Shown here: positions 1-64,000 of the stretch, in pieces | Layout: each line of letters starts with the position of its first letter | How positions within the stretch are numbered: the stretch's first letter is position 1 | NCBI GenBank assembly: GCA_963772365.1 | Contig: CAVYXA010000005.1 | Span: 64,001-128,000 of the forward strand | Direction of reading: 5' to 3' | Source: an uncultured Verrucomicrobiae bacterium | GTDB taxonomy: Bacteria > Verrucomicrobiota > Verrucomicrobiia > Chthoniobacterales > UBA10450 | DNA: 64,000 nucleotides | Position numbers and translations under genes: made by a program | Notes under the pieces: generated by a model | Told to the model about the DNA's origin: nothing | Seen by the model: the letters and a program-made list of their open reading frames with translations, nothing else | The model's database searches: none

Positions 1-128
1 CCTGGACTTCTCATTTTTTTTCTTCTTCATCCTGGCGGTGAACTGGTCGAGGGCTGCAATGCCGTCTGGCGTGGATGTGGCATGGGAAACCGAAAATGCA
101 GAGCTCTACGATAGCGTAAGGATGTCGC

Positions 129-1592
129 ATGCTTGAACGGGCGATTGTCTTGTTGGCAGGGATTGCGATTGGATTTTGCGAGACTGCGAGCGGGGCGCCG
201 ATTAAATCAAAGAGTCCATCGCGGCCTGATGTTGCTGCAGCGATTGAGTCGGCGAATGATGGCGATACGATCGAGATTCCGGCGGGAACAGCAGACTGGG
301 ACAAAACAGTGAACGTGACCAAAGGCGTTACGATTCAAGGTGCCGGGATTGGGCAGACAATCATCCAGGATAACGTGCTCGGGACAAAGCGGGACACCTC
401 TTCTCTCCTCAATTTGTGCACGGTAAAAAGCAAATTGTACCGGGTAACGGGAATTGAGTTCGCGCCGGCGAAGGCAATAACAGGCGATAACCGGCACGGA
501 GGGAAAGGCATGGTTCGCATCGCGGGCGACTCCGTCAGCGTCAGGATCGATCATTGCAAGTTTGTCAGCGTAGCGAATCGAGGATGTGCTTTCTTCAATG
601 CCGCCTTGGGTGTGATAGATCATTGCGAGTTCGTCGGGAAAGGAGTTATCGTCAATCATCAAGAGTGGGGCGGGGGTCAGTTCGGGGATCAATCCTTTGC
701 CGATGATGCTAACTTCGGATCAGCGGATGCAGTTTACGTCGAGGACTGCAAATTCGTTCGTGCCGTCATGGATGCTCAGGGCGGGTCCCGGTACGTTTTT
801 AGACACAATATGGTTATTGACGGAACGGTTGTGACTCACGGTTCTGAAACCAAGGGCCCGCTTCGCGGCACACGGATGTTTGAGATTTACGACAATATAT
901 TCACGTCTAATCACTACAGAACAAATGCCGTTTTTATACGTAGTGGGAGCGGTGTGATTTTCAATAATACCGTCTCGAACTACAAAAATTTCTGCATGTT
1001 GAACCATTACCGTGCCCTGCACGATCATTTCTATTGGGGGATCAGCGATGGCCGTTCGCCATGGGATGACAACTTGCCCGGGGGGCCTTTCGAAAAGGGC
1101 ACCCATACGGGCGAAAACGATTCGAAAAACCTTACCGATGCGACCAAAAATTGGCAGTCAAATCAATGGGTTGGTTATTCGATACTTAACACAACGACTG
1201 GTCGCGCTTCAGTCGTGATGTCCAACAACAGCAACACCATTCTCGAATGGCCGGAAGCTGGTCATATCCCGAGTCAGGGAGGTGGTCACATGATGACGTT
1301 CAATAAGGGAGATTCTTACGAATTTTGGCGGATCAGAAATGCAATGGACATGCCCGGAATGGGGAAATCGGATCTGCTCGCGCCCCCGAAACATCCCAGG
1401 ATTGGTTTTCCGCATCAGGCGATCGAAGGGATCTACGGCTGGAACAACAAAATGAACGGCGCTCCTGCCAGGATCATTTGTCCGAAATATCCATTTATCG
1501 TCGAAAGTGTGCATTATTTTAATGATAAGCAGAAGCCCGGCTACAAACCGTTCGTATATCCCCACCCGTTGACAAAGGATGTATCCAGATGA
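129..1592 (+). CDS. Secreted right-handed beta-helix (pectin lyase-like) protein
   Basis: Signal peptide; 'AAIESANDGDTIEIPAGT' cap motif; repeated 'RIDHCKF/VIDHCEF/GVIFNNTV' coils; paralog of the next gene. Confidence 0.65.
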   Translation: MLERAIVLLAGIAIGFCETASGAPIKSKSPSRPDVAAAIESANDGDTIEIPAGTADWDKTVNVTKGVTIQGAGIGQTIIQDNVLGTKRDTSSLLNLCTVKSKLYRVTGIEFAPAKAITGDNRHGGKGMVRIAGDSVSVRIDHCKFVSVANRGCAFFNAALGVIDHCEFVGKGVIVNHQEWGGGQFGDQSFADDANFGSADAVYVEDCKFVRAVMDAQGGSRYVFRHNMVIDGTVVTHGSETKGPLRGTRMFEIYDNIFTSNHYRTNAVFIRSGSGVIFNNTVSNYKNFCMLNHYRALHDHFYWGISDGRSPWDDNLPGGPFEKGTHTGENDSKNLTDATKNWQSNQWVGYSILNTTTGRASVVMSNNSNTILEWPEAGHIPSQGGGHMMTFNKGDSYEFWRIRNAMDMPGMGKSDLLAPPKHPRIGFPHQAIEGIYGWNNKMNGAPARIICPKYPFIVESVHYFNDKQKPGYKPFVYPHPLTKDVSR

Positions 1593-1653
1593 GCGCGGGG
1601 CACCGTCGTCACGGTGAAACTCGCCGGAGCGGAGCAGCTCGAAGTTCCATAAT

Positions 1654-1669
1654 TGGCATATTCACTGCT
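1654..1669 (+). promoter_or_regulatory. Sigma54 (-24/-12) promoter candidate
   Basis: TGGCATATTCACTGCT fits GG-N10-GC, just upstream of the 1693 ORF. Confidence 0.5.
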
Positions 1670-1692
1670 ATTTCTGCCATGGTCTATCTCGC

Positions 1693-3264
1693 ATGCGCAC
1701 TTTGGAAAGCCTCAGTTCGGGCCACTTTAATTTAGTAATTGCCCGCTTTGCCTTACGACTGACCAGCGTCGTATTTATCTTGGGAATTTTCTTCAGCTCA
1801 GCCCACATGGACGCGGGCATCGTCAGTGCGGCTAGCGCAGCTTATGCGGATGTTGCCGCCGCCATCACCGCTGCCTCAGAAGGGGACACAGTGACCATTC
1901 CTGCCGGAACCGCACAATGGGACGCGACACTGACGGTTACCAAGGCCGTAACGATACAAGGCGCCGGAGTCGGCCTAACGATTCTTCGCGACAATGCTCC
2001 CGGCAGCGGCAATGACAATTCATCCATTTTCAACCTCTCTACCGTTGCCGACAGATTCTATCGTATCACAGGAATCGAGTTTACCCAGGGAGACCGCATC
2101 GCTCCGCTCACAAAGGGATTAGTCCGGGTCGCAGGCTTTACGAGCACTTTCAGAATTGATCACTGTCGTTTTGCCACCGGCACAAATAGAGCGATTACCG
2201 TTGCCGACGCTGCGATTGGCGTGATCGACCATTGCGAATTGGTAAGGACTAGCGGACCCATCGGAGAGTCTGAAATTGTTGTAAATCATGAACAATGGGG
2301 TGGCGGCAGCTTTGGCCATCAATCCTTTGCCGATCCATCGTTTCAGGGAACGGAGAAAGCCGTTTACATCGAAGATTGCACGCTTACGGGTGCAGCCATC
2401 GATGCTCAAGGAGGTTCACGCTACGTCATTCGCCATTGTAATGCGACAAATGCGATGCTGGTGACGCATGGATCGGAGTCGGCCAGCGGCCCCGTCCGGG
2501 GAACGCGGTGGTTTGAAATATATGACAATACTGTCACTGCAGGACCCGATACGAGCACTAATGCCATTCTCATTCGGAGCGGTGGTGGAGTTATTTTCAA
2601 CAATCAGGCATACGGCTGGGGGAAGTTCTGCCGTTTGGTCCGTTACGCATCGGCGCACGACAACTACTACTGGGGCATCAGTGATGGCACGTCGGCTTGG
2701 GATGACAATCAAGCTGACGGTCCATTCCAAAGCGGCACGCACACAGGAGGCAACAACTCCACCTCGATGACGGATTCGACTAAGAACTGGACACCGGACC
2801 AGTGGGTTGGCTACTCAATCCACAATACCACGAGCGGGCGTGCATCCATTGTCATCTCCAATACGTCCAACGCTGTTACTGGCTGGCCTGCTGCAACACA
2901 GGTTCCAAGCCAGGGCGGAGGAACGATGATGACGTTCAATACCGGCGACCATTACGAATTTTGGAAGATCAACAACGGAATGGACATGCCGGGCATGGGA
3001 AGATGCGATTTACTCACTCCACCCGATAACCCAACGCCCGGTTTTCCTCATCAAGTAATCGAGGGCATCTACGGCTGGAACAATACTCTCAACGGCGGTC
3101 CTGGACCAATCGTCGTAAACGAATACAAGTGCATCCGAGAAGGGGTGCACTTTTTTAATGATACTCAAAAGCCTGGTTATACTCCCTACGTCTACCCGCA
3201 CCCGCTCGTAACTGGGGAGCCCCCGCCGCCGGGCGCGCCAGAACATCTAAGGGTTCAGCCGTAG
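1693..3264 (+). CDS. Secreted beta-helix protein, tandem paralog of 129-1592
   Basis: Shared blocks (VNHxxWGGGxFG, DAQGGSRYV, WGISDG, MDMPGMG, YPHPL); Pro-rich tail PPPPGAPEHLRV; start uncertain. Confidence 0.65.
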   Translation: MRTLESLSSGHFNLVIARFALRLTSVVFILGIFFSSAHMDAGIVSAASAAYADVAAAITAASEGDTVTIPAGTAQWDATLTVTKAVTIQGAGVGLTILRDNAPGSGNDNSSIFNLSTVADRFYRITGIEFTQGDRIAPLTKGLVRVAGFTSTFRIDHCRFATGTNRAITVADAAIGVIDHCELVRTSGPIGESEIVVNHEQWGGGSFGHQSFADPSFQGTEKAVYIEDCTLTGAAIDAQGGSRYVIRHCNATNAMLVTHGSESASGPVRGTRWFEIYDNTVTAGPDTSTNAILIRSGGGVIFNNQAYGWGKFCRLVRYASAHDNYYWGISDGTSAWDDNQADGPFQSGTHTGGNNSTSMTDSTKNWTPDQWVGYSIHNTTSGRASIVISNTSNAVTGWPAATQVPSQGGGTMMTFNTGDHYEFWKINNGMDMPGMGRCDLLTPPDNPTPGFPHQVIEGIYGWNNTLNGGPGPIVVNEYKCIREGVHFFNDTQKPGYTPYVYPHPLVTGEPPPPGAPEHLRVQP

Positions 3265-3275
3265 TGCTGTATCGT

Positions 3276-3345
3276 AGATAGAGATCGGAGATCGCAGTTA
3301 GGGACTATTAACGGACTACGGACCACCGACCACTGACGACAGACT
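3276..3345 (+). repeat. 7-nt periodic degenerate repeats (GAGATCG; GACnACn)
   Basis: gagatcg-gagatcg; gactacg-gaccacc-gaccact-gacgaca. Confidence 0.7.
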
Positions 3346-3451
3346 TCTGGCAGATGGAAGATTGTCCGCCTTCGTCCGGCTGCTGCCGAACTACGGCGAG
3401 GCGAGAGCTACTGCGCGATAAACAGACCGCCGCTACAGCAGCTACAGCAAT

Positions 3452-4588
3452 ATGAGACCGGAGCGCATCATTTCGCCAGACGACCGGATTCTGGTGACTG
3501 GATCGAGCGGCTTTATTGGAACAAGGGTTGTCCGGATTCTGCTCGAATATGGGTTCACCAGAGTTCGCTGCTTCGTTCGTCCCTCCAGCCATCTCGGCCG
3601 GCTCAAAAAGGTTCTCAGCGAATTCGATCTCGGAGAGAATGTTGAGATTGTTACCGGCGATCTTCTTTCCGCTGAAGATTGCCGGAAGGCGACAGAAGGA
3701 GTGTCGCTGATTTATCATCTGGCGGTTGGGATCGAGAAATCATTCGCCGGCGCGTTCATGAATTCGGTCTTGACCACTCGAAACCTGATTGAGGCGCTCC
3801 TTGAGGTTGGCAAACCGAAGAGATTCATAAACGTCAGCTCATTCGCAGTTTATTCGAACCTGCTCTTAAACCACGGAAGCGTGTTGGATGAAACCTGTGA
3901 ATTGGAGGATGCCTCGCAGGATCGCTTTGACGCCTACGGATTCGGAAAGCTGAAACAGGAGCAGTTAGTCAAAGAGTACGGAACAAAGTGTAATCTACCC
4001 TATGTCATTGTTCGTCCGGGTTACGTTTTCGGACCCGGCAAAAAAGAACTCAGCGGCCGGGTCGGTATCAAAACATTTGGGCCGTTCATCCAGGTAAACG
4101 GTTCCCATAGGTTGCCGATTACCTACGTGGACAACTGCGCTGAGGCGATCGTCCTCGCGGGTCTCAAACCGGGCATCGACGGCGAAGTCTTCAACGTGGT
4201 GGATGATGAGCTTGTGACTGCCCGGAAATTTTTGAGAGCATGCAAACGAGTGAAACGCTTTCGTTCGGTCCGCGTTCCTTATTGGGTTGGGTACAGCGGA
4301 TGTTTCCTTTGGGAAAAATATTCCCGATGGTCCAAAGGCCAGCTTCCTCCGGTTTTTAATCGACGGCGATGTGTCGCCGAATGGAGGAGCCAACGGTACT
4401 CCAATCAAAAGCTAAAGGACCGTGTCGGGTGGAAGCCGCGCGTGCCAATGAAGGAAGCGATGGCGCGTTTTCTGAGTCAGTTCGAGTCAGAAAACGCGCA
4501 GAGGTCAGATATCAGAGATCAGAGGTCGGGAATCGGATATCAGTCGACAGATGTCAGACTTCAGCAGCAGAACGGCAATGCAGATTAA
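3452..4588 (+). CDS. NAD-dependent epimerase/dehydratase
   Basis: ILVTGSSGFIG, YGFGK (YxxxK), VRPGYVFGPG; C-terminus runs through repeat DNA. Confidence 0.9.
   Translation: MRPERIISPDDRILVTGSSGFIGTRVVRILLEYGFTRVRCFVRPSSHLGRLKKVLSEFDLGENVEIVTGDLLSAEDCRKATEGVSLIYHLAVGIEKSFAGAFMNSVLTTRNLIEALLEVGKPKRFINVSSFAVYSNLLLNHGSVLDETCELEDASQDRFDAYGFGKLKQEQLVKEYGTKCNLPYVIVRPGYVFGPGKKELSGRVGIKTFGPFIQVNGSHRLPITYVDNCAEAIVLAGLKPGIDGEVFNVVDDELVTARKFLRACKRVKRFRSVRVPYWVGYSGCFLWEKYSRWSKGQLPPVFNRRRCVAEWRSQRYSNQKLKDRVGWKPRVPMKEAMARFLSQFESENAQRSDIRDQRSGIGYQSTDVRLQQQNGNAD
4499..4558 (+). repeat. TCAGA-type heptamer tract (left arm)
   Basis: cagaggtcagatatcagagatcagaggtcggg... Confidence 0.85.
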
Positions 4589-4967
4589 GTCAGCGAAGGA
4601 TCTAATTGTTTATCAGAAAGCGTACACGCTGGCGATGGAGATCTTTCACGTAAGCAAAAGCTTTCCTGCCGAAGAGAAGTATTCGCTCACGGATCAGATC
4701 CGCCGTTCCTCTCGGTCGGTTTGTACCAACATTCGAGAGGCATGGGCCAAGCGAAGATACGAGGCGCATTTTGTAAGCAAACTATCGGACTCCGATGGTG
4801 AAAACGCCGAGACGGATACCTGGCTGGATTTTGCGCGCGATTGTGGATACCTCCCGACACCTGATCACACCCTTTTGATAGACAAATGCAGTGAAGTTGG
4901 AGCGATGCTTGGCAGCATGATGAGCAATCCTTCGTCGTTTATCATCCGCTCGGCTTCTGACGCCTGA
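4578..4967 (+). CDS. Four helix bundle protein (23S rRNA IVS protein / Avd-like family)
   Basis: DLIVYQKA...FPAEEKYSLTDQIRRSSRSVCTNIREAW; ATG at 4578. Confidence 0.92.
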   Translation: MQIKSAKDLIVYQKAYTLAMEIFHVSKSFPAEEKYSLTDQIRRSSRSVCTNIREAWAKRRYEAHFVSKLSDSDGENAETDTWLDFARDCGYLPTPDHTLLIDKCSEVGAMLGSMMSNPSSFIIRSASDA

Positions 4968-5002
4968 CCTCTGACTTCTGATCTCTGATTTCTGACATCT
5001 GA
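4956..5002 (-). repeat. TCTGA-type heptamer tract (right arm, inverted)
   Basis: ctgacctctgacttctgatctctgatttctgacatctga; reverse complement matches 4499-4530. Confidence 0.85.
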
Positions 5003-5007
5003 GGACA

Positions 5008-6214
5008 ATGCTACGCATTGCCATAATCGGTTGCGGCAAGATTGCCGATGACCACGTGCAGGCTATCCAGAGGATTTCGGATTGCGAAATCGTGGCTGTC
5101 TGCGATCGGGAACCGCTCATGGCGAAACAGCTTGGCGAACGCTTTGGTGTGCCGGAATGCTTTACCGATTTGAAAGAGATGCTTCGAGTGACAAAACCCG
5201 ACGTTGTTCACATTACTACGCCGCCGCAAAGCCATTACTCTATTGGCAAACAATGTTTGGAAGCGGGAAGTCATGTTTATCTCGAAAAACCGTTCACGAT
5301 CACAGCTGATTCAGCTGAATCTTTAATCCAACTAAGCGAAAAACTGCGCAGGAAAGTAACGGTCGGGCACAACGGGCAGTTTACGCTCGAGATGATGGAG
5401 ATGCGCCGACTAGTCAACCGAGGATTTTTAGGCGGGGAGCCAGTTCATTTGGAAAGTTACTTTTATTATGACCTCGGTGATGGCAGCTCTACGACCTCGC
5501 TGTTATCTAATCCGGAGCATTGGGTGCATCAATTGCCTGGCCGACTACTTCACAATGTTATTAGCCACGGAATTGCCAAGATTGCTGAGTTTCTCGACGA
5601 CGAAATTGTCGAAACAATAGCCATAGCCAATAAGAGCCCGCGGATTCAAGCAGTTACTGGAGCGGAAATGCTTGATGAATTGCGCGTTCTGATTCGGGAC
5701 AAGCGTGAAACGACGGCGCTATTCTCTTTCTCGACGCAGATCAAAGGGCTCAACCAGTTGCGTCTTTATGGATCGACTGGATCTATCAGCGTAGATCATT
5801 TCGCCGGAAGCGTGGTTCGAAGTACAGAATCGATCGTATAAGAGCTACCTGACCTATGTTATTCCGCCGCTCCTTGCCGCGCGCGAACATCTCAGAAACG
5901 CGTGCATCAACATGATCAATTTTGGCCGAAGAAGGCTCTACCAGGATTTCGGAATGAAAGAGTTGATTGAGCGATTCTATAACAGTATCCGATCGAACGG
6001 CCCGCCGCCAATTCCCTATCGCGAGATTCTGCTCACCGCGCGGATCATGGATTGTATCTTCCGCCAAATCTACCCCAACCGGACGACGGAAGACGGACGA
6101 CAGACGACGGAAAATGGGGAGCAAGACGGAGTACGGACGGTCGACGACCGAGTACGGACGACAGCGGACGGAGATCGGAAAGAGGTCCTCGGTCATCCGT
6201 CATCAGCCATCTGA
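5008..6214 (+). CDS. Gfo/Idh/MocA family oxidoreductase (frameshift near 5830, likely assembly error)
   Basis: IAIIGCGKIA, HVYLEKP; continues in the 5912-6214 frame; tail is repeat-encoded. Confidence 0.85.
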
Positions 6215-6262
6215 TTGCTCCGGCTGATCGCTGATCGCTGACTTCTGACCTCTGATTTCTGA
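6080..6262. repeat. GACGG-type heptamer tract with inverted partner, then CTGA tract
   Basis: ggacgacggaagacggacgacagacgacgg ... gtcctcggtcatccgtcatcagccatctga ... ctgatcgctgacttctgacctctgatttctga. Confidence 0.8.
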
Positions 6263-6272
6263 AACAAGCACC

Positions 6273-7232
6273 ATGCGCTACGTGTTGATTACTCCCGCGC
6301 ACAATGAGGCGCGTTTTATTACTAAAACGCTCGACTCAATGGCTGCGCAGACCCTCTTGCCCGAGCGCTGGATCATCGTCGATGATGGTTCAACGGACAG
6401 GACCGCGGAGATCGTCGGGACTTACGTACGGCGTTATCCTTGGATAGAGTTGATTCGGCGTCACCAACGCAAGGACCGAAACTTTGCCGGCAAAGTCCAT
6501 GCTTTCAACGCCGGATATTCGTCACTTGTCACTCATCACCCATCACTCTCCTTCGACGTCGTCGGGAATCTGGATGGCGACCTTTCTTTTCCGCCGGATT
6601 ATCTGGAGTTCCTGATACAAAAATTCGCCGAAGATTTCAGACTCGGTGTGGCTGGCACTCCGTTCACAGAGGATGGCGGTTACGACACCGCCAGGGATAG
6701 CTTTGAAGGAGAAAATTATGTCGCCGGTGGTTGCCAGTTATTCCGGCGCGCATGTTTCGAGGAGATCGGCGGCTACGTCCCCAATGCCGCCGGTGGTTTG
6801 GATTGGATCGCAGTCACCATGGCGCGGATGAAAGGATGGAAGGTGCGCTCCTTTTCGGAAAAACGATTTCATCATTACCGAACGCTGGGGACAGCGCAGC
6901 GGAATCAGTTCTCTGCTCTATTCTCCTACGGGGAAAGGGCTTATTACCTCGGCTGGTCGCCGATCTGGCAATTCGTTCGCTGCGTTTATCGCATGACTAG
7001 AAAACCGATCTTCTTCGGTGGCCTGGCCCTGCTCTCTGGTTACTGCTGGGCTGCTGTAAAGCGAACCAAACGCCCGGTGTCATCGGAAATCATTCGCTTC
7101 CATCGCCGCGAACAAATACGAAGACTTCGCGGCATTCTCGGACGCGTGTTGCGACTCAAAAAGATCGACAATTTTCGTTTAGAGCGTTCGGCTTCCGTCT
7201 CCGATCTTCCATCTTCGATCTCCGGTCGTTAA
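6273..7232 (+). CDS. Glycosyltransferase family 2
   Basis: LITPAHNE, IIVDDGSTD, DGD (DxD). Confidence 0.92.
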   Translation: MRYVLITPAHNEARFITKTLDSMAAQTLLPERWIIVDDGSTDRTAEIVGTYVRRYPWIELIRRHQRKDRNFAGKVHAFNAGYSSLVTHHPSLSFDVVGNLDGDLSFPPDYLEFLIQKFAEDFRLGVAGTPFTEDGGYDTARDSFEGENYVAGGCQLFRRACFEEIGGYVPNAAGGLDWIAVTMARMKGWKVRSFSEKRFHHYRTLGTAQRNQFSALFSYGERAYYLGWSPIWQFVRCVYRMTRKPIFFGGLALLSGYCWAAVKRTKRPVSSEIIRFHRREQIRRLRGILGRVLRLKKIDNFRLERSASVSDLPSSISGR

Positions 7233-7270
7233 GAATGCAGTCATCCGTCGTCAATCATCGGTCGTCTGGA
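7195..7270 (-). repeat. Heptamer tracts at a gene junction
   Basis: ctccgatcttccatcttcgatctcc; gtcatccgtcgtcaatcatcggtcgtc. Confidence 0.7.
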
Positions 7271-8712
7271 GACAAAGTCTCTCGCGTCCTAAGAAACTTC
7301 GTCAATTGGCTCGATAACTACGGCGACACTTCTTGGGATCACCAAAGTTTTTTTGCGGGACCGACGGGACGCATGGCAAAATCATTGTATTATCGACATC
7401 GATTCATCGGAACTGCGGCAGTCGCTCCGATGATTTTGTGTGAAGCCATCCTGCCCTCGGCAAGGCGACTGTTCCATCATCCAATCCGGTTCCCGATCTC
7501 CGATGCGCATTACGCGATGGCTTTGCCTTTCTTTATGAAACGACTGGAGAGCTTCATTGCCTCACGAAAGCAATTCACTTTTTAGATGAACTAAAAAAGT
7601 CGCGCAGTCCTGATTTCGAAGATTACTGCTGGGGTTATCCATTCGATTGGGTCACGCGCAAAGGAACAATTAAGGCACACACACCGCTGATCACGACAAC
7701 GCCGTACTGCTATGAGGCGTTTTTGCAAGTAGCGAAGCTGCTTGGTCAGAGATCAGAGATCAGAGATCAGAGATCAGATCGTGAATCTGAGGAATCAGCG
7801 TCTTCTGACTTCCGACCGCTGACATCTGGCCTCTGTGCGATGGACATCGCCGAGTCCATCGCGCGGCACGCAGCCAATGACATCAAAGACTTTCCAACGT
7901 CGGCAGCGGGCAGCAGTTGTTCTTACACGCCTTATGATGAAGGCGGAGTCATTAACGCTGCGGCGTATCGTGCTTTCCTGCTGACGAGCGCATCACAGGT
8001 TTTTTCCAATGACGATTACTGGAAGATCGGTGAGCGAAATCTGAATTTCGTTCTGGAGAACCAAAACCCCGATGGTTCCTGGTTTTATGCCGTCGATGGC
8101 GTGCGCAATTTTGTCGATCATTATCACACATGCTTTGTCATGAAGGCGCTGGCCAAGATTCACGATCTGACCGGGCATGAAGCGACTTTTACGGCACTCG
8201 AAAAGGGCGTTCAGTATTACCTCGAAAATCTGTTTGCGGAGGATGGAATGCCGAAGCCTTTTGCCAAGGCGCCGCGGCTGACCGTTTACAAACGGGAGCT
8301 CTACGACTGTGCCGAGTGCATCAATCTCTGCCTGTTGTTGCGCGACCGGTTCCCCGAGCTGGACACCACGCTGGAAACCGTCGTTCACGGAATGCTGAGC
8401 GACTGGATCAAGCCCGACGGCTCGTTCCGCTCGCGCCGGTTGCATCTTGGCTGGGACAACGTCCCGATGCATCGCTGGGGGCAGTCGCAGATGTTTCGCG
8501 CGCTCGCGCTCTATTTGCGCGAAACATCTGCGCAAGAGGACAGAAGTCAGAGGACAGGAGTCAGAGGTCAGATGTCAGCGGTCAGCGGTTCGCAGGGCGC
8601 GAACTATACGGCGGGAGGTCGTGAGAATCGATCTAGGGAAGCCGGCGACTCGGTTTTGGTGAAGACCGAGAGGTCAGAAATCGGTCGCAGCCGTCGGCCA
8701 TCAGTCGTCTGA
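7235..8712 (+). CDS. EPS-locus alpha/alpha-barrel (prenyltransferase/six-hairpin-like) protein, frameshift near 7520
   Basis: WGYPFDW, QNPDGSWFY, VDHYHT; the 7235 and 7723 ORFs join on restoring one G (atg[g]gctttg). Confidence 0.6.
7746..7834. repeat. In-frame inverted heptamer arms inside the CDS
   Basis: TCAGA x5 at 7-nt period, then tctgacttccgaccgctgacatctggcctctg. Confidence 0.85.
8540..8712 (+). repeat. TCAGA heptamer tracts encoding a low-complexity C-terminal tail
   Basis: cagaagtcagaggacaggagtcagaggtcagatgtcagcggtcagcgg. Confidence 0.8.
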
Positions 8713-8717
8713 GTTAG

Positions 8718-10500
8718 ATGCGCGTCATGAAGATCTTGTACGCTAATCAGGTGTCGGAAAACGTAAAGCGTCTGAGCGCGCTGGCGGAGTGCCTTGGAAT
8801 CGAGACGGAACTCATAAACATTGGAGGAAATGGATCGTTCCTGACGCTGTTTGGGAATGGCTCACAAAAAAGAGGGATCGCTTTGGATGTAGCGAGCCTG
8901 AAGCACCGCACGAGTGGCGACGAACTGCGAAAGACGCTCGTTTCCGGTAGCGTGGCCAGTCTGCTCATTCTTGTGACGGACAACGACGAAGCAACCAATC
9001 GCTTCATCCGAGATCTAACGGCCGGAGAAATATCCGGTGTCGATCCGCAACGTTCGGTTGGAAAAGTATCATTCCCAGCATCTGGACAAGCGCTAAACCA
9101 TGATTTGTCTTCGCAGATATATCCGAGACAAAGTAAGGATGCGATTACGTTGAGGATTGCGCCTCCTTCAACTGCCGAGGTTGTAATGGAACTGAACGGT
9201 GCGGCCGGCTTTGCGCATTTCCGCCATGGTCGCGCCGAGTTTTTTATTTGGAGCACGACAGAAGTATTCGACATGAATCGCCGACTAGCAGCCGAGCTGG
9301 AGTTTGAACTCGCTTCCGATGAATATATTCCGGGTATCATCTTTCTCAGATCTGCATTCGGACAGCGGTGCTGGCATAACCCCGTTTCCGGCGCGGGAAT
9401 CGTCATCGACGATCCGTTGCTCAAGGAAAATTACGGCTTTATCGACTTTCGAAAACTTTTGGAGTCTGCCCGGAAACATCAATATCACGTCACCCTGGCT
9501 TTTATTCCCTGGAACTATTGGCGTAGCCGTCGCAAGACAACCCAGTTATTTCGGGATTATTCAGATTGCTTCGATATTTGTGCTCATGGGTGCGATCACA
9601 CTGACAGCGAATTCAGACACGGAAGTTACGACGAACTGCTGAGCCGAAATTTCATCGCCAGCAACCGAATGGCTACGCACGCTCTGCGCACCGGCATGGA
9701 GTCGGCAGCCCCTCATGGTATGTCCGAAGGAGCAATATTCGACCAAAGCGATGCAGGCTTTTGCCGATAGCAGGCAATTCATTGCGCTGATTTGCACTGC
9801 CTGCATGCCGCGCGACTTGGATCGGCCCGCACTAACAGGTTCCGATCTACTCCTTCCAGCGCAGGATTCCTTCTCAGGGTTCCCGGTTTTCAAGCGGCAT
9901 TACTCGAATGGGATGCAGACAGGTGTTTTCGCGATGGCGTTGTTCCTAGGGAAGCCAGCAATTCTGGTCGAGCATCATCAGTTTTTCCGCGGGGGACCGG
10001 CCGGTGCGGAGGAGTTCGCCAGACTGATCCGTGAGATGCAGCCGGGGTTGCGATGGAGGTCGCTTCAACAAACGGTGATGCGCACACATGCCCGACGCCA
10101 AATTTCCCATGACCGGTGGGCGATCCGATTTTTTACCGATCAGTTTCTTTTGGAACCGGTTCCGGAAAGCGGAATTCAATACGAGTTTATTCGAAGAGTT
10201 CCGGAGCCGACGCGTGTCGAATGCGTGCGTGTGGCAGGCAAGGAGATTCCATTCCGCAAACGGGATGGATTCCTCACATTCGAAACGGAATTGCGAGAGC
10301 CGGAGACCGTCCTTGTCGAGGTTAAAGTCACTCCCGCCAGACCAAGCAAATCGGCCTCAAACGGCGTCAAGCACCATACTCGGGTGGCACTTCGGCGCGG
10401 TCTGTGCGAAATGAGGGATAATCTGGTCGCGCGAAATCGATTTGCCGTTAACGCGGGTCGACGTCTGATGAAGACTTTCGGGCAGAAAGCGCGTCAATGA
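8718..10500 (+). CDS. Polysaccharide deacetylase-like hypothetical protein (frameshift near 9710)
   Basis: IVIDDP, LAFIP, HGCDHT motifs; the 8718 and 9715 ORFs overlap. Confidence 0.55.
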
Positions 10501-10612
10501 TCAGAGGTCTGAGGCCAGCGGTCAGAAATCACAGATTCGCCGCGGCGAATCCATCTATTGGCGGATCAGAAGTCAGATCACGTTGTAACGTTGTAACCAT
10601 TTAACGATTCAC
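10500..10612 (+). repeat. TCAGA tract with nested 31-nt double hairpin, then 8-nt TAAC repeats
   Basis: gattcgccgcggcgaatc palindrome; gttgtaac-gttgtaac-catttaac. Confidence 0.8.
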
Positions 10613-10623
10613 TTTCGCGAAGC

Positions 10624-12514
10624 ATGTGCGGCATAACAGGCCAGTTTAACTTTATCCGGCGCGAACCGGTCGAACCGGACACGATCCGGCGCATGACTGC
10701 GACGATCGTTCACCGCGGACCGGACGATGAAGGGTATTACATTGCCGGGGGCATCGGGCTGGGCGTTCGCCGATTGTCTATCATCGATATTGCGGGCGGG
10801 CATCAGCCGATGTCCGACGCGGAAGAGACTGTCTGGGTCGCGTTCAATGGTGAGATTTACAATTTCAAAGAACTTCGCATCGAACTCGAACAGCATGGTC
10901 ACCAATTCCGCACCAAGTCCGATACGGAGGTGATCATTCACGGTTATAAACAATGGGGAACGGAGATCTTGAATCATCTCAATGGGATGTTCGGACTCGC
11001 CATTTGGGACGTGAAAAAACAGAGACTCGTCGTGGCGCGCGATGCCATGGGCATCAAGCTAATCTATTATAGGATCGACAATGGACGGCTGACCTTTGGG
11101 TCCGAAATCCGGCCGCTTCTTGCCGCAGACGATTCCAAGCCGGATGTCGATCCGGTCGCGCTGAATCTCTTTCTTCGTTTTCGTTATACGCCATCGCCGT
11201 TAACCATTTACCAGGGCATTCGAAAACTCGCGCCCGGCACGATGCTGGTTTGCGAAGATGGCAAGTGTGAAGAGAAACGCTGGTATAACTTTGTCCGAAC
11301 TCCGTTTCCGGAACACAAGGGCGAACAAGAAAGACGCGAAGAACTGCTGGAGTTGTATCGCGCGGCGGTCCGGCGACATTTGTTGAGCGATGTCCCAGTT
11401 GGGATTCTTCTCAGCGGTGGGCTCGACTCGGGATTGCTCCTGGCGCTGATGAACGAGCAGGGCGGTCCCTGGCCGGCTTATACGATCGGCTACGGCGAAA
11501 CATTCGATGACGACGAGCTGGTCGATGCAGCCGAAACGGCGAGGGCATTGGGTGCGCGGCATGTCACGGTAAAACTCGATCGAGGCGAGTTTGAAAGATC
11601 GCTGCCTAAAATCGTGGAATGCCTCGAGGAACCGATTGCTGCTTCTTCCATTGTGCCGATGTATTTTATCTGTGAGCGGGCACGACAGGATGTAAAGGTC
11701 GCCTTGATCGGCCAGGGACCCGACGAACTATTCGGCGGCTACAAACGTCACCTCGGTGTGTCACTATGGCGATTGGTGGCGGCTTCTACCGAAGAGTGTC
11801 CGGTCCGCTTTTGGGTATGCGGTAAACGGGCTGCCCCGCAACGAGACTCTCAAACGCGGCGTCGCTTCGCTGGGGACAAACGATCGGTTGAAACGATACC
11901 AGGATGTATTCGCGCTGGCGCCGGCCGAGACGATCGACGGTTTGTTTCAGGATGGCCTATTTCGAAATGGCCGCAGCCATGGTTTGGCCGATTACTGGAG
12001 CGACCTCGTACCCCAAATGGTCCATACCGATGAGCTGGGCGGATTTCAGCTGCTCGAGATCCGGTCGTCGCTTCCAGACGAGCTGCTCATGTATGCGGAC
12101 AAGCTATCAATGGCCCACAGCTTGGAGGCGCGTGTGCCGTATCTCGACCGGACCGTGGTGGAATACGTCCAGAGATTAAACGCCGATCTCAAGATTCGGA
12201 ACGGCAGCCGGAAATGGCTCCACCGGCAGGTCTGCGCGAAATATTTGCCGCGCCGGATTCTCAAGGGAAAGAAGCGTGGCTTCGCCGTAAACGTGGTGGA
12301 CGATTGGTTTCGCTCATCGCTGAATGGGAAATTCCAGGAATCGCTGCTCGACGAAGGTTCGCTCATGTTCGGCCTGCTCAAGTCCGGAGCGATACGGGAA
12401 CTGGTGAACGACCATCAATCCGGGCGTCAGGACAATCACAAGGTGCTGTTCAGCCTGGTGATGTTCGAGCAGTGGCTGCGCAGCAAAACATCACTTGCTG
12501 GCAAAAATCAGTAG
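10624..12514 (+). CDS. asnB: Asparagine synthase (glutamine-hydrolysing)-like amidotransferase, frameshift near 11760
   Basis: MCGI, HRGPD, FNGEIYNF, LSGGLDS, DKLSMAHSLEARVP. Confidence 0.92.
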
Positions 12515-12519
12515 GACGG

Positions 12520-13557
12520 ATGAAATCTGCAATCAACAAGGCGTTTCTTTTTGCTTCCTATGGTTTCCCGCGGGCAATCCTTGCGAGGACCATTCATTTC
12601 CCCTTACTGGCACCGTTTTATCATCTGGTTAGTGATGATCACCCGCCACACATTAAGTATTTATTTCGTTATCGGACGATTGCCGAATTCAAAAGGGACA
12701 TAGAGTTTTTCTTACAAGATTACCACCCGATCAGTCTTGATGAAATCCTTCTACACATTAGAACGGGAAAAGCTCTGTCCCGAAAAAGCTTCTTTCTCTC
12801 TTTCGACGATGGACTACGCGAGATTCACGAAGTAATTGCACCGATTCTGAAGGAAAAAGGAATTCCGGCGACTTTCTTCGTGACAACCGCAACGCTCGAC
12901 AACGCCGACATGATCTACAGGCACAAAGCGAGCCTGATCGTTGATCAACTGATGAGAGTACAACAACAAAACATCGCAGAAGTGAAAAGAGTCCTGGGGA
13001 AAAGAGGAATCTACAATGACGATCTTGCGGCTGCAGTCCTTGGCGTAAAGTACAGGGACCGTGAAGTGCTCGATGACGTAGCACAATGCATCGAATTAGA
13101 CCTTAGAGAATACCTGGCTCGACGACGGCCCTACGCAAGCACTGGCGAAATCAAAAAGTTGATCTCAGAAGGGTTTACCATTGGTGCACACAGCGTTGAT
13201 CACCCGTTTTATCCAGAATTGCCCGTTGATGATCAATTGCGACAGACCAACGAAAGTCTCGAGATTGTCACCCGGCTATTTGGGCTTTCCTACAGAGCTT
13301 TCGCTTTTCCCTTCGGGGATAATGGAGTTCCAAAGCGATTTTTTAATCAAGTCCTGGCAGAAAACGCAGCCGATGTCCTGTTCGGTAGCAGCAGCTCATT
13401 TTGGAACGACGAATATTATCCGTTCGCTGTTCAGAGGCTCGGTATGGAGAGCGGATTTCATAGAGCGGCGGATAATCTGCGCGTCGCTGAGATCAAGTTC
13501 GGACTAAGAGTGATGATTGGCAGGTCGAACGTTAGAAGATCGAGTGGTAGAAATTAA
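12520..13557 (+). CDS. Polysaccharide deacetylase (CE4)
   Basis: FYH, LSFDDG, IGAHSVDHP, FAFPFG. Confidence 0.88.
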   Translation: MKSAINKAFLFASYGFPRAILARTIHFPLLAPFYHLVSDDHPPHIKYLFRYRTIAEFKRDIEFFLQDYHPISLDEILLHIRTGKALSRKSFFLSFDDGLREIHEVIAPILKEKGIPATFFVTTATLDNADMIYRHKASLIVDQLMRVQQQNIAEVKRVLGKRGIYNDDLAAAVLGVKYRDREVLDDVAQCIELDLREYLARRRPYASTGEIKKLISEGFTIGAHSVDHPFYPELPVDDQLRQTNESLEIVTRLFGLSYRAFAFPFGDNGVPKRFFNQVLAENAADVLFGSSSSFWNDEYYPFAVQRLGMESGFHRAADNLRVAEIKFGLRVMIGRSNVRRSSGRN

Positions 13558-14653
13558 GCAATACACACTGGCCGATTTGAGCGAGCTGGTGCACTCGAAC
13601 AGTTTTTGGAATGGAGATTTGATTCCAATTACAAAGCATCGCGCATTGTCCCAAGTCAAAAACCCACGCGCCCACCCGGAAGACGTTGTTTTGCTTGTCG
13701 CCCGAGACGGGGACACAATTTGTGGATTTACCGGTGTGTTGCCTGACCTCATTTTCTTGCCGGAAGAAACGCTCAGAGTAGGATGGCTTACGGCATGGTG
13801 GAGGAAACCCGGTTCACGATATGCAGGGATAGGGTCGAAGCTTCTGATGAGGGCGTTAGAGCTTTATCAGGGAGCAATTTGCGTGGAACCGCCTTCAGAG
13901 TCTGCCAGGAAGGTCCTGGAGAGGTCAGGACAATTCGTAACCCTGCAGGAGAACACGGAGGTGCGAGCGATCATAAGAGTGAATACGCGCTCTATTCTTT
14001 CTCGAAAGATTCCTGCATTGAAGAAATTCGGATTGTTTCTTGGACTGCCCGATAGTCTGGCGAACATTTTTTGCCGAGCGAGATTGCGATTTTGGACGGC
14101 GCGGCATGGAATCTCCGGAGCGCTGCGGGTCGAGTATATTACTGCAGTCGACCCTGAAACAGCCGATTTCGTAAACAAGCTCCGGGACCATGATTTGCAC
14201 AGAATGGGTGCGCCCGAGTTAAACTGGATTGCCCAGAGTCCGTGGATTTTAACGGCGCCTTTGAAGGAGGGAACGGTAAAGAACTACTATTTTTCAGCGA
14301 CCGCTAAAGAATCACTTTGTTTGATGATAAAGATTCTCGAATCTAAGGGCTCTCTGATTGGTTTTGCGATCCTGACGTTAATCAATGGGCACTTAAGAGT
14401 CCCATACTGTTACATGCAGCCCGAGCATGCCGATGAAGTATTTCGAGTCATCGGCGAACATGCGGTCGCCCTGCGAGCCGAAAGTCTCACCCTTGGTCGA
14501 TCGGAATTAAAAGCGAGTATGCGTCGCCTGAGGTTTCCATGTCTCCTAAGGAGCCAGAGGCTGCGCCGGTGGACGATTGGGAATCTGTACGCTGGCAAGG
14601 TCACACGCTGTGCTCAAATTCAGGATGGAGCCGGAGACTGCGCATTTTTTTAG
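13517..14653 (+). CDS. GNAT-fold acyltransferase
   Basis: WLTAWW...YAGIGSKLL motif A-like; start may be GTG at 13544. Confidence 0.65.
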   Translation: MAGRTLEDRVVEIKQYTLADLSELVHSNSFWNGDLIPITKHRALSQVKNPRAHPEDVVLLVARDGDTICGFTGVLPDLIFLPEETLRVGWLTAWWRKPGSRYAGIGSKLLMRALELYQGAICVEPPSESARKVLERSGQFVTLQENTEVRAIIRVNTRSILSRKIPALKKFGLFLGLPDSLANIFCRARLRFWTARHGISGALRVEYITAVDPETADFVNKLRDHDLHRMGAPELNWIAQSPWILTAPLKEGTVKNYYFSATAKESLCLMIKILESKGSLIGFAILTLINGHLRVPYCYMQPEHADEVFRVIGEHAVALRAESLTLGRSELKASMRRLRFPCLLRSQRLRRWTIGNLYAGKVTRCAQIQDGAGDCAFF

Positions 14654-14753
14654 AGTTCTGAAACCGGCTTTCGGCGGGTTAGCGGAGCCAGCGGATCTGT
14701 GTTGGAAACGGTCGGAAGCACTGAATAATAAGCCGTAGGGCTTTTGTGAATCG

Positions 14754-15755
14754 GTGAGTGACGTGTCTAATAACTCTGCAAATGTCAGAATTTTTGAGGA
14801 GACAATCCGCTTCAGGGGCGTCCCTGTGCGGCGAACCGCTGTGTTGGTTGATCATCAAACATTCATCATTTCGGGAAAGTTTCTGAGAACGGCAAGCTTG
14901 AAAAGAGAGTGGCAGGAGGATGTGAGCGACCCGAGAACGGTCATTCAAGCACTAACGAGTGACCTTGCGAGACCCGATCTGCTGAAGTTCTGGCAGAGGG
15001 TTCCCGACATTGCTGCCAAGTTTGGCTACTACAAGGAATGGCGGCAAATTGCCGCGATCCCGATCACCAGTTACAAGCAATGGTTTGAAAAACAAATCAG
15101 TCCCAAGGCGCGAAACAAAATTCGAAAGTCGCAGAAACTTGGGGTCGTTGTCAGACAGGTCGATCTTAATGACGACTTTGTTAGCGGCGTCATGGCAATC
15201 TACAACCAATCTCCGATCCGGCGCGGGAAGCCGTTCTGGCATTACGGAAAAGATTTCGAGACGGTAAAGAGCGAATTATCGGCTGATTTGGACAGCTCTG
15301 TTCTTATCGGTGCCTATTACAAGGAAGAGCTAATCGGTTTCATTAAGTTTATGATCACCGACAGATACGCGATGACGCTGTTGATTCTGGATAAGATATC
15401 GCATCGCGACAAAGCGCCAATGAACGCGATGATCGCAAAGATCGTGGAGATTTGCGCCGACGAGAAGATTCCATATTTCACCTATACAGTGTGGCGGCGG
15501 GGCGAGCATGGTCAGTTTCAAGAAAGTGTTGGATTCAAAAAAATCCCAGTGCCCGAATACTTCGTTCCTTTGACAGCAAAGGGGAAATTAGCTTTGTGGC
15601 TCGGGTTACATAAAGGACTCAAGGGAGCGCTCCCAGAAAAAATAATGGTTTGGCTGTTAACAATGAGAGCGAAATGGTACGCAATGAAGTATTCTAAAAA
15701 ACACCGTACCCGATTGAACGCTGGGCACAAATCCATGGCGGTATCCTCGACCTAG
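14754..15755 (+). CDS. FemAB/FemX-like GNAT-fold transferase
   Basis: WFEKQISPKARNKIRKSQKLGVVVR basic helix; APMNAMI...GQFQESVGF resembles the Fem C-terminal motif. Confidence 0.6.
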   Translation: MSDVSNNSANVRIFEETIRFRGVPVRRTAVLVDHQTFIISGKFLRTASLKREWQEDVSDPRTVIQALTSDLARPDLLKFWQRVPDIAAKFGYYKEWRQIAAIPITSYKQWFEKQISPKARNKIRKSQKLGVVVRQVDLNDDFVSGVMAIYNQSPIRRGKPFWHYGKDFETVKSELSADLDSSVLIGAYYKEELIGFIKFMITDRYAMTLLILDKISHRDKAPMNAMIAKIVEICADEKIPYFTYTVWRRGEHGQFQESVGFKKIPVPEYFVPLTAKGKLALWLGLHKGLKGALPEKIMVWLLTMRAKWYAMKYSKKHRTRLNAGHKSMAVSST

Positions 15756-15808
15756 CCTCGTTTTCGGTTCCTCGTGATTTAGCGCGTACGGACTACGTAC
15801 TGAAACTG

Positions 15809-16810
15809 ATGAAAAGCCCAATATTTATTGTGGGGCCGCACCGAAGCGGGAGCACGCTTTGGCATAATCTCATTGCGATGTGTCCAGGCGTCATGAGATT
15901 GGGCGATCCGCGGTTTCTCGCGCGGCGGGGACAACTCGATTTCAGATTCTTTCTTAACACACAGGCTCGTAACCTGGCGACGATCGAAGAGAGCGAAACT
16001 CTGGTCGAGCTCTGTTTCTCGAAAAAGCGCATCCCAGGTCTGGAAGGCGCTTTCTGGAGATTTGAAGGCATTCCCGCGGTGGACGATCCCGAATTGCGAA
16101 AGGAAGTTGCTCGCCGGATTTTTGAATCGGATCGGAGCTCGGGAACGATCGCGCGGATTTTGATTGAAGAGATCACGAGGTTTAGCGGATGTGAGCGGGC
16201 CTGCATCAAGTTTCCTGTCGATGTTGCGCATATCTCGGAGCTGATGGAATGGTTTCCGGAGGGGAAGGTTGTTCATATCACGCGGGATCCCCGAGCCTTG
16301 GCGATGTCGAAGAGCAACGATCCGTCCGGAACGGCGATTAAACTGGTGAAACATCCGCGGTTTGCCTGGCTGATAAGAAAGGCGAGCATCTGGGCGACAA
16401 TTGTTCAGTATCGCCTCAGTGCGCAAGTGCATCAGCAGTTTCAGGGGCGAACGAATTACCAGTTGTTTCGATATGAAGATTTATTGGCCGATCCGGAACA
16501 GATTTTGCGTGAGCTTTGCGAATTCATCGACACCGATTTTCAGGAAGAGATGCTTGAACCGCAAATGGGCCGCCATGAACATCAGCCGTCGAGCCTGACT
16601 GGCAAACGGCAGAAAGCGTTCGACCCAGCCGCAGCGGACCGATGGAGAAATGTGATTCCGCGAATAGATTACTGGCTGATCACCTGCTTTACGCACGGCA
16701 GCATGAAAACATTGGGATACGGAGACAGACGTCAGAAGTCACAAGTCAGAAATCAGCACTCGAAACACGACAATAGCTCGGACGTAGTTGAGTATTTCGC
16801 TGACCGCTGA
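15809..16810 (+). CDS. Sulfotransferase
   Basis: IFIVGPHRSGST (5'PSB), RDPRA..S (3'PB), RYEDL. Confidence 0.92.
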   Translation: MKSPIFIVGPHRSGSTLWHNLIAMCPGVMRLGDPRFLARRGQLDFRFFLNTQARNLATIEESETLVELCFSKKRIPGLEGAFWRFEGIPAVDDPELRKEVARRIFESDRSSGTIARILIEEITRFSGCERACIKFPVDVAHISELMEWFPEGKVVHITRDPRALAMSKSNDPSGTAIKLVKHPRFAWLIRKASIWATIVQYRLSAQVHQQFQGRTNYQLFRYEDLLADPEQILRELCEFIDTDFQEEMLEPQMGRHEHQPSSLTGKRQKAFDPAAADRWRNVIPRIDYWLITCFTHGSMKTLGYGDRRQKSQVRNQHSKHDNSSDVVEYFADR

Positions 16811-16851
16811 CCACTGATCGCTGTCTTCTGTCCTCCGTCGTCGGTCCTCTG
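16726..16851. repeat. Inverted heptamer arms (TCAG / CTGA grading into CTGT and CCGT)
   Basis: cagacgtcagaagtcacaagtcagaaatcagc ... gctgaccgctgaccactgatcgctgtcttctgtcctccgtcgtc. Confidence 0.8.
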
Positions 16852-16872
16852 TTTTGTTTTGGAATCTAATTT

Positions 16873-16963
16873 GGAGAGGTGGCTGAGTGGTTTAAGGCAG
16901 CAGCTCGAAAGAGCTGCTATACGGCAGCGGCCGTATCGGAGGTTCGAATCCTTCCCCTCTCCG
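16873..16963 (+). ncRNA. tRNA-Ser-like RNA with a non-canonical anticodon arm (7-bp stem + GAAA tetraloop)
   Basis: Acceptor GGAGAGG/CCTCTCC, G73, Ser-type D-arm GCTGAGTGGTTTAAGGC, 7-bp variable arm, TTCGAAT T-loop; anticodon arm GCAGCTC-GAAA-GAGCTGC; no encoded CCA. Confidence 0.85.
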
Positions 16964-16971
16964 CTCTTCCA

Positions 16972-17082
16972 AAACTGAAATACTGAAAACTGAAACGCTG
17001 AAAATTCCAGCATGTCCGCCTTTCCCGCTTTTGTGTTCTCTGACTTCAGTTTTTCCTTTTATCAGAGTTTCAGATTTTTAGC
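16972..17082. repeat. CTGAAA-type 7/8-nt repeats with inverted TTCAG partner
   Basis: ctgaaata-ctgaaaa-ctgaaacg-ctgaaa ... ttcagtttt...tttcagatttttagc. Confidence 0.75.
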
Positions 17083-17089
17083 GTAACTT

Positions 17090-18964
17090 ATGCCTGGCAT
17101 AGTTGGAATCGTTAGCCGCCGGCCGGCAGGCCAATGCGAGTCCCTGGTTTACTCAATGGCGGCTACGATGCAGCATGAGAGCTTTTACAAATCGGGAGCC
17201 CATTCTGCTCCGGAGCTGGGAATCTACGCGGCTTGGGTTGCGCATGAGAACTCGTTTGCCGCGAGTCAGGCCTTCTTCAACGAGCAACAGGATGTCGCGC
17301 TCCTCTTTTCGGGCGAATGCTTCGCGGATCCGGAAATTGTGTCCAACCTCCGGGAAAAAGGCCATAACATCACGACAACGAGGGACTGGTTAGTTCATCT
17401 CTACGAAGATGAAGGGGACAGATTTTTTGAAAAATTGAACGGCCTCTTTAGCGGATTGTTGATTGATAAACGACAGCGAAAAACATTTCTCTTCAACGAC
17501 CGGTACGGACTGGAACGCATCTATTTTCACGAACGGGATAACGATCTCTATTTTGCCAGCGAGGCGAAGGCTTTGTTGCGAGTTCTGCCCGAGCTAAGGG
17601 GATTTGATCGGGAGGGTGTCGCGCAGTTCGTCGCTTTCGGGTGTACGCTGCAAACACGAACGTTATTTCGGGGCGTTGAAATGCTCCCAGGAGCGTCGTG
17701 CTGGGCATTTGAAAACGGAACGTGCCGGAAACGAACTTATTTCTCTCCGAAGCAATGGGAGGAGCAAAGCTTCCTTTCGCCCGATGAATTTGAAACCCAG
17801 TTTCAAGAGACATTTGCAGAGATATTGCCCAAGTACTTCGAATCGGAATCAAAAATCGGTATCTCGCTAACCGCCGGTTTGGATTCCCGAATGATTATGG
17901 CGTGTCTTCCAGGAACAAAACAGCCGCCTGTTTGTTATACATTCTCCGGCCAACATCGGGATACGTTAGATGCCCGTCTGGCGGCCCAGGTTGCGAAAGC
18001 CTGTGGCCTGGAACACAAAACTTTTCCCGTTCGTCCCGATTTTTTCTCCGACTTCAGATCTCTTGTCGATCAAACCGTTTACCTCAGCGACGGCTATCTG
18101 GGAGTTCTCGGCGCACATGAGATTTACTTTAACGGGCGGGCGCGCCAGTTGGCGCCCGTGCGAATCACCGGAAATTTCGGAAGCGAGATCCTTCGAAACG
18201 TTTCGACGTTCAAGTCGCGTCGGCTTTCACCTGAACTGATCAATCCGGATGTTCTTCGAGATACAGGTGACGTAGCGTCTGCTCTCGATCGAAACCGATG
18301 TAACCCGGTCAGTTTTGCGGCATTCCGGGAAATACCGTGGAAAAGATTTGGAATCCTGAAGGCGGGAAGTTCTCAATGTGCTTTTCGAACTCCTTATCTT
18401 GATAATCGACTTGTAGGCCTGGCCTATCGAGCCCCTGAAAGCCTCCGCAACTCCCCGTATCCGGCGCTGCGTCTTGTGGAGAAGAACCATCGGGGTCTTA
18501 CTCAAATTCCGACAGACATGGGGTTCACTATATATAATCGGAAGGCTCCTCTGTTTCGAAATGCGTTTTTCAAGGCGACCTTCAAACTGGATTATCTCTA
18601 CAATGATGGTCTGCCTCACTTTCTATCTTCGCTAGACCCATTTTTTAGGGGAGTGCATTTGAGGTCAGGTCTTTTGGGCCTTCACAAATTCCTTCATTAC
18701 CGAACATGGTTTCAGCATGAGCTTGCGAACTATATTGTTGAAAGTTTGGAAGGCGCGCGAACAAACGCGGACTGTTTCTGGAATCCTCGTTTTCTTGAAC
18801 ACGTTGGGATAGGCCATACGCGCGGCCGAAAGAACTACCTCCAGGAGATCGACATCGTGCTGACCTTGCAAGCTGTCGAGCGACTGCTTTTTACAGATCT
18901 GCCTCGCTCCATTAATCCAGTTCCGACTTCCATCCGATCGGTTGAACTGGCAACAGCACATTAG
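17090..18964 (+). CDS. Asparagine synthase-related ATP-dependent ligase lacking the N-terminal Cys
   Basis: MPGIVGI (Pro in place of Cys), DRYG, FASEAKAL, SLTAGLDSR, RTPYLD. Confidence 0.8.
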   Translation: MPGIVGIVSRRPAGQCESLVYSMAATMQHESFYKSGAHSAPELGIYAAWVAHENSFAASQAFFNEQQDVALLFSGECFADPEIVSNLREKGHNITTTRDWLVHLYEDEGDRFFEKLNGLFSGLLIDKRQRKTFLFNDRYGLERIYFHERDNDLYFASEAKALLRVLPELRGFDREGVAQFVAFGCTLQTRTLFRGVEMLPGASCWAFENGTCRKRTYFSPKQWEEQSFLSPDEFETQFQETFAEILPKYFESESKIGISLTAGLDSRMIMACLPGTKQPPVCYTFSGQHRDTLDARLAAQVAKACGLEHKTFPVRPDFFSDFRSLVDQTVYLSDGYLGVLGAHEIYFNGRARQLAPVRITGNFGSEILRNVSTFKSRRLSPELINPDVLRDTGDVASALDRNRCNPVSFAAFREIPWKRFGILKAGSSQCAFRTPYLDNRLVGLAYRAPESLRNSPYPALRLVEKNHRGLTQIPTDMGFTIYNRKAPLFRNAFFKATFKLDYLYNDGLPHFLSSLDPFFRGVHLRSGLLGLHKFLHYRTWFQHELANYIVESLEGARTNADCFWNPRFLEHVGIGHTRGRKNYLQEIDIVLTLQAVERLLFTDLPRSINPVPTSIRSVELATAH

Positions 18965-18971
18965 CGGTCGT

Positions 18972-19757
18972 ATGTTTATTGCGTCTGACTTTGTCGTAGT
19001 TCACTTGTCGAAAACTGGCGGCACATTCGTAGAACGAACGCTGCGCGAGATGTTTTGTTCTAGCGCACTGGGCCGCAAGATCCACCGGCTAAAGACAAGA
19101 TATGGCGTGCCGATCCCTTTTTATCCTTATCGATACGACGAACAATGCGATCAACACGCTCTCTGTAATGACATTCCCGAATCGCAGCGTGGCAAGACGA
19201 TTATGTCATGCATTCGTAATCCATTCGATCTGTACGTGTCGGAATATACCTTTGGATGGTGGAAGAAACATCCGGGAAAATGGTTTCACGATCTCCCCGC
19301 GTTCGAGAAGCTTTATCCTGATTGGCGTAGCTTTAGTTTTGGAGAGTTCTTCTCAATATCCTGCCGCCATGCATCGTGGGTTCAACGGACTTTGGCGGAG
19401 TATCCTAAAGCCAATCGGCTAGGCTGGTTTTCACATAAATTCGTCTACTACTACTGTCGCGATTACGACTATGTTTTCCAAGCGGTCGAGGATCCCGATC
19501 TTTTCTTCAATCGGGTCAAAGAAACCATGTATCCGGTTCACTTCATCCATACAGAACAACTAAACCGCGAGCTCTACGCATTTCTTCTGGCCAAGGGTTA
19601 CGCCGAGGAGCGAATCGCTTCTATTCCGACAAAAGAGAAAATCAACACGAGTCGAAAAGATTACAATTGGCGGAAGTGGTATGACGAGGAATTGCGGCGT
19701 GGGATTGAAGAGAAAGATGCATTGATCTTTCGATTGTTTCCCGAGTTTCAGTTTTAG
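18972..19757 (+). CDS. Sulfotransferase-like protein
   Basis: VHLSKTGGTF, IRNPFDLYVSEY. Confidence 0.75.
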   Translation: MFIASDFVVVHLSKTGGTFVERTLREMFCSSALGRKIHRLKTRYGVPIPFYPYRYDEQCDQHALCNDIPESQRGKTIMSCIRNPFDLYVSEYTFGWWKKHPGKWFHDLPAFEKLYPDWRSFSFGEFFSISCRHASWVQRTLAEYPKANRLGWFSHKFVYYYCRDYDYVFQAVEDPDLFFNRVKETMYPVHFIHTEQLNRELYAFLLAKGYAEERIASIPTKEKINTSRKDYNWRKWYDEELRRGIEEKDALIFRLFPEFQF

Positions 19758-19829
19758 GGTTCGGCGAACGGTTCGTGGTTGTCAGCAAATGAGATCGGTC
19801 AACGGATTGAAATCAGAGGCGGTTTCGCA

Positions 19830-20822
19830 ATGATGAAATCCAAGAGATTCTCAGAGAAGAGATTTCTGATCATCGGAGGCACAAGCAGGGCCGGAACAAC
19901 CGCTGTATTCAATTATCTCGCCGGTCACCCGGAAATGTGCGCCTCGATCGCCAAAGAGACGCGGTTCTTTCTGGATCGCGGTTACCCGCTCCGCTCGGAG
20001 AAGCGATATGCAAGAGACGGGGCGGAAGCGTACCTCTCGTTCTTTGAAAACAAAGCAGAGCGAAACGGAGGACGCTGGTGTTTGGAAGCTACCCCGGACT
20101 ACCTTTACTCTCAGGGTACCGCTAATTTAATTCATGAAACCCTGCCGAACGTTTCCTTCATTTTTATCTTACGCGATCCGGTTTCAAGACTGATTTCTTT
20201 TTATCGGTTTGGTCGGCAGCTGAATGAAATCCCTTCCCGGATGAGCTTTGATCAGTACGTCGAACTGCAAAAAAATGACTCCTGCAAGTCGCTCTTGGAT
20301 AAGTATCGGCACCCTGCCTTTTGCGCCCTGCCGCATGGCCGTTACTCGGTCTATTTGAAGCCATATCTCGAGTTGTTTGGGAGATCGGCGATCCACATAG
20401 AATTTTACGAGGATCTGAAACGCAATCCGACCAGCTTCGTGCAATCGATTTGCCGGTGGGCCGGGATAAACGAGAGCTATTTCCATCATCGACCTCTCGA
20501 AGTCGCGAACAAGAGCATGAACGTGCGGAGCCAGCGTTTGAATCGCACATACTTTGAAGTGAAACGAAGAGCTCTGATTTTTAAGCGCCGTAATCCGCGG
20601 TTGTGGTCGATTCTCCATGCGGCGTTGCATCGAGCAGACGTCGGCTACAGGAAGATGAACATCAAGAAGCCGAACGAGGTCACAATGTCTCTTTCGACGA
20701 AGGAGCTACTGTCAAACTATTACCGGGAGGAGCCTGCACAGCTTTCGGAGCTTTTGGGTATTGAAATCCCATGGTTGGAAAAGATGCCAGCCGATTCAGC
20801 GGACAGGCGGGCAGCTTCCTGA
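19830..20822 (+). CDS. Sulfotransferase (heparan sulfate ST-like)
   Basis: IIGGTSRAGTT, HPE..KETRFF, EATPDY, LRDPVSRLISFY. Confidence 0.9.
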   Translation: MMKSKRFSEKRFLIIGGTSRAGTTAVFNYLAGHPEMCASIAKETRFFLDRGYPLRSEKRYARDGAEAYLSFFENKAERNGGRWCLEATPDYLYSQGTANLIHETLPNVSFIFILRDPVSRLISFYRFGRQLNEIPSRMSFDQYVELQKNDSCKSLLDKYRHPAFCALPHGRYSVYLKPYLELFGRSAIHIEFYEDLKRNPTSFVQSICRWAGINESYFHHRPLEVANKSMNVRSQRLNRTYFEVKRRALIFKRRNPRLWSILHAALHRADVGYRKMNIKKPNEVTMSLSTKELLSNYYREEPAQLSELLGIEIPWLEKMPADSADRRAAS

Positions 20823-20838
20823 ACAGAGCACCAAAGAA

Positions 20839-22344
20839 ATGAGCGCCGTAGTCGAGACCGCCGAGCCTGTGCTGACCAAAATCAGCCGGCAAAGCATCAT
20901 CGTGTTTCTGACCAGAGCCGTGGCGGTGCTGCTGGGAATCGGCTCAACTTTTCTTCTGGCCAGGATTCTGGGACCCTCTGGATTTGGAAAGTTTCGGCTT
21001 GGATCTGTCGTAGTCCAACTGGTGACGGGATTCTGTATTCTTGGATTGGACAGAGCCTTGCTTCGATATCTCCCGGCTCTAGAGACTCGCGCCGAAAGCG
21101 GTAGAGGTCTCTTGATTCGGGCCGGCAGCATTGTGTTCGTTATATCGGTGGCTTTGTCGATCCTCTTGTTCGCCAACGCTTACCTTGTCGCAACGCTTGT
21201 ATTTCACTCCCGCGAAATGGCCGGCGTCATCCGTTTCTTTTCGTTGCAGATTCCGGTCCTCGCGGCTTTCCGGTTCTTTTCGGGTGCAGTTACCGCATCA
21301 AAACGTTTCGATTACGCATCGAAGATCACCAATATTCTTTCCCCCACGATTTTTGTAGTACCGCTGATCCTCCTGTTTGTAGTGCATCCAAGTATTTACG
21401 GGACAATCAGTGCACGTATCGTGGGACAGTTTGTGGCGGTTGCATGTCTCGCCCTGTTTCTTCTCCGGCGTTATCCGAATGTGACTCAAAACGGACCGGC
21501 CGCCCCAGGTACGTTCAAAAGCTATGTCATGCTTTCGGTTCCGCTTTTTATGATCGGGCTCGGATATCAGTTGTTGCATCAGATGGATACGCTAATGCTC
21601 GGATATTTTTCCAGCCAGAAGGATGTCGGCATTTATTCTGTGGCTTTGAAAATATCTGCTTTTGTTCTCATCGGGATCGAAATCATGTTGCCGATTGTCT
21701 CCCCCTTGTTTTCGCAATTTTGTGAGACCCGTGACCGCCAGTCGATGGAGGGACTGTTTAATACGAGCACGAAGTGGCTGTCCTACGCGGGACTGGTGAT
21801 ATTCACCTGCATCGCTATTTTCCGCGAGGAGGTGTTGCACGTTTTCGGAAAGGGATTCGTCGGCGGCTCGACTGTTTTGCTGATACTTTCTGCCGGGCAA
21901 TTGGTGAATGCGGCGACCGGCCCAACGGGAGCGCTGCTGACTATGACTGGTAAACAAAAGTGGGAGCTTGCCAATACAGGGGTAATGGTCGGGATAAATT
22001 TCCTGCTGAACCTCCTGTTGATCCCGAGAATGGGAATGACCGGCGCAGCAATCGCGACGGCCACTAGCATTGCGCTTATCAATAGCGCGAAACTTATTCA
22101 AGTTTATCTGCTATTCGGAATACGCGCGTATGACTGGAGATTTTTAAAAGGGCTGATTGCGGTTGGAACCGCAGCGGCAGTCGCTTACGCGTTTCGGCTC
22201 TGGTTGGAGAATTTCGGGTGCGGTCCTTACACGGTAATGCCGGTGGGTGGAATGGCATTCCTGATTACGGCTGGGACTGCATTCTGGCTGCTGGGACTGG
22301 ACCAGGAAGATAAGCTGGCCCTGGTGGCTCTGCGCAGGCGGTAG
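20839..22344 (+). CDS. wzx: Oligosaccharide flippase (Wzx)
   Basis: LARILGPSGFG, DTLMLG..VGIYS, LNLLLIPRMGMTGAAIAT; many TM segments. Confidence 0.9.
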   Translation: MSAVVETAEPVLTKISRQSIIVFLTRAVAVLLGIGSTFLLARILGPSGFGKFRLGSVVVQLVTGFCILGLDRALLRYLPALETRAESGRGLLIRAGSIVFVISVALSILLFANAYLVATLVFHSREMAGVIRFFSLQIPVLAAFRFFSGAVTASKRFDYASKITNILSPTIFVVPLILLFVVHPSIYGTISARIVGQFVAVACLALFLLRRYPNVTQNGPAAPGTFKSYVMLSVPLFMIGLGYQLLHQMDTLMLGYFSSQKDVGIYSVALKISAFVLIGIEIMLPIVSPLFSQFCETRDRQSMEGLFNTSTKWLSYAGLVIFTCIAIFREEVLHVFGKGFVGGSTVLLILSAGQLVNAATGPTGALLTMTGKQKWELANTGVMVGINFLLNLLLIPRMGMTGAAIATATSIALINSAKLIQVYLLFGIRAYDWRFLKGLIAVGTAAAVAYAFRLWLENFGCGPYTVMPVGGMAFLITAGTAFWLLGLDQEDKLALVALRRR

Positions 22345-22370
22345 AGGTTTTCAAGTCATTTGAGACCCAG

Positions 22371-23165
<795 letters not shown>

Positions 23166-23219
23166 TGGTAGGAATGGACCGCCGGGCCGTCCGATTGTGA
23201 CAAAGTCACAGGTCTCTGA

Positions 23220-23248
23220 TTTAACGTTGTAACGAGGTAACAATTCAA
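23220..23248 (+). repeat. 8-nt TAAC repeats
   Basis: tttaac-gttgtaac-gaggtaac-aattcaac; same family as 10582-10612. Confidence 0.65.
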
Positions 23249-23258
23249 CCCTCCTCTA

Positions 23259-24251
23259 ATGAATATCTTGATCCTTAAACGGGGCGCGACGGGCGACGTG
23301 GTAAGGACGACGCCATTACTGGCCCGGCTAGAAGGAAATTTCACCTGGATCACGGAAGCGAATAATGCCGTTCTGCTTAAAGGACTGGGGAAACATCTGC
23401 GTTGTTTCGCTTGGGAAGATCGGGAAAAAGCGCTGGATAGATCCTACGATCTGGCAATCAACCTCGAGGATACTGTCGATGTAGCTCAATTTCTGAAACA
23501 GCTAAAATGCAGCGATCTCTTTGGCGCTTACCTTGGCCCCAACAACTCCTTGCGATACACCAAAAATTCGCAGTGTTGGTTCGATCTCAGCATCATCAGT
23601 ACTCTGGGAAAGCTGAAAGCTGACAAGCTGAAATTCGGAAATCGAAAGACGTATCAACAGTTGATTTTTAAGGGTATTGGCTTCGAGTTTGCCGGCGAAA
23701 CCTATTTGCTGCCGGATGCCATTGAGACCGGTCTGACTGGCGATATAGCTATCGCCGCGGAAGCCGGGATGGTGTGGCCGATGAAGAAGTGGGCGCATTA
23801 TCTCGAACTGAAACGAGCTTTGGAAGCGGAGGGTTTTAGGGTGAATGTGTTGCCGAAGAGAGGATCTCTTCTGGAACATTTGGCCGATGTCCGCAATCAT
23901 CAATGCCTCGTTAGCGGTGACAGTCTCCCGATGCATTTCGCGCTCGGGACAGGAACCCGCTGCGTAACGTTGTTCACCTGCACGAGCCCATGGGAGATCT
24001 ACGATTACGGTGTTCAGGCAAAAATCGTTTCACCTTTGCTGGAAGAATTCTTTTATAAGCGCGGCTATGACGAGCGGGCGACGACATCGATCAGCGTTGA
24101 TCAAGTGTTCGAGGCCGTGATGCAGCAACTGGCAGCTTCAAAGGTCAGATCCGCCAAAGGACGGATTCGCCGTGGCGAAGGTCAGAAATCAGAAGTCAGC
24201 GCGATTGAAAGCGCGGAGCGCGATGCTGCTCGTGACAAGGCAATAGTATGA
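23259..24251 (+). CDS. Glycosyltransferase family 9
   Basis: GATGDVVRTTPLL, WPMKKW, VSGDSLPMHFA. Confidence 0.85.
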   Translation: MNILILKRGATGDVVRTTPLLARLEGNFTWITEANNAVLLKGLGKHLRCFAWEDREKALDRSYDLAINLEDTVDVAQFLKQLKCSDLFGAYLGPNNSLRYTKNSQCWFDLSIISTLGKLKADKLKFGNRKTYQQLIFKGIGFEFAGETYLLPDAIETGLTGDIAIAAEAGMVWPMKKWAHYLELKRALEAEGFRVNVLPKRGSLLEHLADVRNHQCLVSGDSLPMHFALGTGTRCVTLFTCTSPWEIYDYGVQAKIVSPLLEEFFYKRGYDERATTSISVDQVFEAVMQQLAASKVRSAKGRIRRGEGQKSEVSAIESAERDAARDKAIV

Positions 24252-24368
24252 TTGTCTCGGAGATTAGCGATCAGAAGTTCGCCCCGGCGAATCCGTCCAC
24301 GGGCGGATCAGATATCGCGGTCGACTGTTCCGCCCGCGGTCCTCAGTCCTCCGTCCTCAGTCATCCGA
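24141..24368. repeat. Heptamer tracts with two inverted copies of the 31-nt double-hairpin element
   Basis: 24149-24179 and 24278-24308 are near reverse complements; gtcctca/gtcctcc tract follows. Confidence 0.8.
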
Positions 24369-25561
24369 CTCTGCATGTCGCTTTGCTGAGCGGTGGCGGA
24401 GACAAGCCTTACGCGCTGGGGATGGCCGAAGGGCTAACCTCAGCCGATGTGTTTGTTGATCTTGTTGGCAGTAATGATCACTCGGCGCCAGGACTGTTGG
24501 GCATTCCTCGTTTGAACTTTCTTAATCTCCGAGGTGATCAGTCGACGGAGGCAAACTGGTTGGCAAAGATTTCGAGAGTATCGAAATATTATATTCGACT
24601 GATTCGGTACGCTGCGACGGCAGAACCCAAAGTGTTTCACATCTTGTGGAACAACAAGTTTGAATTTTTCGATCGGACGCTCTTGTTGATCTATTACAAA
24701 TTGCTGGGCAAGAAGATCGTTTTTACGGCCCATAATGTAAACGCAGGCAAACGCGATTTGAATGATTCGTGGCTTAACAGATTGTCGCTGCGAATTCACT
24801 ATCGCCTGTGCGATCACATTTTCGTTCACACCGACAGTATGAAACGGGAACTCACGATGGATTTCGGAGTCCCGCAACGCAAGGTGAGCGTCATCCCGTT
24901 TGGAATTAACAACACGGTTCCGAACACAAACTTATCAAGAGGAGAGGCAAGACAACATCTTGGCCTGACAGATGGCGATCGGGCGCTGTTGTTCTTCGGC
25001 AACATCGCGCCTTACAAGGGGCTGGAATATCTGATCGCGGCATTCACAAAACTCTCAGAGAGGGACACTAGTTACCGATTGATTGTCGCGGGAAGACTCA
25101 AAGGGGACGAGAGTTACCGGCACCGCATTCAGCGAGTGCTGAAAAATTGTGGTGTGCGCGACCGAATCGTTGAACGGATGGAATACGTGCCCGATGAGGA
25201 GACAGAATTGTATTTCAAAGCGGCCGACGTCCTAATTCTGCCCTACACCCGCGTATTTCAGAGTGGCGTGCTCTTTTTGGGATATAGTTTTGGTCTTCCC
25301 GCGATTGTCGCCGACGTGGGCGAACTGAGACAAGACATCATCGAAGGCGAGACGGGATTTGTATTTGAACCGCGGAACTCATCCGACCTCATGGCCAGGA
25401 TCGACAGGTACTTTAGGAGCGACTTATTTCACGATGCGGAAAAGACACGATCAAGGATCAAGGCCTACGCCAACAAGCGCTACGCGTGGAGCAAAGTTGC
25501 CGCAATCACCAAGGAAGTTTACACGAATCTTTTGCAGTCGAGACCTGGCGCGCTGGCTTAA
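24248..25561 (+). CDS. Glycosyltransferase family 4
   Basis: FTAHNV, FFGNIAPYKGL, ADVLILPY..QSGV; N-terminal ~40 aa are repeat-derived. Confidence 0.92.
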   Translation: MIVSEISDQKFAPANPSTGGSDIAVDCSARGPQSSVLSHPTLHVALLSGGGDKPYALGMAEGLTSADVFVDLVGSNDHSAPGLLGIPRLNFLNLRGDQSTEANWLAKISRVSKYYIRLIRYAATAEPKVFHILWNNKFEFFDRTLLLIYYKLLGKKIVFTAHNVNAGKRDLNDSWLNRLSLRIHYRLCDHIFVHTDSMKRELTMDFGVPQRKVSVIPFGINNTVPNTNLSRGEARQHLGLTDGDRALLFFGNIAPYKGLEYLIAAFTKLSERDTSYRLIVAGRLKGDESYRHRIQRVLKNCGVRDRIVERMEYVPDEETELYFKAADVLILPYTRVFQSGVLFLGYSFGLPAIVADVGELRQDIIEGETGFVFEPRNSSDLMARIDRYFRSDLFHDAEKTRSRIKAYANKRYAWSKVAAITKEVYTNLLQSRPGALA

Positions 25562-25562
25562 G

Positions 25563-26375
25563 ATGACAATCGAAGTCGATCCTCAACAGACGCAACAAGT
25601 GGCGCCAGTTTCGAGCGGCGGAGAGCATCGCGCGTTCGGTGGTCTTTTGGTTCGCAAAGAGTCGTGGCGACTGTCCGGTTTGGGAAGATTGATTGTGGCA
25701 ATTGCGGCTGCGGGATTGGTCACTTGGATTTTTTTGGGAATTTTTCCCTTTCTCGCGATCACGGCCAGGGTGGATACCGACACGCTCGTGGTGGAGGGGT
25801 GGGTGCATAAGGCTGCCATTCGCATGGCCGTGCAGGAGTTCAAAAGTGGTTCCTATCAACATCTGTTTACGACCGGCGGTCCCGTGGTTGGAAATGGAGG
25901 TTACGTCAACGACTACCAAACAGCCGCCAGCGTCGGAGCCGATCTGCTAAAAAAGTTTGGAGTTCCAGCTGAGTCCGTCCAGATGGTTCCGTCGCGTGAA
26001 ATGGATCGGGACCGAACCTATAGCTCTGCCGTTGCACTGCGAAACTGGTTTCGGGATCACGACATCCGGGTTCGTAGTTTTGACATTCTTACGGAGGATC
26101 TGCATGCTCGGCGGACGCGCCTTCTTTTTCAGGAAGCGTTCGGCGACACCGTGAAGGTTGGCATTATTTCTATTCCGAACCCCGATTACGATCAGAAGCA
26201 CTGGTGGCGTTATAGTGAAGGAGTGGAGAGCGCCCTGGGCGAGACGGTGGCGTATCTGTATGCGAAGTTTTTCTTTTGGCCGGCGAGTCCAAAGGACGAG
26301 ACCACGGGACAACGCGACAACAAGACCATGAGACAACGGCAAGACGAGACCAGGGACAGCCTGTCTACAAGATAA
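25563..26375 (+). CDS. YdcF/ElyC/SanA (DUF218) family protein
   Basis: N-terminal TM, LVVEGW, TTGG, DRTYSSA, HARRT. Confidence 0.75.
   Translation: MTIEVDPQQTQQVAPVSSGGEHRAFGGLLVRKESWRLSGLGRLIVAIAAAGLVTWIFLGIFPFLAITARVDTDTLVVEGWVHKAAIRMAVQEFKSGSYQHLFTTGGPVVGNGGYVNDYQTAASVGADLLKKFGVPAESVQMVPSREMDRDRTYSSAVALRNWFRDHDIRVRSFDILTEDLHARRTRLLFQEAFGDTVKVGIISIPNPDYDQKHWWRYSEGVESALGETVAYLYAKFFFWPASPKDETTGQRDNKTMRQRQDETRDSLSTR
26294..26360 (+). repeat. 8-nt GACnACnn repeats
   Basis: gaccacgg-gacaacgc-gacaacaa-gaccatga-gacaacgg. Confidence 0.75.
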
Positions 26376-26389
26376 CAGACCAAAACGAA

Positions 26390-26824
26390 ATGAGAGACTA
26401 CACCAAGATTAAAGCCTGGCAGCTTTCCGACGATCTGACAGTTGCGGTCTATAATATCACACGATCTTTTCCAAAGGAGGAAGTGTACAGTCTGACCAAC
26501 CAATTGCGCCGGGCTTCGTATTCCGTGCCGGCAAACATTGCCGAGGGAGCATCGCGCGAAAGCAAAAAGGATTATCTTCATTTCCTTTATATTGCCCGCG
26601 GGTCTTTATCCGAAGCGCAATATTTCATTCACCTGTCTCGGCGACTTGAGTATCTCTCAGAAGAAGGTGCAACGGAACTGGACGCGCAAACCAAGGTGGC
26701 TTTCGGGTGCTTACACGGCTTGATTCAAGCCGTAGAAAAAGAAACAGGTAAGGTCGGAAAAGCTATCGCCGCTATTACCAGCCTGATGGTTATCGGCTTC
26801 GCTCGGTTTTCGACGGGTCAGTAG
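26390..26824 (+). CDS. Four helix bundle protein (second copy)
   Basis: AWQ...FPKEEVYSLTNQLRRASYSVPANIAEG...FLYIARGSLSE. Confidence 0.93.
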   Translation: MRDYTKIKAWQLSDDLTVAVYNITRSFPKEEVYSLTNQLRRASYSVPANIAEGASRESKKDYLHFLYIARGSLSEAQYFIHLSRRLEYLSEEGATELDAQTKVAFGCLHGLIQAVEKETGKVGKAIAAITSLMVIGFARFSTGQ

Positions 26825-26850
26825 TCCGTCGTCAGTTGTCGGTAGTCGTC
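26817..26850 (-). repeat. GTnGTC heptamer tract (inverse of GACnAC)
   Basis: gtagtcc-gtcgtca-gttgtcg-gtagtcg. Confidence 0.75.
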
Positions 26851-26860
26851 TAGTTTTGCT

Positions 26861-28303
26861 ATGAAAATTGCCATCATCGGCCTGGGTTATGTTGGGCTTC
26901 CTTTATCGATTCAGTTCGCGCGGTCGTGCACGACTGTCATCGGCATTGATGTCGATCCTCAAAAGATCGAGCTGCTCAACAAAGGCCAAAGCTATATCAA
27001 GCATGTATTGGCGGATGGAATTCGGGAGATCGTAGATGGCGGGAAGTTTGTTGCCACGACAGATTTCAGCCGGATCAGAGAGGTCGAGTCGGTGATTATT
27101 TGTGTGCCAACACCGCTCAACAAGAATCGCGAACCGGATCTGTCTTTTGTCCTAGGTACTGGGCGCGCAATCGCGCCTTATCTCAAATCGGCGAAGGCCG
27201 ATTTAGAGATGGGAAATGGAAGATCGAAGATCGGAGAAGCAGGGAGTCGAGCACCTTACCCCCACCCTCTCCCCGATCGAGGCGGAGAGGGAGAAGCTAT
27301 GGCCAGCCCAAGCTCCGAACTTCCAACTGCGAACTCCCAGCCTTTGAAAAAGCTGATAGTGCTTGAGTCAACAACATATCCGGGAACAACGGAAGATGAG
27401 CTGCGTGCCGTGCTGGAAGAAGGATCCGGGCTAAGAGCGGGCGTTGATTTTCACCTCGCGTTTTCGCCAGAGCGGGAGGATCCGGCGAATAAGCTAAGCA
27501 AAGTCAAAAAAATTCCGAAGGTCGTCGGGGGATATACGCCGCTCTGTCTGGAACGCGCCGTGGCTTTATACAAGAGGGCCATCGATACCGTTGTGCCTGT
27601 TTCTTCCTGTCGGGCCGCGGAAGCGACCAAGCTTCTGGAAAACATTTTTCGCAGCGTGAATATTGCCCTCGTCAACGAGCTGAAGGTCGTTTACGAGGCA
27701 ATGGGAATCGATATATGGGAAGTGATCGAAGCGGCCAAGACCAAGCCGTTTGGCTTTATGCCGTTTTATCCCGGGCCGGGGCTGGGCGGACATTGCATCC
27801 CGATCGATCCGTTCTATCTCACCTGGAAAGCTCGTGAGTACGGCCAGCACACGCGGTTCATTGAATTGGCCGGCGAGATCAACACCCATATGCCTGAGCA
27901 CGTTGTGCATCGCGTTTCCGATGCGCTCAACTGTCAACAAAAAACAATTAACGGCTCAAATGTCCTGATCCTCGGTCTTGCCTACAAACCAAATGTCGAT
28001 GATGAGCGAGAATCACCGAGCTACACCCTCATGCGACTGCTGGCCAAGGGCGGTGCTACGGTTGAATATCACGATCCGTATGTGCCTGTTATCAAGCCGA
28101 CGCGTGAGCACCCGCAGTTTGCAGGCAAGAAATCGATCGAATGGTCAAGATCGACAATTAATGATTTCGATCTCGTCCTTGTCGCGACCAATCATTCTTG
28201 TGTAAACTACAAAGAGCTGGGGGACTGGGCCCGTTGCATTGTCGATACCCGGAATGCGATGTCGGGGGTCGACGTCGCGAAAGGGAAAGTGTGGAAAGCG
28301 TGA
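26861..28303 (+). CDS. Nucleotide-sugar (UDP-GlcNAc/ManNAc-type) 6-dehydrogenase with ~50-aa repeat-derived insertion
   Basis: IIGLGYVGLP, ICVPTP, LESTTYPGTT, FSPER, GGHCIPIDP. Confidence 0.93.
   Translation: MKIAIIGLGYVGLPLSIQFARSCTTVIGIDVDPQKIELLNKGQSYIKHVLADGIREIVDGGKFVATTDFSRIREVESVIICVPTPLNKNREPDLSFVLGTGRAIAPYLKSAKADLEMGNGRSKIGEAGSRAPYPHPLPDRGGEGEAMASPSSELPTANSQPLKKLIVLESTTYPGTTEDELRAVLEEGSGLRAGVDFHLAFSPEREDPANKLSKVKKIPKVVGGYTPLCLERAVALYKRAIDTVVPVSSCRAAEATKLLENIFRSVNIALVNELKVVYEAMGIDIWEVIEAAKTKPFGFMPFYPGPGLGGHCIPIDPFYLTWKAREYGQHTRFIELAGEINTHMPEHVVHRVSDALNCQQKTINGSNVLILGLAYKPNVDDERESPSYTLMRLLAKGGATVEYHDPYVPVIKPTREHPQFAGKKSIEWSRSTINDFDLVLVATNHSCVNYKELGDWARCIVDTRNAMSGVDVAKGKVWKA
27211..27338. 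repeat. In-frame nested hairpin: heptamer arms around a CCCTCTCC/GGAGAGGG palindrome
   Basis: Arm 27211-27236 matches the reverse complement of 27313-27338 at 19/26; inner stem 27265-27272/27284-27291. Confidence 0.8.
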
Positions 28304-28307
28304 TGTC

Positions 28308-28432
28308 AAAAAGCTGAAACGCTGACATGCTGAAAAGCTGAAAGGCAGCCTCCTTCGCCCATGCTACGGCGAGCCAGGGAAAACCTGAGAAGCTGAAAAG
28401 TTAAGATGAAGCTGGTAGATCGAAGATCGTAG
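28308..28432 (+). repeat. GCTGAAA 8-nt repeats and GATCG repeats
   Basis: gctgaaac-gctgacat-gctgaaaa-gctgaaag. Confidence 0.75.
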
Positions 28433-28447
28433 TTTTGTTCCAAATGC

Positions 28448-28567
28448 GTCGGAAAGTTTTACGGATTTTTTTGTGCGAGTTTAATGCGATACTTCGATTT
28501 CGTCGCGCAAGCTACTGAACCACTGTAGCTTATAATCTTGAGATTTCGACCAAGTACAGTTCCTGCT
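28448..28567 (+). promoter_or_regulatory. Enhancer GTCGGA-N5-TTACG plus degenerate sigma54 site
   Basis: GTCGGAAAGTTTTACG (28448-28463); AAGTACAGTTCCTGCT (28552-28567; AG-N10-GC). Confidence 0.6.
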
Positions 28568-28582
28568 AACGGGTCGAATTCT

Positions 28583-29236
28583 ATGAAGAACCTCTCCTTC
28601 GCTTTGGTAATTGCTATCGGAATTTTGGGGCAGATTCATGCAGCTACGATCTGGGAAAATCCGATTACCGGAATGAATCCAAACACTTCGAACCCGTACA
28701 CAACGGGAGATGTAGTCGCCTCAAATCTCACAGTCTCAGGTATCGGAAGAGGCACGGGGATAACGGGAGTCAATTCCAATAATCGCTACAACGCCAGCAG
28801 CTGGAATACCGCTACGCTTGATACGACGGCTTACTTTTACTTCATCCTTACCCCGGACAGTGGTTTTCAGATTAATTTCACAAGCTTCACCTACACTGGC
28901 CAAGTTAGTTCCACAGGTCCATCCAGCTTTGCTTTTCGATCGAGTCTTGACGGCTTTTCCTCAGATATCGGTTCCCCGAACTCGACAGGGACGACGATTT
29001 CGTTATCAGCATCACAATTCCAAGGGCTGACTACGCCCATCGAGTTTCGCTTCTACGGATTTGGCGCAACGAGTAGTGGTGGCACTTTTAGTATCAATGA
29101 TTTTCATTTCGATGGCGTAGTAGATGCGGTGCCCGGCGTCCCGGAAGCTTTCTCGACGCTGCCGTGGATGTCATGCGGGTTCGTTCTATTTGTACTCGCA
29201 CGACAGCGCAAATCCTGGCTTCCGAAGAGCCGCTGA
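28583..29236 (+). CDS. PEP-CTERM-like sorted surface protein (VPEA variant)
   Basis: Signal peptide, S/T/N-rich body, VPEAFST + TM + RQRK. Confidence 0.8.
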   Translation: MKNLSFALVIAIGILGQIHAATIWENPITGMNPNTSNPYTTGDVVASNLTVSGIGRGTGITGVNSNNRYNASSWNTATLDTTAYFYFILTPDSGFQINFTSFTYTGQVSSTGPSSFAFRSSLDGFSSDIGSPNSTGTTISLSASQFQGLTTPIEFRFYGFGATSSGGTFSINDFHFDGVVDAVPGVPEAFSTLPWMSCGFVLFVLARQRKSWLPKSR

Positions 29237-29431
29237 CAAGCAAGAGTAACATTCGAAGACAAATCTTGGTCGTTCCGTAATTCTGCGTTGCGGCTTTCCC
29301 GTTTAGAGATTCAGAGTGTTTCTGACCTGTATCCATCAGATTCGGGTAGCAGCTGGACGTAAACCTACGGTTTCTCATTGTCAGCTTTCTAAGTAGATCC
29401 TGCCGTTGGCGGTAGTTCTCTGGTCGTTCAT

Positions 29432-30406
29432 ATGGACTCTTCTTCAGCAAAGGCGGGAAATCTTTCGGCGAGGGCGCCGCAAGATGCACGCGATGCGCCC
29501 GCACACGAGCCGTCAGGCAGTCCGCTCCCCGATACTAAATCTCGCGCTCATCTGATCGGCTTTGGAATCTGCGTGGCGGTTCTGATCGCGGCTTTCATCA
29601 GGCCGCTGATCGGGCTGGCCGTTTATGCTGCCCACAGCAATCTGAATTCGCACATTTTGTTGGTCCCGTTTGTGACTGCTTATCTATTACACATTCGTCG
29701 CGATCCGCTTTCGACGAGATTTAAATCCTCACCGCTTTGGGCGATCGCCCCGCTGATCGTCGCGCTGCTGAGCTTAAGCGCTGCATTTGTCTGGGACACC
29801 GAACTGAGTCGAAATGATCACTTCACGTTGCTGGCTCTCTCGTTTCTTGGATTCCTGGTTGCAGCCGGATTTTTATTCCTGGGACGCGCCTGGATGTGGT
29901 CGGCCGCGTTCTCAGTGTTCTTTCTCATTTTCATGATACCGATGCCGGATGCCATGGCGAACGCATTGGAGACGGCATCGAAGTTCGCCTCGGCCGATGC
30001 GGCCAGTTTCTTCTTTAATCTGACTGGCACACCGGTTCTGCGAGATGGTTTGGTTTTCCAGTTGCCGAATATCGCGATTCAAGTCGCCCAGGAATGCAGC
30101 GGTATTCGATCGAGCTGGGTGCTGTTCATCACCAGTTTGCTGGCGGCAAATCTTTTTCTACAAAGCCCATGGCGGCGCGCGGCACTAGTGGTGTTCGTTA
30201 TTCCGCTCGGGATTATCCGGAATGGTTTTCGCGTCTTCGTGATCGGCACGTTGTGCATCCGATACGGGCCGCAGATGATCCACAGTATTATTCATCGCCG
30301 CGGCGGGCCGTTCTTCTTCGCGCTTTCGCTGATTCCGCTGTTTCTGTTGCTCTGGTGGCTACGGCGGGGCGATGACGGAGCACGGATGAAGGCGGAAGAC
30401 AGATAA
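29432..30406 (+). CDS. Exosortase (possibly VPDSG-CTERM-specific)
   Basis: SHILLVP, VAQECSGIRS (Cys), NGFRV (Arg), IIH (His); multi-TM. Confidence 0.92.
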   Translation: MDSSSAKAGNLSARAPQDARDAPAHEPSGSPLPDTKSRAHLIGFGICVAVLIAAFIRPLIGLAVYAAHSNLNSHILLVPFVTAYLLHIRRDPLSTRFKSSPLWAIAPLIVALLSLSAAFVWDTELSRNDHFTLLALSFLGFLVAAGFLFLGRAWMWSAAFSVFFLIFMIPMPDAMANALETASKFASADAASFFFNLTGTPVLRDGLVFQLPNIAIQVAQECSGIRSSWVLFITSLLAANLFLQSPWRRAALVVFVIPLGIIRNGFRVFVIGTLCIRYGPQMIHSIIHRRGGPFFFALSLIPLFLLLWWLRRGDDGARMKAEDR

Positions 30407-30500
30407 CGGTGGGCGAAAGATGGCGAGATTACAGAGGACCGAGGATAGATGACGGCACAGCGAGACTACAGTCCGGCGTCGGAAAGGCGAAGGATCGAAA
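30372..30500 (+). repeat. Purine-rich GACGG/GAGGA heptamer tract
   Basis: gacggagcacggatg...gaagacagataacgg...cagaggaccgaggatagatgacgg. Confidence 0.6.
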
Positions 30501-30508
30501 AAGCTCCC

Positions 30509-31258
30509 TTATCCAACAGTTGTGCGGCGCTGATGAATAAATTTCCGATGGAAGAGAAAGAGCCCACCCAAGCCCAGTGTCAGCAAGGCGACAGTCGTTC
30601 CGCTGTCTGGAACAGGAACAAGAATCAACTGGTCCTGTACGTATCCAGTCAAGTTAGGATTTATCCACAAGTTGAGAACACCGACACCAAAGCCACGGTG
30701 AACGTTATCGGCCATCGCGTGTGCTGCAGTGCCAAATCTAGTCACGACTGCCACCTCGAATTTATTACTGGGGTCGTAACTAAGGCCGGCCTCTCCCTCG
30801 AGCCACCACATGGCGTTTTGCAGCAGCCCAGCATCCGCGTTGGTATACAAATAACTCGTCAAACCATCGAACGATGTGTTTCGAGCGAAGTTAGAATAAA
30901 GCCAGGCAGTACCTCTCGAGAGGGGGTCGCTCGGACCGCCGCTTCCTCCCAAAAGCGCTGCATCGCTAATAGCATACGTATATGTAGAACCGGGATTAAA
31001 ATGCTCATTGTATTCCACGCAGAATGTTTCGAAGCCCACGCCATGCCCCGTGTTAGCGATCGCCGACGCCCCGTAGCCCATCGAAGCGGGATTCAGAGTT
31101 GTAGAATACGCGTTGAATTCTCCTCCCAGACCAGAGTGATGGACCCCATAATCTAGAATCAGCGTGTTCGCGGAAACCTTTGGAAGAAATAAGGATATCG
31201 ACGCAAAGGCGATCACGGCGACAGAAAGGAGCTTCGCGGAGTAAGTCAGAGTTTTCAT
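30509..31258 (-). CDS. VPDSG-CTERM sorted protein
   Basis: Signal peptide; TFCVE and QxAxW motifs; VPDSGTTVALLTLGLGGLFLFHRK. Confidence 0.9.
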   Translation of the reverse strand: MKTLTYSAKLLSVAVIAFASISLFLPKVSANTLILDYGVHHSGLGGEFNAYSTTLNPASMGYGASAIANTGHGVGFETFCVEYNEHFNPGSTYTYAISDAALLGGSGGPSDPLSRGTAWLYSNFARNTSFDGLTSYLYTNADAGLLQNAMWWLEGEAGLSYDPSNKFEVAVVTRFGTAAHAMADNVHRGFGVGVLNLWINPNLTGYVQDQLILVPVPDSGTTVALLTLGLGGLFLFHRKFIHQRRTTVG

Positions 31259-31293
31259 AGTTTCAAAAATAGATTGTAAGTGCCGAGGAATAC

Positions 31294-31519
31294 AGCAAGC
31301 ATCGCGCCACGAATCGTTCTGCCGCTTCTTAACTAGATGCAGGTAGCTAATGTTGTGCGGCTTATAAATAAATCATCGTCTTTTTCAACAGACGGCAACT
31401 TTGTCGAAATCGTAAAACATTCCGACGATTTCGCGCCAGGAGGTGGTTTGCCACTTTGAGCACGCTGCCCGTCGAGCATTCAGAAATGGGATCGACGCTC
31501 GAGTGGCAGGCGCGATGCT
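31294..31519. promoter_or_regulatory. Divergent sigma54 promoters sharing one enhancer
   Basis: Minus strand TGGCGCGATGCTTGCT (31294-31309); enhancer on minus strand 31411-31426; plus strand TGGCAGGCGCGATGCT (31504-31519). Confidence 0.75.
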
Positions 31520-31599
31520 GAGTTTTATTTCGGGACACCGCAGCGAGTTTGAAAACAAATAGGCTGACGTTTCGCAGAGAGGTCTTTACAATAGCTGAA

Positions 31600-32187
31600 A
31601 TGAAGTCGCATCTTCTTATCCTAACGATGGCTGCCGTTTTGATTGGCTGCCAGAGCATCAATCACTCCGTTATCACGGAAAAGCAGACGGCAGCTTCTGC
31701 GCCCGTGAAATTGAGGCCTGGCGACGTGATTAAACTGACATTTGCCGGCGCACCGGAATTGAACCAATCGCAGAAAATCAGGGGAGATGGGAAAATCAAT
31801 CTTCCGCTTGTCGGCGAGGTAACCGCGTCGGGCAAGACGGTTCCAGGATTTCAGGCTGAACTCGTCGGGTTATATAAATCGCAGCTCAAAGACAGCGAGG
31901 TCTTAGTGACACTGGAAAGCGGCGTCACGAATGTTGTGGTTTCCGGCTATGTGAGCAAGCCGGGCCGGCAGGTGTTCGACCGCCCGACGACCGTGTTCCA
32001 AGCGATCATGCAGGCTGGCGGCCCGAACCAGTATGGAAATTTGGGCAAGGTCCGTCTGATCCGAACAGTTAGCGGCAGGCAGCATGCAGAAACACTGAAT
32101 CTCAAGATCGCAATGAGCGGACAAACGACCGAAGCGGTCTATGTCAAGGACGGCGACGTAATTTACGTGCCCCAGAAGCTGTTCTAG
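31600..32187 (+). CDS. Polysaccharide export lipoprotein (Wza-like)
   Basis: Lipobox LIGC; LRPGDVI; DGKINLPLVG; SLBB; DGDVIYVP. Confidence 0.9.
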   Translation: MKSHLLILTMAAVLIGCQSINHSVITEKQTAASAPVKLRPGDVIKLTFAGAPELNQSQKIRGDGKINLPLVGEVTASGKTVPGFQAELVGLYKSQLKDSEVLVTLESGVTNVVVSGYVSKPGRQVFDRPTTVFQAIMQAGGPNQYGNLGKVRLIRTVSGRQHAETLNLKIAMSGQTTEAVYVKDGDVIYVPQKLF

Positions 32188-32375
32188 AGAAATCAGGCTA
32201 AGAACCCTAGGCTGGGCGGAAACAAAGTTTACGATTGCCGCCGCAGCAACTGCTCTGATAAATGCGATTGTCATCTAAAGCCCACACAAGCCACGCATCA
32301 TCTACATCGTGGAAGAAACAGGTATAAATAATCCGAGACTCTTCACTCACACTGACATGAAGCGCTGCTTATAAG

Positions 32376-33629
32376 ATGATCGGTACAACTACAATTCGTT
32401 CAATTGCCTTTGTCGCGGCCATGAGCTGTTTCTTCGTGTCCAAGATCCGGGCGCAGGAAGTTATCACGGAAGAGGAAGGAGAGGAGCAAACGGCATCGGT
32501 TCAAGAAGACGAAGAAGAGGTATCGGACATGGGCATGATCACGGCTGTCCCATTTCATTTTGAGCTGGGCGTCCATGGAGGGTATGACGATAACGCGAGA
32601 CTAAGCAGATCCGGCGGCGGATCGGTCCTTACGAAAGAAGAAGTAAAGATTTCGTATGACCTTCCGAATGAACGCCCGCATCTCCACATCGATTCGGGAG
32701 CTAATTTCACCTACTATCCCGAACTCGGCAGAGGACGGCACGATACTCTCAATGCATTCCTAAATTCGAGTCTGGTCTATCCGTATTCTCCGCGACTTAA
32801 GCTGGCAGTGAACTTTAATGGCGCTTATCGCACCGAACCGGACTTCAGCTCCGATGTGGGTGTAGAGAATCGCCTTTCCAATTTCCTTCAGATCAGTGTT
32901 GGCGGCTCAGGCAGTTACAATTGGACGCCGACCTTTTCTACTGTGACCAGCGAAAATTTCAGGGTGGTCCGATATGACAGTTCTATGCTTGCCTTCTTTT
33001 TGGATCGAAATGAGAACACAATTGGTCAGGAATTCCGCCTGGCCGTCGTCCCCGAAAGCACTGTTCTGGCCCTGACCTACCGATTCCAAACAGTAGATTA
33101 CGAAACATTTTTCCCGCGTGATTCCACTACGAATTATCTGCTGGCCGGTTTCGATAAGAACTTTAATCCGTACCTGAAAGCCACATTCCGCGGAGGTGCA
33201 ACTGTGCGTTCATTCAATAACAGCGGCGCCGCTGCACGCGTCGATCCACATTTTGAGACATCCGTAAGCTATGACGGAGCGCACAATTCGATCCTAAGCT
33301 GGACGACCAGTTACGGTGTTGAACAGCCGAATTCTCGGATAGCGCTTACTCGCACAACCTTTCGTACCGGCTTGGAATTGGCCTACGACGTGACTGCACG
33401 TATACGCGCGACAACTCACATTTTCTATCATATCGACCAAAACGAAGCATTTTTTCCAAACCCCGACTTCTCGTCGGATGCATTCGAGATCTCTTTCGGC
33501 CTCCGCTACGCCTTTAGCGGCCGGTTATCGGCAGTGCTCGATTATCGGCACTCGGAGTTCAGCTCGGATGGCCCGATGCGCAATTCTTCGCACAATCGCT
33601 ATTCCGGGGGCGTGACTTTCAGCTATTAA
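32376..33629 (+). CDS. Outer membrane beta-barrel protein (EPS-associated)
   Basis: Signal peptide, GYDDN, alternating strands, C-terminal aromatic (GVTFSY). Confidence 0.8.
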   Translation: MIGTTTIRSIAFVAAMSCFFVSKIRAQEVITEEEGEEQTASVQEDEEEVSDMGMITAVPFHFELGVHGGYDDNARLSRSGGGSVLTKEEVKISYDLPNERPHLHIDSGANFTYYPELGRGRHDTLNAFLNSSLVYPYSPRLKLAVNFNGAYRTEPDFSSDVGVENRLSNFLQISVGGSGSYNWTPTFSTVTSENFRVVRYDSSMLAFFLDRNENTIGQEFRLAVVPESTVLALTYRFQTVDYETFFPRDSTTNYLLAGFDKNFNPYLKATFRGGATVRSFNNSGAAARVDPHFETSVSYDGAHNSILSWTTSYGVEQPNSRIALTRTTFRTGLELAYDVTARIRATTHIFYHIDQNEAFFPNPDFSSDAFEISFGLRYAFSGRLSAVLDYRHSEFSSDGPMRNSSHNRYSGGVTFSY

Positions 33630-33671
33630 ACAAAACAAATGTCGGCCGGGTGTTAACGATGGCCTAAAGAT

Positions 33672-34733
33672 TTACGGCGCCACGAGCGTCCAGCCTGCCG
33701 CGACGGTTGGGCCATAAGCAGAGCCCGCGCTGGCAGTACCATGCAGATACCAGATGGCAGTTCTTCGTGTGCTGGGACGATAAAGCAGAAAATCCGGCTT
33801 ATTGTCGCGATTGAAATCAGCGACTCCCTTCAGGATGTAACCGCTGGCGACCGTCGGGCCATAGGCGCTGCTTACAAAATGGCCGTTTGATAAATACCAG
33901 ATCGCAGATTTTCGGGTGGATGCTTGGAACAGGACGTAGTCGGGATTGGTGTCGCCATTGAAATCCGTCACAGCGACTAACGACCAGCCAGAGGCAAGAG
34001 TTGGCCCGATTATTTCGCGATTGAAATTGTTTCCAACCAGACACCAGATTCTGGTTTGGCGGGTACTGGAGTTGTACAGGATCAAGTCGGGGTATCGATC
34101 GCCATCCATATCGGTGGCGGCTACCGGTTGCCAGCCAATCAGCGCAGTCGGTCCGTAGGCTCCACGCAGATAACTGGCGCCGGAGAGATACCAGATGGCT
34201 GTTTGTCGCGTGGTTGGATTGAACAGCGCGTAATCGAGATTCCCGTCCCGGTCGAAATCAGCAATAGCTGCGATTGTCCATCCTGCGGGTACGGTCGGTC
34301 CATACGCGCTGGACAAATAGGTGTTGTCATTCAAGTACCAAATGGCGCTTCGACGCGTGCTGAGATTACAGAGCAGATAATCCGGCTTACCATCGTGGTT
34401 AAAATCTGGTGCTCCTTGCGGCATCGGGCCCGGCACCGAATAGGAAACTTCGGTCGAGTAACCGCTTTCCATGCCCGCGCTGTTGTAAGCTGTGACCACG
34501 AAGTAGTATGTGGTCCCGGGATTTCTGCTGTGAACAATGAGGGATGTGGTATTTCCGGCCTCGAACGTCTCTGTATACGACCCCGAGTGTGTCCCCGCGT
34601 AAAGTCGATAGCCGGCGATGTCGGGTTCGACGTTCGCGTCCCAAGCCAGAGAGACGTTTGCGCCCTGGGATGTCTGAGAGAGAAAGGTGGCAATTAGAGC
34701 GAAAAGGGTGATAGATAGAAGTCGGCAACGCAT
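33672..34733 (-). CDS. Secreted FN3 + FG-GAP/VCBS repeat protein
   Basis: VSLAWD...YYFVVTAYN; repeated DFNxDGxxD..TRxxAIWYL. Confidence 0.85.
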   Translation of the reverse strand: MRCRLLSITLFALIATFLSQTSQGANVSLAWDANVEPDIAGYRLYAGTHSGSYTETFEAGNTTSLIVHSRNPGTTYYFVVTAYNSAGMESGYSTEVSYSVPGPMPQGAPDFNHDGKPDYLLCNLSTRRSAIWYLNDNTYLSSAYGPTVPAGWTIAAIADFDRDGNLDYALFNPTTRQTAIWYLSGASYLRGAYGPTALIGWQPVAATDMDGDRYPDLILYNSSTRQTRIWCLVGNNFNREIIGPTLASGWSLVAVTDFNGDTNPDYVLFQASTRKSAIWYLSNGHFVSSAYGPTVASGYILKGVADFNRDNKPDFLLYRPSTRRTAIWYLHGTASAGSAYGPTVAAGWTLVAP

Positions 34734-34856
34734 CTATTGATATTATGAGAATTATAAGCAGCAGCCGTGCCGATTCGGGGCGATTTTCAAAAGCGCGAGC
34801 CCAAAGCGAATCCGTTGGAAAGAGGGGCGAACGGTGATCCGTAATGCCGTAACAAA

Positions 34857-36970
34857 ATGAACTGGAACATCTTGCTGGCATTTATTGCCGCTGGATTTAG
34901 CGCCGGGTTGGCTTTGCTCGCAACGGTGCGCAGCCGCCGCCCCATTACTCGCTGGTCTTTCAGCGCTGGCATGCTGCTGTTCAGCCTCGAGGCTTTGCTG
35001 GCAGCGCTCAGTTTCGAAGCTGCTTCTCAGGAGAATGCAGCGTTCTGGCAAAATCTTAGTCTGCTCGTGAAGATGTTTCTCCCAGGAGTATGGTTTCTTT
35101 TTAGTCTCACCTATTCGAGAGCCAACTATCGCGAATTTCTTGGCCGGTCGCGGCTGTTGCTTGCCGCCCTGTTCCTGCTGCCCCTTCTCTGGCTCGTCAC
35201 GTCGCGTTTCCCGCTCCTCCAAATCGTAACTTATAAGGAACCGCTCGAAGGCTGGGGCTTGCATTTCAGTCAAACAGCGAAAATTCTCAACGGGCTTTTC
35301 CTGATCTCGATGATCCTGATTTTGACGAACCTGGAACGGACGTTTCGCGCGGCCGTTGGAACCATGCGATGGCGAATTAAGTTCCTGGTGATTGGACTTG
35401 CGATTATTTTTGGTGCCCGAATTTACAGTGGCACACAGTCTCTCCTGTTCTCGGGTACAGTTTGGGCGAGCTTAATGTCAAGACTATTGCCCTCGTAATC
35501 GGATGCTGCCTGATCGCTGCAGGTTATTTCAGAAGCGGTTTTGCCGAGATCGATCTTTATCCGTCGCGCGCCGTCCTTCACACTTCGGTAACGGCGTTGT
35601 TGGCCGGAGCCTACCTGTTCGTTGTGGGAGTACTGGCCCAAATCGTTGCTCGGTTTGGTGGCGCAGCGACATTTCCGATCGCAGCGTTTTTGGTCCTCGT
35701 CGGAATTGCAGCGCTGGCGCTGCTACTGCTTTCCGAGCGGCTTCGACAAAGCTCGCAGTTATTTGTTAGCCGCCACTTCAAAAGACCGCAGCATGATTTC
35801 CGACAAATCTGGACTCGATTTGCTCGGGCTTCATCCGCCCCGCTTGATCCAGAGAGTCTCAGCGCGACCGTGGCCCGGCTCATCTCGGAAATTTTCGGGG
35901 CGCTCTCGGTCTCGGTTTGGCTGGTAAATCCGCAACAGGATCGGCTTGTGCGTGCAGGATCGACATCGGATGCGGAACCAAAGGGTGATGCTGATCTGCC
36001 TGACTGGATCGACGCGGAACAAAAGGCGCTGATTGAGCTGGGCAAAAATCCGCGCCCGTTTCAACCAGCCAGGACGAACAGCGTCTGGCCAAAATCTCTG
36101 ATGCCGGTTACCCGCGGCCGATTCCGGACCGGTGGCGATCCAGTTGTTGTTCCGCTGGTAACCGGAGATCAAACGCTGGGGATCATAGTGCTGGCCGACC
36201 GAGTCCGCGGCCAAATCTATACGCCGGAAGAAATGGATCTGCTCAAGTGCATTGGCGATCAGGTCGGGGCGAATCTTTTGAACCTGCGCCTCACTCGCGA
36301 AATCGTGGAACGAAAAGAAGTCGAAGCATTCCAGTCCATTGCCGCCTTCTTTGTTCACGATTTGAAGAATGCCGCGTCCACGCTCGGGCTTATGTTGCAG
36401 AACCTGCCGATTCATTTCGATGATCCTGCCTTTCGCCAGGATGCCTTGCGCGGAATTGAAAGCGCGGCCGGCCGGATGAACCAGCTAATCGAACGAATGA
36501 ATAGTTTTCGTTCCGAATTGCGGCTCGATCTTGTCGATCTCGATCTAAATTCTTTGATTCAGGAAACACTTGGAAACTTGAACGGCAGTATTCGCGGTGA
36601 GGTTGTCACCAATCTCGCTGCGCTACCATCGATATCGGCAGATCCAGCTCAGCTTCAAAGCGTGATCACAAATCTCGTCCTAAACGCAAATGATGCCCTC
36701 GTGCCTGACGGGCGGATAGTCGTGGAAACGGCTCGCCAGGAACCATGGGTCAGATTCTCGATTTCGGACAATGGTTGCGGCATGAGCGAAGAATTCGTGA
36801 AGACTTCCCTGTTTCGACCGTTTCGGACGAGTAAGAAAAAAGGGCTCGGTATTGGTATGTTTCAGGCAAGAATCATTGTCGAAGCGCATCGCGGGAAAAT
36901 CCAGGTCGAGAGCGCTGTCGGCGCGGGAACCACGTTTCGAGTGCTCTTGCCGATAACAGCCAAAACCTGA
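34857..36970 (+). CDS. prsK: PEP-CTERM system sensor histidine kinase (frameshift near 35460)
   Basis: Multi-TM N-terminus, GAF, FFVHDLKN, GLGIGMFQ. Confidence 0.9.
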
Positions 36971-36998
36971 AATGCTGAAAATCTGAAAAGCTGAAATC
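36962..36998 (+). repeat. CTGAAA 8-nt repeats
   Basis: ctgaaatg-ctgaaaat-ctgaaaag-ctgaaatc. Confidence 0.8.
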
Positions 36999-37073
36999 AA
37001 ATATGCGGCTTAACTTGGAATTTCGGCGAGGTGCAAAACGGTACTCTTCTGCCATCATTCAGTATTTAACTTA

Positions 37074-38462
37074 ATGAAGTCAACCTTACTGATCGTTGAC
37101 GACGACCCGGAGATTCGGACCCAAATGAAATGGGCCCTCGGGAACGATTATGAAATTGTAGCCGCGGAGGGCCGCGACGGCGCGGTTAGCGCTTTCAAGA
37201 CATCCCGTCCGGTAGCTGTCCTGCTGGATCTTGGCTTACCACCGCATCCGAACGATCCGACGGAAGGAATGGCCACGCTGCATGAAATACTTACCATCGA
37301 CAGCCAGGCAAAAGTGATCGTCGTCTCCGGACAAGGCAAGAAGCAAAACGCGATCGAAGCGGTCGGCGCCGGCGCTTACGATTTCCTGTGTAAACCAATC
37401 GATGTCGAGGAATTGAAGCTGATTCTGCGGCGGTGCATTTACGTGGCAAACCTGGAAGCCGAGTACCGCGACATGCAGCGGAAAACGGCTCCAGATGAAT
37501 TCGAAAACATGCTCGGCGCCAGCCCGGAAATTCAGGGCGTGTTCGCGTTCATTCGAAAAGTGGCAACGACAACGGCTCCTGTCCTTTTGTTAGGCGAAAG
37601 CGGTACCGGCAAAGAGATGGCGGCAATGGCGATTCATCATCGAAGCACGCGCAAGGACGGCCCGTTCATCGCCATCAATTGTAACGCGATTCCCGAAAAT
37701 CTCCTGGAGAGCGAGCTGTTCGGCCACGAGAAAGGCTCGTTTACCGGCGCTCACACCCAAAGAAAAGGCCTGATCGAAAATGCTGCCGGCGGAACCCTTT
37801 TCCTGGACGAGATCGGCGAGTTGCCACCGAGTATTCAAGTAAAGCTGCTGCGGTTCTTGCAGGAACAACGGTTTCAGCGGGTCGGCGGTCGGCAGGAGAT
37901 CCAGATCGATACCCGGGTGATCGTGGCCACAAACGCCGATCTAAAGGAATCAGTAGCAAAAGGAAAATTCCGGGAGGACCTCTATTTCCGTATCGCTGTC
38001 GTGGTACTCAAGTTGCCGCCCTTGCGCGAGCGCGGCGAGGATGTCGATCTTCTGGCCCGGTCATTCCTGCAACAATTTGCGGTGCAATGCGAAAAGAACG
38101 CGATGACATTTTCGCCGGATGCGCTCAAGGCAATTCGTCGCCACGCCTGGCCGGGAAACGTGCGAGAGCTTCAAAACCGGGTGAAACGCGCGGTCATTAT
38201 GGCGGACGGGAAACGCATTTCCGCGGCGGATTTGGAATTAGTGGGTAATTCAGAACTGATTCGACCGGCCACACTTCGTGAAGTGCGGGAAAGCGTCGAG
38301 CGAGAGCTGGTCACACAAACTCTAAAAAAACATTCGGGCCGAATTACCCAGGCCGCCGCCGATCTGGGCATAAGCCGTCCAACTTTGTACGAGCTGATGG
38401 AGAAACTCGGCATCGGCAAGGCGGAGAACCCTTCCGAAGCGGCAGAACAAACAGTTCCCTGA
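37074..38462 (+). CDS. prsR: PEP-CTERM system sigma54-dependent response regulator
   Basis: REC (LDLGLPP), GESGTGKE, GSFTGA, WPGNVREL, HTH GISRPTLY. Confidence 0.93.
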   Translation: MKSTLLIVDDDPEIRTQMKWALGNDYEIVAAEGRDGAVSAFKTSRPVAVLLDLGLPPHPNDPTEGMATLHEILTIDSQAKVIVVSGQGKKQNAIEAVGAGAYDFLCKPIDVEELKLILRRCIYVANLEAEYRDMQRKTAPDEFENMLGASPEIQGVFAFIRKVATTTAPVLLLGESGTGKEMAAMAIHHRSTRKDGPFIAINCNAIPENLLESELFGHEKGSFTGAHTQRKGLIENAAGGTLFLDEIGELPPSIQVKLLRFLQEQRFQRVGGRQEIQIDTRVIVATNADLKESVAKGKFREDLYFRIAVVVLKLPPLRERGEDVDLLARSFLQQFAVQCEKNAMTFSPDALKAIRRHAWPGNVRELQNRVKRAVIMADGKRISAADLELVGNSELIRPATLREVRESVERELVTQTLKKHSGRITQAAADLGISRPTLYELMEKLGIGKAENPSEAAEQTVP

Positions 38463-38551
38463 TGGCGGGTGGCTCTGAATCCGTGGCATGCGCTCGGTTT
38501 TGTGCTTCAATATCAACCCGTCGCTTCGCTAAACCCCCTTCCAGGTTACTT

Positions 38552-41500
38552 ATGATATTAATCCACAAAAACACTCACAGATTGCTTCTACTTTTGCTGC
38601 CGGTCCTCTTTTTCTCGGGTTGTTCTCCTGCCGCAAAGAAGGCGCGAATTCTCGACCGGGCCGATCGCTATTTCAAAGCTGGTGAATACGACAAGGCGAA
38701 AATCGAATACATGAACCTGCTCCGGGTGGATCATCAGAATATCAGGGCTTTCCGGCAACTCGGCTTCATCTGGTCGGAAGAAGGTGCGCCGCTCCGGGCC
38801 GTTCCATTTTTGCTGAAGGTGCGCGAACTGGCGCCGCAAGATGTGGCTGCGCGATCAAAATTGATGGCTGAAATGGTCGCCATCGGAGATCGACGCGAAG
38901 CGAGAAAAGAGGCATCGTCGATCCTTGAGCGCGACCCCTCCAATGCCGACGCCATTATTGTCCTGGCTGATGCTAGCCAGACCAAGGAAGATATTGCGGC
39001 AGCTGAGGAACAGGTAAGCAAATTCCCCGATAAAAATACGGCTGCGTTTCATCTCGCTCAGGCAACTCTGACGGCGAAAAAAGGCGATCTTGGCGCCGCT
39101 TCCGATGAAGTCCAACAGGCGATCGCTGCCGATCCGAAATCAGCACGGGCTCATTTGATAATGGCTTATTTGTATTTGCTGCGAAAGAACCCCACGCATG
39201 CCGGGCCAGAACTGAAAGCGGCTGCTGAACTTTCTCCTCTGAGATCTGAGGAACAGATCAAAGTACGCCGAGTATCAGGTGGCGAATGGCGCCCGGGACG
39301 ATGCAAAAGCACTACTGCAAAAAATAACAAAGAGTGCTCCCGATTACCTTCCGGCCTGGCGCGCTCTCGCGTCGGTCGCTCTCCTGGAAAAGAAATACGA
39401 TGAAGCGCTCTCGGCGTTGGAAAATATTTTCAGTCGCGATCCCGATAATGCGGATGGTCGACTTTTGCAGGCTCAGGTCTGGCTCGCCAAAGGTGAGCCG
39501 AGCAAGGCAGTTAGTGCCCTGGAGAAGGTCGATCGCACTTATCCCAACAATCCTCTGATCAAGCTTCATCTCGCCCGGGCATACGTAGCCAACAAAGACG
39601 CGGAAAAAGCCAGGGTGGCGCTCGAGCAAGCGATCTCGAGCAAGCCCGATTTTACCGAGGCTGTATTGTCCCTGGCCGAGCTGAATCTGCGATCCGGGAA
39701 AGCGCAGGCTGCTGTAGGGCCACTGGAAGAGTTGCGCAAAAGGCGACCAGATCTGCCGCAAGTCCGCATCCTGCTGGCCAGCGCCTATCAATTGCTCGGC
39801 CGTCTTGACGATGCCGCTTCGATTTTCCGCGAACAAGCTGAACAGAATCCGCAGGCTCCGGATGCTCACTTCTTCCTCGGGGTCATTTTGCGTCAGCAGA
39901 AAAAGGATTCCCATGCGCGCAAGGAATTTGAAAAAGCGCTGGAGCTAAAACCGGATAACTGGCTGGCAATCGATAATCTGACCGAGATGGATATTGTCGA
40001 CAAGCAATACGATCTAGCGATTGAGCGGGCTCAGCGTTATGTCGAAAAGAAACCTGATCTCGCGCCGGGTCATTACCTGTTGGGGAAAATCTACGCCGCC
40101 CGGCAGGATTGGCCCAAGGCCGAAGCGGAATTGAAAAAGACGCTCGATCTCGATCCAAACTTCGGGCTTGCCTACAATGGACTGGTATCGATCTACGTTG
40201 CCCAAAAGAAGCTTCCCCAGGCGATTTCCGAAGTCGAAGGGGTACTGAAACAGCAGCCCGACAATGGGCGCGCTCTATTGACGCTCGCTCTTCTGCAAGA
40301 GCAGATGAAAGATTATTCCAAAGCCCGCGATGCTTACGAGAAAGTTCTCAAGGTTAGCCCCGACACTGTCGTAGCGCTGAACAATCTCTCTTATCTGTAC
40401 GCAGAACGGTTTCACCAGCTCGATCGCGCGTACGAGCTGGCCCAGAAAGCCCATAATCTTCAGTCGGATAACGCTTCGATTAACGATTCGCTCGGCTGGA
40501 TTCTGTATGAGCGCGGCGATTATCAGCAGGCTCTGCCACTGCTGCAAGAAAGCGTTGGTAAACTACCGGATAATCCCGAAGTGCAATATCATCTCGGTAT
40601 GACGGCTTCCATGATGGGCCAGGCCGAGATCGCGCGAGTGGCCTTGAAAAAGGCCGCGGATTCCACTGTCGATTTTCCCGGTAAACAAGAGGCTCAACAG
40701 CGCCTCGCGGCGCTCAGTCATTCCACTGGGAGCACGACATCCGAGTCGTCTTCAAATGTCGTCGCCCTGACTCGGCACGCGGAGGACCTTGAGAAAAATG
40801 GCGAACCTGCCAAGGCTGCTGAGGCCTATGAGGAGGCTTTAAAGCTCAATCCGAAGTTGCCTGATGTCCCCTTGAAACTGGCACAGCTTTATGCCGGTCC
40901 TTTGCACAACCGCGAAAGGGCCCTTGAATTCGCCAAGAACGCTCGAGCCTTGGCTCCGAACGACACTAAAAGCGCTGCGGTTCTGGGGCGACTTGCATTG
41001 CAATCCGGCAATTACAGTTGGGCTTACAGCCTTCTCCGGGAAACCGTTAGGCGAGGGAGCACTGATCCTGCGGTCCTTCACGATTTCGCGATGGCGACTT
41101 ATGCGCTCGGCAACGTTCCCGACGCGCGCCGCACCATGAATCGCTTGTTAGAAGCGAACCCAGATCCCAATCTGGCAAACGAAGCAAAAATGTTTCTTGA
41201 GATGACGGCACTTGAGCAACCCTCGCCCGAAACCATGGCGGCCAAGCCAGAGATCGACAATGCACTGAATCGAGAGCCGGATTACGTCCCAGCATTGATG
41301 GCGCGTGCCGCAATTCAGCTTCAACAGAACGATCATAAAGCGGCAACCGACAACTACCAAAAGGTGCTGCAGAAATATTCCGATTTCGCCCCGGCTCAAA
41401 AACGGTTGGCCGCGCTTTACGCTGAGACTCCTGAGACGCTTACCAAGGCTTACGATCTAGCGATGAAAGCGCGCAAAGTCCTCCCTAATGATACCGACCT

Positions 41501-41747
41501 GGCGCTGACCTTCGGCGAGATCAGTTATCAGCGAAAGGAATTTCCCTATGCGATCCAGTTATTCCAGCAAGCCGCTGCGAAGCAGTCGCTACCGGCCAAA
41601 GATCTTTTTTATCTGGGCATGGCTCAATTACAAACACGCCAGGCCGCAAATGGCCGCGAGACGCTGGATCGCGCGTTGAAGGCTGGCCTGTCGGGTTCAC
41701 TAGCCGACGAAGCAAAGAAACGCCTCGCTGAACAGCCGCAGCGGTAG
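38552..41747 (+). CDS. prsT: TPR lipoprotein, PrsT-like (frameshift near 39262)
   Basis: Lipobox FSGC, many TPRs, LNNLSY...DSLGW; follows prsKR. Confidence 0.8.
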
Positions 41748-41838
41748 GACGGTGGCAAACAGGTTGCATGTTGAAGCGCAGCCCGGCTTGGACGTGATCC
41801 TTGGCCGACCGGTAAATATGGTTTACAATCGCGTTAAG

Positions 41839-42096
41839 ATGAAGGCGACGCTCGAGATCCCCGAGCCTCTTTTCCGAAAAGCGAAATCTATTGCCGCGCG
41901 GCAGGGACGGACCCTTAAGCAGTTCGTGAACGAGGCGTTATCGGAGAAACTCGCACGGGCAGACGGCGCGATTAACCGGCAAAAGCCGTGGATGGGATTG
42001 GCAGGCAGTTTAAAGCATCTTCAAGCTGAGAATCGCCGAATCGAACGCGTTATCGAGGCGGAGTTCGAAACCATCGAGTCCGAAGACCAACAGTGA
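41839..42096 (+). CDS. RHH antitoxin (VapB-like)
   Basis: MKATLEIPEPLFRKAK..AA.QGRTLKQFVNEAL; overlaps a PIN gene. Confidence 0.75.
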   Translation: MKATLEIPEPLFRKAKSIAARQGRTLKQFVNEALSEKLARADGAINRQKPWMGLAGSLKHLQAENRRIERVIEAEFETIESEDQQ

Positions 42097-42344
42097 TTCT
42101 TGACACCAACGCGCTCTCGGCCTTTGCCGAAGGCGTTCCGCTAGTAGTGCAACAGGTCGGCGCAACCGATGATCTGCACGTTCCGGTAATTGTGCTGGGC
42201 GAGTACGTTTTCGTATCGCGACCTCGCGACGGCGGCGCGAATATGAAGAATGGCTGGCCCGCGGCCCGGCAGCACGACCTTCCAATTCTGAGCCGGGACA
42301 GTGACTTCGATGCTGTCCCACATCCCACCCGTCTTTCCTGGTAG
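42093..42344 (+). pseudogene. vapC: VapC PIN toxin with internal deletion
   Basis: MILDTNALS, VIVLGE and ILSRDSDFD are present; the central region with the D..IAA motif is missing; 83 aa. Confidence 0.7.
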
Positions 42345-42449
42345 CATTCAGCGTTTCAGTTTTTCCCTTGGCCCGCCTGCCTGCTCGCGAAAGCCTTCGG
42401 AGTAGCCTCGCGCGAAGGAAGCAGCCTTTCAGATTTTTCTCGAGTTTTC

Positions 42450-42558
42450 GTCGGATATCTTTACGGAAATCTAATTAGGTAGCACAATACGCATATTTTC
42501 AATTACTTGATTCTCAATGGTTTACGACCTGATTGAAAGGCATGGCATCAGGTATGCT
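42450..42558 (+). promoter_or_regulatory. Enhancer + IHF-like site + sigma54 promoter
   Basis: GTCGGATATCTTTACG (42450-42465); AATCAAGTAATTG on minus strand (42500-42512); TGGCATCAGGTATGCT (42543-42558). Confidence 0.8.
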
Positions 42559-42607
42559 TACGTTATAGGCTGCTAGACCCTCAACCTTAACAAGAAAGAA
42601 AAATAGT

Positions 42608-43252
42608 ATGAAAAAAAGCATCTTAGCACTCCTTGCGGTTGGCCTTTTATGTGGCCTCACCTCCCAACAGCTTCAAGCGACCCCATTGCCTCCGGGTGGC
42701 GCCGTCGCGCCGGCGATTGGCTTCGTCGATCCCATGGCGACTGCAGTTTGCTCGATGGTTGGAGCATTCGCTTCCGGCGACATTCAGGGTACGGTCGAGT
42801 CATGGGTATTTTCAGGTGACACATTTAATCCCTTTGGCGGCCTTACGTTCGTCTATCGAATCAACAGTGCTCCGACAAGTACGGACACGATTAGCTCCTT
42901 GGGCATTTCTGGTTTTGCGGGTCTTCTCGCGGATGTGGTCCAAGATCCCGCCGGCGGCGCGTTCGCCTCAGCAATAGCTGACCGCTCCCTCGACGGTAAC
43001 ACGATCGGGTGGAACTTTTTGGGGGGTGGCAGAATTCCGGCTGGCGCAAGCAGCTTCTATCTGATCGTTAGAACTGATGGGACGACTTACCACACGGGAA
43101 CAGCGGGGGTTTCTGATGGGACAGGTGCAACTGCATCTCCTGTCTGCCTGCCGGGTGCCGTCCCAGACGGTGGCTCGGCGGTTGCGCTTCTCGGCATCGG
43201 CTTAGCGGGGATTGAAGGATTACGGAGAAGGCTCCAGGCGCGTAAAGCCTAA
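42608..43252 (+). CDS. VPDSG-CTERM-type sorted protein (VPDGG)
   Basis: Signal peptide; VPDGGSAVALLGIGLAGIEGLRRR. Confidence 0.9.
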   Translation: MKKSILALLAVGLLCGLTSQQLQATPLPPGGAVAPAIGFVDPMATAVCSMVGAFASGDIQGTVESWVFSGDTFNPFGGLTFVYRINSAPTSTDTISSLGISGFAGLLADVVQDPAGGAFASAIADRSLDGNTIGWNFLGGGRIPAGASSFYLIVRTDGTTYHTGTAGVSDGTGATASPVCLPGAVPDGGSAVALLGIGLAGIEGLRRRLQARKA

Positions 43253-43292
43253 CTAGCAGGACGTTCCAGTTCCTCAGTCGAGGATTTTTTAC

Positions 43293-43325
43293 CGGGCGGG
43301 GCCCTAAGACCCCGCCCGTTTTTTT
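43293..43325 (+). terminator. Intrinsic terminator
   Basis: cgggcgggg/ccccgcccg stem followed by T7. Confidence 0.85.
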
Positions 43326-43514
43326 ATGCAAAAACAAGTGGAAGATGAAAACGGAGCAGTGCATCCAAAGATCCTCGTGAACTCGATGATCCATAGTTAC
43401 CGAGCGAAAGCGCGACACCGCAATGTTTTTCCCTGTCCTAAAGAATCCCCGGACCTTGGCCTCGCCGTTTTCCTAGCCGCATCCTGGACAGGCTTGATCA
43501 ATTCTCGTTAATTC

Positions 43515-43623
43515 GTCGGAATGTCTTACGAACATTTCACAAGCCACAAACAGTTGGAATTTTTTAAGTTGCATCAGGTGAAGTGTTTAAGGTTGGAACT
43601 AAATTGGTGGCATCAGGCTTGCT
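43515..43623 (+). promoter_or_regulatory. Enhancer + sigma54 promoter
   Basis: GTCGGAATGTCTTACG (43515-43530); TGGCATCAGGCTTGCT (43608-43623). Confidence 0.85.
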
Positions 43624-43661
43624 AAGAAGTATTCGACCAAAGAATGGCAACAGGAGCAAAA

Positions 43662-44327
43662 ATGAAGAATCTTACCAAAATAACGCTCACGATATTCGCA
43701 ATCGCAACAATAGCAGCGGAGGTCAAAGCGACACCACTACTGCCGGGCACGGCTGCTCTTCCGGCTGTAAGTTCAATTGCAGTCGGCGCGACGCTAGTCG
43801 CCTCCTCGTCTGTAGGGTTCGTCAACGGTTCGGTCGATGGAGTTTTTAATTCCTACGTGTTCAATGAACACCTTGGGGGAGGAGCACTGACCTTTGTTTA
43901 TGAGGTCCAAAACAACGGAGCAGGCACGGCAGCCTTTTCACGCTTCGCTATGGCAAATTTCGCTGGATATTCAGTAGATGTTTATCAGTCCAGCACCATT
44001 CCCGGTAGCGGTGTGATCGGAGGGACGCTGATGACTACGGCCGACCGGTCCTCATTTGCGGACGACGGTGGTGATGTAGTCGGTGCAAATTTCCTTCCGA
44101 AACTTCCGAACGGCTCAAATAGCTACTGGTTGATCGTACGCACGAATGCTACAGGATTCGTTTTGGACACGGCAGGCGTCATTGATGGAAGGACCGTCAA
44201 CCCTGCGGCCTATTTGCCGACTGGTCCAGCGGCAGTTCCCGACGGCGGCTCCGCAGTAGCACTGTTAGGGATCAGTTTGGCAGGAATCGAAGGTGTACGC
44301 AGAATCATTCGGGCGCGTAAGGCATAA
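43662..44327 (+). CDS. VPDSG-CTERM-type sorted protein, paralog of 42608-43252
   Basis: RBS AGGAG; shared LTFVY, ADRS, LIVRT; VPDGGSAVALLGISLAGIEGVRR. Confidence 0.9.
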   Translation: MKNLTKITLTIFAIATIAAEVKATPLLPGTAALPAVSSIAVGATLVASSSVGFVNGSVDGVFNSYVFNEHLGGGALTFVYEVQNNGAGTAAFSRFAMANFAGYSVDVYQSSTIPGSGVIGGTLMTTADRSSFADDGGDVVGANFLPKLPNGSNSYWLIVRTNATGFVLDTAGVIDGRTVNPAAYLPTGPAAVPDGGSAVALLGISLAGIEGVRRIIRARKA

Positions 44328-44379
44328 GCGCCATAAGCGCGTTTGCCGAAAAGGCTGCAATTACTGATTTGAATTGACC

Positions 44380-44412
44380 GGGCAGGTGCCAAGACCCGCC
44401 CTGTTTCTTTTT
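44380..44412 (+). terminator. Intrinsic terminator (similar to 43293)
   Basis: gggcaggt/acccgccc followed by a T-rich tail. Confidence 0.65.
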
Positions 44413-44581
44413 CTGCTCCTGATTTAGTATCGAGCAGAGCAATTGAACCTTTCGCGTTTTCGATCGGTGGATGGCAGAACCGACGCGATCTTTCACCCGG
44501 ATCGCGAGTGGATCGACAATCGCGTGCTAACAACGATTGTTCTTATCCACGGATTGAACCTGGGAACCAAACCATTCCAAG

Positions 44582-44704
44582 AATCACGCAATAACACCCA
44601 ATCCAGCTTCAGTTTTCGATAGCGGTTGGAAGCGCAACCTTTTTCGGGTAGGCGTGTTCGCGTTCGAGATTTTGCGCAGGCGCCTCAACTCTGGGCGCAC
44701 GTAA
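44582..44704 (+). pseudogene. Decayed VPDSG-CTERM tail
   Basis: Translates NHAITPNPASVFDSGWKRNLFRVGVFAFEILRRRLNSGRT*; in-frame stop upstream at 44555. Confidence 0.5.
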
Positions 44705-44746
44705 TAAAGAATTTTCAGCTGCACGCCTAAAGCGGTGCATTTGGCC

Positions 44747-44771
44747 GGGCGGGAGTAATCCCGCCCATTTT
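44747..44771 (+). terminator. Hairpin/terminator
   Basis: GGGCGGGA-GTAA-TCCCGCCC-ATTTT. Confidence 0.7.
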
Positions 44772-44824
44772 GCGTACGTGCGAATTCTTTTGCTTTGCGA
44801 CGATCCTGACGCCGTGTCGGTTTT

Positions 44825-44943
44825 GTCGGAAACGTTTACGGTTTCTGACGTTCAAATCGATGCAAGGCGAGAAATCATATTACATAACCTATTCCAATTA
44901 AAGAAGTTATAAACTTACAGTCAGCGCTAGCATCTAAGTTGCT
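44825..44943 (+). promoter_or_regulatory. Enhancer + degenerate sigma54 site
   Basis: GTCGGAAACGTTTACG (44825-44840); TAGCATCTAAGTTGCT (44928-44943). Confidence 0.65.
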
Positions 44944-45078
44944 ATGCCAATTAGCGTTGGAAAGAGACAAAACCCACACCGCTGTTATTCAAAACTGAAA
45001 CCAGAATTCATGAGCCAGCTTTACAGCTTGAAAAACAATGGATTGCCGTTAGGCTCTGCGGGCTTCCTCCCATTCTTC

Positions 45079-45636
45079 ATGACTCATTCCCGCGACGAGC
45101 TCGCTAAATCGGAAACGCCACGTTGGTTTTGTCTGCGAACAGCGCCCAAGCATGAGCACATTGCTTCGATAACGTTGCGTCGGCACGTGGAGGTCCCCTG
45201 CTTTTCTCCACGGGTCCGATTTAAGAAGGCGACCCGGCGCGGTGCGGTTTGGTTCGTTGAAGCTATGTTCCCCGGCTACGTCTTCGCGGAATTCATTTAT
45301 CCGCTGCTCCATCGGCGAGTTGAACACGCATCCGGCATCCAAGGCATTGTCCATTTCGGCGATCAGATCGCGACTGTCGATGCTGACGTGATCCAGGTGC
45401 TGCGCGAAAAAGCGGGAGAAGAAGAAGTTGTAACTGTTAATTCGGAGATCAAGCCGGGAGAATCAGTTCGCATCACCGAAGGACCGTTTCAGGGACTGGA
45501 AGCCGTGGTCACCCGCGTGATGCCAGCCAAAGAACGGGTGCGCGTGCTGCTGGAGTTTCTCGGTCGATCGGTCGAGACCGAAGTGGCTGCTCCGAAAGTT
45601 CTACCTGCAAATCGCGGGCGTTTTTCAACGCTGTAG
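45079..45636 (+). CDS. RfaH/NusG-family antiterminator
   Basis: WFCLRTAPKHE, MFPGYVF, KOW VRITEGPFQGLE, RVRVLLEFLGR; start uncertain. Confidence 0.9.
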   Translation: MTHSRDELAKSETPRWFCLRTAPKHEHIASITLRRHVEVPCFSPRVRFKKATRRGAVWFVEAMFPGYVFAEFIYPLLHRRVEHASGIQGIVHFGDQIATVDADVIQVLREKAGEEEVVTVNSEIKPGESVRITEGPFQGLEAVVTRVMPAKERVRVLLEFLGRSVETEVAAPKVLPANRGRFSTL

Positions 45637-45809
45637 CACGCCATCCGGTGTGATAATCAGATTGTTGGCTTCGGCTTCCAGTTATTGATTTGACACTTCT
45701 GTCAAAAAACTGAACAGCCAAAACGCCTTGGATGGTCGGCTAAACGTTGAATCTCCACTAGAGATTGCGCGTACGAAAGGTGGGCATGTGTTTTGCTCCC
45801 GAAAGAGGC

Positions 45810-46013
45810 ATGTTTTTAGCGGCCGCACTCCTTGCATTTGGTTGCGGATCGTCGCTTCTGATCTGGTATCAGTTGCGAAAGGCACCTGAAGGCTATGAAG
45901 ACGAAACCGGTTTTCATGCTGCTGCCAGACGAGCGCGCGGAAGTAGCGTGGTATCGAGGAAAAAGCAATCTGCGCCGGGACACGGCAATTCGCCAGCGCA
46001 TATCAAAGCCTGA
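45810..46013 (+). CDS. Small membrane protein
   Basis: RBS GAGG; TM followed by APEGYEDETGFH. Confidence 0.5.
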   Translation: MFLAAALLAFGCGSSLLIWYQLRKAPEGYEDETGFHAAARRARGSSVVSRKKQSAPGHGNSPAHIKA

Positions 46014-46216
46014 CCGAAGATAACGCATTTCCTTCTGGACCGTTCGCGTTGCGACGTCGCTCGGAATTTAAGGTGGAACGTGATCTCCGAGCGCGTTGAT
46101 AATAAACGCGGCTCCCGCCGTCAAACTTCCGATTTCATCATCGGGAATCTCCGCCGGGCGACTCTGTAATTGGATTCTTGATTTTTGGTATCGACGATGC
46201 TCATAATGGATTTCCG

Positions 46217-46909
46217 ATGGTCAGGGCGAATTGTCGGGAGCGATTCACGGCTGCGGACTTCGATTTTATCGTTCGCACTCTCGCCCGTTCGCAAACCGAT
46301 CACGTATCGCTTGTCGATCTTCTGAGCGATGCGGAAACGCGCGATTCGGTGCTCGATCATCCGCGCCTGGTCAGCGCGATCCTATCGAACCCCGGACAAC
46401 TCCGCATCTCTTCGCAATTTTATTTTTACGTGCTCGCCCGGCACGTCTTGCAGCAGGCCGGCATCACCGATCGCAAGCTCTGCGATTACGTGGGTTCGTT
46501 GCTCGAGACGTTTTCCCGGGCCAGCCGTTTGACTGCGACTGACGACGCCGAGAACCGCGGCCGTCAATACGTTTCCGATCTGCTGATCGCGCTGAAGCGA
46601 GCGACATCCGAGCAGGCCTTTCTGCTTCGGGCACACGCCGGAAATTATTCGCTATTCATTAGCGGTATCTTTCATGAGAACACGCACCGCCGCAGTTTGC
46701 GCGGCGCACCCGATCTCGAGTTTTACGAGCAAATCGGGCGAACCAATTATCAGCTGGTTTCTTCCCATCAGACTGCGCGCCGCTGTGAATTGGACGACGT
46801 TTTCGAAGGTCTGGCGGATCGTTTCCGCGAGGTTCGCCTCGCACTGAACGAGCTTTCCGATCGGCTTCTCAACCTCGACGAATCTCCCACCGGTTCTCTT
46901 TTTCTGTGA
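46217..46909 (+). CDS. Conserved hypothetical protein
   Basis: Long ORF; GNYSLFISGIF; coupled to the next gene. Confidence 0.7.
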   Translation: MVRANCRERFTAADFDFIVRTLARSQTDHVSLVDLLSDAETRDSVLDHPRLVSAILSNPGQLRISSQFYFYVLARHVLQQAGITDRKLCDYVGSLLETFSRASRLTATDDAENRGRQYVSDLLIALKRATSEQAFLLRAHAGNYSLFISGIFHENTHRRSLRGAPDLEFYEQIGRTNYQLVSSHQTARRCELDDVFEGLADRFREVRLALNELSDRLLNLDESPTGSLFL

Positions 46910-47595
46910 ACGAAACACTTTTTAGCCAGATCCAGCGATTGTTCGAGCGGACTTACGCCCAGGTTGGAATCAATCTGGAAGACTGCCTGATCGACCGGCA
47001 GCGTTGCGCGCAATTGTCGATGCTCGCCGGCAAAGCAGCCCGGGAATTGAACGATCTAGCCCGCACGTTCTTGCGTACTGCTGACGACCGGCTTTACGTC
47101 GGCATTTATTATTCACGCTGGTTGATCGAGCAACTCGAACGCCACGATCCGCGCTACGGCCTGAGCAATCGCAATATTCGGTCGCTGATTAGTTTTGTGG
47201 AAGAAATCAATCACGCGCTTCACGCGGCGTTGCAATTCAAGAACGGTGCTCGCGAAATCGGCTCCGAGGAGTTTGCCCGCAATCTCGAGCTGCAGGCGCA
47301 GGTGGACACGTATCTGGTGCTGTTACTCTTTGTCGCTTTTTTCCGAAAAACTCAGAGAGTATCGAAAACAGATCGACGCTGGCTGCGATTTCATCTGTTT
47401 GCCAGAACTTGTCCGAATGCGTTTCGCGACGCCAATCTGCGCGGCCGTTACCTGGAAACGACTACGCTGGCATCGAGCTATACGGAATACCTCGATACAC
47501 TTAATGGTCTCCGGCGCCTAGAGGAAATCCGCGTGTTTCGCTCCCTGGATTACGACGAGAAGAAAGCACGGATTCTGGCCCTGCCGTTGCAATGA
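46906..47595 (+). CDS. Hypothetical protein (possible EExxH metal motif)
   Basis: GTGA overlap; EEINH, LELQAQVD. Confidence 0.65.
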   Translation: MNETLFSQIQRLFERTYAQVGINLEDCLIDRQRCAQLSMLAGKAARELNDLARTFLRTADDRLYVGIYYSRWLIEQLERHDPRYGLSNRNIRSLISFVEEINHALHAALQFKNGAREIGSEEFARNLELQAQVDTYLVLLLFVAFFRKTQRVSKTDRRWLRFHLFARTCPNAFRDANLRGRYLETTTLASSYTEYLDTLNGLRRLEEIRVFRSLDYDEKKARILALPLQ

Positions 47596-47741
47596 TTATC
47601 TTCCGAGGGTGGTCTCAAGGAGCTCCCTCAAACTCGAAAATCGGTAGCGACCTTGTCGCGCAATAATGTAGCCGCTTCGTTTTCCTCCGGGTTGGCGGAG
47701 CGAGATCCAAATAAGGTTCGCGCGACTGCAATCGAGGGCTC

Positions 47742-48473
47742 ATGTTTCTTCATTCGACCATGGGCAAAATCGATCTGCTTCCACGCTCCTGGCGATCTCG
47801 AAGCAAAAAGGAAAACCGGACCGGACCGCCGCCCGTGCCGCTCTATGGGATGTGGGACCGCCTGGCTGGATTCGCCGCGGAAATCCGGTCGAGTCCTTTC
47901 ATGGCCGAGATGATGCACCGCCGCGAGCAGTTCGGGAAAATCGGAACGATGGCCGCGCTCGATTGTGCGACGCTCTACGCGCTGACTCGGTTCCAGCGTC
48001 CGGAGATCGTAATCGAGTCTGGCGGCTTTATTGGTTTGTCCGCTGCATTTATTCTGAAAGCTCTGGCCGATGAAAAACTCGCGGGTGCGCGTGTCTACAG
48101 CATCGAAGCGAGCGATGACTGTGCTCACTGGGCTTTGATTCCCGACGAACTCCGGCCGCAGCTCGTTCCGCTGCGCGCAAAAGTGGAAAACCTGGTGCGT
48201 GGTAATCAACTGCCGTCAAAGATCGACATGTTTTTGCATGACAGTTCGCACCGCTACCGGCACATGCATTGGGAATTTAAAGAGTTTTGGCGGCGTCTTC
48301 GGGACGGCGGCATGCTTGCCTCACACGATGTGAATATCACCAGTGCGTTCGCCGAGTTCGTGGCCAAGACATACGCCCACAATAGGTATACCGAGATGAT
48401 CGATTACGAACGGACGCTCCATCAGGAGTGGGGTCGCTGGGGATACATCGGATTCATCGTTAAGAAGATGTGA
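47742..48473 (+). CDS. Class I SAM methyltransferase (Methyltransf_24-like)
   Basis: VIESGGFIGLS, DMFLHDSSH, GGMLASHD. Confidence 0.8.
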   Translation: MFLHSTMGKIDLLPRSWRSRSKKENRTGPPPVPLYGMWDRLAGFAAEIRSSPFMAEMMHRREQFGKIGTMAALDCATLYALTRFQRPEIVIESGGFIGLSAAFILKALADEKLAGARVYSIEASDDCAHWALIPDELRPQLVPLRAKVENLVRGNQLPSKIDMFLHDSSHRYRHMHWEFKEFWRRLRDGGMLASHDVNITSAFAEFVAKTYAHNRYTEMIDYERTLHQEWGRWGYIGFIVKKM

Positions 48474-48561
48474 ACGGTCGCGAATCGCAAAGCTGCTTTT
48501 CAATCTGCCGGTCCAGTCGAATTTTGTTTGCGCAAATCGCGGTCTCATCTAAATACGGATC

Positions 48562-49416
48562 GTGTTCACGCTCACCATGCTCGGCAGCGGTAGCGCGGGA
48601 AATAGTGCATTGCTGGCGACAGGTCACGGCAAGATCCTGATCGATGGAGGGCTGAGCGCGCGTCAGATTGTTGTCAGGCTTGAACAATGTGGTGTTCAAC
48701 CCGAGCAACTCGATGGCGTGCTGCTTACACATGAGCACGGCGACCATGTCTGCGGCTTGGAAGTTCTTTGCCGGAAATTCCAGGTGCCGATTTACTGCAA
48801 TGCACTTACCGCAGAATCTCTCCGAGACAATGAAACGTGGAACGAATATCGGAACTGGCGCATTTTTCGCACCGGCTCGGAATTTTCGATCTGCGACGTC
48901 GTGATCCAGACTTTCCCGGTTCCGCATGATGCGGTCGAACCTGTCGGCTTCGCGTTTCACGCCGGAAATCGGTCATTAGGCTTTATTACCGATCTCGGTT
49001 ATGCCACCAAGCTGTTGATCGAGCGTTTGCGAGAAGTGTATAGCCTCGTCATCGAGACCAACCACGACGAAAAACTTTTACAGAAGGATATCCATCGACC
49101 CTGGCCGGTGAAACAGCGAATCCTCTCCCGTCATGGTCATCTCTCAAATACCGCAGCGGCGAATGTGATTGAAGAGTTGCTGCCCGGAAAATTGGAGCGC
49201 GTCGTCCTCGGACATCTGAGCCGCCATTGCAACACGCCGGCGCTCGCTCTTGGAGCGATCGAGTCGCTGCTGACGCGCAATGGCAGGTCCGACATCGCGG
49301 TGCATTGTGCGACGCAAACCGAAATGAGTCCGCGGTTTGTTATTGGTGAAACCGAAGCCGGAGCATTTCAGCGCACATTCGACGACGCGCTTCTTCACTG
49401 TAGCGGCGCTCTATGA
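48562..49416 (+). CDS. MBL-fold metallohydrolase (YycJ/WalJ-like)
   Basis: GSGSAGN, THEHGDH, VPHDA, TDLG, GHLSN. Confidence 0.9.
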   Translation: MFTLTMLGSGSAGNSALLATGHGKILIDGGLSARQIVVRLEQCGVQPEQLDGVLLTHEHGDHVCGLEVLCRKFQVPIYCNALTAESLRDNETWNEYRNWRIFRTGSEFSICDVVIQTFPVPHDAVEPVGFAFHAGNRSLGFITDLGYATKLLIERLREVYSLVIETNHDEKLLQKDIHRPWPVKQRILSRHGHLSNTAAANVIEELLPGKLERVVLGHLSRHCNTPALALGAIESLLTRNGRSDIAVHCATQTEMSPRFVIGETEAGAFQRTFDDALLHCSGAL

Positions 49417-49443
49417 GCGTCAAAATCGGCTTCACCCGAAAAA

Positions 49444-50130
49444 ATGCAGGGCGGGGATGTATTCGAATTGATGCACATGCTAATGGAATATCGTCATCAG
49501 CCGATTCACGCCGAGCTGGACAAGATTCGCAAAAAGTACTCGATGCTTCACCTCGATGCGCTGCTGTTGATCTATCACTTCGCACGCGTCTGTTCGGGGC
49601 AAATTCTCGAGATCGGTTCGTTTCTCGGCGGAGCCACCATCGCAGCCGCCTATGGCGTCCGTGATTCGGGCCTGACAAAAACACTGATCTCGATTGAACA
49701 AGGCGGTAGTTTGCAGCATCGCCGCTTGCGGAGCCGGAATATCTGGCGGGATTTGGAGCGGAATCTTGCCCGGGAGCGCGTGCGGGACATTGTCACTTTG
49801 CTTAAAGGCCGTTCATCTGACCAAACCGTCGTGACCGCCGTTCATCAAGCGCTCGGCCCGGATCAGATTGGCCTTTTCATCCTCGATTCAGACGCAGGTA
49901 AACGGCGCGATATTGATTGTTACTGCGGCAAATTGGCGCCGGACTGCTGGATGGTGATCGATGATTATTATTCGCCGGCACCGGATAACAAGATCGCGAT
50001 GACCCGCAGAGACGTGGACTCGTTGGTCACGTCCGGTCATTTGGCGCAGCTTGGATTTTACGGTTGGAGCACCTGGGTAGGCCGCTGGCAGGGACAAAGT
50101 CAGGTTTCCTCCGGGCCGACAACTAAATGA
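49444..50130 (+). CDS. Class I SAM methyltransferase (Methyltransf_24-like)
   Basis: LEIGSFLGGAT, MVIDDY. Confidence 0.75.
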   Translation: MQGGDVFELMHMLMEYRHQPIHAELDKIRKKYSMLHLDALLLIYHFARVCSGQILEIGSFLGGATIAAAYGVRDSGLTKTLISIEQGGSLQHRRLRSRNIWRDLERNLARERVRDIVTLLKGRSSDQTVVTAVHQALGPDQIGLFILDSDAGKRRDIDCYCGKLAPDCWMVIDDYYSPAPDNKIAMTRRDVDSLVTSGHLAQLGFYGWSTWVGRWQGQSQVSSGPTTK

Positions 50131-50477
50131 ATCACGCCAGCCGGATCGGAGACAAAGAATCCGTTAAAATCTTCCCGCAAATGCTCGACCTCATCCCGTC
50201 TGGCGACGCCGTGCACTTTAAGAAATGCCGCCGCCGACTCTGTGTCGTTCGTTTCCAGCTCCAGCCAAATGTCCGGATGACTCAGATTTGGCACCCGGTC
50301 GATCCAAAGTCGGTTCGGCCCAAATTGAAAGATGCAGCCATCGCTCTCTTCTTCCAGCAAAGGCAGGCCGAGCGTGTCGCGATAAAATGCGATCGTCTGC
50401 TCGTAAGTGTGGCTTGGACATTTAATCGCAATATTTGCGCCGCCGGAAAACTGTGGCCCTTCGAGTTTAGCAACCAT
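50100..50477 (-). CDS. VOC/glyoxalase family protein
   Basis: TIAFYRDTLGL, FFVSDPAG. Confidence 0.8.
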   Translation of the reverse strand: MVAKLEGPQFSGGANIAIKCPSHTYEQTIAFYRDTLGLPLLEEESDGCIFQFGPNRLWIDRVPNLSHPDIWLELETNDTESAAAFLKVHGVARRDEVEHLREDFNGFFVSDPAGVIHLVVGPEET

Positions 50478-50509
50478 ATGTCGATCTTAGCAGCGCAGCG
50501 CTAAATGCG

Positions 50510-51019
50510 CTAAAGATGCGGCAGGATTTTTTGGGCGACCTCCTTTGCCTTTTCCAAGGAACCGGCGTCGTTCGAGTAACCGCTCAAACCGACGGTGAGG
50601 ATCGATTTGCCTTTGACTACGTACAACATCAGCGCATCAGACGGCAGCGCGCTGGCAACTCCTTCACTGGCAAAAGCTTTATCGCCCAAGCCTGAAACCG
50701 GTTTCAGCCCCGGAGTATTTTTCATCATTCCATTCAGTTCCTGCTCTGTTTCATGACGCTCGGATGCCTGATAGAGACGCAGCAGAAGCGTTTTGCCCGG
50801 AGGGATGCTGTAGTAATTGCACTTGGAATAATAACCTTCACTGCCTTGAATGTTAACGGGCGTTGGATATTGCACCTTTGCGCCCAGAATCGACTCGACG
50901 GTTGCTTTGTCCACGATCTTTGAGACGTCGATCTTGATTTCCGGTACGGCAGAACAATTCATTGCCGCAATCAGAATAACGCCGATGCTGGTGACGAAAT
51001 TCCGGATCGATAATTTCAT
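50510..51019 (-). CDS. Secreted hypothetical protein
   Basis: Signal peptide; VSGLGDKAF. Confidence 0.65.
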   Translation of the reverse strand: MKLSIRNFVTSIGVILIAAMNCSAVPEIKIDVSKIVDKATVESILGAKVQYPTPVNIQGSEGYYSKCNYYSIPPGKTLLLRLYQASERHETEQELNGMMKNTPGLKPVSGLGDKAFASEGVASALPSDALMLYVVKGKSILTVGLSGYSNDAGSLEKAKEVAQKILPHL

Positions 51020-52431
51020 CCCGCGCCAAATCCCTCACCACCAGGCTCGGTCATTGCGATCGGATCAAGTGCGCGATCCAGTTCTGCCTCGGGTAAAATC
51101 TTCTTCTCACGGCAGATTTCGCGGACGGTCCTGCCAGTCTTCGCACTTTCCTTGGCGATCTCGGCAGCGCGATCGTACCCGATTTTCGGAGCCAAACTCG
51201 TGACCATGGCCATCGATAGTTCAACGAGGTCCTGACACCGCTTTTTGTTAGCGATGATGCCCGTGACACATTTCTCCCGGAAGGCGTCGCAAACGTTCGA
51301 TAGCAGACGGATCGATTCGAGAAGGTTATGCGCCATCACCGGCATCATCACGTTCAGTTCGAAATTTCCGTTTGCTCCGGCCCAGGTGATAGCGGTGTCG
51401 TTGCCAATGACCTCCGCGCATACCATCATCATCGATTCGCACAACACCGGATTGACTTTCCCCGGCATGATGGAGCTGCCCGGCTGCGTAGCCGGCAATT
51501 GAATTTCTCCGATCCCGCACCGTGGACCGCTTCCGAGCCAGCGAATATCGTTAGCGATCTTGAACAGACTGACCGCGATTGTCTTTAAATGCCCGCTCGC
51601 TTCGACCACGGCATCTTTCCCGCCCTGAGCCTCGAAATGGTTCTTCGCTTCGTAAAATTGAATGGTTGTCCGCTGTTCGAGATGCCGCATGATTTTCGCT
51701 GGAAGATCGACATGTCGGTTCAGACCGGTTCCGACTGCCGTCCCACCCAGGGCCAGTTCGCGCAAAACCTCCAGCGCTTTTTCAGCTCGCAGTTTTCCAT
51801 GGGCTATCTGCTGAGCGTAACCGGAGAATTCCTGGCCCAAGCGGATCGGCGTGGCATCCATTAAATGCGTGCGCCCGATCTTGATAATGTCCCGAAATTC
51901 TCCCGCCTTGCTTTCGAGCGCGTGCTGCAATTTCTCGAGGGCCGGCACGAGATGATTCTTCAATTGCTCGGCCGCGCTGATGTGAATCGCCGATGGAATC
52001 ACATCGTTGCTCGATTGACCCATGTTGACGTGATCGTTCGGATGAACAACCTCGCGGGAGCCGATTGGTTTACCGGCAAGCTGGGCGCAGCGATTCGCGA
52101 TCACTTCGTTCGCGTTCGTGTTCGTGCTCGTTCCGGAGCCGGTTTGGAAAATGTCGAGCGGGAAGTGCGCGTCGAGTTTTCCATCGACAACTTCTTCGGC
52201 GGCCTGGACGATCAATGCCGCGCGTTCGGCATCGAGCAATCCCAGGTCGTGGTTCGATTGCGCCGCGGCCCATTTGATTAGACCGAGCGCTCGAATAAAC
52301 GGCCGGGGGAATCGATACCCGCTGATCGGGAAATTCAGAACCGCCCGTTGGGTGGACGCACCATAGAGCGCCGTTGCCGGGACGGACATCTCGCCCATCG
52401 AATCTTTTTCCATCCGCGTTGGCTCAGCCAT
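51016..52431 (-). CDS. fumC: Class II fumarate hydratase
   Basis: RMEKDSMGE, FQTGSGT, GRTHLMDA, GSSIMPGKVNP. Confidence 0.97.
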   Translation of the reverse strand: MAEPTRMEKDSMGEMSVPATALYGASTQRAVLNFPISGYRFPRPFIRALGLIKWAAAQSNHDLGLLDAERAALIVQAAEEVVDGKLDAHFPLDIFQTGSGTSTNTNANEVIANRCAQLAGKPIGSREVVHPNDHVNMGQSSNDVIPSAIHISAAEQLKNHLVPALEKLQHALESKAGEFRDIIKIGRTHLMDATPIRLGQEFSGYAQQIAHGKLRAEKALEVLRELALGGTAVGTGLNRHVDLPAKIMRHLEQRTTIQFYEAKNHFEAQGGKDAVVEASGHLKTIAVSLFKIANDIRWLGSGPRCGIGEIQLPATQPGSSIMPGKVNPVLCESMMMVCAEVIGNDTAITWAGANGNFELNVMMPVMAHNLLESIRLLSNVCDAFREKCVTGIIANKKRCQDLVELSMAMVTSLAPKIGYDRAAEIAKESAKTGRTVREICREKKILPEAELDRALDPIAMTEPGGEGFGAG

Positions 52432-53050
52432 TTGCCGATCGCTTCGCGGGAAAACGGTTCCATTCGGGTTCGGAACTGCGGCTGCCATTCAGCGTATCCG
52501 CCTTTTGGAAAACTGTGATGAACATCGGTGGAATATTTTGAAGACAATATTCCGATTCCGAATGCTCGAATAACGTGGCGTGCTGTTTCAACTCATTGGT
52601 GACCTGGTAAATGATAAAACGGCCTCCCGGCGCCAGGGCATCATGCGTTTTTTGCAGAAGGGCGCGTTTTTTGTCGATCTTCAGGATGCTAAAGGGAATG
52701 CCGGAGAGAATGTAATCGCAATGGGCGAAGCCGAGCCGGTGGAGTTCCTGCGGCAAAGAAGCGGCGTCGGCATGAATGACATGAACGCGTGGATCGCCCG
52801 CGAACTGTTGTTCGAGGTTGCGCGCAAACGCGGGATCGAGCTCGAATAAAAGCAGGTGCGAGTCCCGGCCCATCCGGCGGGCAATCTCGCGGGAGTGAAC
52901 TCCTTCCCCGGGGCCGTATTCGGCAATCACCCGGGGCTGGCTGAAATCCATTTTGCTGGCCACACGTTCGACCAGAGCTTTCGAGCTGGGTACGATTGAG
53001 GCGATTTGGAACGGACGTTTCAGAAATCGCTTGAAGAACAGCGCGCTCAT
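52424..53050 (-). CDS. Phospholipid N-methyltransferase-like SAM methyltransferase
   Basis: SIVPSS, EYGPGEG, LSGIPF, NIPP. Confidence 0.8.
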   Translation of the reverse strand: MSALFFKRFLKRPFQIASIVPSSKALVERVASKMDFSQPRVIAEYGPGEGVHSREIARRMGRDSHLLLFELDPAFARNLEQQFAGDPRVHVIHADAASLPQELHRLGFAHCDYILSGIPFSILKIDKKRALLQKTHDALAPGGRFIIYQVTNELKQHATLFEHSESEYCLQNIPPMFITVFQKADTLNGSRSSEPEWNRFPAKRSANG

Positions 53051-53267
53051 CGCGGCGGAACAGTCCACCGGCGTTTCCTCATTGTCCAGACGAAGTATAA
53101 CGGCAATCGTCTCATGTTCATCAAATCGTGGCATATGCCCTCGGCTGAGGCATAAATTGCATGGCCGGCCATGTCCTAACAAAAGATTGACATCTTTTCT
53201 AAAATTTATAATGCTTTTATTTGCGAAATGTCTTGCCCATTCTCCCCTAAATTGATGATTTCCTAAC

Positions 53268-53819
53268 ATGCATAACCTGCTTACGGTTAAGGAAACGGCC
53301 AAATACCTTCGTATCCCGTTGCCCACCGTTTACTATCTTGTTCAGCGGGGACAGCTGCCGGCAATCCAAATTGGCGGCCGTTGGCGCATCAAGAAGAGTT
53401 CCCTCGACAAAGATATCCTCAAAGAGGACAAATCCGGTCAACCAACCGTGCTCGTTGTCGATGACGACGAGAGTCTGCAGAATCTTTTCCGAATTTTTCT
53501 CAAGAAAATTGGGTTCAGCCGGGTCGTGGTCGGCACGGTCAAGGAAGCTTTGGTGGCATTGGACAAGCAGAAGTTCGATCTGATTTTTCTCGATCTAAAA
53601 TTACCCGATGGACCGGCCGATGATGTCTATGATTCGGCGAAGAAGTCGCAGCCACATTGTCCGATCATCATCATTACCGGCTATCCGGACAGCGAGATGC
53701 TGGATCGGATTCTGGCCCGCGGTCCGGTCACGGTTCTAAAAAAGCCGCTCAAGGTCGAGCAACTGAAAGAAACGGTCCGCATCCTTGGACACAAGGAAGC
53801 AGTCAAGCTTGCGGCCTAG
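53268..53819 (+). CDS. Excisionase-type HTH + receiver domain regulator
   Basis: LLTVKETAKYL...GGRWR; VLVVDDD, FLDLKLPD, IITGY, KP. Confidence 0.88.
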   Translation: MHNLLTVKETAKYLRIPLPTVYYLVQRGQLPAIQIGGRWRIKKSSLDKDILKEDKSGQPTVLVVDDDESLQNLFRIFLKKIGFSRVVVGTVKEALVALDKQKFDLIFLDLKLPDGPADDVYDSAKKSQPHCPIIIITGYPDSEMLDRILARGPVTVLKKPLKVEQLKETVRILGHKEAVKLAA

Positions 53820-53860
53820 TTTTCCGCATTCGCGGGGACCAAGATCGACGTCGCAACGCG

Positions 53861-54569
53861 CTAGATTTTTGGAGCGAAAAGTAATTTCGTGTGGCGATCG
53901 ATAGTCGCGCCTTGAGCCAGGAAAAAATCGCCCAGTTCCGAAGTGTAGGCCAGGCTGTCGTGCTGCGGGTTCAGATCCAGATAAATCCGGCCGCCGGGTA
54001 ACAGATGACGTCTGGCGTCCTGTAAAAAGTAGTCCCACTCTTCGATGCCCCAGGGGATGAATTGAGTCGGGCCTGTGAATGTGACCGAAAATGAGACGGA
54101 GAACGCCGTAATCCAATCGGTACTGAGCGCCAGTGTCAGGCAGAGGCTTAAACTTTTCGATTCGATGAACGATTCGCTGGAGCCCTAACAATTCAAACAT
54201 TTCGCGAAAAAGCGGACATTTGTCGATATCCAATCCCATGCCGGTGTGCCCCAGCACGCGCGCAACGAAAAGGAAAAAACCGGCGCCGGACCCGAGATCG
54301 AGGATTCGTTGCGACGGCAGCCGGTCGAGTCCGAGATCTTGAACGCGGCGAATATTCAGCTTCAAAAACCGCTCCGCCTCCACGTACTTAGGCCAGTCGC
54401 GGCTGCCAGAAACGCCATACGTTTGTTGAAGTCGCGTTAATTCCTTCTGATCAATCCGGGACATGAACCGGCTGACCGGCAATGGGTGTATCGCACGACG
54501 GATGGCGCGTTTCGCGCTGAGCGCCGCTGCCGGGTCAGTGAATTTTCGGAGTTTCTGCAAAAGTCTCAT
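53861..54569 (-). CDS. Class I SAM methyltransferase (frameshift near 54110)
   Basis: ILDLGSGAGFF; the other frame gives WGIEEW...LPGGRIYL and stops at 53861. Confidence 0.75.
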
Positions 54570-54824
54570 GTCTCACAAGTGTACGGCCCATGCTGATAAT
54601 GGATGAGCGGCCAAGAATTCGCTTCAAACGCGGACAAAAACGAAAATGATCTCATAATGCACGAACAACTATGGGAACTATTCGCCATTGACGGAAACGC
54701 TCAAGCTCCTGTCTTGTTTTCCCGCTTCAAGAGATGAACATCGACGGCGCACCAACGGATGAGTAGCGACCCGCCACTTGCTTGCCACGCCCTGGCATTG
54801 GCGTAGGCTGGTCCCTGTTTTACT

Positions 54825-54899
<75 letters not shown>

Positions 54900-54958
54900 T
54901 CTTTCCCCTCTATGCGCCAACGATTTACGCATTTCTGTCCGCGAGCTTAGGACCCGAT

Positions 54959-54989
54959 TGTAACACTTTACTGTAACACTTTTGTAACG
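54959..54989 (+). repeat. TGTAACACTTT direct repeats
   Basis: Copies at 54959 and 54972, partial copy at 54983. Confidence 0.6.
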
Positions 54990-55522
54990 CTGAGCCTCGA
55001 CGATGTCTAGGAGGCGGCGTTATGCACTCAGCGCACTGCTGGTCAAAGGCAAGGCGGTCGATGATTTCGCAGTCACGGAATCACCGTGACACGGAAAAGA
55101 GAACTGCTTTCCGCGTGAACCGATAACGACCTCTGCTCCGCGCAGAGCGAGCACAGTCAGAGGTGGAGCGCAGCAGAGCGAGCAATACCTTGACGGTGCA
55201 GAGTGAGCGGTACAATCGAAAGCCGGTTGAAGCTGATCAGCAAAAAGATCAATTAAACGCTGATTAAAATTCAGATACGTCGACCGCGGTTGATCGCGCA
55301 CCGATGCGGCTACGCAGCAGCGGCATCATGACTCCGGGAACCAGCCCGCGAAGTCTCCGGGCGCACGCAGGCACGCGCACGGAGAAAGCTCGGAGTCTTC
55401 GCGTTGGCGGACTGCGTTTAGATGTTTGCATCTGTGTTTTGTCTGCGCGGCCTGATTGTACACAGCGCGCGAGTCGCGTTAAGGTCGAGGTTGATTTGTT
55501 TGCTCATGTAGAACTGGTTTGA

Positions 55523-55984
55523 TCAGCGGTTGTGACCATCCGCGATTCGCAGATTGCGAACGCGCGATGGTTCAGATGGCCTCTCGGCATCTGTGGTTGC
55601 AACTGAGTTTGAAGATCGCGGGTGCGTTGGCGGCGGCTTGCCGGTCATCGCGACGTTCGTTCGCGAAACGGAGGCAGGTTGCTCGCAGTTCATGTTCAGA
55701 ACGGGAGTGCGTCCGAGAGAGAATGGTTGATGTTGTCGTGCTGACCCTGAATTGTGGTTCACCTTCGCGAGAACCTGCGCGATCATTGCGGTGCTCACCG
55801 CTACGCCAACGGTTGCGAGTAGTTCGCGGATAAGGCCGAGCGATGCGTGCTTTTGCCGCAGCTCGATGATGCCGCCTTTCATCGGGATCAAGTTTGCGTG
55901 ACGTAGCTGTCGCGGCGGCGTGAATGCGCGCGCGACCTCGTTGAAACGCTGCGTGTGCGTTGCGATGTCTGCGGGTCCGCCCAC
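55523..55984 (-). CDS. Hypothetical protein (possibly a mobile element remnant)
   Basis: 153-aa ORF with an HTH-like segment ELRQKHASLGLIRELL. Confidence 0.35.
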   Translation of the reverse strand: MGGPADIATHTQRFNEVARAFTPPRQLRHANLIPMKGGIIELRQKHASLGLIRELLATVGVAVSTAMIAQVLAKVNHNSGSARQHQPFSLGRTPVLNMNCEQPASVSRTNVAMTGKPPPTHPRSSNSVATTDAERPSEPSRVRNLRIADGHNR

Positions 55985-56440
55985 ATGTTTGGGCGCGGGT
56001 TAGCGACAGGCCGGAAATTCCTTAGCTTGGCTAAGGGGTAGGGCGTCCCTTCTAAAAACTCGGGGTGCATATACCCTTGGGTTGTCTCAGTTGAGGTGCC
56101 GAAATCGTCCGTGGGGCGAGCGGGCGTGAGCGCTCGCTCATTGGTGTTGTTTTCGTAATCGCGGTTGTCATTCCGCGCTTTGGACATCGCACGCGGCGTA
56201 CCGCCGTTGTCCTCACCGAGAGCAGAGGACGGATTGTTGTTCTTCCTTGGCTTTAATCGCTGGCGCGTCATTCCCTACATCGCGGGAACTCGTGTTGCGC
56301 GCTTATTTTGGCGTTCGCGCACGCGCTTCTACAGGACCTACCAGCAGCAATAGCCAATCACCGCGGGTTGGAGACTCAACTCCACTGCCTAATAGTCACA
56401 TGGCGGGTTCGAGCCCCGTAGGCCGCGAGGTGGGGGACAA

Positions 56441-56848
56441 TCAGCGCCCGAATTCGACGAAATAAAATCGACTCGGTTTGTGTTTGAACAACAGCCAGCC
56501 CGCGATTGCACCGACGAATGTTGCGTCGATCACGGCGCGCAATCCGAGTTTCCACGGCACCGCATGGATGATTGCGCAGGTAACTCCATAAATAATGATC
56601 AGCGGCCAGATGAGCATGAATGTAATTCGCGCGCTGCGCCGATGGTGTTTCAACGCGAACGCCGTTGCACCCATCAAGAGCGCGACCATCGCGACGAGCG
56701 GTGCTGCGATTCTCAGCCACGCTCCTCGGTTTACCGCCGTCCCGCCAATAGTGTAGCCGCCGATGAAGCGGCCGAGATCGAGCAACACAGCGATGAATCC
56801 GATCAGGGCGCCGACGGCGTAAATTGCACAAAACCACATCAAAATCAT
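56441..56848 (-). CDS. Hypothetical membrane protein
   Basis: Four hydrophobic segments. Confidence 0.5.
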   Translation of the reverse strand: MILMWFCAIYAVGALIGFIAVLLDLGRFIGGYTIGGTAVNRGAWLRIAAPLVAMVALLMGATAFALKHHRRSARITFMLIWPLIIIYGVTCAIIHAVPWKLGLRAVIDATFVGAIAGWLLFKHKPSRFYFVEFGR

Positions 56849-57004
56849 TAGGCGTGCCGAAGAACGCCGCGCCTAACGAAACGGCGATGAAAGAGTGATC
56901 GTGTCGCGTGACGAATTTGTCCAAAGCCAGACAACGCAGCGAATTCAAGTATCTTGTCGCATGGTCTGGATAGATTAAACTCATCGTCAGAAAAGGTTTA
57001 AGTT

Positions 57005-57703
57005 ATGTTGCGAAGCGTTAAGCAGCTTTACGGGAAAAAACTCGGCACATCTGGCGGCGAGATCGGCCATGTGAAGGACTTCTATTTTAATGATCAACAA
57101 TGGGTTATCCGATATGTTGTCGCGGACACGGGCTCATGGCTATCGGGGCGTTTAATTCTGATCTCTCCTCATGCTTTCGAAAACCTGTATCAAGACGGCG
57201 ACTGCCTGCTCGTGAATCTGACTCGGCAACAGATTGAAAACAGCCCTTCAATTGAGTCGCACAAGCCAGTCTCGCGACAATACGAAGAGGAGTATTATCG
57301 TTACTATGGATGGCCGTTCTACTGGGCCGGAGGCGAAATGTGGGGAGTGAGTGGTCTTCCTGTGGCTCCGCCGCCGCAGCTTGCGCCGAGTAAGAAAGCA
57401 AGCCGGGGTGGCCGCGCTCACAATGGCGACGATCCTCATCTGCGAAGCACACAGGCTCTGAGCGGTTACCACATTCAAACCAGCGAAGGAGCGATCGGCC
57501 ACGTCATCGACTTTATGATGGACGACAAGAGTTGGGCGATTCGTCACCTGGTCGTCGAAACTGGCCATTGGTATTCCGGCAAGGAAATCGTGATTTCACC
57601 GAAGCATATCGACCGGATCAGTTACGAGGAATCCAAGGTGTTTGTGAACGTGACCAAGGATGCCATCAAACATGCGAAGGAATACCACATGCCTCGCACG
57701 TGA
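57005..57703 (+). CDS. PRC-barrel domain protein (two domains)
   Basis: GEIGHVKDFYF..WVIRYVVADTG motif occurs twice. Confidence 0.9.
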   Translation: MLRSVKQLYGKKLGTSGGEIGHVKDFYFNDQQWVIRYVVADTGSWLSGRLILISPHAFENLYQDGDCLLVNLTRQQIENSPSIESHKPVSRQYEEEYYRYYGWPFYWAGGEMWGVSGLPVAPPPQLAPSKKASRGGRAHNGDDPHLRSTQALSGYHIQTSEGAIGHVIDFMMDDKSWAIRHLVVETGHWYSGKEIVISPKHIDRISYEESKVFVNVTKDAIKHAKEYHMPRT

Positions 57704-57886
57704 CTATCACGATACGCGGAATTTTAACCGATGCCCAAGAGAAGGTCTAACAAGGTAATCACTCAACAAACAATGCAGGAAAGAAAACAGCATAAACAAG
57801 AGCAACTCGATCGTGGCGTCTACCCGTCGCACAGCGCTGCTGAGGCAGCGATCAAAGAACTTCCGTAATCCAGTTTTGGATCGCAC

Positions 57887-58930
57887 ATGCAAGCACTAAC
57901 CTATCTGGGCCCGGGTAAGCGAGCCCTGGAGACACGGCCGAAGCCGCTCATCCAGGCGGCGACAGACGCCATTGTCCGTGTGACTGCGACAACTATTTGT
58001 GGAACCGACCTCCACATCCTCAAAGGCGATGTGCCTACCGTTACCGCCGGCCGAATTTTGGGACACGAAGGGGTCGGCATCATCGAAGAAGTGGGAGGAA
58101 GTGTGTCCAATTTCAAGGTTGGGGCGCATGTACTTATCTCCTGCATTACATCCTGTGGAAGATGTACGAACTGCAAGAAAGGGATGTACTCACATTGCGA
58201 GAACGGCGGAGGATGGATTCTAGGCAATCTCATTGATGGGACGCAGGCGGAGTATGTTCGAATCCCCTACGCAGATAACAGTTTGTACCCAATTCCCGCC
58301 GGAGCTGATGAGGAAGCGCTGGTAATGTTGAGCGACATCTTGCCGACTGGTTTTGAGTGCGGCGTGTTGAATGGCACCGTCAAACCGGGTGATACGGTGG
58401 CGATTGTTGGGGCGGGCCCGATAGGTATGGCGGCACTTCTGACCGCGCAATTCTATTCTCCCGCAGAAATCATCATGATCGACGGAGATAAGAATCGGCT
58501 AGACGTCTCTACCAAGTTCGGAGCAACCAAAATCGTAAACCGTATCGGCGACAAGGCCGTCGAGGAAGTGATGGCGCTGACGGGGAACAGAGGCGTAGAC
58601 GTGGCCATCGAAGCCGTCGGCTTAACGGGAAGTTTCGATACATGCCAGAAGATCGTGGCCGCCGGCGGCCATATTGCCAACATCGGTGTCCACGGGAAAC
58701 CTGTGCAACTAAACCTGGATAAGCTTTGGTCGCACAATATCACCCTAACGACGCGCCTGGTTGATACCGTGACCACGCCAATGCTTTTAAAGACGGTGGT
58801 TTCGCGGAAGCTTCAACCGGAACAACTCATTACGCATCACTTCACCTTGAATGACGTGATGAAGGCCTACGATACCTTCGCAGATGCGGTTAACCAACGC
58901 GCGCTGAAGGTTATAATCACGAACGACTAG
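57887..58930 (+). CDS. Zinc-dependent alcohol dehydrogenase
   Basis: ICGTD, GHEG, CGRCTNC...C, GAGPIG. Confidence 0.95.
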   Translation: MQALTYLGPGKRALETRPKPLIQAATDAIVRVTATTICGTDLHILKGDVPTVTAGRILGHEGVGIIEEVGGSVSNFKVGAHVLISCITSCGRCTNCKKGMYSHCENGGGWILGNLIDGTQAEYVRIPYADNSLYPIPAGADEEALVMLSDILPTGFECGVLNGTVKPGDTVAIVGAGPIGMAALLTAQFYSPAEIIMIDGDKNRLDVSTKFGATKIVNRIGDKAVEEVMALTGNRGVDVAIEAVGLTGSFDTCQKIVAAGGHIANIGVHGKPVQLNLDKLWSHNITLTTRLVDTVTTPMLLKTVVSRKLQPEQLITHHFTLNDVMKAYDTFADAVNQRALKVIITND

Positions 58931-58980
58931 GGTGCCGCCAGCTTTACATTCGCGCAATTGACGTCAAACAGGAAAGACAA

Positions 58981-59400
58981 ATGAAGACACAAGTAGGTAT
59001 CTGGATCGACCACCGAGAAGCAAATATGGTGTTCCTGTCCCAAGACGGGGAAGCGACACGGCAAATCAAATCGAATGTCGAAAAGCAGCTTCGACGCTCA
59101 GGCGATTCCCCGTCTGACGAACGCTTTGAAACGCAGAGGGTGCCTGCGTCTGATCGGCGCGAAAAAGGATATGCGGGTCATCTCGCCAATTATTATGAGG
59201 AGATACTATCCGCTGTTCGTGGGGCAGATTCTGTTCTTATCTTTGGTCCGGGGGAGGCGAAAGGGGAACTACGAAAACATTTCCAGAAGCACAATCTCTC
59301 CACACGTATAGTGGGTTTTGAGACGGCTGACAAGATGACGAAGCGACAAATTACGCAGAAAGTGCGAAGCTTCTATATGGTCTCGCCCGCTGTTCACTGA
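58981..59400 (+). CDS. eRF1/baeRF-like hypothetical protein
   Basis: GIWIDHREA, IFGPGEAK, ADKMT..QI. Confidence 0.65.
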   Translation: MKTQVGIWIDHREANMVFLSQDGEATRQIKSNVEKQLRRSGDSPSDERFETQRVPASDRREKGYAGHLANYYEEILSAVRGADSVLIFGPGEAKGELRKHFQKHNLSTRIVGFETADKMTKRQITQKVRSFYMVSPAVH

Positions 59401-59445
59401 ATGGTAATCAACCTCGAATCGGGGCAAAAGCCGCCATCTAGCATT

Positions 59446-59856
59446 ATGAACAAAAATCCTCTGAACAAAGGCAGTTTAACCGAGAACGCTCGCGGTATTG
59501 GCACGGTAACTCCGGAGATGGTCGAGGCGCGTGCGCGTGAATTAGCGGCCATCGCAGGTCGTGTTCCGCCGCAACCGTCCGAGGTTGATTATGAACAGGC
59601 CAAACGTGAACTAACCGGCGGCTCGGAAATGGATGCGGAAGAGATGGCTCTGGAATCCATCGCCGAGTCGGAACGCTGGGATCCCGTCTCCGGCTCCAGT
59701 GGGCACCAGACGCAAGACTCGTTAGGCGAAGACGAAGACAGCGAAGGCCGAAGCGAGAGTGCGCAACTGGTGGAAGAAGGAATCAAAGAAGCGGAGCACG
59801 ATCAGATGCTCCAAGCCGCTCGGGCAGCTCAGAAAAGGGACCAAGGCGAACCGTAA
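59446..59856 (+). CDS. Acidic hypothetical protein
   Basis: VEARARELA..DYEQAKREL; LVEEGIKEAEHD. Confidence 0.6.
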   Translation: MNKNPLNKGSLTENARGIGTVTPEMVEARARELAAIAGRVPPQPSEVDYEQAKRELTGGSEMDAEEMALESIAESERWDPVSGSSGHQTQDSLGEDEDSEGRSESAQLVEEGIKEAEHDQMLQAARAAQKRDQGEP

Positions 59857-59894
59857 TTTCTACCACGAGTGGCACCCAGCATGGCAAACAGCCA

Positions 59895-59936
59895 GTATTG
59901 AAGGTTGTGTCCTAATTAGGACACAACCGTATTGAA
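59895..59936. mobile_element. 26-bp palindromic mini-element with 8-bp target duplication
   Basis: GTATTGAA-[GGTTGTGTCCTAATTAGGACACAACC]-GTATTGAA. Confidence 0.7.
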
Positions 59937-59942
59937 AACTGA

Positions 59943-60640
59943 ATGGCAGATCGAAATCGTCCGCCCTCAGATGTCTCCTTCAAAATGGTTTCTACGAAAT
60001 CGGTGATCCGGCGTCGGATAACGAAACGGTCAAGAGAGATTACGACGTTGTTTTTGGATATCGGCGGTGTCCTGCTCACGGACGGGTGGCAACACGAATC
60101 ACGGAAACGCGCGGCGGAGGCGTTCCATCTGGATCTCAGCGAAATGGAGGAGCGGCATCACCTGACCTTCGATACCTACGAGGAGGGAAAGCTCAATTTG
60201 GAAGAATATCTGGGCCGGGTGGTCTTCTACAAAAAACGGCCGTTCACGCAGGCGCAGTTTCGGCGTTTCATGTTCGCGCAGTCGAAGCCTCACCCCGAGA
60301 TGATCGAGTTGGTCCGCCGGCTCAAAGCCAGGCATCGATTGAAGATCATCGTAGTGAGCAACGAAGCACGGGAGTTAAATGCCTACCGCATTCGAAAGTT
60401 CCGGCTGGACCGCTTTGTCGATCTTTTATTTCCTCCTGCTTCGTCCACCTCCGCAAGCCCGACGCGGAATCTTCCGGCTGGCACTGGACATCGCCCAGGC
60501 GCCGGCGGCGGTACGTATATATCGGAAGACCCCGATGTTCGTTCAGATCGCGGAAGTTGGGGATTCGAAGCGTTCTCCACAAGGATTACAAATCCACTCG
60601 CGCGCGACTGGCGGCGTTGGGATTGAAAACAGTCAGATGA
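59943..60640 (+). CDS. HAD family phosphatase (frameshifts near 60425-60560)
   Basis: FLDIGGVL, VSNE; RKPD appears in a shifted frame. Confidence 0.8.
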
Positions 60641-61902
60641 TCGCGCTGATTGCCATGGCCGCCGCCGAGAGCCATTCCAAAGCGGTCATCCTGGCGATCT
60701 TCGCCATCACTTACCTTGGCATCGCGATCGGACGCGTGCCGGGTCTGAAACTCAATCGCGTGGGCATCGTTCTGCTGGGGGCGATTGCCATGATGATCTT
60801 CGGCGGCGTCGCCACGGGCGAAGTCATCTCTTACGTCAACTGGCCGACGATTCTTTTGCTGTTCGGTTTTTTTGTCATCTCGGCGCAACTCCGTTTGTCC
60901 GGCTTTTATGACCAGGTGGCCAACGGCATTTCCGCGCGGCTTGGTCATCCCGCGCGGTTTCTGCTGGTGTTGATGGCGGTGACCGGCGGGTTGTCGGCGT
61001 TCCTGAACCACGACATCGTTTGCTTCGTCTTTACGCCCATCGTCGGCACGGCGCTGCTTCGCAAACAAATCAATCCCGTTCCGTTTCTGATCGCCCTGGC
61101 GATCGCCAGCAACATCGGCGCGGCGGCCACCTTGATCGGCAATCCGCAGGACATGATGATTGGCGCGGTCGCCCACCTTGACTTTGGCCGCTACATGCTT
61201 TGGAGTTGTGTCCGGTCCTTTTCGCCTTGGGCGGCGCTTACGGAATCATCTGGATGTTGTCGCGCAGAAACCTTCGAATCCGCGTCTGCCGGTTCGCGAA
61301 GGAACCCGCCCGCGCGGCTTATCCCTTCAATCGCGCGCACACCATCAAGGGCCTGGTCATTCTGGCCGTGGTGGTCGGATTGTTTTTCACGCCGTTGCCC
61401 AAGGAAATCATCGCCCTGGCCGCCGCCGGCATTCACCTGGCCAGCCCGAAGTTCCGCACCGAGGAATTGCTGGGCCTGGTGGAGTGGCCGATTCTCGTGC
61501 TCTTCATGGGATTGTTCGTCGTCACCGGCGCGTTTCAATCCACCGGTTACGGCGACCAGGCCGTGCAATGGCTGGCGCACAGCGGCTTCAACCTCAACGC
61601 GCCCGCACAATCTGGCGCTGGCGACCGCCGCCTTATCCAACCTGATCAACAACTCGGCGGCGGTGATGTTGCTGCTCAAAGTCGTCAACCTGTCCCAGCC
61701 GACCGCGGCTTACGTCCTCGCGCTGGCCAACAGCTTTGGCGGCAGCCTGATCATCGTCGGCAGCGTTTCCAACATCATCGTCGTCCAACAAGCGCGCGAC
61801 CTGGGCATCAGCATTTCCTTTCGCGACTTTGCCCGCCTGGGCGTTCCGGTGACGCTGGCCGCGCTGGCTGGATTGATCGGTTGGGCGGCGTTGACGACTT
61901 GA
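60637..61902 (+). CDS. ArsB/NhaD/SLC13-type anion transporter (compensating frameshifts near 61215 and 61605)
   Basis: SAFLNHD, ASNIGAAATLIGNPQ, GSVSNIIV. Confidence 0.85.
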   Translation: MIALIAMAAAESHSKAVILAIFAITYLGIAIGRVPGLKLNRVGIVLLGAIAMMIFGGVATGEVISYVNWPTILLLFGFFVISAQLRLSGFYDQVANGISARLGHPARFLLVLMAVTGGLSAFLNHDIVCFVFTPIVGTALLRKQINPVPFLIALAIASNIGAAATLIGNPQDMMIGAVAHLDFGRYMLWSCVRSFSPWAALTESSGCCRAETFESASAGSRRNPPARLIPSIARTPSRAWSFWPWWSDCFSRRCPRKSSPWPPPAFTWPARSSAPRNCWAWWSGRFSCSSWDCSSSPARFNPPVTATRPCNGWRTAASTSTRPHNLALATAALSNLINNSAAVMLLLKVVNLSQPTAAYVLALANSFGGSLIIVGSVSNIIVVQQARDLGISISFRDFARLGVPVTLAALAGLIGWAALTT

Positions 61903-61910
61903 GAAGAGCT

Positions 61911-63176
61911 ATGACACGAGGGAGGACAAGATCAGCAACAACAAAGAAAACGACGGCCGTACCCGCGATTGAATCAGGAGGGCATGTGCTGACGGTGAAC
62001 GGCGGTTCTTCGAGCATCAAGTTCGCGCTCTACCAAGTTGGCGAACCGCTGAAGCGAGGGCTGCACGGAAAGGTTGACCGCATCGGCTTGAGCGGGACAA
62101 ACTTGACGTTTCACGACGCGAATGGAAAGCCACAGGCCAGTCGCAAACTTACTGCCGCTGATCACAAAACGGCGACGAATTTCCTGATTGATTGGTTCGA
62201 AGAGCAAAATGATTTTGCATCTGTCCGGGCTGTCGGACATCGGGTGGTTCTTGGCCTGCAACACACCGTGCCGGAATTGATCACGCCGGAATTGCTGGAT
62301 GAGCTGCACCGCATCAGTCCCTGCGATCCGGACCATCTGCCTCGCGAGATCCAGCTAATCGAAGCGTTCCGCCAGCGTCATCCGAAACTGCCGCAGTTGG
62401 CCTGTTTCGACACAGCGTTTCACACCACCATGCCGAGGGTGGCGAAGTTGCTTCCGATTCCGCGTCGCTACGAGGCGAAAGGAATTCAACGCTACGGGTT
62501 CCACGGTTTGTCTTACGCCTATCTGATGGAAGAACTCGTGCGCCTCGGCGACCCGGCGGCAACGAATGGCCGCGTGATTCTCGCGCATCTTGGCAATGGC
62601 GCGAGTCTGGCCGCCGTGCGCGACGGCCAGAGCATCGACACCAGCATGGGCTTCACGCCGACGTCCGGGTTGGTGATGAGCACCCGCTCGGGCGATCTTG
62701 ATCCGGGACTTGTTAGTTATCTGGCGCGCACCGAGAAAATGACCGCACCACAATTTGACCGGATGGTAAACCACGATTCCGGGCTGCTCGGTGTTTCGGA
62801 AACCAGCTCCGACATGCGAGATTTACTTGATCACGAAGCGAAGGACGTGCGCGCAGCGGAAGCCGTGGCGCTATTCTGTTATCAGGCGAAAAAATGGATC
62901 GGCGCTTATGCTGCCGCATTGGGCGGATTGGACACTCTCGTCTTCGCCGGCGGCATCGGCGAAAATGCGCCACTTGTTCGCGCACGCATTTGTGAAGAAC
63001 TGAATTTCCTCGGCCTTGAATTGAATGAGGCGCGCAATGCCGAGGCTGCGGGGGTGATTTCCACGGACGCCAGCCGGGTTGCAGTTCGCGTCATTCGCAC
63101 GGACGAAGAACTCATGATTGCAAGGTCGGTCAGCTACGTCCTCCGCCTCGGCGCACAGAAAAAAGATAAACCATGA
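61911..63176 (+). CDS. ackA: Acetate kinase
   Basis: [41 protein letters not shown]. Confidence 0.95.
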
Positions 63177-64000
63177 ATACCAACACACTCACGCCGGAAC
63201 TGCTGCACAAAATGGACGCCTATTGGCGGGCCGCGAACTATCTTTCGGTCGGCCAGATTTATCTCTACGACAATCCGCTTCTGAAAGAGCCGCTAAAACT
63301 GTCGCACGTGAAGCCGCTGGTGGTTGGTCACTGGGGCACGACGCCGGGCCAGAACTTCATCTATGTGCATTTGAACCGAGTCATTAAGAAGTATGACCTA
63401 AACATGTTCTACATCGCGGGCCCCGGTCACGGCGGCCCGGCCATTGTGGGCAATGTTTACCTCGAAGGTACCTGGAGTGAAGTTTATCCGAACATCACCC
63501 AGGACGAAGCGGGACTGAAGAAGCTGTTCAAGCAATTCTCGTTTCCCGGCGGAATTTCCAGTCATGTGGCGCCTACGACACCGGGGTCAATTCACGAAGG
63601 CGGCGAGCTGGGTTATTCGCTCAGTCATGCTTTCGGGGCCGCATTTGACAATCCAGACCTGATCGTCGCCTGCGTCGTCGGCGATGGTGAAGCGGAAACC
63701 GGCCCGTTGGCGACCGCATGGCAGTCCAACAAGTTGCTAAATCCAATTACCGACGGAGCGGTGCTGCCGATCCTGCATCTCAACGGTTACAAAATCAGCA
63801 ACCCGACCGTTCTGGCCCGTATCGAGCATGAGGAGTTGGAACAATTTTTCCGCGGCTGCGGCTGGACACCTTACTTCGTAGAAGGTGATGAGCCGGAGAA
63901 GATGCATCAACTCATGGCCGCCACGTTGGAAGAGGTCATCGAGGACATCCGGCAAATCCGAACGAATGCGCGGGACAAGAATGACACCACTCGTGCGCGG
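63173..64000 (+). CDS. xfp: Phosphoketolase (runs off the window end)
   Basis: [44 protein letters not shown]. Confidence 0.95.

Follow-up and report, generated by a model that had tools for sequence, protein, structure and literature searches.

Tandem heptamer repeats have been described in several groups of bacteria, those of cyanobacteria going by the name STRR. The closest described counterparts of the repeats considered here are the intervening sequences (IVSs) of 23S rRNA. In the 428-nt Coxiella IVS an S23p ORF is accompanied by tandem GACAGAT heptamers and by a terminal stem of 28 bp; heptamer number varies by strain, and RNase III cleaves the IVS at the first repeat (PMC4990558). In Geobacter metallireducens, paired heptamer and octamer sites have been termed "global regulator sites", with five heptamers at 15 of the 16 (PMC2700814). 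Intergenic heptamers have been reported from Xanthomonas (GGGAATC) and Nostoc/Anabaena (GGGGA(C/T)T) (PMC4692102), and TAACTGA heptamers from marine Beggiatoaceae, cyanobacteria and Bacteroidetes (PMC4679880).

Period-7 and period-8 tracts in the window

The window, i.e., the whole stretch of DNA analyzed, is 64 kb long. A tract was called where a 21-nt segment showed at least 75% self-match at a given period. This yielded 16 period-7 and four period-8 tracts in the window, compared with means of 0.15 and 0.05, respectively, and a maximum of 1 in first-order Markov shuffles (n = 20). Control periods gave one tract (period 6) and none (period 9) in the window. Period-7, -8, -14 and -21 arrays were also reported by Tandem Repeats Finder at the places named in an earlier, sequence-only reading of this DNA. 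All 19 sites named there score above the 45–64 kb background for period-7/8 self-similarity. Eighteen score higher than any of 2000 random 300-nt samples of that background, the 42.35 kb site lying above its 95th percentile only, and self-match is weak (13–14/21) at 23.2, 30.4 and 42.35 kb. The same reading had noted an absence of tracts from 45–64 kb, and every called tract does lie below 45 kb: between 3.2 and 42.5 kb there are 143 period-7 and 35 period-8 segments with at least 16/21 matches, and none at either period in 1–3.2 kb or 42.5–64 kb.

The tracts had been described as sitting at gene junctions, which agrees with 14 of the 20 lying within 60 nt of an ORF boundary, as against 20% of random placements; the remaining six are 79–504 nt from a boundary and mostly intra-ORF. 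Inverted pairs, said to be frequent, were recovered at 4499/4956, 7746/7800, 16721/16796, 16971/17040 and 24145/24271, but are weak at 6080/6183 and 26293/26815. A tract thought to grade between motif families is real (16798-16852 in Tandem Repeats Finder) and mirrors its partner arm in a predicted hairpin. Six tract regions (7735-7845, 6070-6215, 10495-10620, 28300-28440, 3265-3355 and 42340-42450) were found to fold no better than shuffles. A scan of 3–18 kb for intrinsic terminators (GC-rich stem plus T run) returned 19 sites against a shuffled mean of 17.1, of which one overlaps a tract, namely a minus-strand site at 17013-16995 within the CTGAAANN tract. No promoter-like site was found within or at the arms in a scan of the same region (four sites, fewer than the shuffled mean of 10.9).

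Cassettes built around four-helix-bundle genes

Two four-helix-bundle (4HB) genes in the window are bracketed by tracts, here called arms, all on the plus strand. The epimerase ORF (3452-4588) overlaps, with its 3′ end, the left arm of cassette 1, (TCAGANN)n at 4496..4564. Gene 4HB-1 follows at 4551..4967 (PF05635, E = 7e-34; TIGR02436, 104 bits vs. a cut-off of 24) and likely starts at the ATG at 4578, because its relatives align from residue 7–10. The stop codon of this gene lies in the right arm, (NNTCTGA)n at 4954..5004, which stops 3 nt short of ATG 5008. These arms are mutually 77–90% complementary and pair with each other in MFE and centroid structures alike, and the predicted RNA fold which they close has a z-score of −4.2 (0/100 shuffles as good). 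The 4HB-1 protein matches PDB structures 2gsc and 2rld, and its relatives, found across 80 loci, are 59–83% identical.

Cassette 2 opens with a period-8 left arm (GACnnGAC...) at 26293..26352, through which a DUF218 ORF (25359-26375) reads. Gene 4HB-2 occupies 26390..26824 (PF05635, E = 9.5e-35; TIGR02436, 116.8 bits vs. a cut-off of 24), and the right arm (GTAGTCC GTCGTCA GTTGTCG GTAGTCG) at 26815..26850 ends 10 nt before ATG 26861. Its arms pair just in part, forming a weak stem (z-score −1.4). In the related locus L032 the 4HB-2 orthologue is found at another junction, between a histidine kinase and a response regulator.

Tracts without a four-helix-bundle gene

Cassette arms make up only about five of the 20 window tracts, and most tracts are not such arms; those that follow are on the plus strand except where stated. 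The junction preceding the epimerase gene has a cluster at 3276..3345 (called tract 3309-3345) with AGATCGn units first and CGGACTA/CGGACCA/CCGACCA/CTGACGA thereafter. A cargo-less module at the oxidoreductase/GT2 junction (6078..6262) consists of (CGGACGA)n, a weakly complementary (TCATCCG)n and an (NNCTGAN)n tract ending before ATG 6273; its hairpin is no better than shuffles, and relatives L002 and L003 have short remnants only at this junction. The last codons of the GT2 gene hold an AGATCGn-family tract, read as CTTCCAT/CTCCGAT (7192..7227).

Within gene X, an arm-only hairpin of (TCAGAGA)x5 facing (NNTCTGA)n forms an in-frame insert at 7739..7835 (fold z-score 0.15), which is missing from the orthologues of L002 and L003 whereas L006 carries another insert there. 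The 3′ tail of this gene is itself a (TCAGANN)n tract (8535..8595), 95% complementary to 7814-7835; in L002, L003 and L006 a 4HB cassette has its left arm at this position. The junction module preceding asnB (10500..10611) combines TCAGANN units, the palindrome GATTCGCCGCGGCGAATC and a period-8 tract, (NNNNTAAC)x3; this TCAGANN-plus-TAAC module recurs at another junction in L003.

At its 3′ end the sulfotransferase gene has a hairpin (16721..16852, fold z-score −2.2) whose right arm grades between families and mirrors the left, and (CTGAAANN)x4 with its inverted partner, just 3′ of a tRNA-like gene (16971..17075), has a z-score of −3.1 (0/200 shuffles as good). A long inverted repeat followed by a tract (24145..24369, fold z-score −5.5) surrounds the GT9/GT1 stop/start overlap; its halves (24145-24186 and 24271-24312) are 42 nt long and 81% complementary, and the tract 3′ of them reads GGTCCTC AGTCCTC CGTCCTC AGTCATC. 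Directly 5′ of ATG 23259 lies a weak NNNNTAAC tract (23215..23250, 14/21 at period 8).

The sugar dehydrogenase gene contains a second in-frame insert of ~52 codons (27191..27352), opening with an AGATCGn tract (27205-27238); in alignment with PDB 3g79, query residues 110–165 correspond to residues 139–142. Directly after the stop codon of this gene are a period-8 tract, (AAAAGCTG)n, and then AGATGAAG/AGATCGn units (28309..28432, fold not significant), where L032 has a 4HB cassette with GACGGAA arms. The exosortase gene ends in a weak GACGGnn-like tract (30355..30470, 14/21), and (CTGAAANN)x4 spans the stop codon of the histidine kinase gene (36961..36998), L032 having its 4HB-2 orthologue at the corresponding junction. 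Weak reverse-complement CTGAAA-type units are found on the minus strand at 42346..42440 (13/21, fold not significant). Arm-type tracts also exist without a 4HB gene, and in two cases (gene X and the sugar dehydrogenase) they are tolerated in frame within a gene. Such inserts must stay intact as mRNA, and so they cannot be efficiently cut.

Cassettes in related loci

The survey comprised 80 related loci from ~12 phyla (963 kb), a cross-phylum spread which binning errors can inflate, since most loci come from metagenome-assembled genomes; L014 and L015 are the same in sequence, yet are assigned to different phyla. In these 963 kb, 386 period-7 tracts were called, compared with 1–44 for any of the other periods between 4 and 12. 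A link between tracts and 4HB genes had been proposed for the window, and it is strongly supported in a wider form, with flanking arms in many phyla: tracts are enriched near these genes (7.3/kb within 100 nt vs. 0.11–0.46/kb beyond 200 nt), and a tract lies no more than 200 nt from 70 of the 76 4HB genes, on both sides in 44 and on one side in 26, leaving six with none.

A full cassette measures ~470–750 nt (median 539 nt) around a 4HB gene of ~130 codons. The left arm has the consensus (C[A/G]GA[R][R]T)n, with octamers sometimes, and the right arm reads as the reverse complement of the left. A unit comprises a C-R-G-A core and three less constrained positions. Arms vary in length rather than having a constant five units (median 5.7, range 4 to 36, with a detection floor of ~4), and unit number differs between the close relatives L031 and L040. 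Left and reverse-complemented right consensus differ by a mean of 1.23 mismatches, against 2.25 for permuted pairs (minimum 1.81 in 200 permutations). Pairing of at least 30 bp between the flanks was predicted by MFE folding in 40/52 cassettes and in 20/52 controls with a reversed 3′ flank, the control median being only moderately lower (24 vs. 41 bp).

It had been supposed that the repeats are a locus-restricted system, a description unsupported as a general property, as these cassettes also turn up in unrelated operons of relatives. The 102 neighbor ORFs scanned comprise 38 polysaccharide genes and 64 others, and among 61 cassettes with two neighbors, 47 are co-directional with both and eight antisense to both. 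In L085 (Azospirillum lipoferum 4B) the cassette lies within an LSU rRNA gene (917.7 bits) and is a true 23S rRNA IVS, with arms of CAGAGGA/CGGATGA units and a stem z-score of −9.2. The cassette build and heptamer families recur around 4HB genes of many phyla and in this true 23S rRNA IVS. Annotated plasmid-borne TIGR02436 genes (27–56% identity), L085 among them, have arrays on both sides in 9/10 cases, seven inverted and two direct (L083 and L087); the direct arrays count against a reading as inverted-arm cassettes.

Across phyla, the arm family tracks the descent of the 4HB gene: it clusters on the protein tree (13 changes vs. 19.9 when shuffled; 0/200 shuffles as low), on which the phylum label changes 22 times among 48 rows. 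Paralogues sharing a genome differ in the arm family that they keep, as seen in L032, L034 and the window. Solo tracts (n = 233, all loci and the window) have an inverted partner within 400 nt in 40 cases, a direct one in 63 and none in 130. They resemble cassette arms of their own locus (mean distance 1.76 vs. 2.20 for other loci; 0/300 permutations as low).

The four-helix-bundle protein

In Pfam the window 4HB proteins match 23S_rRNA_IVP and bAvd only, and in PADLOC the 4HB protein has no match. The Avd protein of diversity-generating retroelements (DGRs) is pentameric and binds nucleic acid, and the window proteins are homologous to it in fold and family (PF22296, bAvd-like, E = 5e-13). 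They score 40 and 26.4 bits against the Avd equivalog model (NF033474, cut-off 80), and no reverse transcriptase domain was found among the 69 window ORFs scanned, which does not fit a DGR. The protein is strongly basic and highly conserved: an alignment of 52 sequences has 62 columns that are at least 85% identical, and ten basic residues are among them. Solved relatives are deposited in the PDB with five chains, 2gsc being the protein of a Xanthomonas 4HB gene, and relatives have been described as a homopentameric toroid (PMC4990558).

Our preferred guess is that a 4HB pentamer putatively binds the repeat arrays. A full TRAP-like scheme, of the kind raised in the earlier reading, in which each subunit takes one heptamer of single-stranded RNA or DNA and dispersed tracts are trans-acting sites through which translation, stability or processing of neighbor genes is controlled, is possible rather than probable. 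It would suit the tracts near 70/76 4HB genes, the likeness of solo tracts to own-locus arms (1.76 vs. 2.20; 0/300 permutations), the separate arm families of paralogues within L032, L034 and the window, the conserved and basic protein, the five-chain relatives and toroid (PMC4990558) and the five heptamers at 15/16 Geobacter sites (PMC2700814). However, covariation of gene and arm is equally explained by co-inheritance, the arms are not fixed at five units (median 5.7, up to 36), and the database matches of the protein are limited to the two Pfam families, with none in PADLOC. The TRAP-like scheme is compatible with the cassette explanation set out below, and may be its missing half.

Origin of the tracts

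Taken together, the tracts are probably the terminal arms of IVS-type cassettes, along with cargo-less and single-arm relatives of those arms, living in operons. At three junctions, syntenic relatives differ in whether a cassette is present. One is the histidine kinase/response regulator junction, with the 4HB-2 orthologue of L032. At the epimerase/oxidoreductase junction the window has a cassette, L002 a 5-nt spacer and L003 solo tracts. At the gene X/asnB junction a cassette is present in L002, L003 and L006, the L006 copy being inverted; in the window 2 kb of other ORFs, one with a deacetylase-like lead only, lie there between tract modules. In L003 the 3′ end of gene X and the cassette are duplicated as one unit.

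Differing junction contents, the extra 2 kb in the window, the L003 duplication, the inverted L006 copy and the 38/102 polysaccharide genes among neighbors would all be expected if, as the earlier reading also suggested, the tracts were patches of short homology or microhomology at gene boundaries, where insertion, swap, duplication and inversion produce mosaic polysaccharide loci. As an account of the tracts this is nevertheless unlikely: the arms are degenerate and short (30–60 nt), identical architecture occurs in rRNA and unrelated operons, where shuffling has no obvious benefit, and in Xanthomonas the locations of heptamer sites were reported to be more conserved than those of control sites (PMC4692102). 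It is very unlikely that the inverted arms let the cassette DNA flip as a switch for phase variation of polysaccharide operons, since no recombinase adjoins the cassettes, no promoter-like site lies within or at the arms in the 3–18 kb scan, and many cassettes are in non-surface operons and rRNA, even though the L006 copy is opposite in orientation to those of L002 and L003, 8/61 cassettes are antisense to both neighbors and a surface polysaccharide context is common. Neutral simple-sequence repeats, functionless by-products of slippage favoring 7-nt units where these are harmless, are hardly credible: unit number does vary (L031 vs. L040; Coxiella strains, PMC4990558) and among long simple-sequence repeats heptamers are reportedly the most frequent in many genomes (PMC4679880, PMC4692102), but slippage does not explain complementary arm pairs around one gene family in ~12 phyla, the same heptamer families in rRNA IVSs or exact stop-to-start codon placement, and the reading is disfavored because of the tract density near 4HB genes and the complementarity of left and right arms.

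For IVS-type cassettes, a course of events can be suggested from their distribution and predicted folds. The cassette would move or be exchanged as DNA, recombination at arm-like junction tracts being one possible route. Paired arms in an operon transcript may form a long stem cut by RNase III, as experiments have shown for rRNA IVSs, which would free the 4HB mRNA and split the polycistronic message; slippage would let unit number drift. No target-site duplication was found, occupied and empty sites being ~70% identical and too diverged to read one, nor was any transposase or recombinase found with the cassettes, so that it is their distribution which suggests mobility.

Comparison with known systems

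Rickettsia palindromic elements are short hairpin-forming repeats which are inserted in frame in protein genes and translated; they belong to another sequence family, with no tandem 7-nt periodicity and no 4HB gene. The arm-only in-frame inserts described here resemble them in hairpin form and frame-keeping. RAYT genes are flanked by REPs, and the 4HB gene likewise is flanked by repeats that also occur dispersed elsewhere. The REP/RAYT units are single palindromes, in contrast to the tandem heptamer arrays here, and the flanked 4HB gene has no nuclease or transposase signature of the HUH/Y1 type (Pfam: 23S_rRNA_IVP and bAvd only). Both systems have many short dispersed repeats between operon genes and few gene copies (PMC3116915). 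A MITE would combine terminal inverted repeats with a target-site duplication; inverted arms are present here, while occupied and empty sites are too diverged to read a duplication. The short core at fixed spacing (C-R-G-A plus three looser positions) is a TRAP-like feature.

TAACTGA repeats are direct, lie immediately 5′ of start codons, provide stops in three frames and show a patchy phylogenetic spread suggesting horizontal transfer, and the window NNNNTAAC/CTGAAANN tracts behave similarly; the TAACTGA repeats differ in unit and period and are mostly direct, and the available part of that report proposes no gene for them (PMC4679880). The Xanthomonas and Nostoc heptamers are also tandem and mostly found between co-oriented ORFs near the stop codon of the upstream ORF, with 70–75 convergent pairs per Xanthomonas genome and lengths that vary between relatives (PMC4692102). 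The Xanthomonas heptamers have another unit sequence, are dispersed genome-wide and were studied as G-quadruplex formers; in the available text of that paper S23 has no occurrences, and the heptamers are not linked there to S23p/4HB genes (PMC4692102). The Geobacter class 3 sites are five tandem MTYCTGA heptamers in opposite-strand pairs 70–110 bp apart between operon genes. Their motif is that of the window's right arms, and octamer classes exist too (PMC2700814). These pairs are without cargo and were read as IHF/HU-type binding sites, and S23, four-helix and intervening sequence are not mentioned in the available main text and 13 supplement files, which draw no connection to a 4HB gene (PMC2700814).

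rRNA IVSs with an S23p ORF (Coxiella, Leptospira) share their protein family with the window cassettes, and the two are alike in complementary terminal arms, tandem CAGA/CGGA-family heptamers and strain-variable unit number (PMC4990558). The window cassettes have the PF05635/TIGR02436 protein, complementary repeats in a long stem (weak in cassette 2) and tandem heptamers, and they lack insertion in a 23S rRNA helix. They lie between protein-coding genes of a polysaccharide operon, whereas IVSs sit in rRNA, which was not found in the window. The Coxiella IVS is 428 nt, compared with a median of 539 nt for cassettes here, and its S23p gene is decaying according to its authors, whereas the 4HB gene is strongly conserved (PMC4990558). 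The window cassettes, unlike rRNA IVSs, also come with many arm-only tracts. A tentative extension, which we hold as a conjecture, is that TIGR02436 pentamers are putative partners of tandem-heptamer arrays throughout bacteria, reading C-R-G-A-N-N-N in register, with the gene seeding arm-only copies. If so, the 4HB gene would travel bracketed by its own sites and colonize heavily transcribed, processing-tolerant RNA such as rRNA helices and operon junctions. The rRNA IVSs, Geobacter pairs, Xanthomonas and cyanobacterial heptamers and window tracts would then be one phenomenon, a repeat-plus-protein system comparable to REP/RAYT or TRAP.

Periodic Tracts in the Window

The window has a G+C content of ~52-55% and, according to a profile search of its ORFs, carries an almost unbroken run of plus-strand genes from ~3.4 to 28 kb. 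This string encodes a sugar epimerase, an oxidoreductase, glycosyltransferases, asparagine-synthase-like enzymes, sulfotransferases, a flippase and a sugar dehydrogenase, together with an exosortase (EpsH) and VPDSG-CTERM proteins, then a kinase/sigma-54 regulator pair and TPR proteins, while mixed-strand housekeeping genes occupy 45-64 kb. Three VPDSG-CTERM proteins are encoded near the EpsH gene (29432-30406), at 30509-31258 (minus strand), 42608-43252 and 43644-44327 (both plus strand). A NusG/KOW paralogue (44944-45636, plus strand) lies beside the exosortase/polysaccharide locus and might serve the long operon as a specialised antiterminator.

Tandem Repeats Finder and our own period scan, which is blind to arrays of fewer than about four units, identified 16 period-7 and four period-8 tracts, compared with 0.15 and 0.05, respectively, in Markov shuffles; other periods were essentially absent from the window. 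All 19 sites listed in the sequence-only reading exceeded background, 18 of them the background maximum and the one at 42.35 kb the 95th percentile only. Its report of a tract-free 45-64 kb region also held, as the period scan detected nothing comparable in 42.5-64 kb, nor in 1-3.2 kb, and the placement at gene junctions was borne out: for 14 of the 20 tracts an ORF boundary is at most 60 nt away, compared with 20% of random placements. A role of the tracts as terminators or promoters was rejected: a scan of 3-18 kb found no promoter-like site at any of them and a single overlapping terminator-like site (17013-16995, minus strand), with counts of both not above those of shuffles. A palindrome, GATTCGCCG(C/T)GGCGAATC, was observed beside TCAGANN units at two junctions (10535-10556 and 24160-24300).

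Two Tract-Bracketed Four-Helix-Bundle Genes

The profile search assigned the ORFs at 4551-4967 (4HB-1) and 26390-26824 (4HB-2) to PF05635/TIGR02436, "four helix bundle" (4HB) proteins, whose family was originally called "23S rRNA intervening sequence protein". Relatives with solved structures are PDB 2gsc, from Xanthomonas campestris, and 2rld, both deposited as five chains. The suggested link between tracts and these genes is seen at both, each being flanked by tracts on either side; such a unit of left heptamer arm, 4HB gene and reverse-complement right arm is here called a cassette. In cassette 1 the left arm, (TCAGANN)n (4496-4564), and the right arm, (NNTCTGA)n (4954-5004; plus strand), are 77-90% complementary and are predicted to close an RNA structure (z-score -4.2). 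The 4HB-1 stop codon lies in the right arm, whose end is 3 nt upstream of the ATG of the next gene. In cassette 2 the left arm is of period 8 and the right arm of period 7, and the two pair only weakly. A role of the 4HB genes as a defence system was dropped, as PADLOC returned no match for either protein.

Cassettes in Relatives

For relatives of 4HB-1, one genome per species was scanned and the best 80 of 231 loci were kept (59-83% identical to 4HB-1). These derive mostly from metagenome-assembled genomes and are labelled Verrucomicrobiota, Planctomycetota, Acidobacteriota, Thermodesulfobacteriota, Lentisphaerota, Chloroflexota, Bacteroidota, Bacillota and others; their 4HB protein is very conserved and basic. 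Two of the loci (L014 and L015) have identical cassettes and flanks in genomes labelled Limisphaerales and Alphaproteobacteria, which probably reflects faulty binning or labelling and not recent transfer.

Across these best 80 loci (963 kb), 386 period-7 tracts were counted, with 1-44 for each other period. The enrichment near 4HB genes that the sequence-only reading had proposed as a check is pronounced in this set: tract density was 7.3 per kb up to 100 nt from the gene, fell to 0.7 between 100 and 200 nt and was 0.11-0.46 farther away. Among 76 4HB genes with enough flank (a count that includes two loci from the 4HB-2 query, with locus L032 matched via DNA similarity), tracts were present on both sides in 44, on one side in 26 and on neither in six. 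The flanks read uniformly, with (CAGAGGT)-like units on the left and (ACCTCTG)-like units on the right; the unit consensus is C-[A/G]-G-A-R-R-T (213 tracts, 1242 units), and further arm families are CCGAGGT, CAGGGGA, GACGGAA, GACCACA and TAGTAAG.

Within a cassette, the right arm matches the left as its reverse complement, with a mean of 1.23 mismatches compared with 2.25 in permuted pairs. The control for inter-arm pairing is imperfect, and duplex-folding energies of the 150-nt flanks are uninformative, since shuffled flanks likewise give ~-76 kcal/mol. Arm family tracks the lineage of the 4HB gene and not the host phylum, because on the 4HB protein tree, which is poorly resolved and weakly supported, arm family required 13 changes (19.9 when shuffled) and phylum label 22 (48 rows). 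This match fits with gene and arms travelling together.

Placement, Gain, and Loss

The 61 cassettes with two neighbours were mostly co-directional with both (47), with eight antisense to both and six mixed. Typically, 0-8 nt separate the upstream stop from the left arm and 0-20 nt the right arm from the downstream ATG. Of 145 neighbour ORFs, 102 were scanned (duplicates and some short ones being omitted), and 38 of the 102 were polysaccharide genes, as grouped by ourselves from Pfam names; others included E1 alpha/beta subunits, AcrB, ABC transporters, anthranilate synthase, IF-2 and toxin-antitoxin genes.

The window shares genes with four of the relatives' loci (L002, L003, L006, and L032) at ~70% DNA identity, which allowed junctions to be compared. 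Between epimerase and oxidoreductase, the cassette of the window has as its counterparts a 5-nt spacer in L002 and, in L003, TCAGANN and TAAC tracts with no gene. Between the ORF at 7268-8595 (gene X) and asnB (10624-12493), a cassette is found in L002, L003 (twice) and L006 (inverted), and in the window this junction has 2 kb of other ORFs between a left-arm-type tract and a tract module. Both L003 cassettes (9900-12130 of that locus) follow a copy of the gene X 3' end, which indicates local duplication of this end with its cassette. In L032, the 4HB-2 orthologue lies between kinase and regulator, where the window has a CTGAAAnn tract only, and another cassette follows the dehydrogenase, a junction with tracts only in the window. 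Since L002 has only two detectable tracts in 20 kb of orthologous locus, the tracts are not conserved regulatory parts of these operons. Atlas searches with gene X and the ORF at 8718-9770 gave leads only.

Tracts without a 4HB gene are similar to the arms that the local cassette carries. Gene X contains the hairpin at 7739-7835 as an in-frame insertion not present in L002 and L003, and residues 111-164 of the sugar dehydrogenase form an insert (27191-27352) relative to PDB 3g79, with a tract at its beginning. The tracts had been described as often forming inverted pairs; this stands for several pairs, with strong hairpins at 24135-24320 (z-score -5.5, enclosing a stop/start overlap) and 16960-17085 (z-score -3.1), but several tracts of the window do not fold better than their shuffles and an inverted partner accompanies just 40 of 233 solo tracts. 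For annotation, the tracts cause spurious ORF tails and in-frame protein inserts.

Within the polysaccharide gene string, two tract hairpins flank a tRNA-like gene (16873-16964, plus strand) whose variable arm is long. According to ARAGORN its anticodon loop is 8 nt long and its anticodon possibly the four bases "gaaa"; its score falls under the Rfam gathering thresholds (tRNA-Sec 37.3 bits vs. 47). Separately, gene X, the oxidoreductase (5023-6115) and asnB show frame switches relative to their L002/L003 orthologues, and the overlap of ORFs 8718-9770 and 9715-10500 might be another example; assembly indels or pseudogenes probably account for these. Quadruplet decoding by the tRNA-like gene was ruled out, as neither of the two +1 shift sites read (5824-5830 and 11759-11784) contains TTTC and the gene X shift is -1.

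Proposed Mechanism

The architecture, spread, placement and turnover of the cassettes are directly observed, and published experiments on intervening sequences (IVSs) of rRNA point to how they might act: the arms would pair with each other in the transcript and RNase III would cleave the paired arms. In-frame inserts, which must stay intact, and two cassettes with direct arrays speak against a universal role of cleavage. Binding of the repeats by the 4HB protein is an attractive candidate role. The right-arm units TCTGA, TAAC and CTGAAA fit a reading as three-frame stop signals; this does not extend to right arms generally, as the CCCCTGC, TCGGACC and CGACTTC families have no stop codon. Left arms acting as Shine-Dalgarno arrays for the 4HB gene is no general rule, as 3-115 nt separate arm end and start codon, and a fixed five units per arm is not supported by the measured arm lengths. 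No transposase, recombinase or readable target duplication was found at the cassettes.

Comparison with Known Systems

To our knowledge, the large S23p/four-helix-bundle family has a known role only in diversity-generating retroelements. Intergenic heptamer repeats of cyanobacteria, Xanthomonas, Geobacter and Beggiatoa have been repeatedly reported, so far without explanation. Passages of the respective papers catalogue paired MTYCTGA heptamers of Geobacter as putative regulator sites (PMC2700814), GGGAATC of Xanthomonas and GGGGA(C/T)T of Anabaena as quadruplex formers (PMC4692102) and TAACTGA repeats of Beggiatoaceae (PMC4679880); no mention of the 4HB family was found in these passages or by term searches of the three papers. 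The cassettes supply both the repeats and this family with a testable hypothesis of RNA processing and protein-repeat recognition.

Ten of 30 plasmid records with a TIGR02436 gene were examined, and nine had arrays on either side of it, seven inverted and two direct. Nostoc punctiforme PCC 73102 carries a cassette on pNPUN02 (213841-214248). Two distant members lie within cas operons of Pseudanabaena galeata plasmids, one between cas6 and cas4 (NZ_CP112875.1, 46268-46627) with flanks of 17 and 10 direct heptamers (CTAAAAG/CCAAAAG) and one after cas2 (NZ_CP112878.1, 114540-114929) with no arrays. An unannotated 4HB ORF on Azospirillum lipoferum 4B plasmid AZO_p2 (L085; NC_016586.1, 13792-15339) is a classical IVS, because it lies within the 23S (LSU) rRNA gene. 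Its arms (CAGAGGA/CGGATGA/CGGAGGA units) belong to the TCAGAnn and GACGGnn families of the window and form a perfect predicted stem (z-score -9.2).

Heptamer repeats within a 4HB-carrying rRNA IVS are already known from Coxiella, where the IVS is described as having an S23p ORF, a terminal stem of 28 bp and GACAGAT heptamers in tandem, of strain-variable number, the first repeat being the mapped RNase III cleavage site (PMC4990558). As far as that description goes, the Coxiella IVS and L085 share a common build of S23p/4HB ORF and terminal heptamer stem. The arm-bracketed build around 4HB genes outside rRNA, in operons of many phyla, was not found in the searched literature, in which no link of such TIGR02436 genes to heptamer arms was found (subscription journals and bioRxiv supplements lay outside the search). 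The window cassettes are IVS-like in every sequence feature except the defining rRNA location, which suggests that the range of IVS-type elements extends beyond rRNA to operons, cas and polysaccharide loci among them.

Follow-up and report, generated by a model that had tools for sequence, protein, structure and literature searches.

The locus and its tRNA-like gene

The window, that is, the whole stretch of 64,000 nucleotides that was analysed, comes from an uncultured Verrucomicrobiae bacterium and contains a polysaccharide locus with genes for glycosyltransferases, a Wzx-like flippase, sulfotransferases, a deacetylase, a UDP-sugar dehydrogenase and an exosortase. Within this locus lies a gene for a tRNA-Ser-like RNA in which the anticodon arm is replaced by a capped hairpin; the original prediction had placed the RNA in an exopolysaccharide operon, and the gene content agrees with that setting. 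The relevant features, by window coordinates and strand, are as follows:

10624..12514, + strand: canonical XrtA/PEP-CTERM-type amidotransferase (AsnB) gene, frameshifted (TIGR03108, 377 bits)
12214..13557, + strand: polysaccharide deacetylase-family gene (Pfam Polysacc_deac_1, E = 4.5e-18)
14754..15755, + strand: Fem-fold (tandem GNAT) transferase-like gene, 333 aa (weak profile matches; AlphaFold2 model)
15809..16810, + strand: sulfotransferase gene, between the transferase gene and the RNA (Pfam Sulfotransfer_3, E = 8.7e-22)
16873..16963, + strand: tRNA-Ser-like RNA gene, G1 to discriminator G73 (sequence, ARAGORN, covariance model)
16900..16917, + strand: 7-bp stem and GAAA tetraloop replacing the anticodon arm (sequence, alignment, RNAfold)
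16955, + strand: extra C at the junction between the 3' strands of the T stem and the acceptor stem (sequence)
17090..18964, + strand: divergent AsnB-like gene, 624 aa (profile and structural matches)
29432..30406, + strand: exosortase gene (Pfam Exosortase_EpsH, E = 2.1e-47)

The exosortase gene marks this as an exosortase-type polysaccharide locus; the best NCBIfam match of its product is the XrtC-like model TIGR04151, with a score under the cut-off of that model. By tblastn, the reading frame of the canonical AsnB gene shifts in the assembly close to window position 11761, where frame 1 gives way to frame 2. The two genes treated below as partners of the RNA, which encode the Fem-like and AsnB-like proteins, share its strand, and the intervening sulfotransferase gene holds the same position in three further genomes (G025, G171 and G099). 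A GNAT-like open reading frame at 13517-14653 was considered as a relative of the Fem-like protein and rejected, as its hhalign probability against the Fem-like alignment is 0.5%.

Structure of the RNA

The acceptor stem of the RNA opens with the pairs G1-C72, G2-C71 and A3-U70, and G73 corresponds to position 16963; no CCA is encoded in the window copy. The D arm is of the Ser type, with a 3-bp stem extended by G13.A22 and with G18G19, the variable arm consists of a 7-bp stem and a 4-nt loop, and the T arm has a canonical T loop and, within its stem, the pairs G50.U64 and A51-U63. In place of the anticodon arm there is an 18-nt element (as against 17 nt for a normal anticodon arm), which RNAfold folds into 7 bp closed by GAAA, at -12.2 kcal/mol; the 5-bp anticodon stem, 7-nt loop and U33 of an elongator tRNA are all absent. 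The RNA departs from the elongator pattern at a second point, where C16955 separates the T stem from the acceptor stem, two helices that are stacked directly on one another in an elongator tRNA. The elements put forward in the original prediction are confirmed from the sequence: the tRNA-Ser body with a GAAA-capped stem for an anticodon arm (16873-16963, + strand), the intact acceptor pairs, G73, Ser-type D loop, variable arm and T loop, and the irregularities of the T stem and its junction. The overall shape remains that of a cloverleaf, as the acceptor, D and T arms are present together with the G18G19 and T-loop elbow motifs, with 98.3% and 96.8% of cells paired in two alignments. The minimum free energy of the RNA is -43.9 kcal/mol, as against a mean of -30.8 kcal/mol for shuffled sequences (z = -3.87), and none of 200 shuffles was as low.

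The Rfam tRNA model (RF00005) has no match over 16873-16963 at its gathering score, and the top match in a permissive Rfam scan is to tRNA-Sec (RF01852), at 37.3 bits versus a gathering score of 47; against the family covariance model, R1, the RNA scores 111.4 bits. ARAGORN labels it 'tRNA-???' with a four-base 'anticodon', gaaa. Taken literally, this label, and the gcaa that ARAGORN also reports, would denote a decoding tRNA with a four-base anticodon, i.e. a frameshift suppressor, but the structure contradicts such a reading: the four bases cap a 7-bp helix as a tetraloop, there is neither a U33 nor a loop of 7 or 8 nt, and the loop sequence follows the GNRA pattern rather than a codon family. 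We consider it scarcely credible.

Homologs, conservation and covariation

In the 151 genomes of the family to which the source genome (G000) belongs, the covariance model found 15 copies of the RNA in 13 genomes, at 84-112 bits, whereas the best canonical tRNA-Ser scored 78.5. A wider set of loci was collected by means of a T-arm pattern across all species genomes; 48 loci were counted, after removal of L095, L097 and L117 (Holophagaceae sequences that match the T-arm pattern only and are not tRNA-like) and of L115 (a duplicate of L114). The cap is GCAA, GAAA or GUAA, and so conforms to GNRA, in 37 of the 49 distinct arms of the wider set, and none of the 49 is a 5-bp/7-nt anticodon arm. The other 12 distinct arms end in short loops of non-GNRA sequence, so that a GNRA cap is not in itself indispensable.

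The pairing of the arm is maintained by compensatory changes, both over the 15 family copies and over 50 distinct sequences. In the family alignment (A2), both sides have changed in six of the seven pairs, 97.1% of cells are paired, and the covariation score is 0.332, compared with 0.176 for shuffles (0/500 as high); slid registers reach no more than 0.125. The pairs G1-C72, G2-C71 and A3-U70 are nearly invariant in the family alignment, and the extra C at the T/acceptor junction is present in 15/15 family copies, which were found by the covariance model with no sequence pattern. G73 is seen in 46 of 47 distinct genes, and CCA is encoded in 28 of them, versus 12 of the 48 tRNA genes of the source genome. 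The T-stem peculiarity that had been singled out at the outset also recurs, in that the 50-64 pair is never Watson-Crick in the 47 distinct genes (G.U in 41 and G.A in 6). The T-arm features of the wider set, which was collected by T-arm pattern, are constant by construction. Beyond the nearest relatives, caps other than GNRA also occur.

When the covariance model was applied to 135 genomes from 15 other families of the order, nothing was found at E <= 2e-15. The pattern scan did reveal members in other Verrucomicrobiota lineages, which indicates that the model threshold or the sampling had missed them.

A tRNA-Ser pseudogene in decay, the leftover of an integration site or a chance hairpin might be expected to fail the Rfam tRNA threshold, as this RNA does, and to be missing from a genome of the same genus, as it is from G001. 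Degraded copies do indeed exist: there are second copies in G077 and L132, a truncated copy in L096, and a decayed relative in G157 that has a deletion of ~45 nt and a mutated T loop. However, the truly decayed G157 copy looks unlike the capped RNAs, and an origin by decay or as an attachment site is contradicted by the clean score gap that separates the family from true tRNA-Ser, by the compensatory changes in the arm and by the constancy of the neighbouring genes (see below); we regard it as very unlikely. The RNA is under selection and not in decay; the homologs, in which the arm is conserved and covaries, bear out the original argument from the perfect stem and its GNRA cap.

Decoding set and serine identity

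According to ARAGORN, the source genome carries tRNA-Ser genes with the anticodons GCU, GGA, UGA and CGA, plus a tRNA-Sec gene (C3:484007-484104). The four tRNA-Ser species make up a complete decoding set, to which the window RNA is an addition. A single serS gene scores above the family cut-off. Serine identity, in the available text of PMC9976931, resides in the long variable arm, in G73 and in the first pairs of the acceptor stem and does not depend on the anticodon, and threonine identity makes use of anticodon nucleotides. The RNA retains every feature by which SerRS is known to recognize its substrates: the variable arm is long (a 7-bp stem), and G73 and the first acceptor pairs are in place.

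The Fem-like transferase

The Fem-like gene adjoins the RNA in 12/12 assessable family loci and in 45 of the 48 wider loci; the corresponding figures for the AsnB-like gene are 13/13 and 41/48. In the wider loci, too, the partner genes share the strand of the RNA. At one wider locus with full flanks, L130, neither partner lies within 5 kb, and the RNA adjoins a polysaccharide export gene.

At the level of sequence, the Fem-like protein falls below the curated cut-offs of both relevant models. Its sole NCBIfam match is to TIGR03019 (E = 1.5e-4; 20.9 bits versus a cut-off of 260.35), and it reaches E = 0.18 against Pfam FemAB (PF02388; 11.1 bits versus a cut-off of 24); among 27 relatives, just 4 match TIGR03019 and 7 match PF02388 at E <= 0.1. 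The AlphaFold2 model (pLDDT 86.6) nevertheless predicts the Fem fold, with its two GNAT domains. The top Foldseek matches of the model are Sbb17/Sba18 with streptothrisamine (E = 7e-13), followed by FemX and MprF/aaPGS, the values ranging from 7e-13 to 1e-7. With VIA-align, the closest match is FemX (Z = 19.0 over 262 residues), and then Sba18/Sbb17 (Z = 18.1-18.5), FemA (Z = 17.3) and MprF (Z = 14-16); aminoacyl-tRNA-dependent enzymes occupy all of the top 16 rows. Although the predicted fold is shared with these enzymes, this does not prove that the substrate is.

The AsnB-like protein

The AsnB-like protein begins MPG, and thus lacks the Cys2 nucleophile, and its PP-loop is altered. Neither Cys2 nor an exact SGGxDS motif is present in any of 19 AsnB-like sequences, whereas the canonical AsnB of the window has both; consequently, the AsnB-like protein is not an ordinary asparagine synthetase. 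It gives partial matches to TIGR03108 and TIGR01536, and the predicted structure (pLDDT 86.7) has the two-domain AsnB fold, the nearest matches being TsnB9 (TM 0.69-0.76), then AsnB, beta-lactam synthetase and carbapenam synthetase.

These properties might be accommodated by an alternative in which the charged RNA is mainly a scaffold: the AsnB-like enzyme would convert the tRNA-bound Ser or Thr, the Fem-like enzyme would transfer the product, and the loss of the anticodon would bar the altered aminoacyl-RNA from translation. Routes of tRNA-dependent conversion exist for Sec, Asn, Gln and Cys, and tRNA-Sec, the best Rfam match of the RNA, is the classic scaffold for a conversion of this type. 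Moreover, the AsnB-like gene accompanies the RNA as regularly as the transferase gene does, its product is without the glutaminase Cys and the exact SGGxDS motif throughout, and its closest structural relatives, such as TsnB9 and beta-lactam synthetase, activate carboxylates. Nonetheless, Ser and Thr present no side-chain carboxylate for an AsnB-type adenylation, we know of no AsnB-family enzyme that acts on an aminoacyl-tRNA, and the analysis yields no link of the AsnB-like protein itself to RNA. On balance, a scaffold role seems improbable to us.

A proposed parallel carrier of the Thr type

Among the 32 family genomes that have a Fem-like gene, 24 have an adjoining tRNA-like gene, 13 being of the Ser type and 11 of the Thr type alone; both types of gene are present in G087 and G100. 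No adjoining tRNA-like gene was called in the other 8 of the 32, from which it follows that the Fem-like enzyme may also use ordinary tRNAs, or that those eight loci are decaying. The Thr-like sites lie directly downstream of the Fem-like gene in 22/22 cases and keep an NGU anticodon in 21 of these, while their D loop and T arm differ from those of canonical tRNA-Thr; a normal tRNA-Thr(CGU) is encoded elsewhere in 5/5 genomes checked. In the transferase tree (a quick version, in which related genomes share labels), 20 of the 21 Thr-linked proteins fall in one clade (SH-aLRT 99), and the two G087 transferase paralogs are each placed on the side that corresponds to their RNA. The transferase clade tracks the RNA type. 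The best reading of these sister loci, which we offer as a proposal, is that the scheme there is the same but the carrier is an aberrant tRNA-Thr-like RNA. The anticodon loop would have been lost in the Ser type only because serine identity is anticodon-independent, whereas threonine identity uses the anticodon, as set out in the available text of PMC9976931. The paired Ser- and Thr-type carriers would thus constitute a natural experiment on the parts of a tRNA that each synthetase needs.

These data also bear on two ways in which the RNA might function without ever being charged. It could be a tRNA-shaped processing or stability element, at which RNase P and 3' nucleases split messages, or whose fold protects mRNA ends. 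The RNA always lies between genes of the same strand, we found neither a promoter-like site nor a plus-strand terminator-like site around it, and the varied caps are what would be anticipated if the arm needed only to be a stable hairpin. For such an element, however, G73 (46/47), the encoded CCA (28/47) and the Ser-type variable arm would be needless, as would the NGU anticodon of the Thr type (21/22), and there would be no need either to track the transferase clade or to preserve a non-Watson-Crick 50-64 pair in 47/47 genes; we therefore judge this explanation unlikely. Alternatively, the RNA might act uncharged, as a cofactor or guide to which the AsnB-like or the Fem-like protein binds, for instance in allosteric control or in assembly. 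The constant linkage of the three genes would suit this, as would the frequency of GNRA caps (37/49), given that such caps can act as docking sites for protein or RNA. The conserved features of the acceptor end argue against it, and it leaves unexplained why two RNA types should match two synthetase identity rules; its probability appears to us to be quite small.

Proposed function

We think it probable, if some way short of assured, that the RNA derives from tRNA-Ser and serves in polysaccharide tailoring as a dedicated aminoacyl carrier that does not decode; its charging, its exclusion from EF-Tu and the acceptor molecule are elements of this proposal that we infer. Wherever the original interpretation could be put to the test, the outcome favoured it; the analysis extends it by the constant partner genes, the parallel tRNA-Thr-like RNA of the sister loci and the variability of the cap in more distant relatives. 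The RNA would be made with the polysaccharide operon and trimmed in the manner of a tRNA, whereupon the single cellular SerRS would charge it with serine, recognizing the variable arm, G73 and the acceptor stem without regard to the anticodon. It should be incapable of decoding because it has no anticodon loop, an absence that is directly apparent from the gene, and it probably escapes EF-Tu because its 50-64 pair is not Watson-Crick and because a base is added at the T/acceptor junction. The adjoining Fem-fold transferase would then move the seryl group onto an amine of a polysaccharide precursor, for which the simplest acceptor would be a de-N-acetylated amino sugar; the deacetylase encoded at 12214..13557 could free such an amine. 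The Cys-less AsnB-like protein, the constant companion of the pair, would act in some way on the same product.

The two RNA types can be combined with the AsnB-like enzyme in a further reading, that of a small, non-ribosomal adaptor system in which each Fem-like paralog has a private Ser- or Thr-type carrier that structural edits have removed from translation, and in which the AsnB-like enzyme remodels the tRNA-bound residue, such that a non-proteinogenic residue is assembled on a tRNA without an anticodon and then installed in the polysaccharide. We would give this only a small chance of being correct.

If the RNA is indeed a serylated carrier, it would offer synthetic biology a means of carrying seryl groups that is already orthogonal to translation. 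The putative carriers are encoded in records with the labels Candidatus Udaeobacter and other Chthoniobacterales, which are very abundant soil bacteria, and so the chemistry may shape a widespread soil polysaccharide.

Relationship to known systems

For sixty years, dedicated 'non-proteogenic' tRNAs have been a peculiarity of staphylococci. The tRNA-Gly species NP1-NP3 of Staphylococcus aureus and Staphylococcus epidermidis are the donors for FmhB, FemA and FemB, and the part of PMC7826273 available to us states that non-proteogenic tRNAs have so far been detected only in these two species. As described there, the staphylococcal RNAs are extra isoacceptors that receive their amino acid from the normal synthetase, have a low affinity for EF-Tu owing to peculiarities of the T stem and T loop, and are preferred by a Fem transferase (PMC7826273). 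The window RNA is likewise an extra isoacceptor beyond a complete decoding set. The staphylococcal RNAs, however, keep their anticodon loop and serve peptidoglycan synthesis in Gram-positive cocci, whereas the window RNA has none, belongs to a polysaccharide operon of the Verrucomicrobiota, is encoded in the same operon as the transferase beside it and carries the additional T/acceptor base. The staphylococcal logic would thus recur in a phylum unrelated to the staphylococci and in the synthesis of polysaccharide, and it would be taken further, with the anticodon loop gone and the RNA gene located beside that of its presumed user.

Sba18, Sbb17 and Orf11 provide a precedent for the proposed transfer, as these Fem-like, aminoacyl-tRNA-dependent enzymes glycylate the amino-sugar amine of streptothrisamine (PDB titles; PMC12945691). 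Two of them, Sba18 and Sbb17, rank with the closest structural relatives of the window Fem-like protein, yet the sequence identity is just 11-14%; furthermore, they belong to Streptomyces antibiotic pathways and use ordinary Gly-tRNA, and no dedicated tRNA is described for them in the available text (PMC12945691). A Fem-like protein is also a hallmark of exosortase-type polysaccharide loci in the form of TIGR03019 (FemAB family XrtA/PEP-CTERM system-associated protein), but the window protein is far below the cut-off of this model.

The allo-tRNAs (8/4 and 9/3; Mukai et al., PMC5389517) resemble the window RNA in their Ser identity, long variable arms and irregular acceptor/T branches, and they come from soil bacteria; some have been suggested to be regulatory. 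They differ in that they keep their anticodons and have been shown to translate, and are linked to toxin-antitoxin systems or mobile elements rather than to Fem-like genes (PMC5389517). Their acceptor branch has 12 bp arranged 8/4 or 9/3, as opposed to 7/5 plus one unpaired base in the anticodon-less window RNA, and the only tetraloop mentioned in the available text of PMC5389517 is in the D arm, with no capped-hairpin anticodon arm described. More generally, in the accessible portions of the full-text literature searched (including PMC5389517, PMC7609411, PMC9437257 and PMC12945691, with subscription journals and supplements outside the scope), no anticodon-less tRNA is described and no tRNA gene is tied to Fem-like genes in polysaccharide loci.

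Finally, tRNA-Sec is also of the Ser type, with a long variable arm, charging by SerRS and a longer anticodon stem, and pairs in its acceptor/T branch bar EF-Tu, as outlined in the available text of PMC9976931. The window RNA is distinguished from it by a score under the gathering threshold (37.3 versus 47), by the lack of a UCA anticodon and by a D arm of the Ser type, and the genome has a tRNA-Sec of its own. The extra base at the T/acceptor junction can alternatively be read as part of a tRNA-Sec-like 9/4 arrangement with a U.C mismatch, in which case the D stem would follow without a linker.

Structure of the tRNA-Ser-like gene

The Ser-like RNA, a tRNA-Ser-like gene in which a capped hairpin replaces the anticodon arm, lies in an exosortase-type polysaccharide locus, and the polysaccharide-operon setting claimed in the original prediction is thereby upheld. 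The relevant features are as follows (window coordinates):

14754-15755, plus strand: Fem-like gene (333 aa, Fem-type fold), upstream of the Ser-like RNA and on the same strand
15809-16810, plus strand: sulfotransferase gene
16873-16963, plus strand: Ser-like RNA, a class II, Ser-type tRNA body as read from the sequence
16900-16917, plus strand: capped arm, a perfect 7-bp helix with GAAA, in the anticodon-arm position
16955, plus strand: extra C separating the T stem of the Ser-like RNA from its 3' acceptor strand
17090-18964, plus strand: AsnB-like gene (624 aa, AsnB-family fold), downstream of the Ser-like RNA

The acceptor stem comprises 7 bp, including G1-C72, G2-C71 and A3-U70, with G73 as the discriminator; the D arm is of the Ser type and contains G18G19, the variable stem is 7 bp long and the T loop is canonical. 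The capped arm is 18 nt long, rather than the usual 17, and possesses neither U33 nor a 7-nt loop, whilst the 50-64 pair is G.U. Reading of the sequence confirmed the tRNA-Ser body, the tetraloop arm, the extra base at the T-stem/acceptor junction and G50.U64, all as originally described. ARAGORN gives the gene a four-base anticodon and the label 'tRNA-???'; 16873-16963 scores below the gathering threshold of the Rfam tRNA model, and the top match in a permissive Rfam scan is to tRNA-Sec (37.3 bits, under the 47-bit threshold). The stability of the fold relative to shuffled sequences corresponds to z = -3.87. Both flanks are rich in short repeated words: GTCAGAA- and CTGACC-like words upstream (16726-16870) and, downstream (16965-17089), four CTGAAA words and then TTTCAG words; pairing between them could give a long imperfect hairpin before the AsnB-like gene.

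The source genome (6 contigs, 3.35 Mb, 90% complete) encodes tRNA-Ser species with the anticodons GCU, GGA, UGA and CGA, as well as tRNA-Sec, and has one serS above the family cut-off. Given that these four tRNA-Ser genes and tRNA-Sec are already present, the Ser-like RNA is a fifth Ser-type gene that is not needed for translation.

Conservation of the Ser-like RNA

A BLAST search of 61 related genomes found full-length relatives in four (82-88% identity), all having the 7-bp arm with a GCAA cap. A covariance model built from six copies and run on 151 genomes of the same family recovered 15 copies, scoring 84-112 bits and spread over 13 genomes, against 78.5 bits for tRNA-Ser(GCU), the highest-scoring true tRNA-Ser; the unpublished genomes G003, G008, G014 and G159 count solely as non-carriers in both of these tallies and, presumably, in those for the Fem-like gene and the Thr pattern below. 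In the 15-copy alignment, which was fitted to the covariance model and is gap-free across the arm except for one terminal position in G017b, six of the seven arm pairs show changes on both sides and 97.1% of cells are paired. Covariation over the whole structure is 0.332; shuffles give 0.176, with 0/500 as high, and slid registers never exceed 0.125. All 15 copies retain the extra C and G73; at 50-64, 11 have G.U and 4 have G.A.

A wider set was gathered by a pattern scan for the T arm plus extra C in one genome from each of 185,579 species; it yielded 52 loci, or 48 after removal of three that were not tRNA-like and one duplicate, mostly from metagenome-assembled genomes labelled Chthoniobacterales, Candidatus Udaeobacter, Pedosphaera, Limisphaerales and Opitutaceae. 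As the T arm was the search pattern, its constancy in this set is uninformative, and remoter members will have been missed. Fifty distinct sequences were aligned to the model and the arm is present in 49, with a length of 18 nt in 37 of these. GNRA caps close 37/49 arms (GCAA 30, GAAA 5, GUAA 2), and the remaining 12 have other tetraloops (ACAA, CUUG, UCAC) or loops of 5-6 nt; none of the 49 is a 5-bp/7-nt anticodon arm. From these counts, a stable non-decoding hairpin is the rule, with GNRA as the favoured, but not obligatory, cap. A stricter pattern matched 47 distinct genes, of which 46 have G73 and 28 encode CCA; only 12 of the 48 tRNA genes in the source genome encode CCA.

The original prediction took the GNRA-capped stem as an argument against decay: the homologs bear this out, the stem being paired and covarying in them; the GNRA cap is frequent but not universal (37/49). 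Decay itself is rejected on the basis of the covarying arm, the score gap from true tRNA-Ser, and the different appearance of a relative that has decayed, namely that in G157 (L072:4740-5000, minus strand), where the D, anticodon and variable arms, some 45 nt in all, are gone and the T loop is mutated. The Ser-like RNA is a real, conserved tRNA-Ser-derived gene that is unable to decode. The G157 remnant lies between a sulfotransferase gene and an AsnB-like gene, its 5' acceptor strand being joined to the mutated T arm. Three loci hold a second, weaker copy: L039:424-513 (G077; 84.2 bits), L132:6074-6162 (71.3 bits) and L096:7616-7687 (45.7 bits). Two of these copies precede the Fem-like gene and show weakened acceptor stems, and one, of 72 nt, is missing most of its anticodon and variable arms.

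The Fem-like and AsnB-like partners

Sequence matches to the Fem-like protein are weak and below curated cut-offs (TIGR03019, 'FemAB family XrtA/PEP-CTERM system-associated protein', E = 1.5e-4; Pfam FemAB, E = 0.18), which counts against a carrier role for the RNA; of 27 relatives, 16 match Acetyltransf_6, 7 FemAB and 2 LPG_synthase_C in Pfam. The best structural matches to its AlphaFold2 model (pLDDT 86.6) are aminoacyl-tRNA-dependent transferases: in Foldseek the leading match is Sbb17/Sba18 in complex with streptothrisamine, an amino sugar (E = 7e-13), with FemX next and MprF/aaPGS domains after it, and VIA-align gives Z = 19.0 for FemX, 18.1-18.5 for Sba18/Sbb17, 17.3 for FemA, 16.5-16.9 for Weissella FemX and 14-16 for MprF, with acetyl-CoA-dependent tandem GNATs ranking lower.

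By tblastn, the Fem-like gene is present in 12/12 assessable family loci (one contig starts at the RNA) and 45/48 wider loci. Two of the three exceptions are cut by contig ends; the third, L130, has full flanks, contains neither partner gene and adjoins a polysaccharide export gene, which also speaks against a carrier. Across the 151 family genomes, 32 have the Fem-like gene, including all 13 with the Ser-like RNA. In eight of the 32, no RNA gene was called beside it, again an adverse observation; these eight include one decayed remnant, one T-arm-like fragment and one broken Fem-like gene. The fragment (L084:5880-6020, G097, minus strand) is a T-arm-like stretch with no callable tRNA in a 100-nt gap between the Fem-like and AsnB-like genes, and could be a further remnant or a third type of RNA.

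The AsnB-like gene was found by tblastn in 13/13 family loci (one fragmented) and 41/48 wider loci. Its model matches TsnB9 (TM 0.69-0.76), then AsnB and beta-lactam synthetase. All 19 sequences begin MPG, not MCG, and lack the exact SGGxDS motif; the canonical AsnB of the window has both. The protein may form an amide from a glycan carboxylate and the new amino group or, more boldly, may act on the residue bound to the tRNA. As for the canonical XrtA/PEP-CTERM-type amidotransferase (AsnB) gene (10624-12514), it is in two pieces, the reading frame changing from 1 to 2 at a frameshift near 11761; either the gene is broken or the assembly is wrong. Additionally, the deacetylase and Fem-like genes are separated by a GNAT-like ORF (13517-14653, 378 aa); it is unrelated to the Fem-like family, and none of the other loci compared has an equivalent.

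A parallel Thr-like RNA

In 11 of the 19 genomes that have the Fem-like gene without the Ser-like RNA, a 72-nt 'tRNA-Thr' gene lies directly downstream of it; G087 and G100 have both RNAs. A pattern search for this Thr-like RNA found 22 sites in 21/355 family genomes:

L074:7045-7117
L077:6931-7003
L081:6897-6968
L040:2642-2716
18 more (L174-L195)

All 22 closely follow a Fem-like gene in the same orientation, at 33-185 nt in the 21 sites measured and at roughly 400 nt in G100, with the Ser-like RNA in between. The Thr-like RNA has U73, a D loop without G18G19 and an irregular T arm, which together with the variable region allows five T-stem pairs only with a bulged U, the standard register mismatching two of five. 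It keeps a normal 7-nt anticodon loop, with an NGU anticodon in 21/22 sites (CGU 16, UGU 4, AGU 1) and UCC in one; at L190:1497-1571 (G443, minus strand), the Thr-like body bears UCC, and so ARAGORN calls tRNA-Gly. A normal tRNA-Thr(CGU) exists elsewhere in all five genomes checked. In a quick tree of 66 distinct Fem-like proteins, in which related genomes share labels, 20/21 Thr-linked proteins fall in one clade (SH-aLRT 99), a sister to the Ser-linked ones, and the two G087 paralogs group with their respective RNA types.

According to passages of PMC9976931, serine identity is independent of the anticodon and threonine identity uses anticodon nucleotides. The parts kept and lost by the two RNAs match these rules; their sequences therefore suggest that both are charged by the housekeeping synthetases, and the pattern would be hard to explain otherwise.

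Proposed mechanism and known systems

Structure, conservation, redundancy for decoding, linkage to two genes, the Fem-type fold of the neighbour and the parallel Thr system are all observed; the function is inferred, and most likely the Ser-like RNA is a private seryl donor for the Fem-fold transferase in polysaccharide tailoring, much as originally proposed. The RNA would be co-transcribed with the operon and processed like a tRNA; as no promoter-like or plus-strand terminator-like site was found near it, there is a hint of such co-transcription. SerRS would then serylate it, and EF-Tu would be excluded by the non-Watson-Crick 50-64 pair and the extra base, for which tRNA-Sec (excerpts of PMC9976931) and the staphylococcal non-proteogenic tRNAs, where the first three T-stem pairs set EF-Tu affinity (excerpts of PMC7826273), are the precedents. 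Finally, the Fem-like enzyme would move the serine onto an amine, in the simplest case that of a de-N-acetylated amino sugar, given the deacetylase gene in the locus and the Sba18/Orf11 precedent (PMC12945691).

The closest known system is the non-proteogenic tRNA-Gly feeding FmhB, FemA and FemB in staphylococci, the only organisms in which, according to PMC7826273, such tRNA-Gly species had until then been detected. The Ser-like RNA differs in phylum, pathway and operon placement and, chiefly, in the complete loss of the anticodon loop. Nothing resembling it is described in the accessible parts of the allo-tRNA work (PMC5389517) or of a review of non-canonical tRNAs (PMC7609411), and a full-text literature search found no description of such an RNA.

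Ser-like genes of almost the same sequence, flanked by the same genes, are present in L096, L111, L118, L122, L125, L126 and L099, from metagenome-assembled genomes labelled Alphaproteobacteria, Terriglobales, Candidatus Elarobacter, Limnocylindrales, Methylomirabilota, Bifidobacteriaceae and Acidobacteria; these other-phylum labels suggest either mis-binned contigs or horizontal transfer of the cassette.
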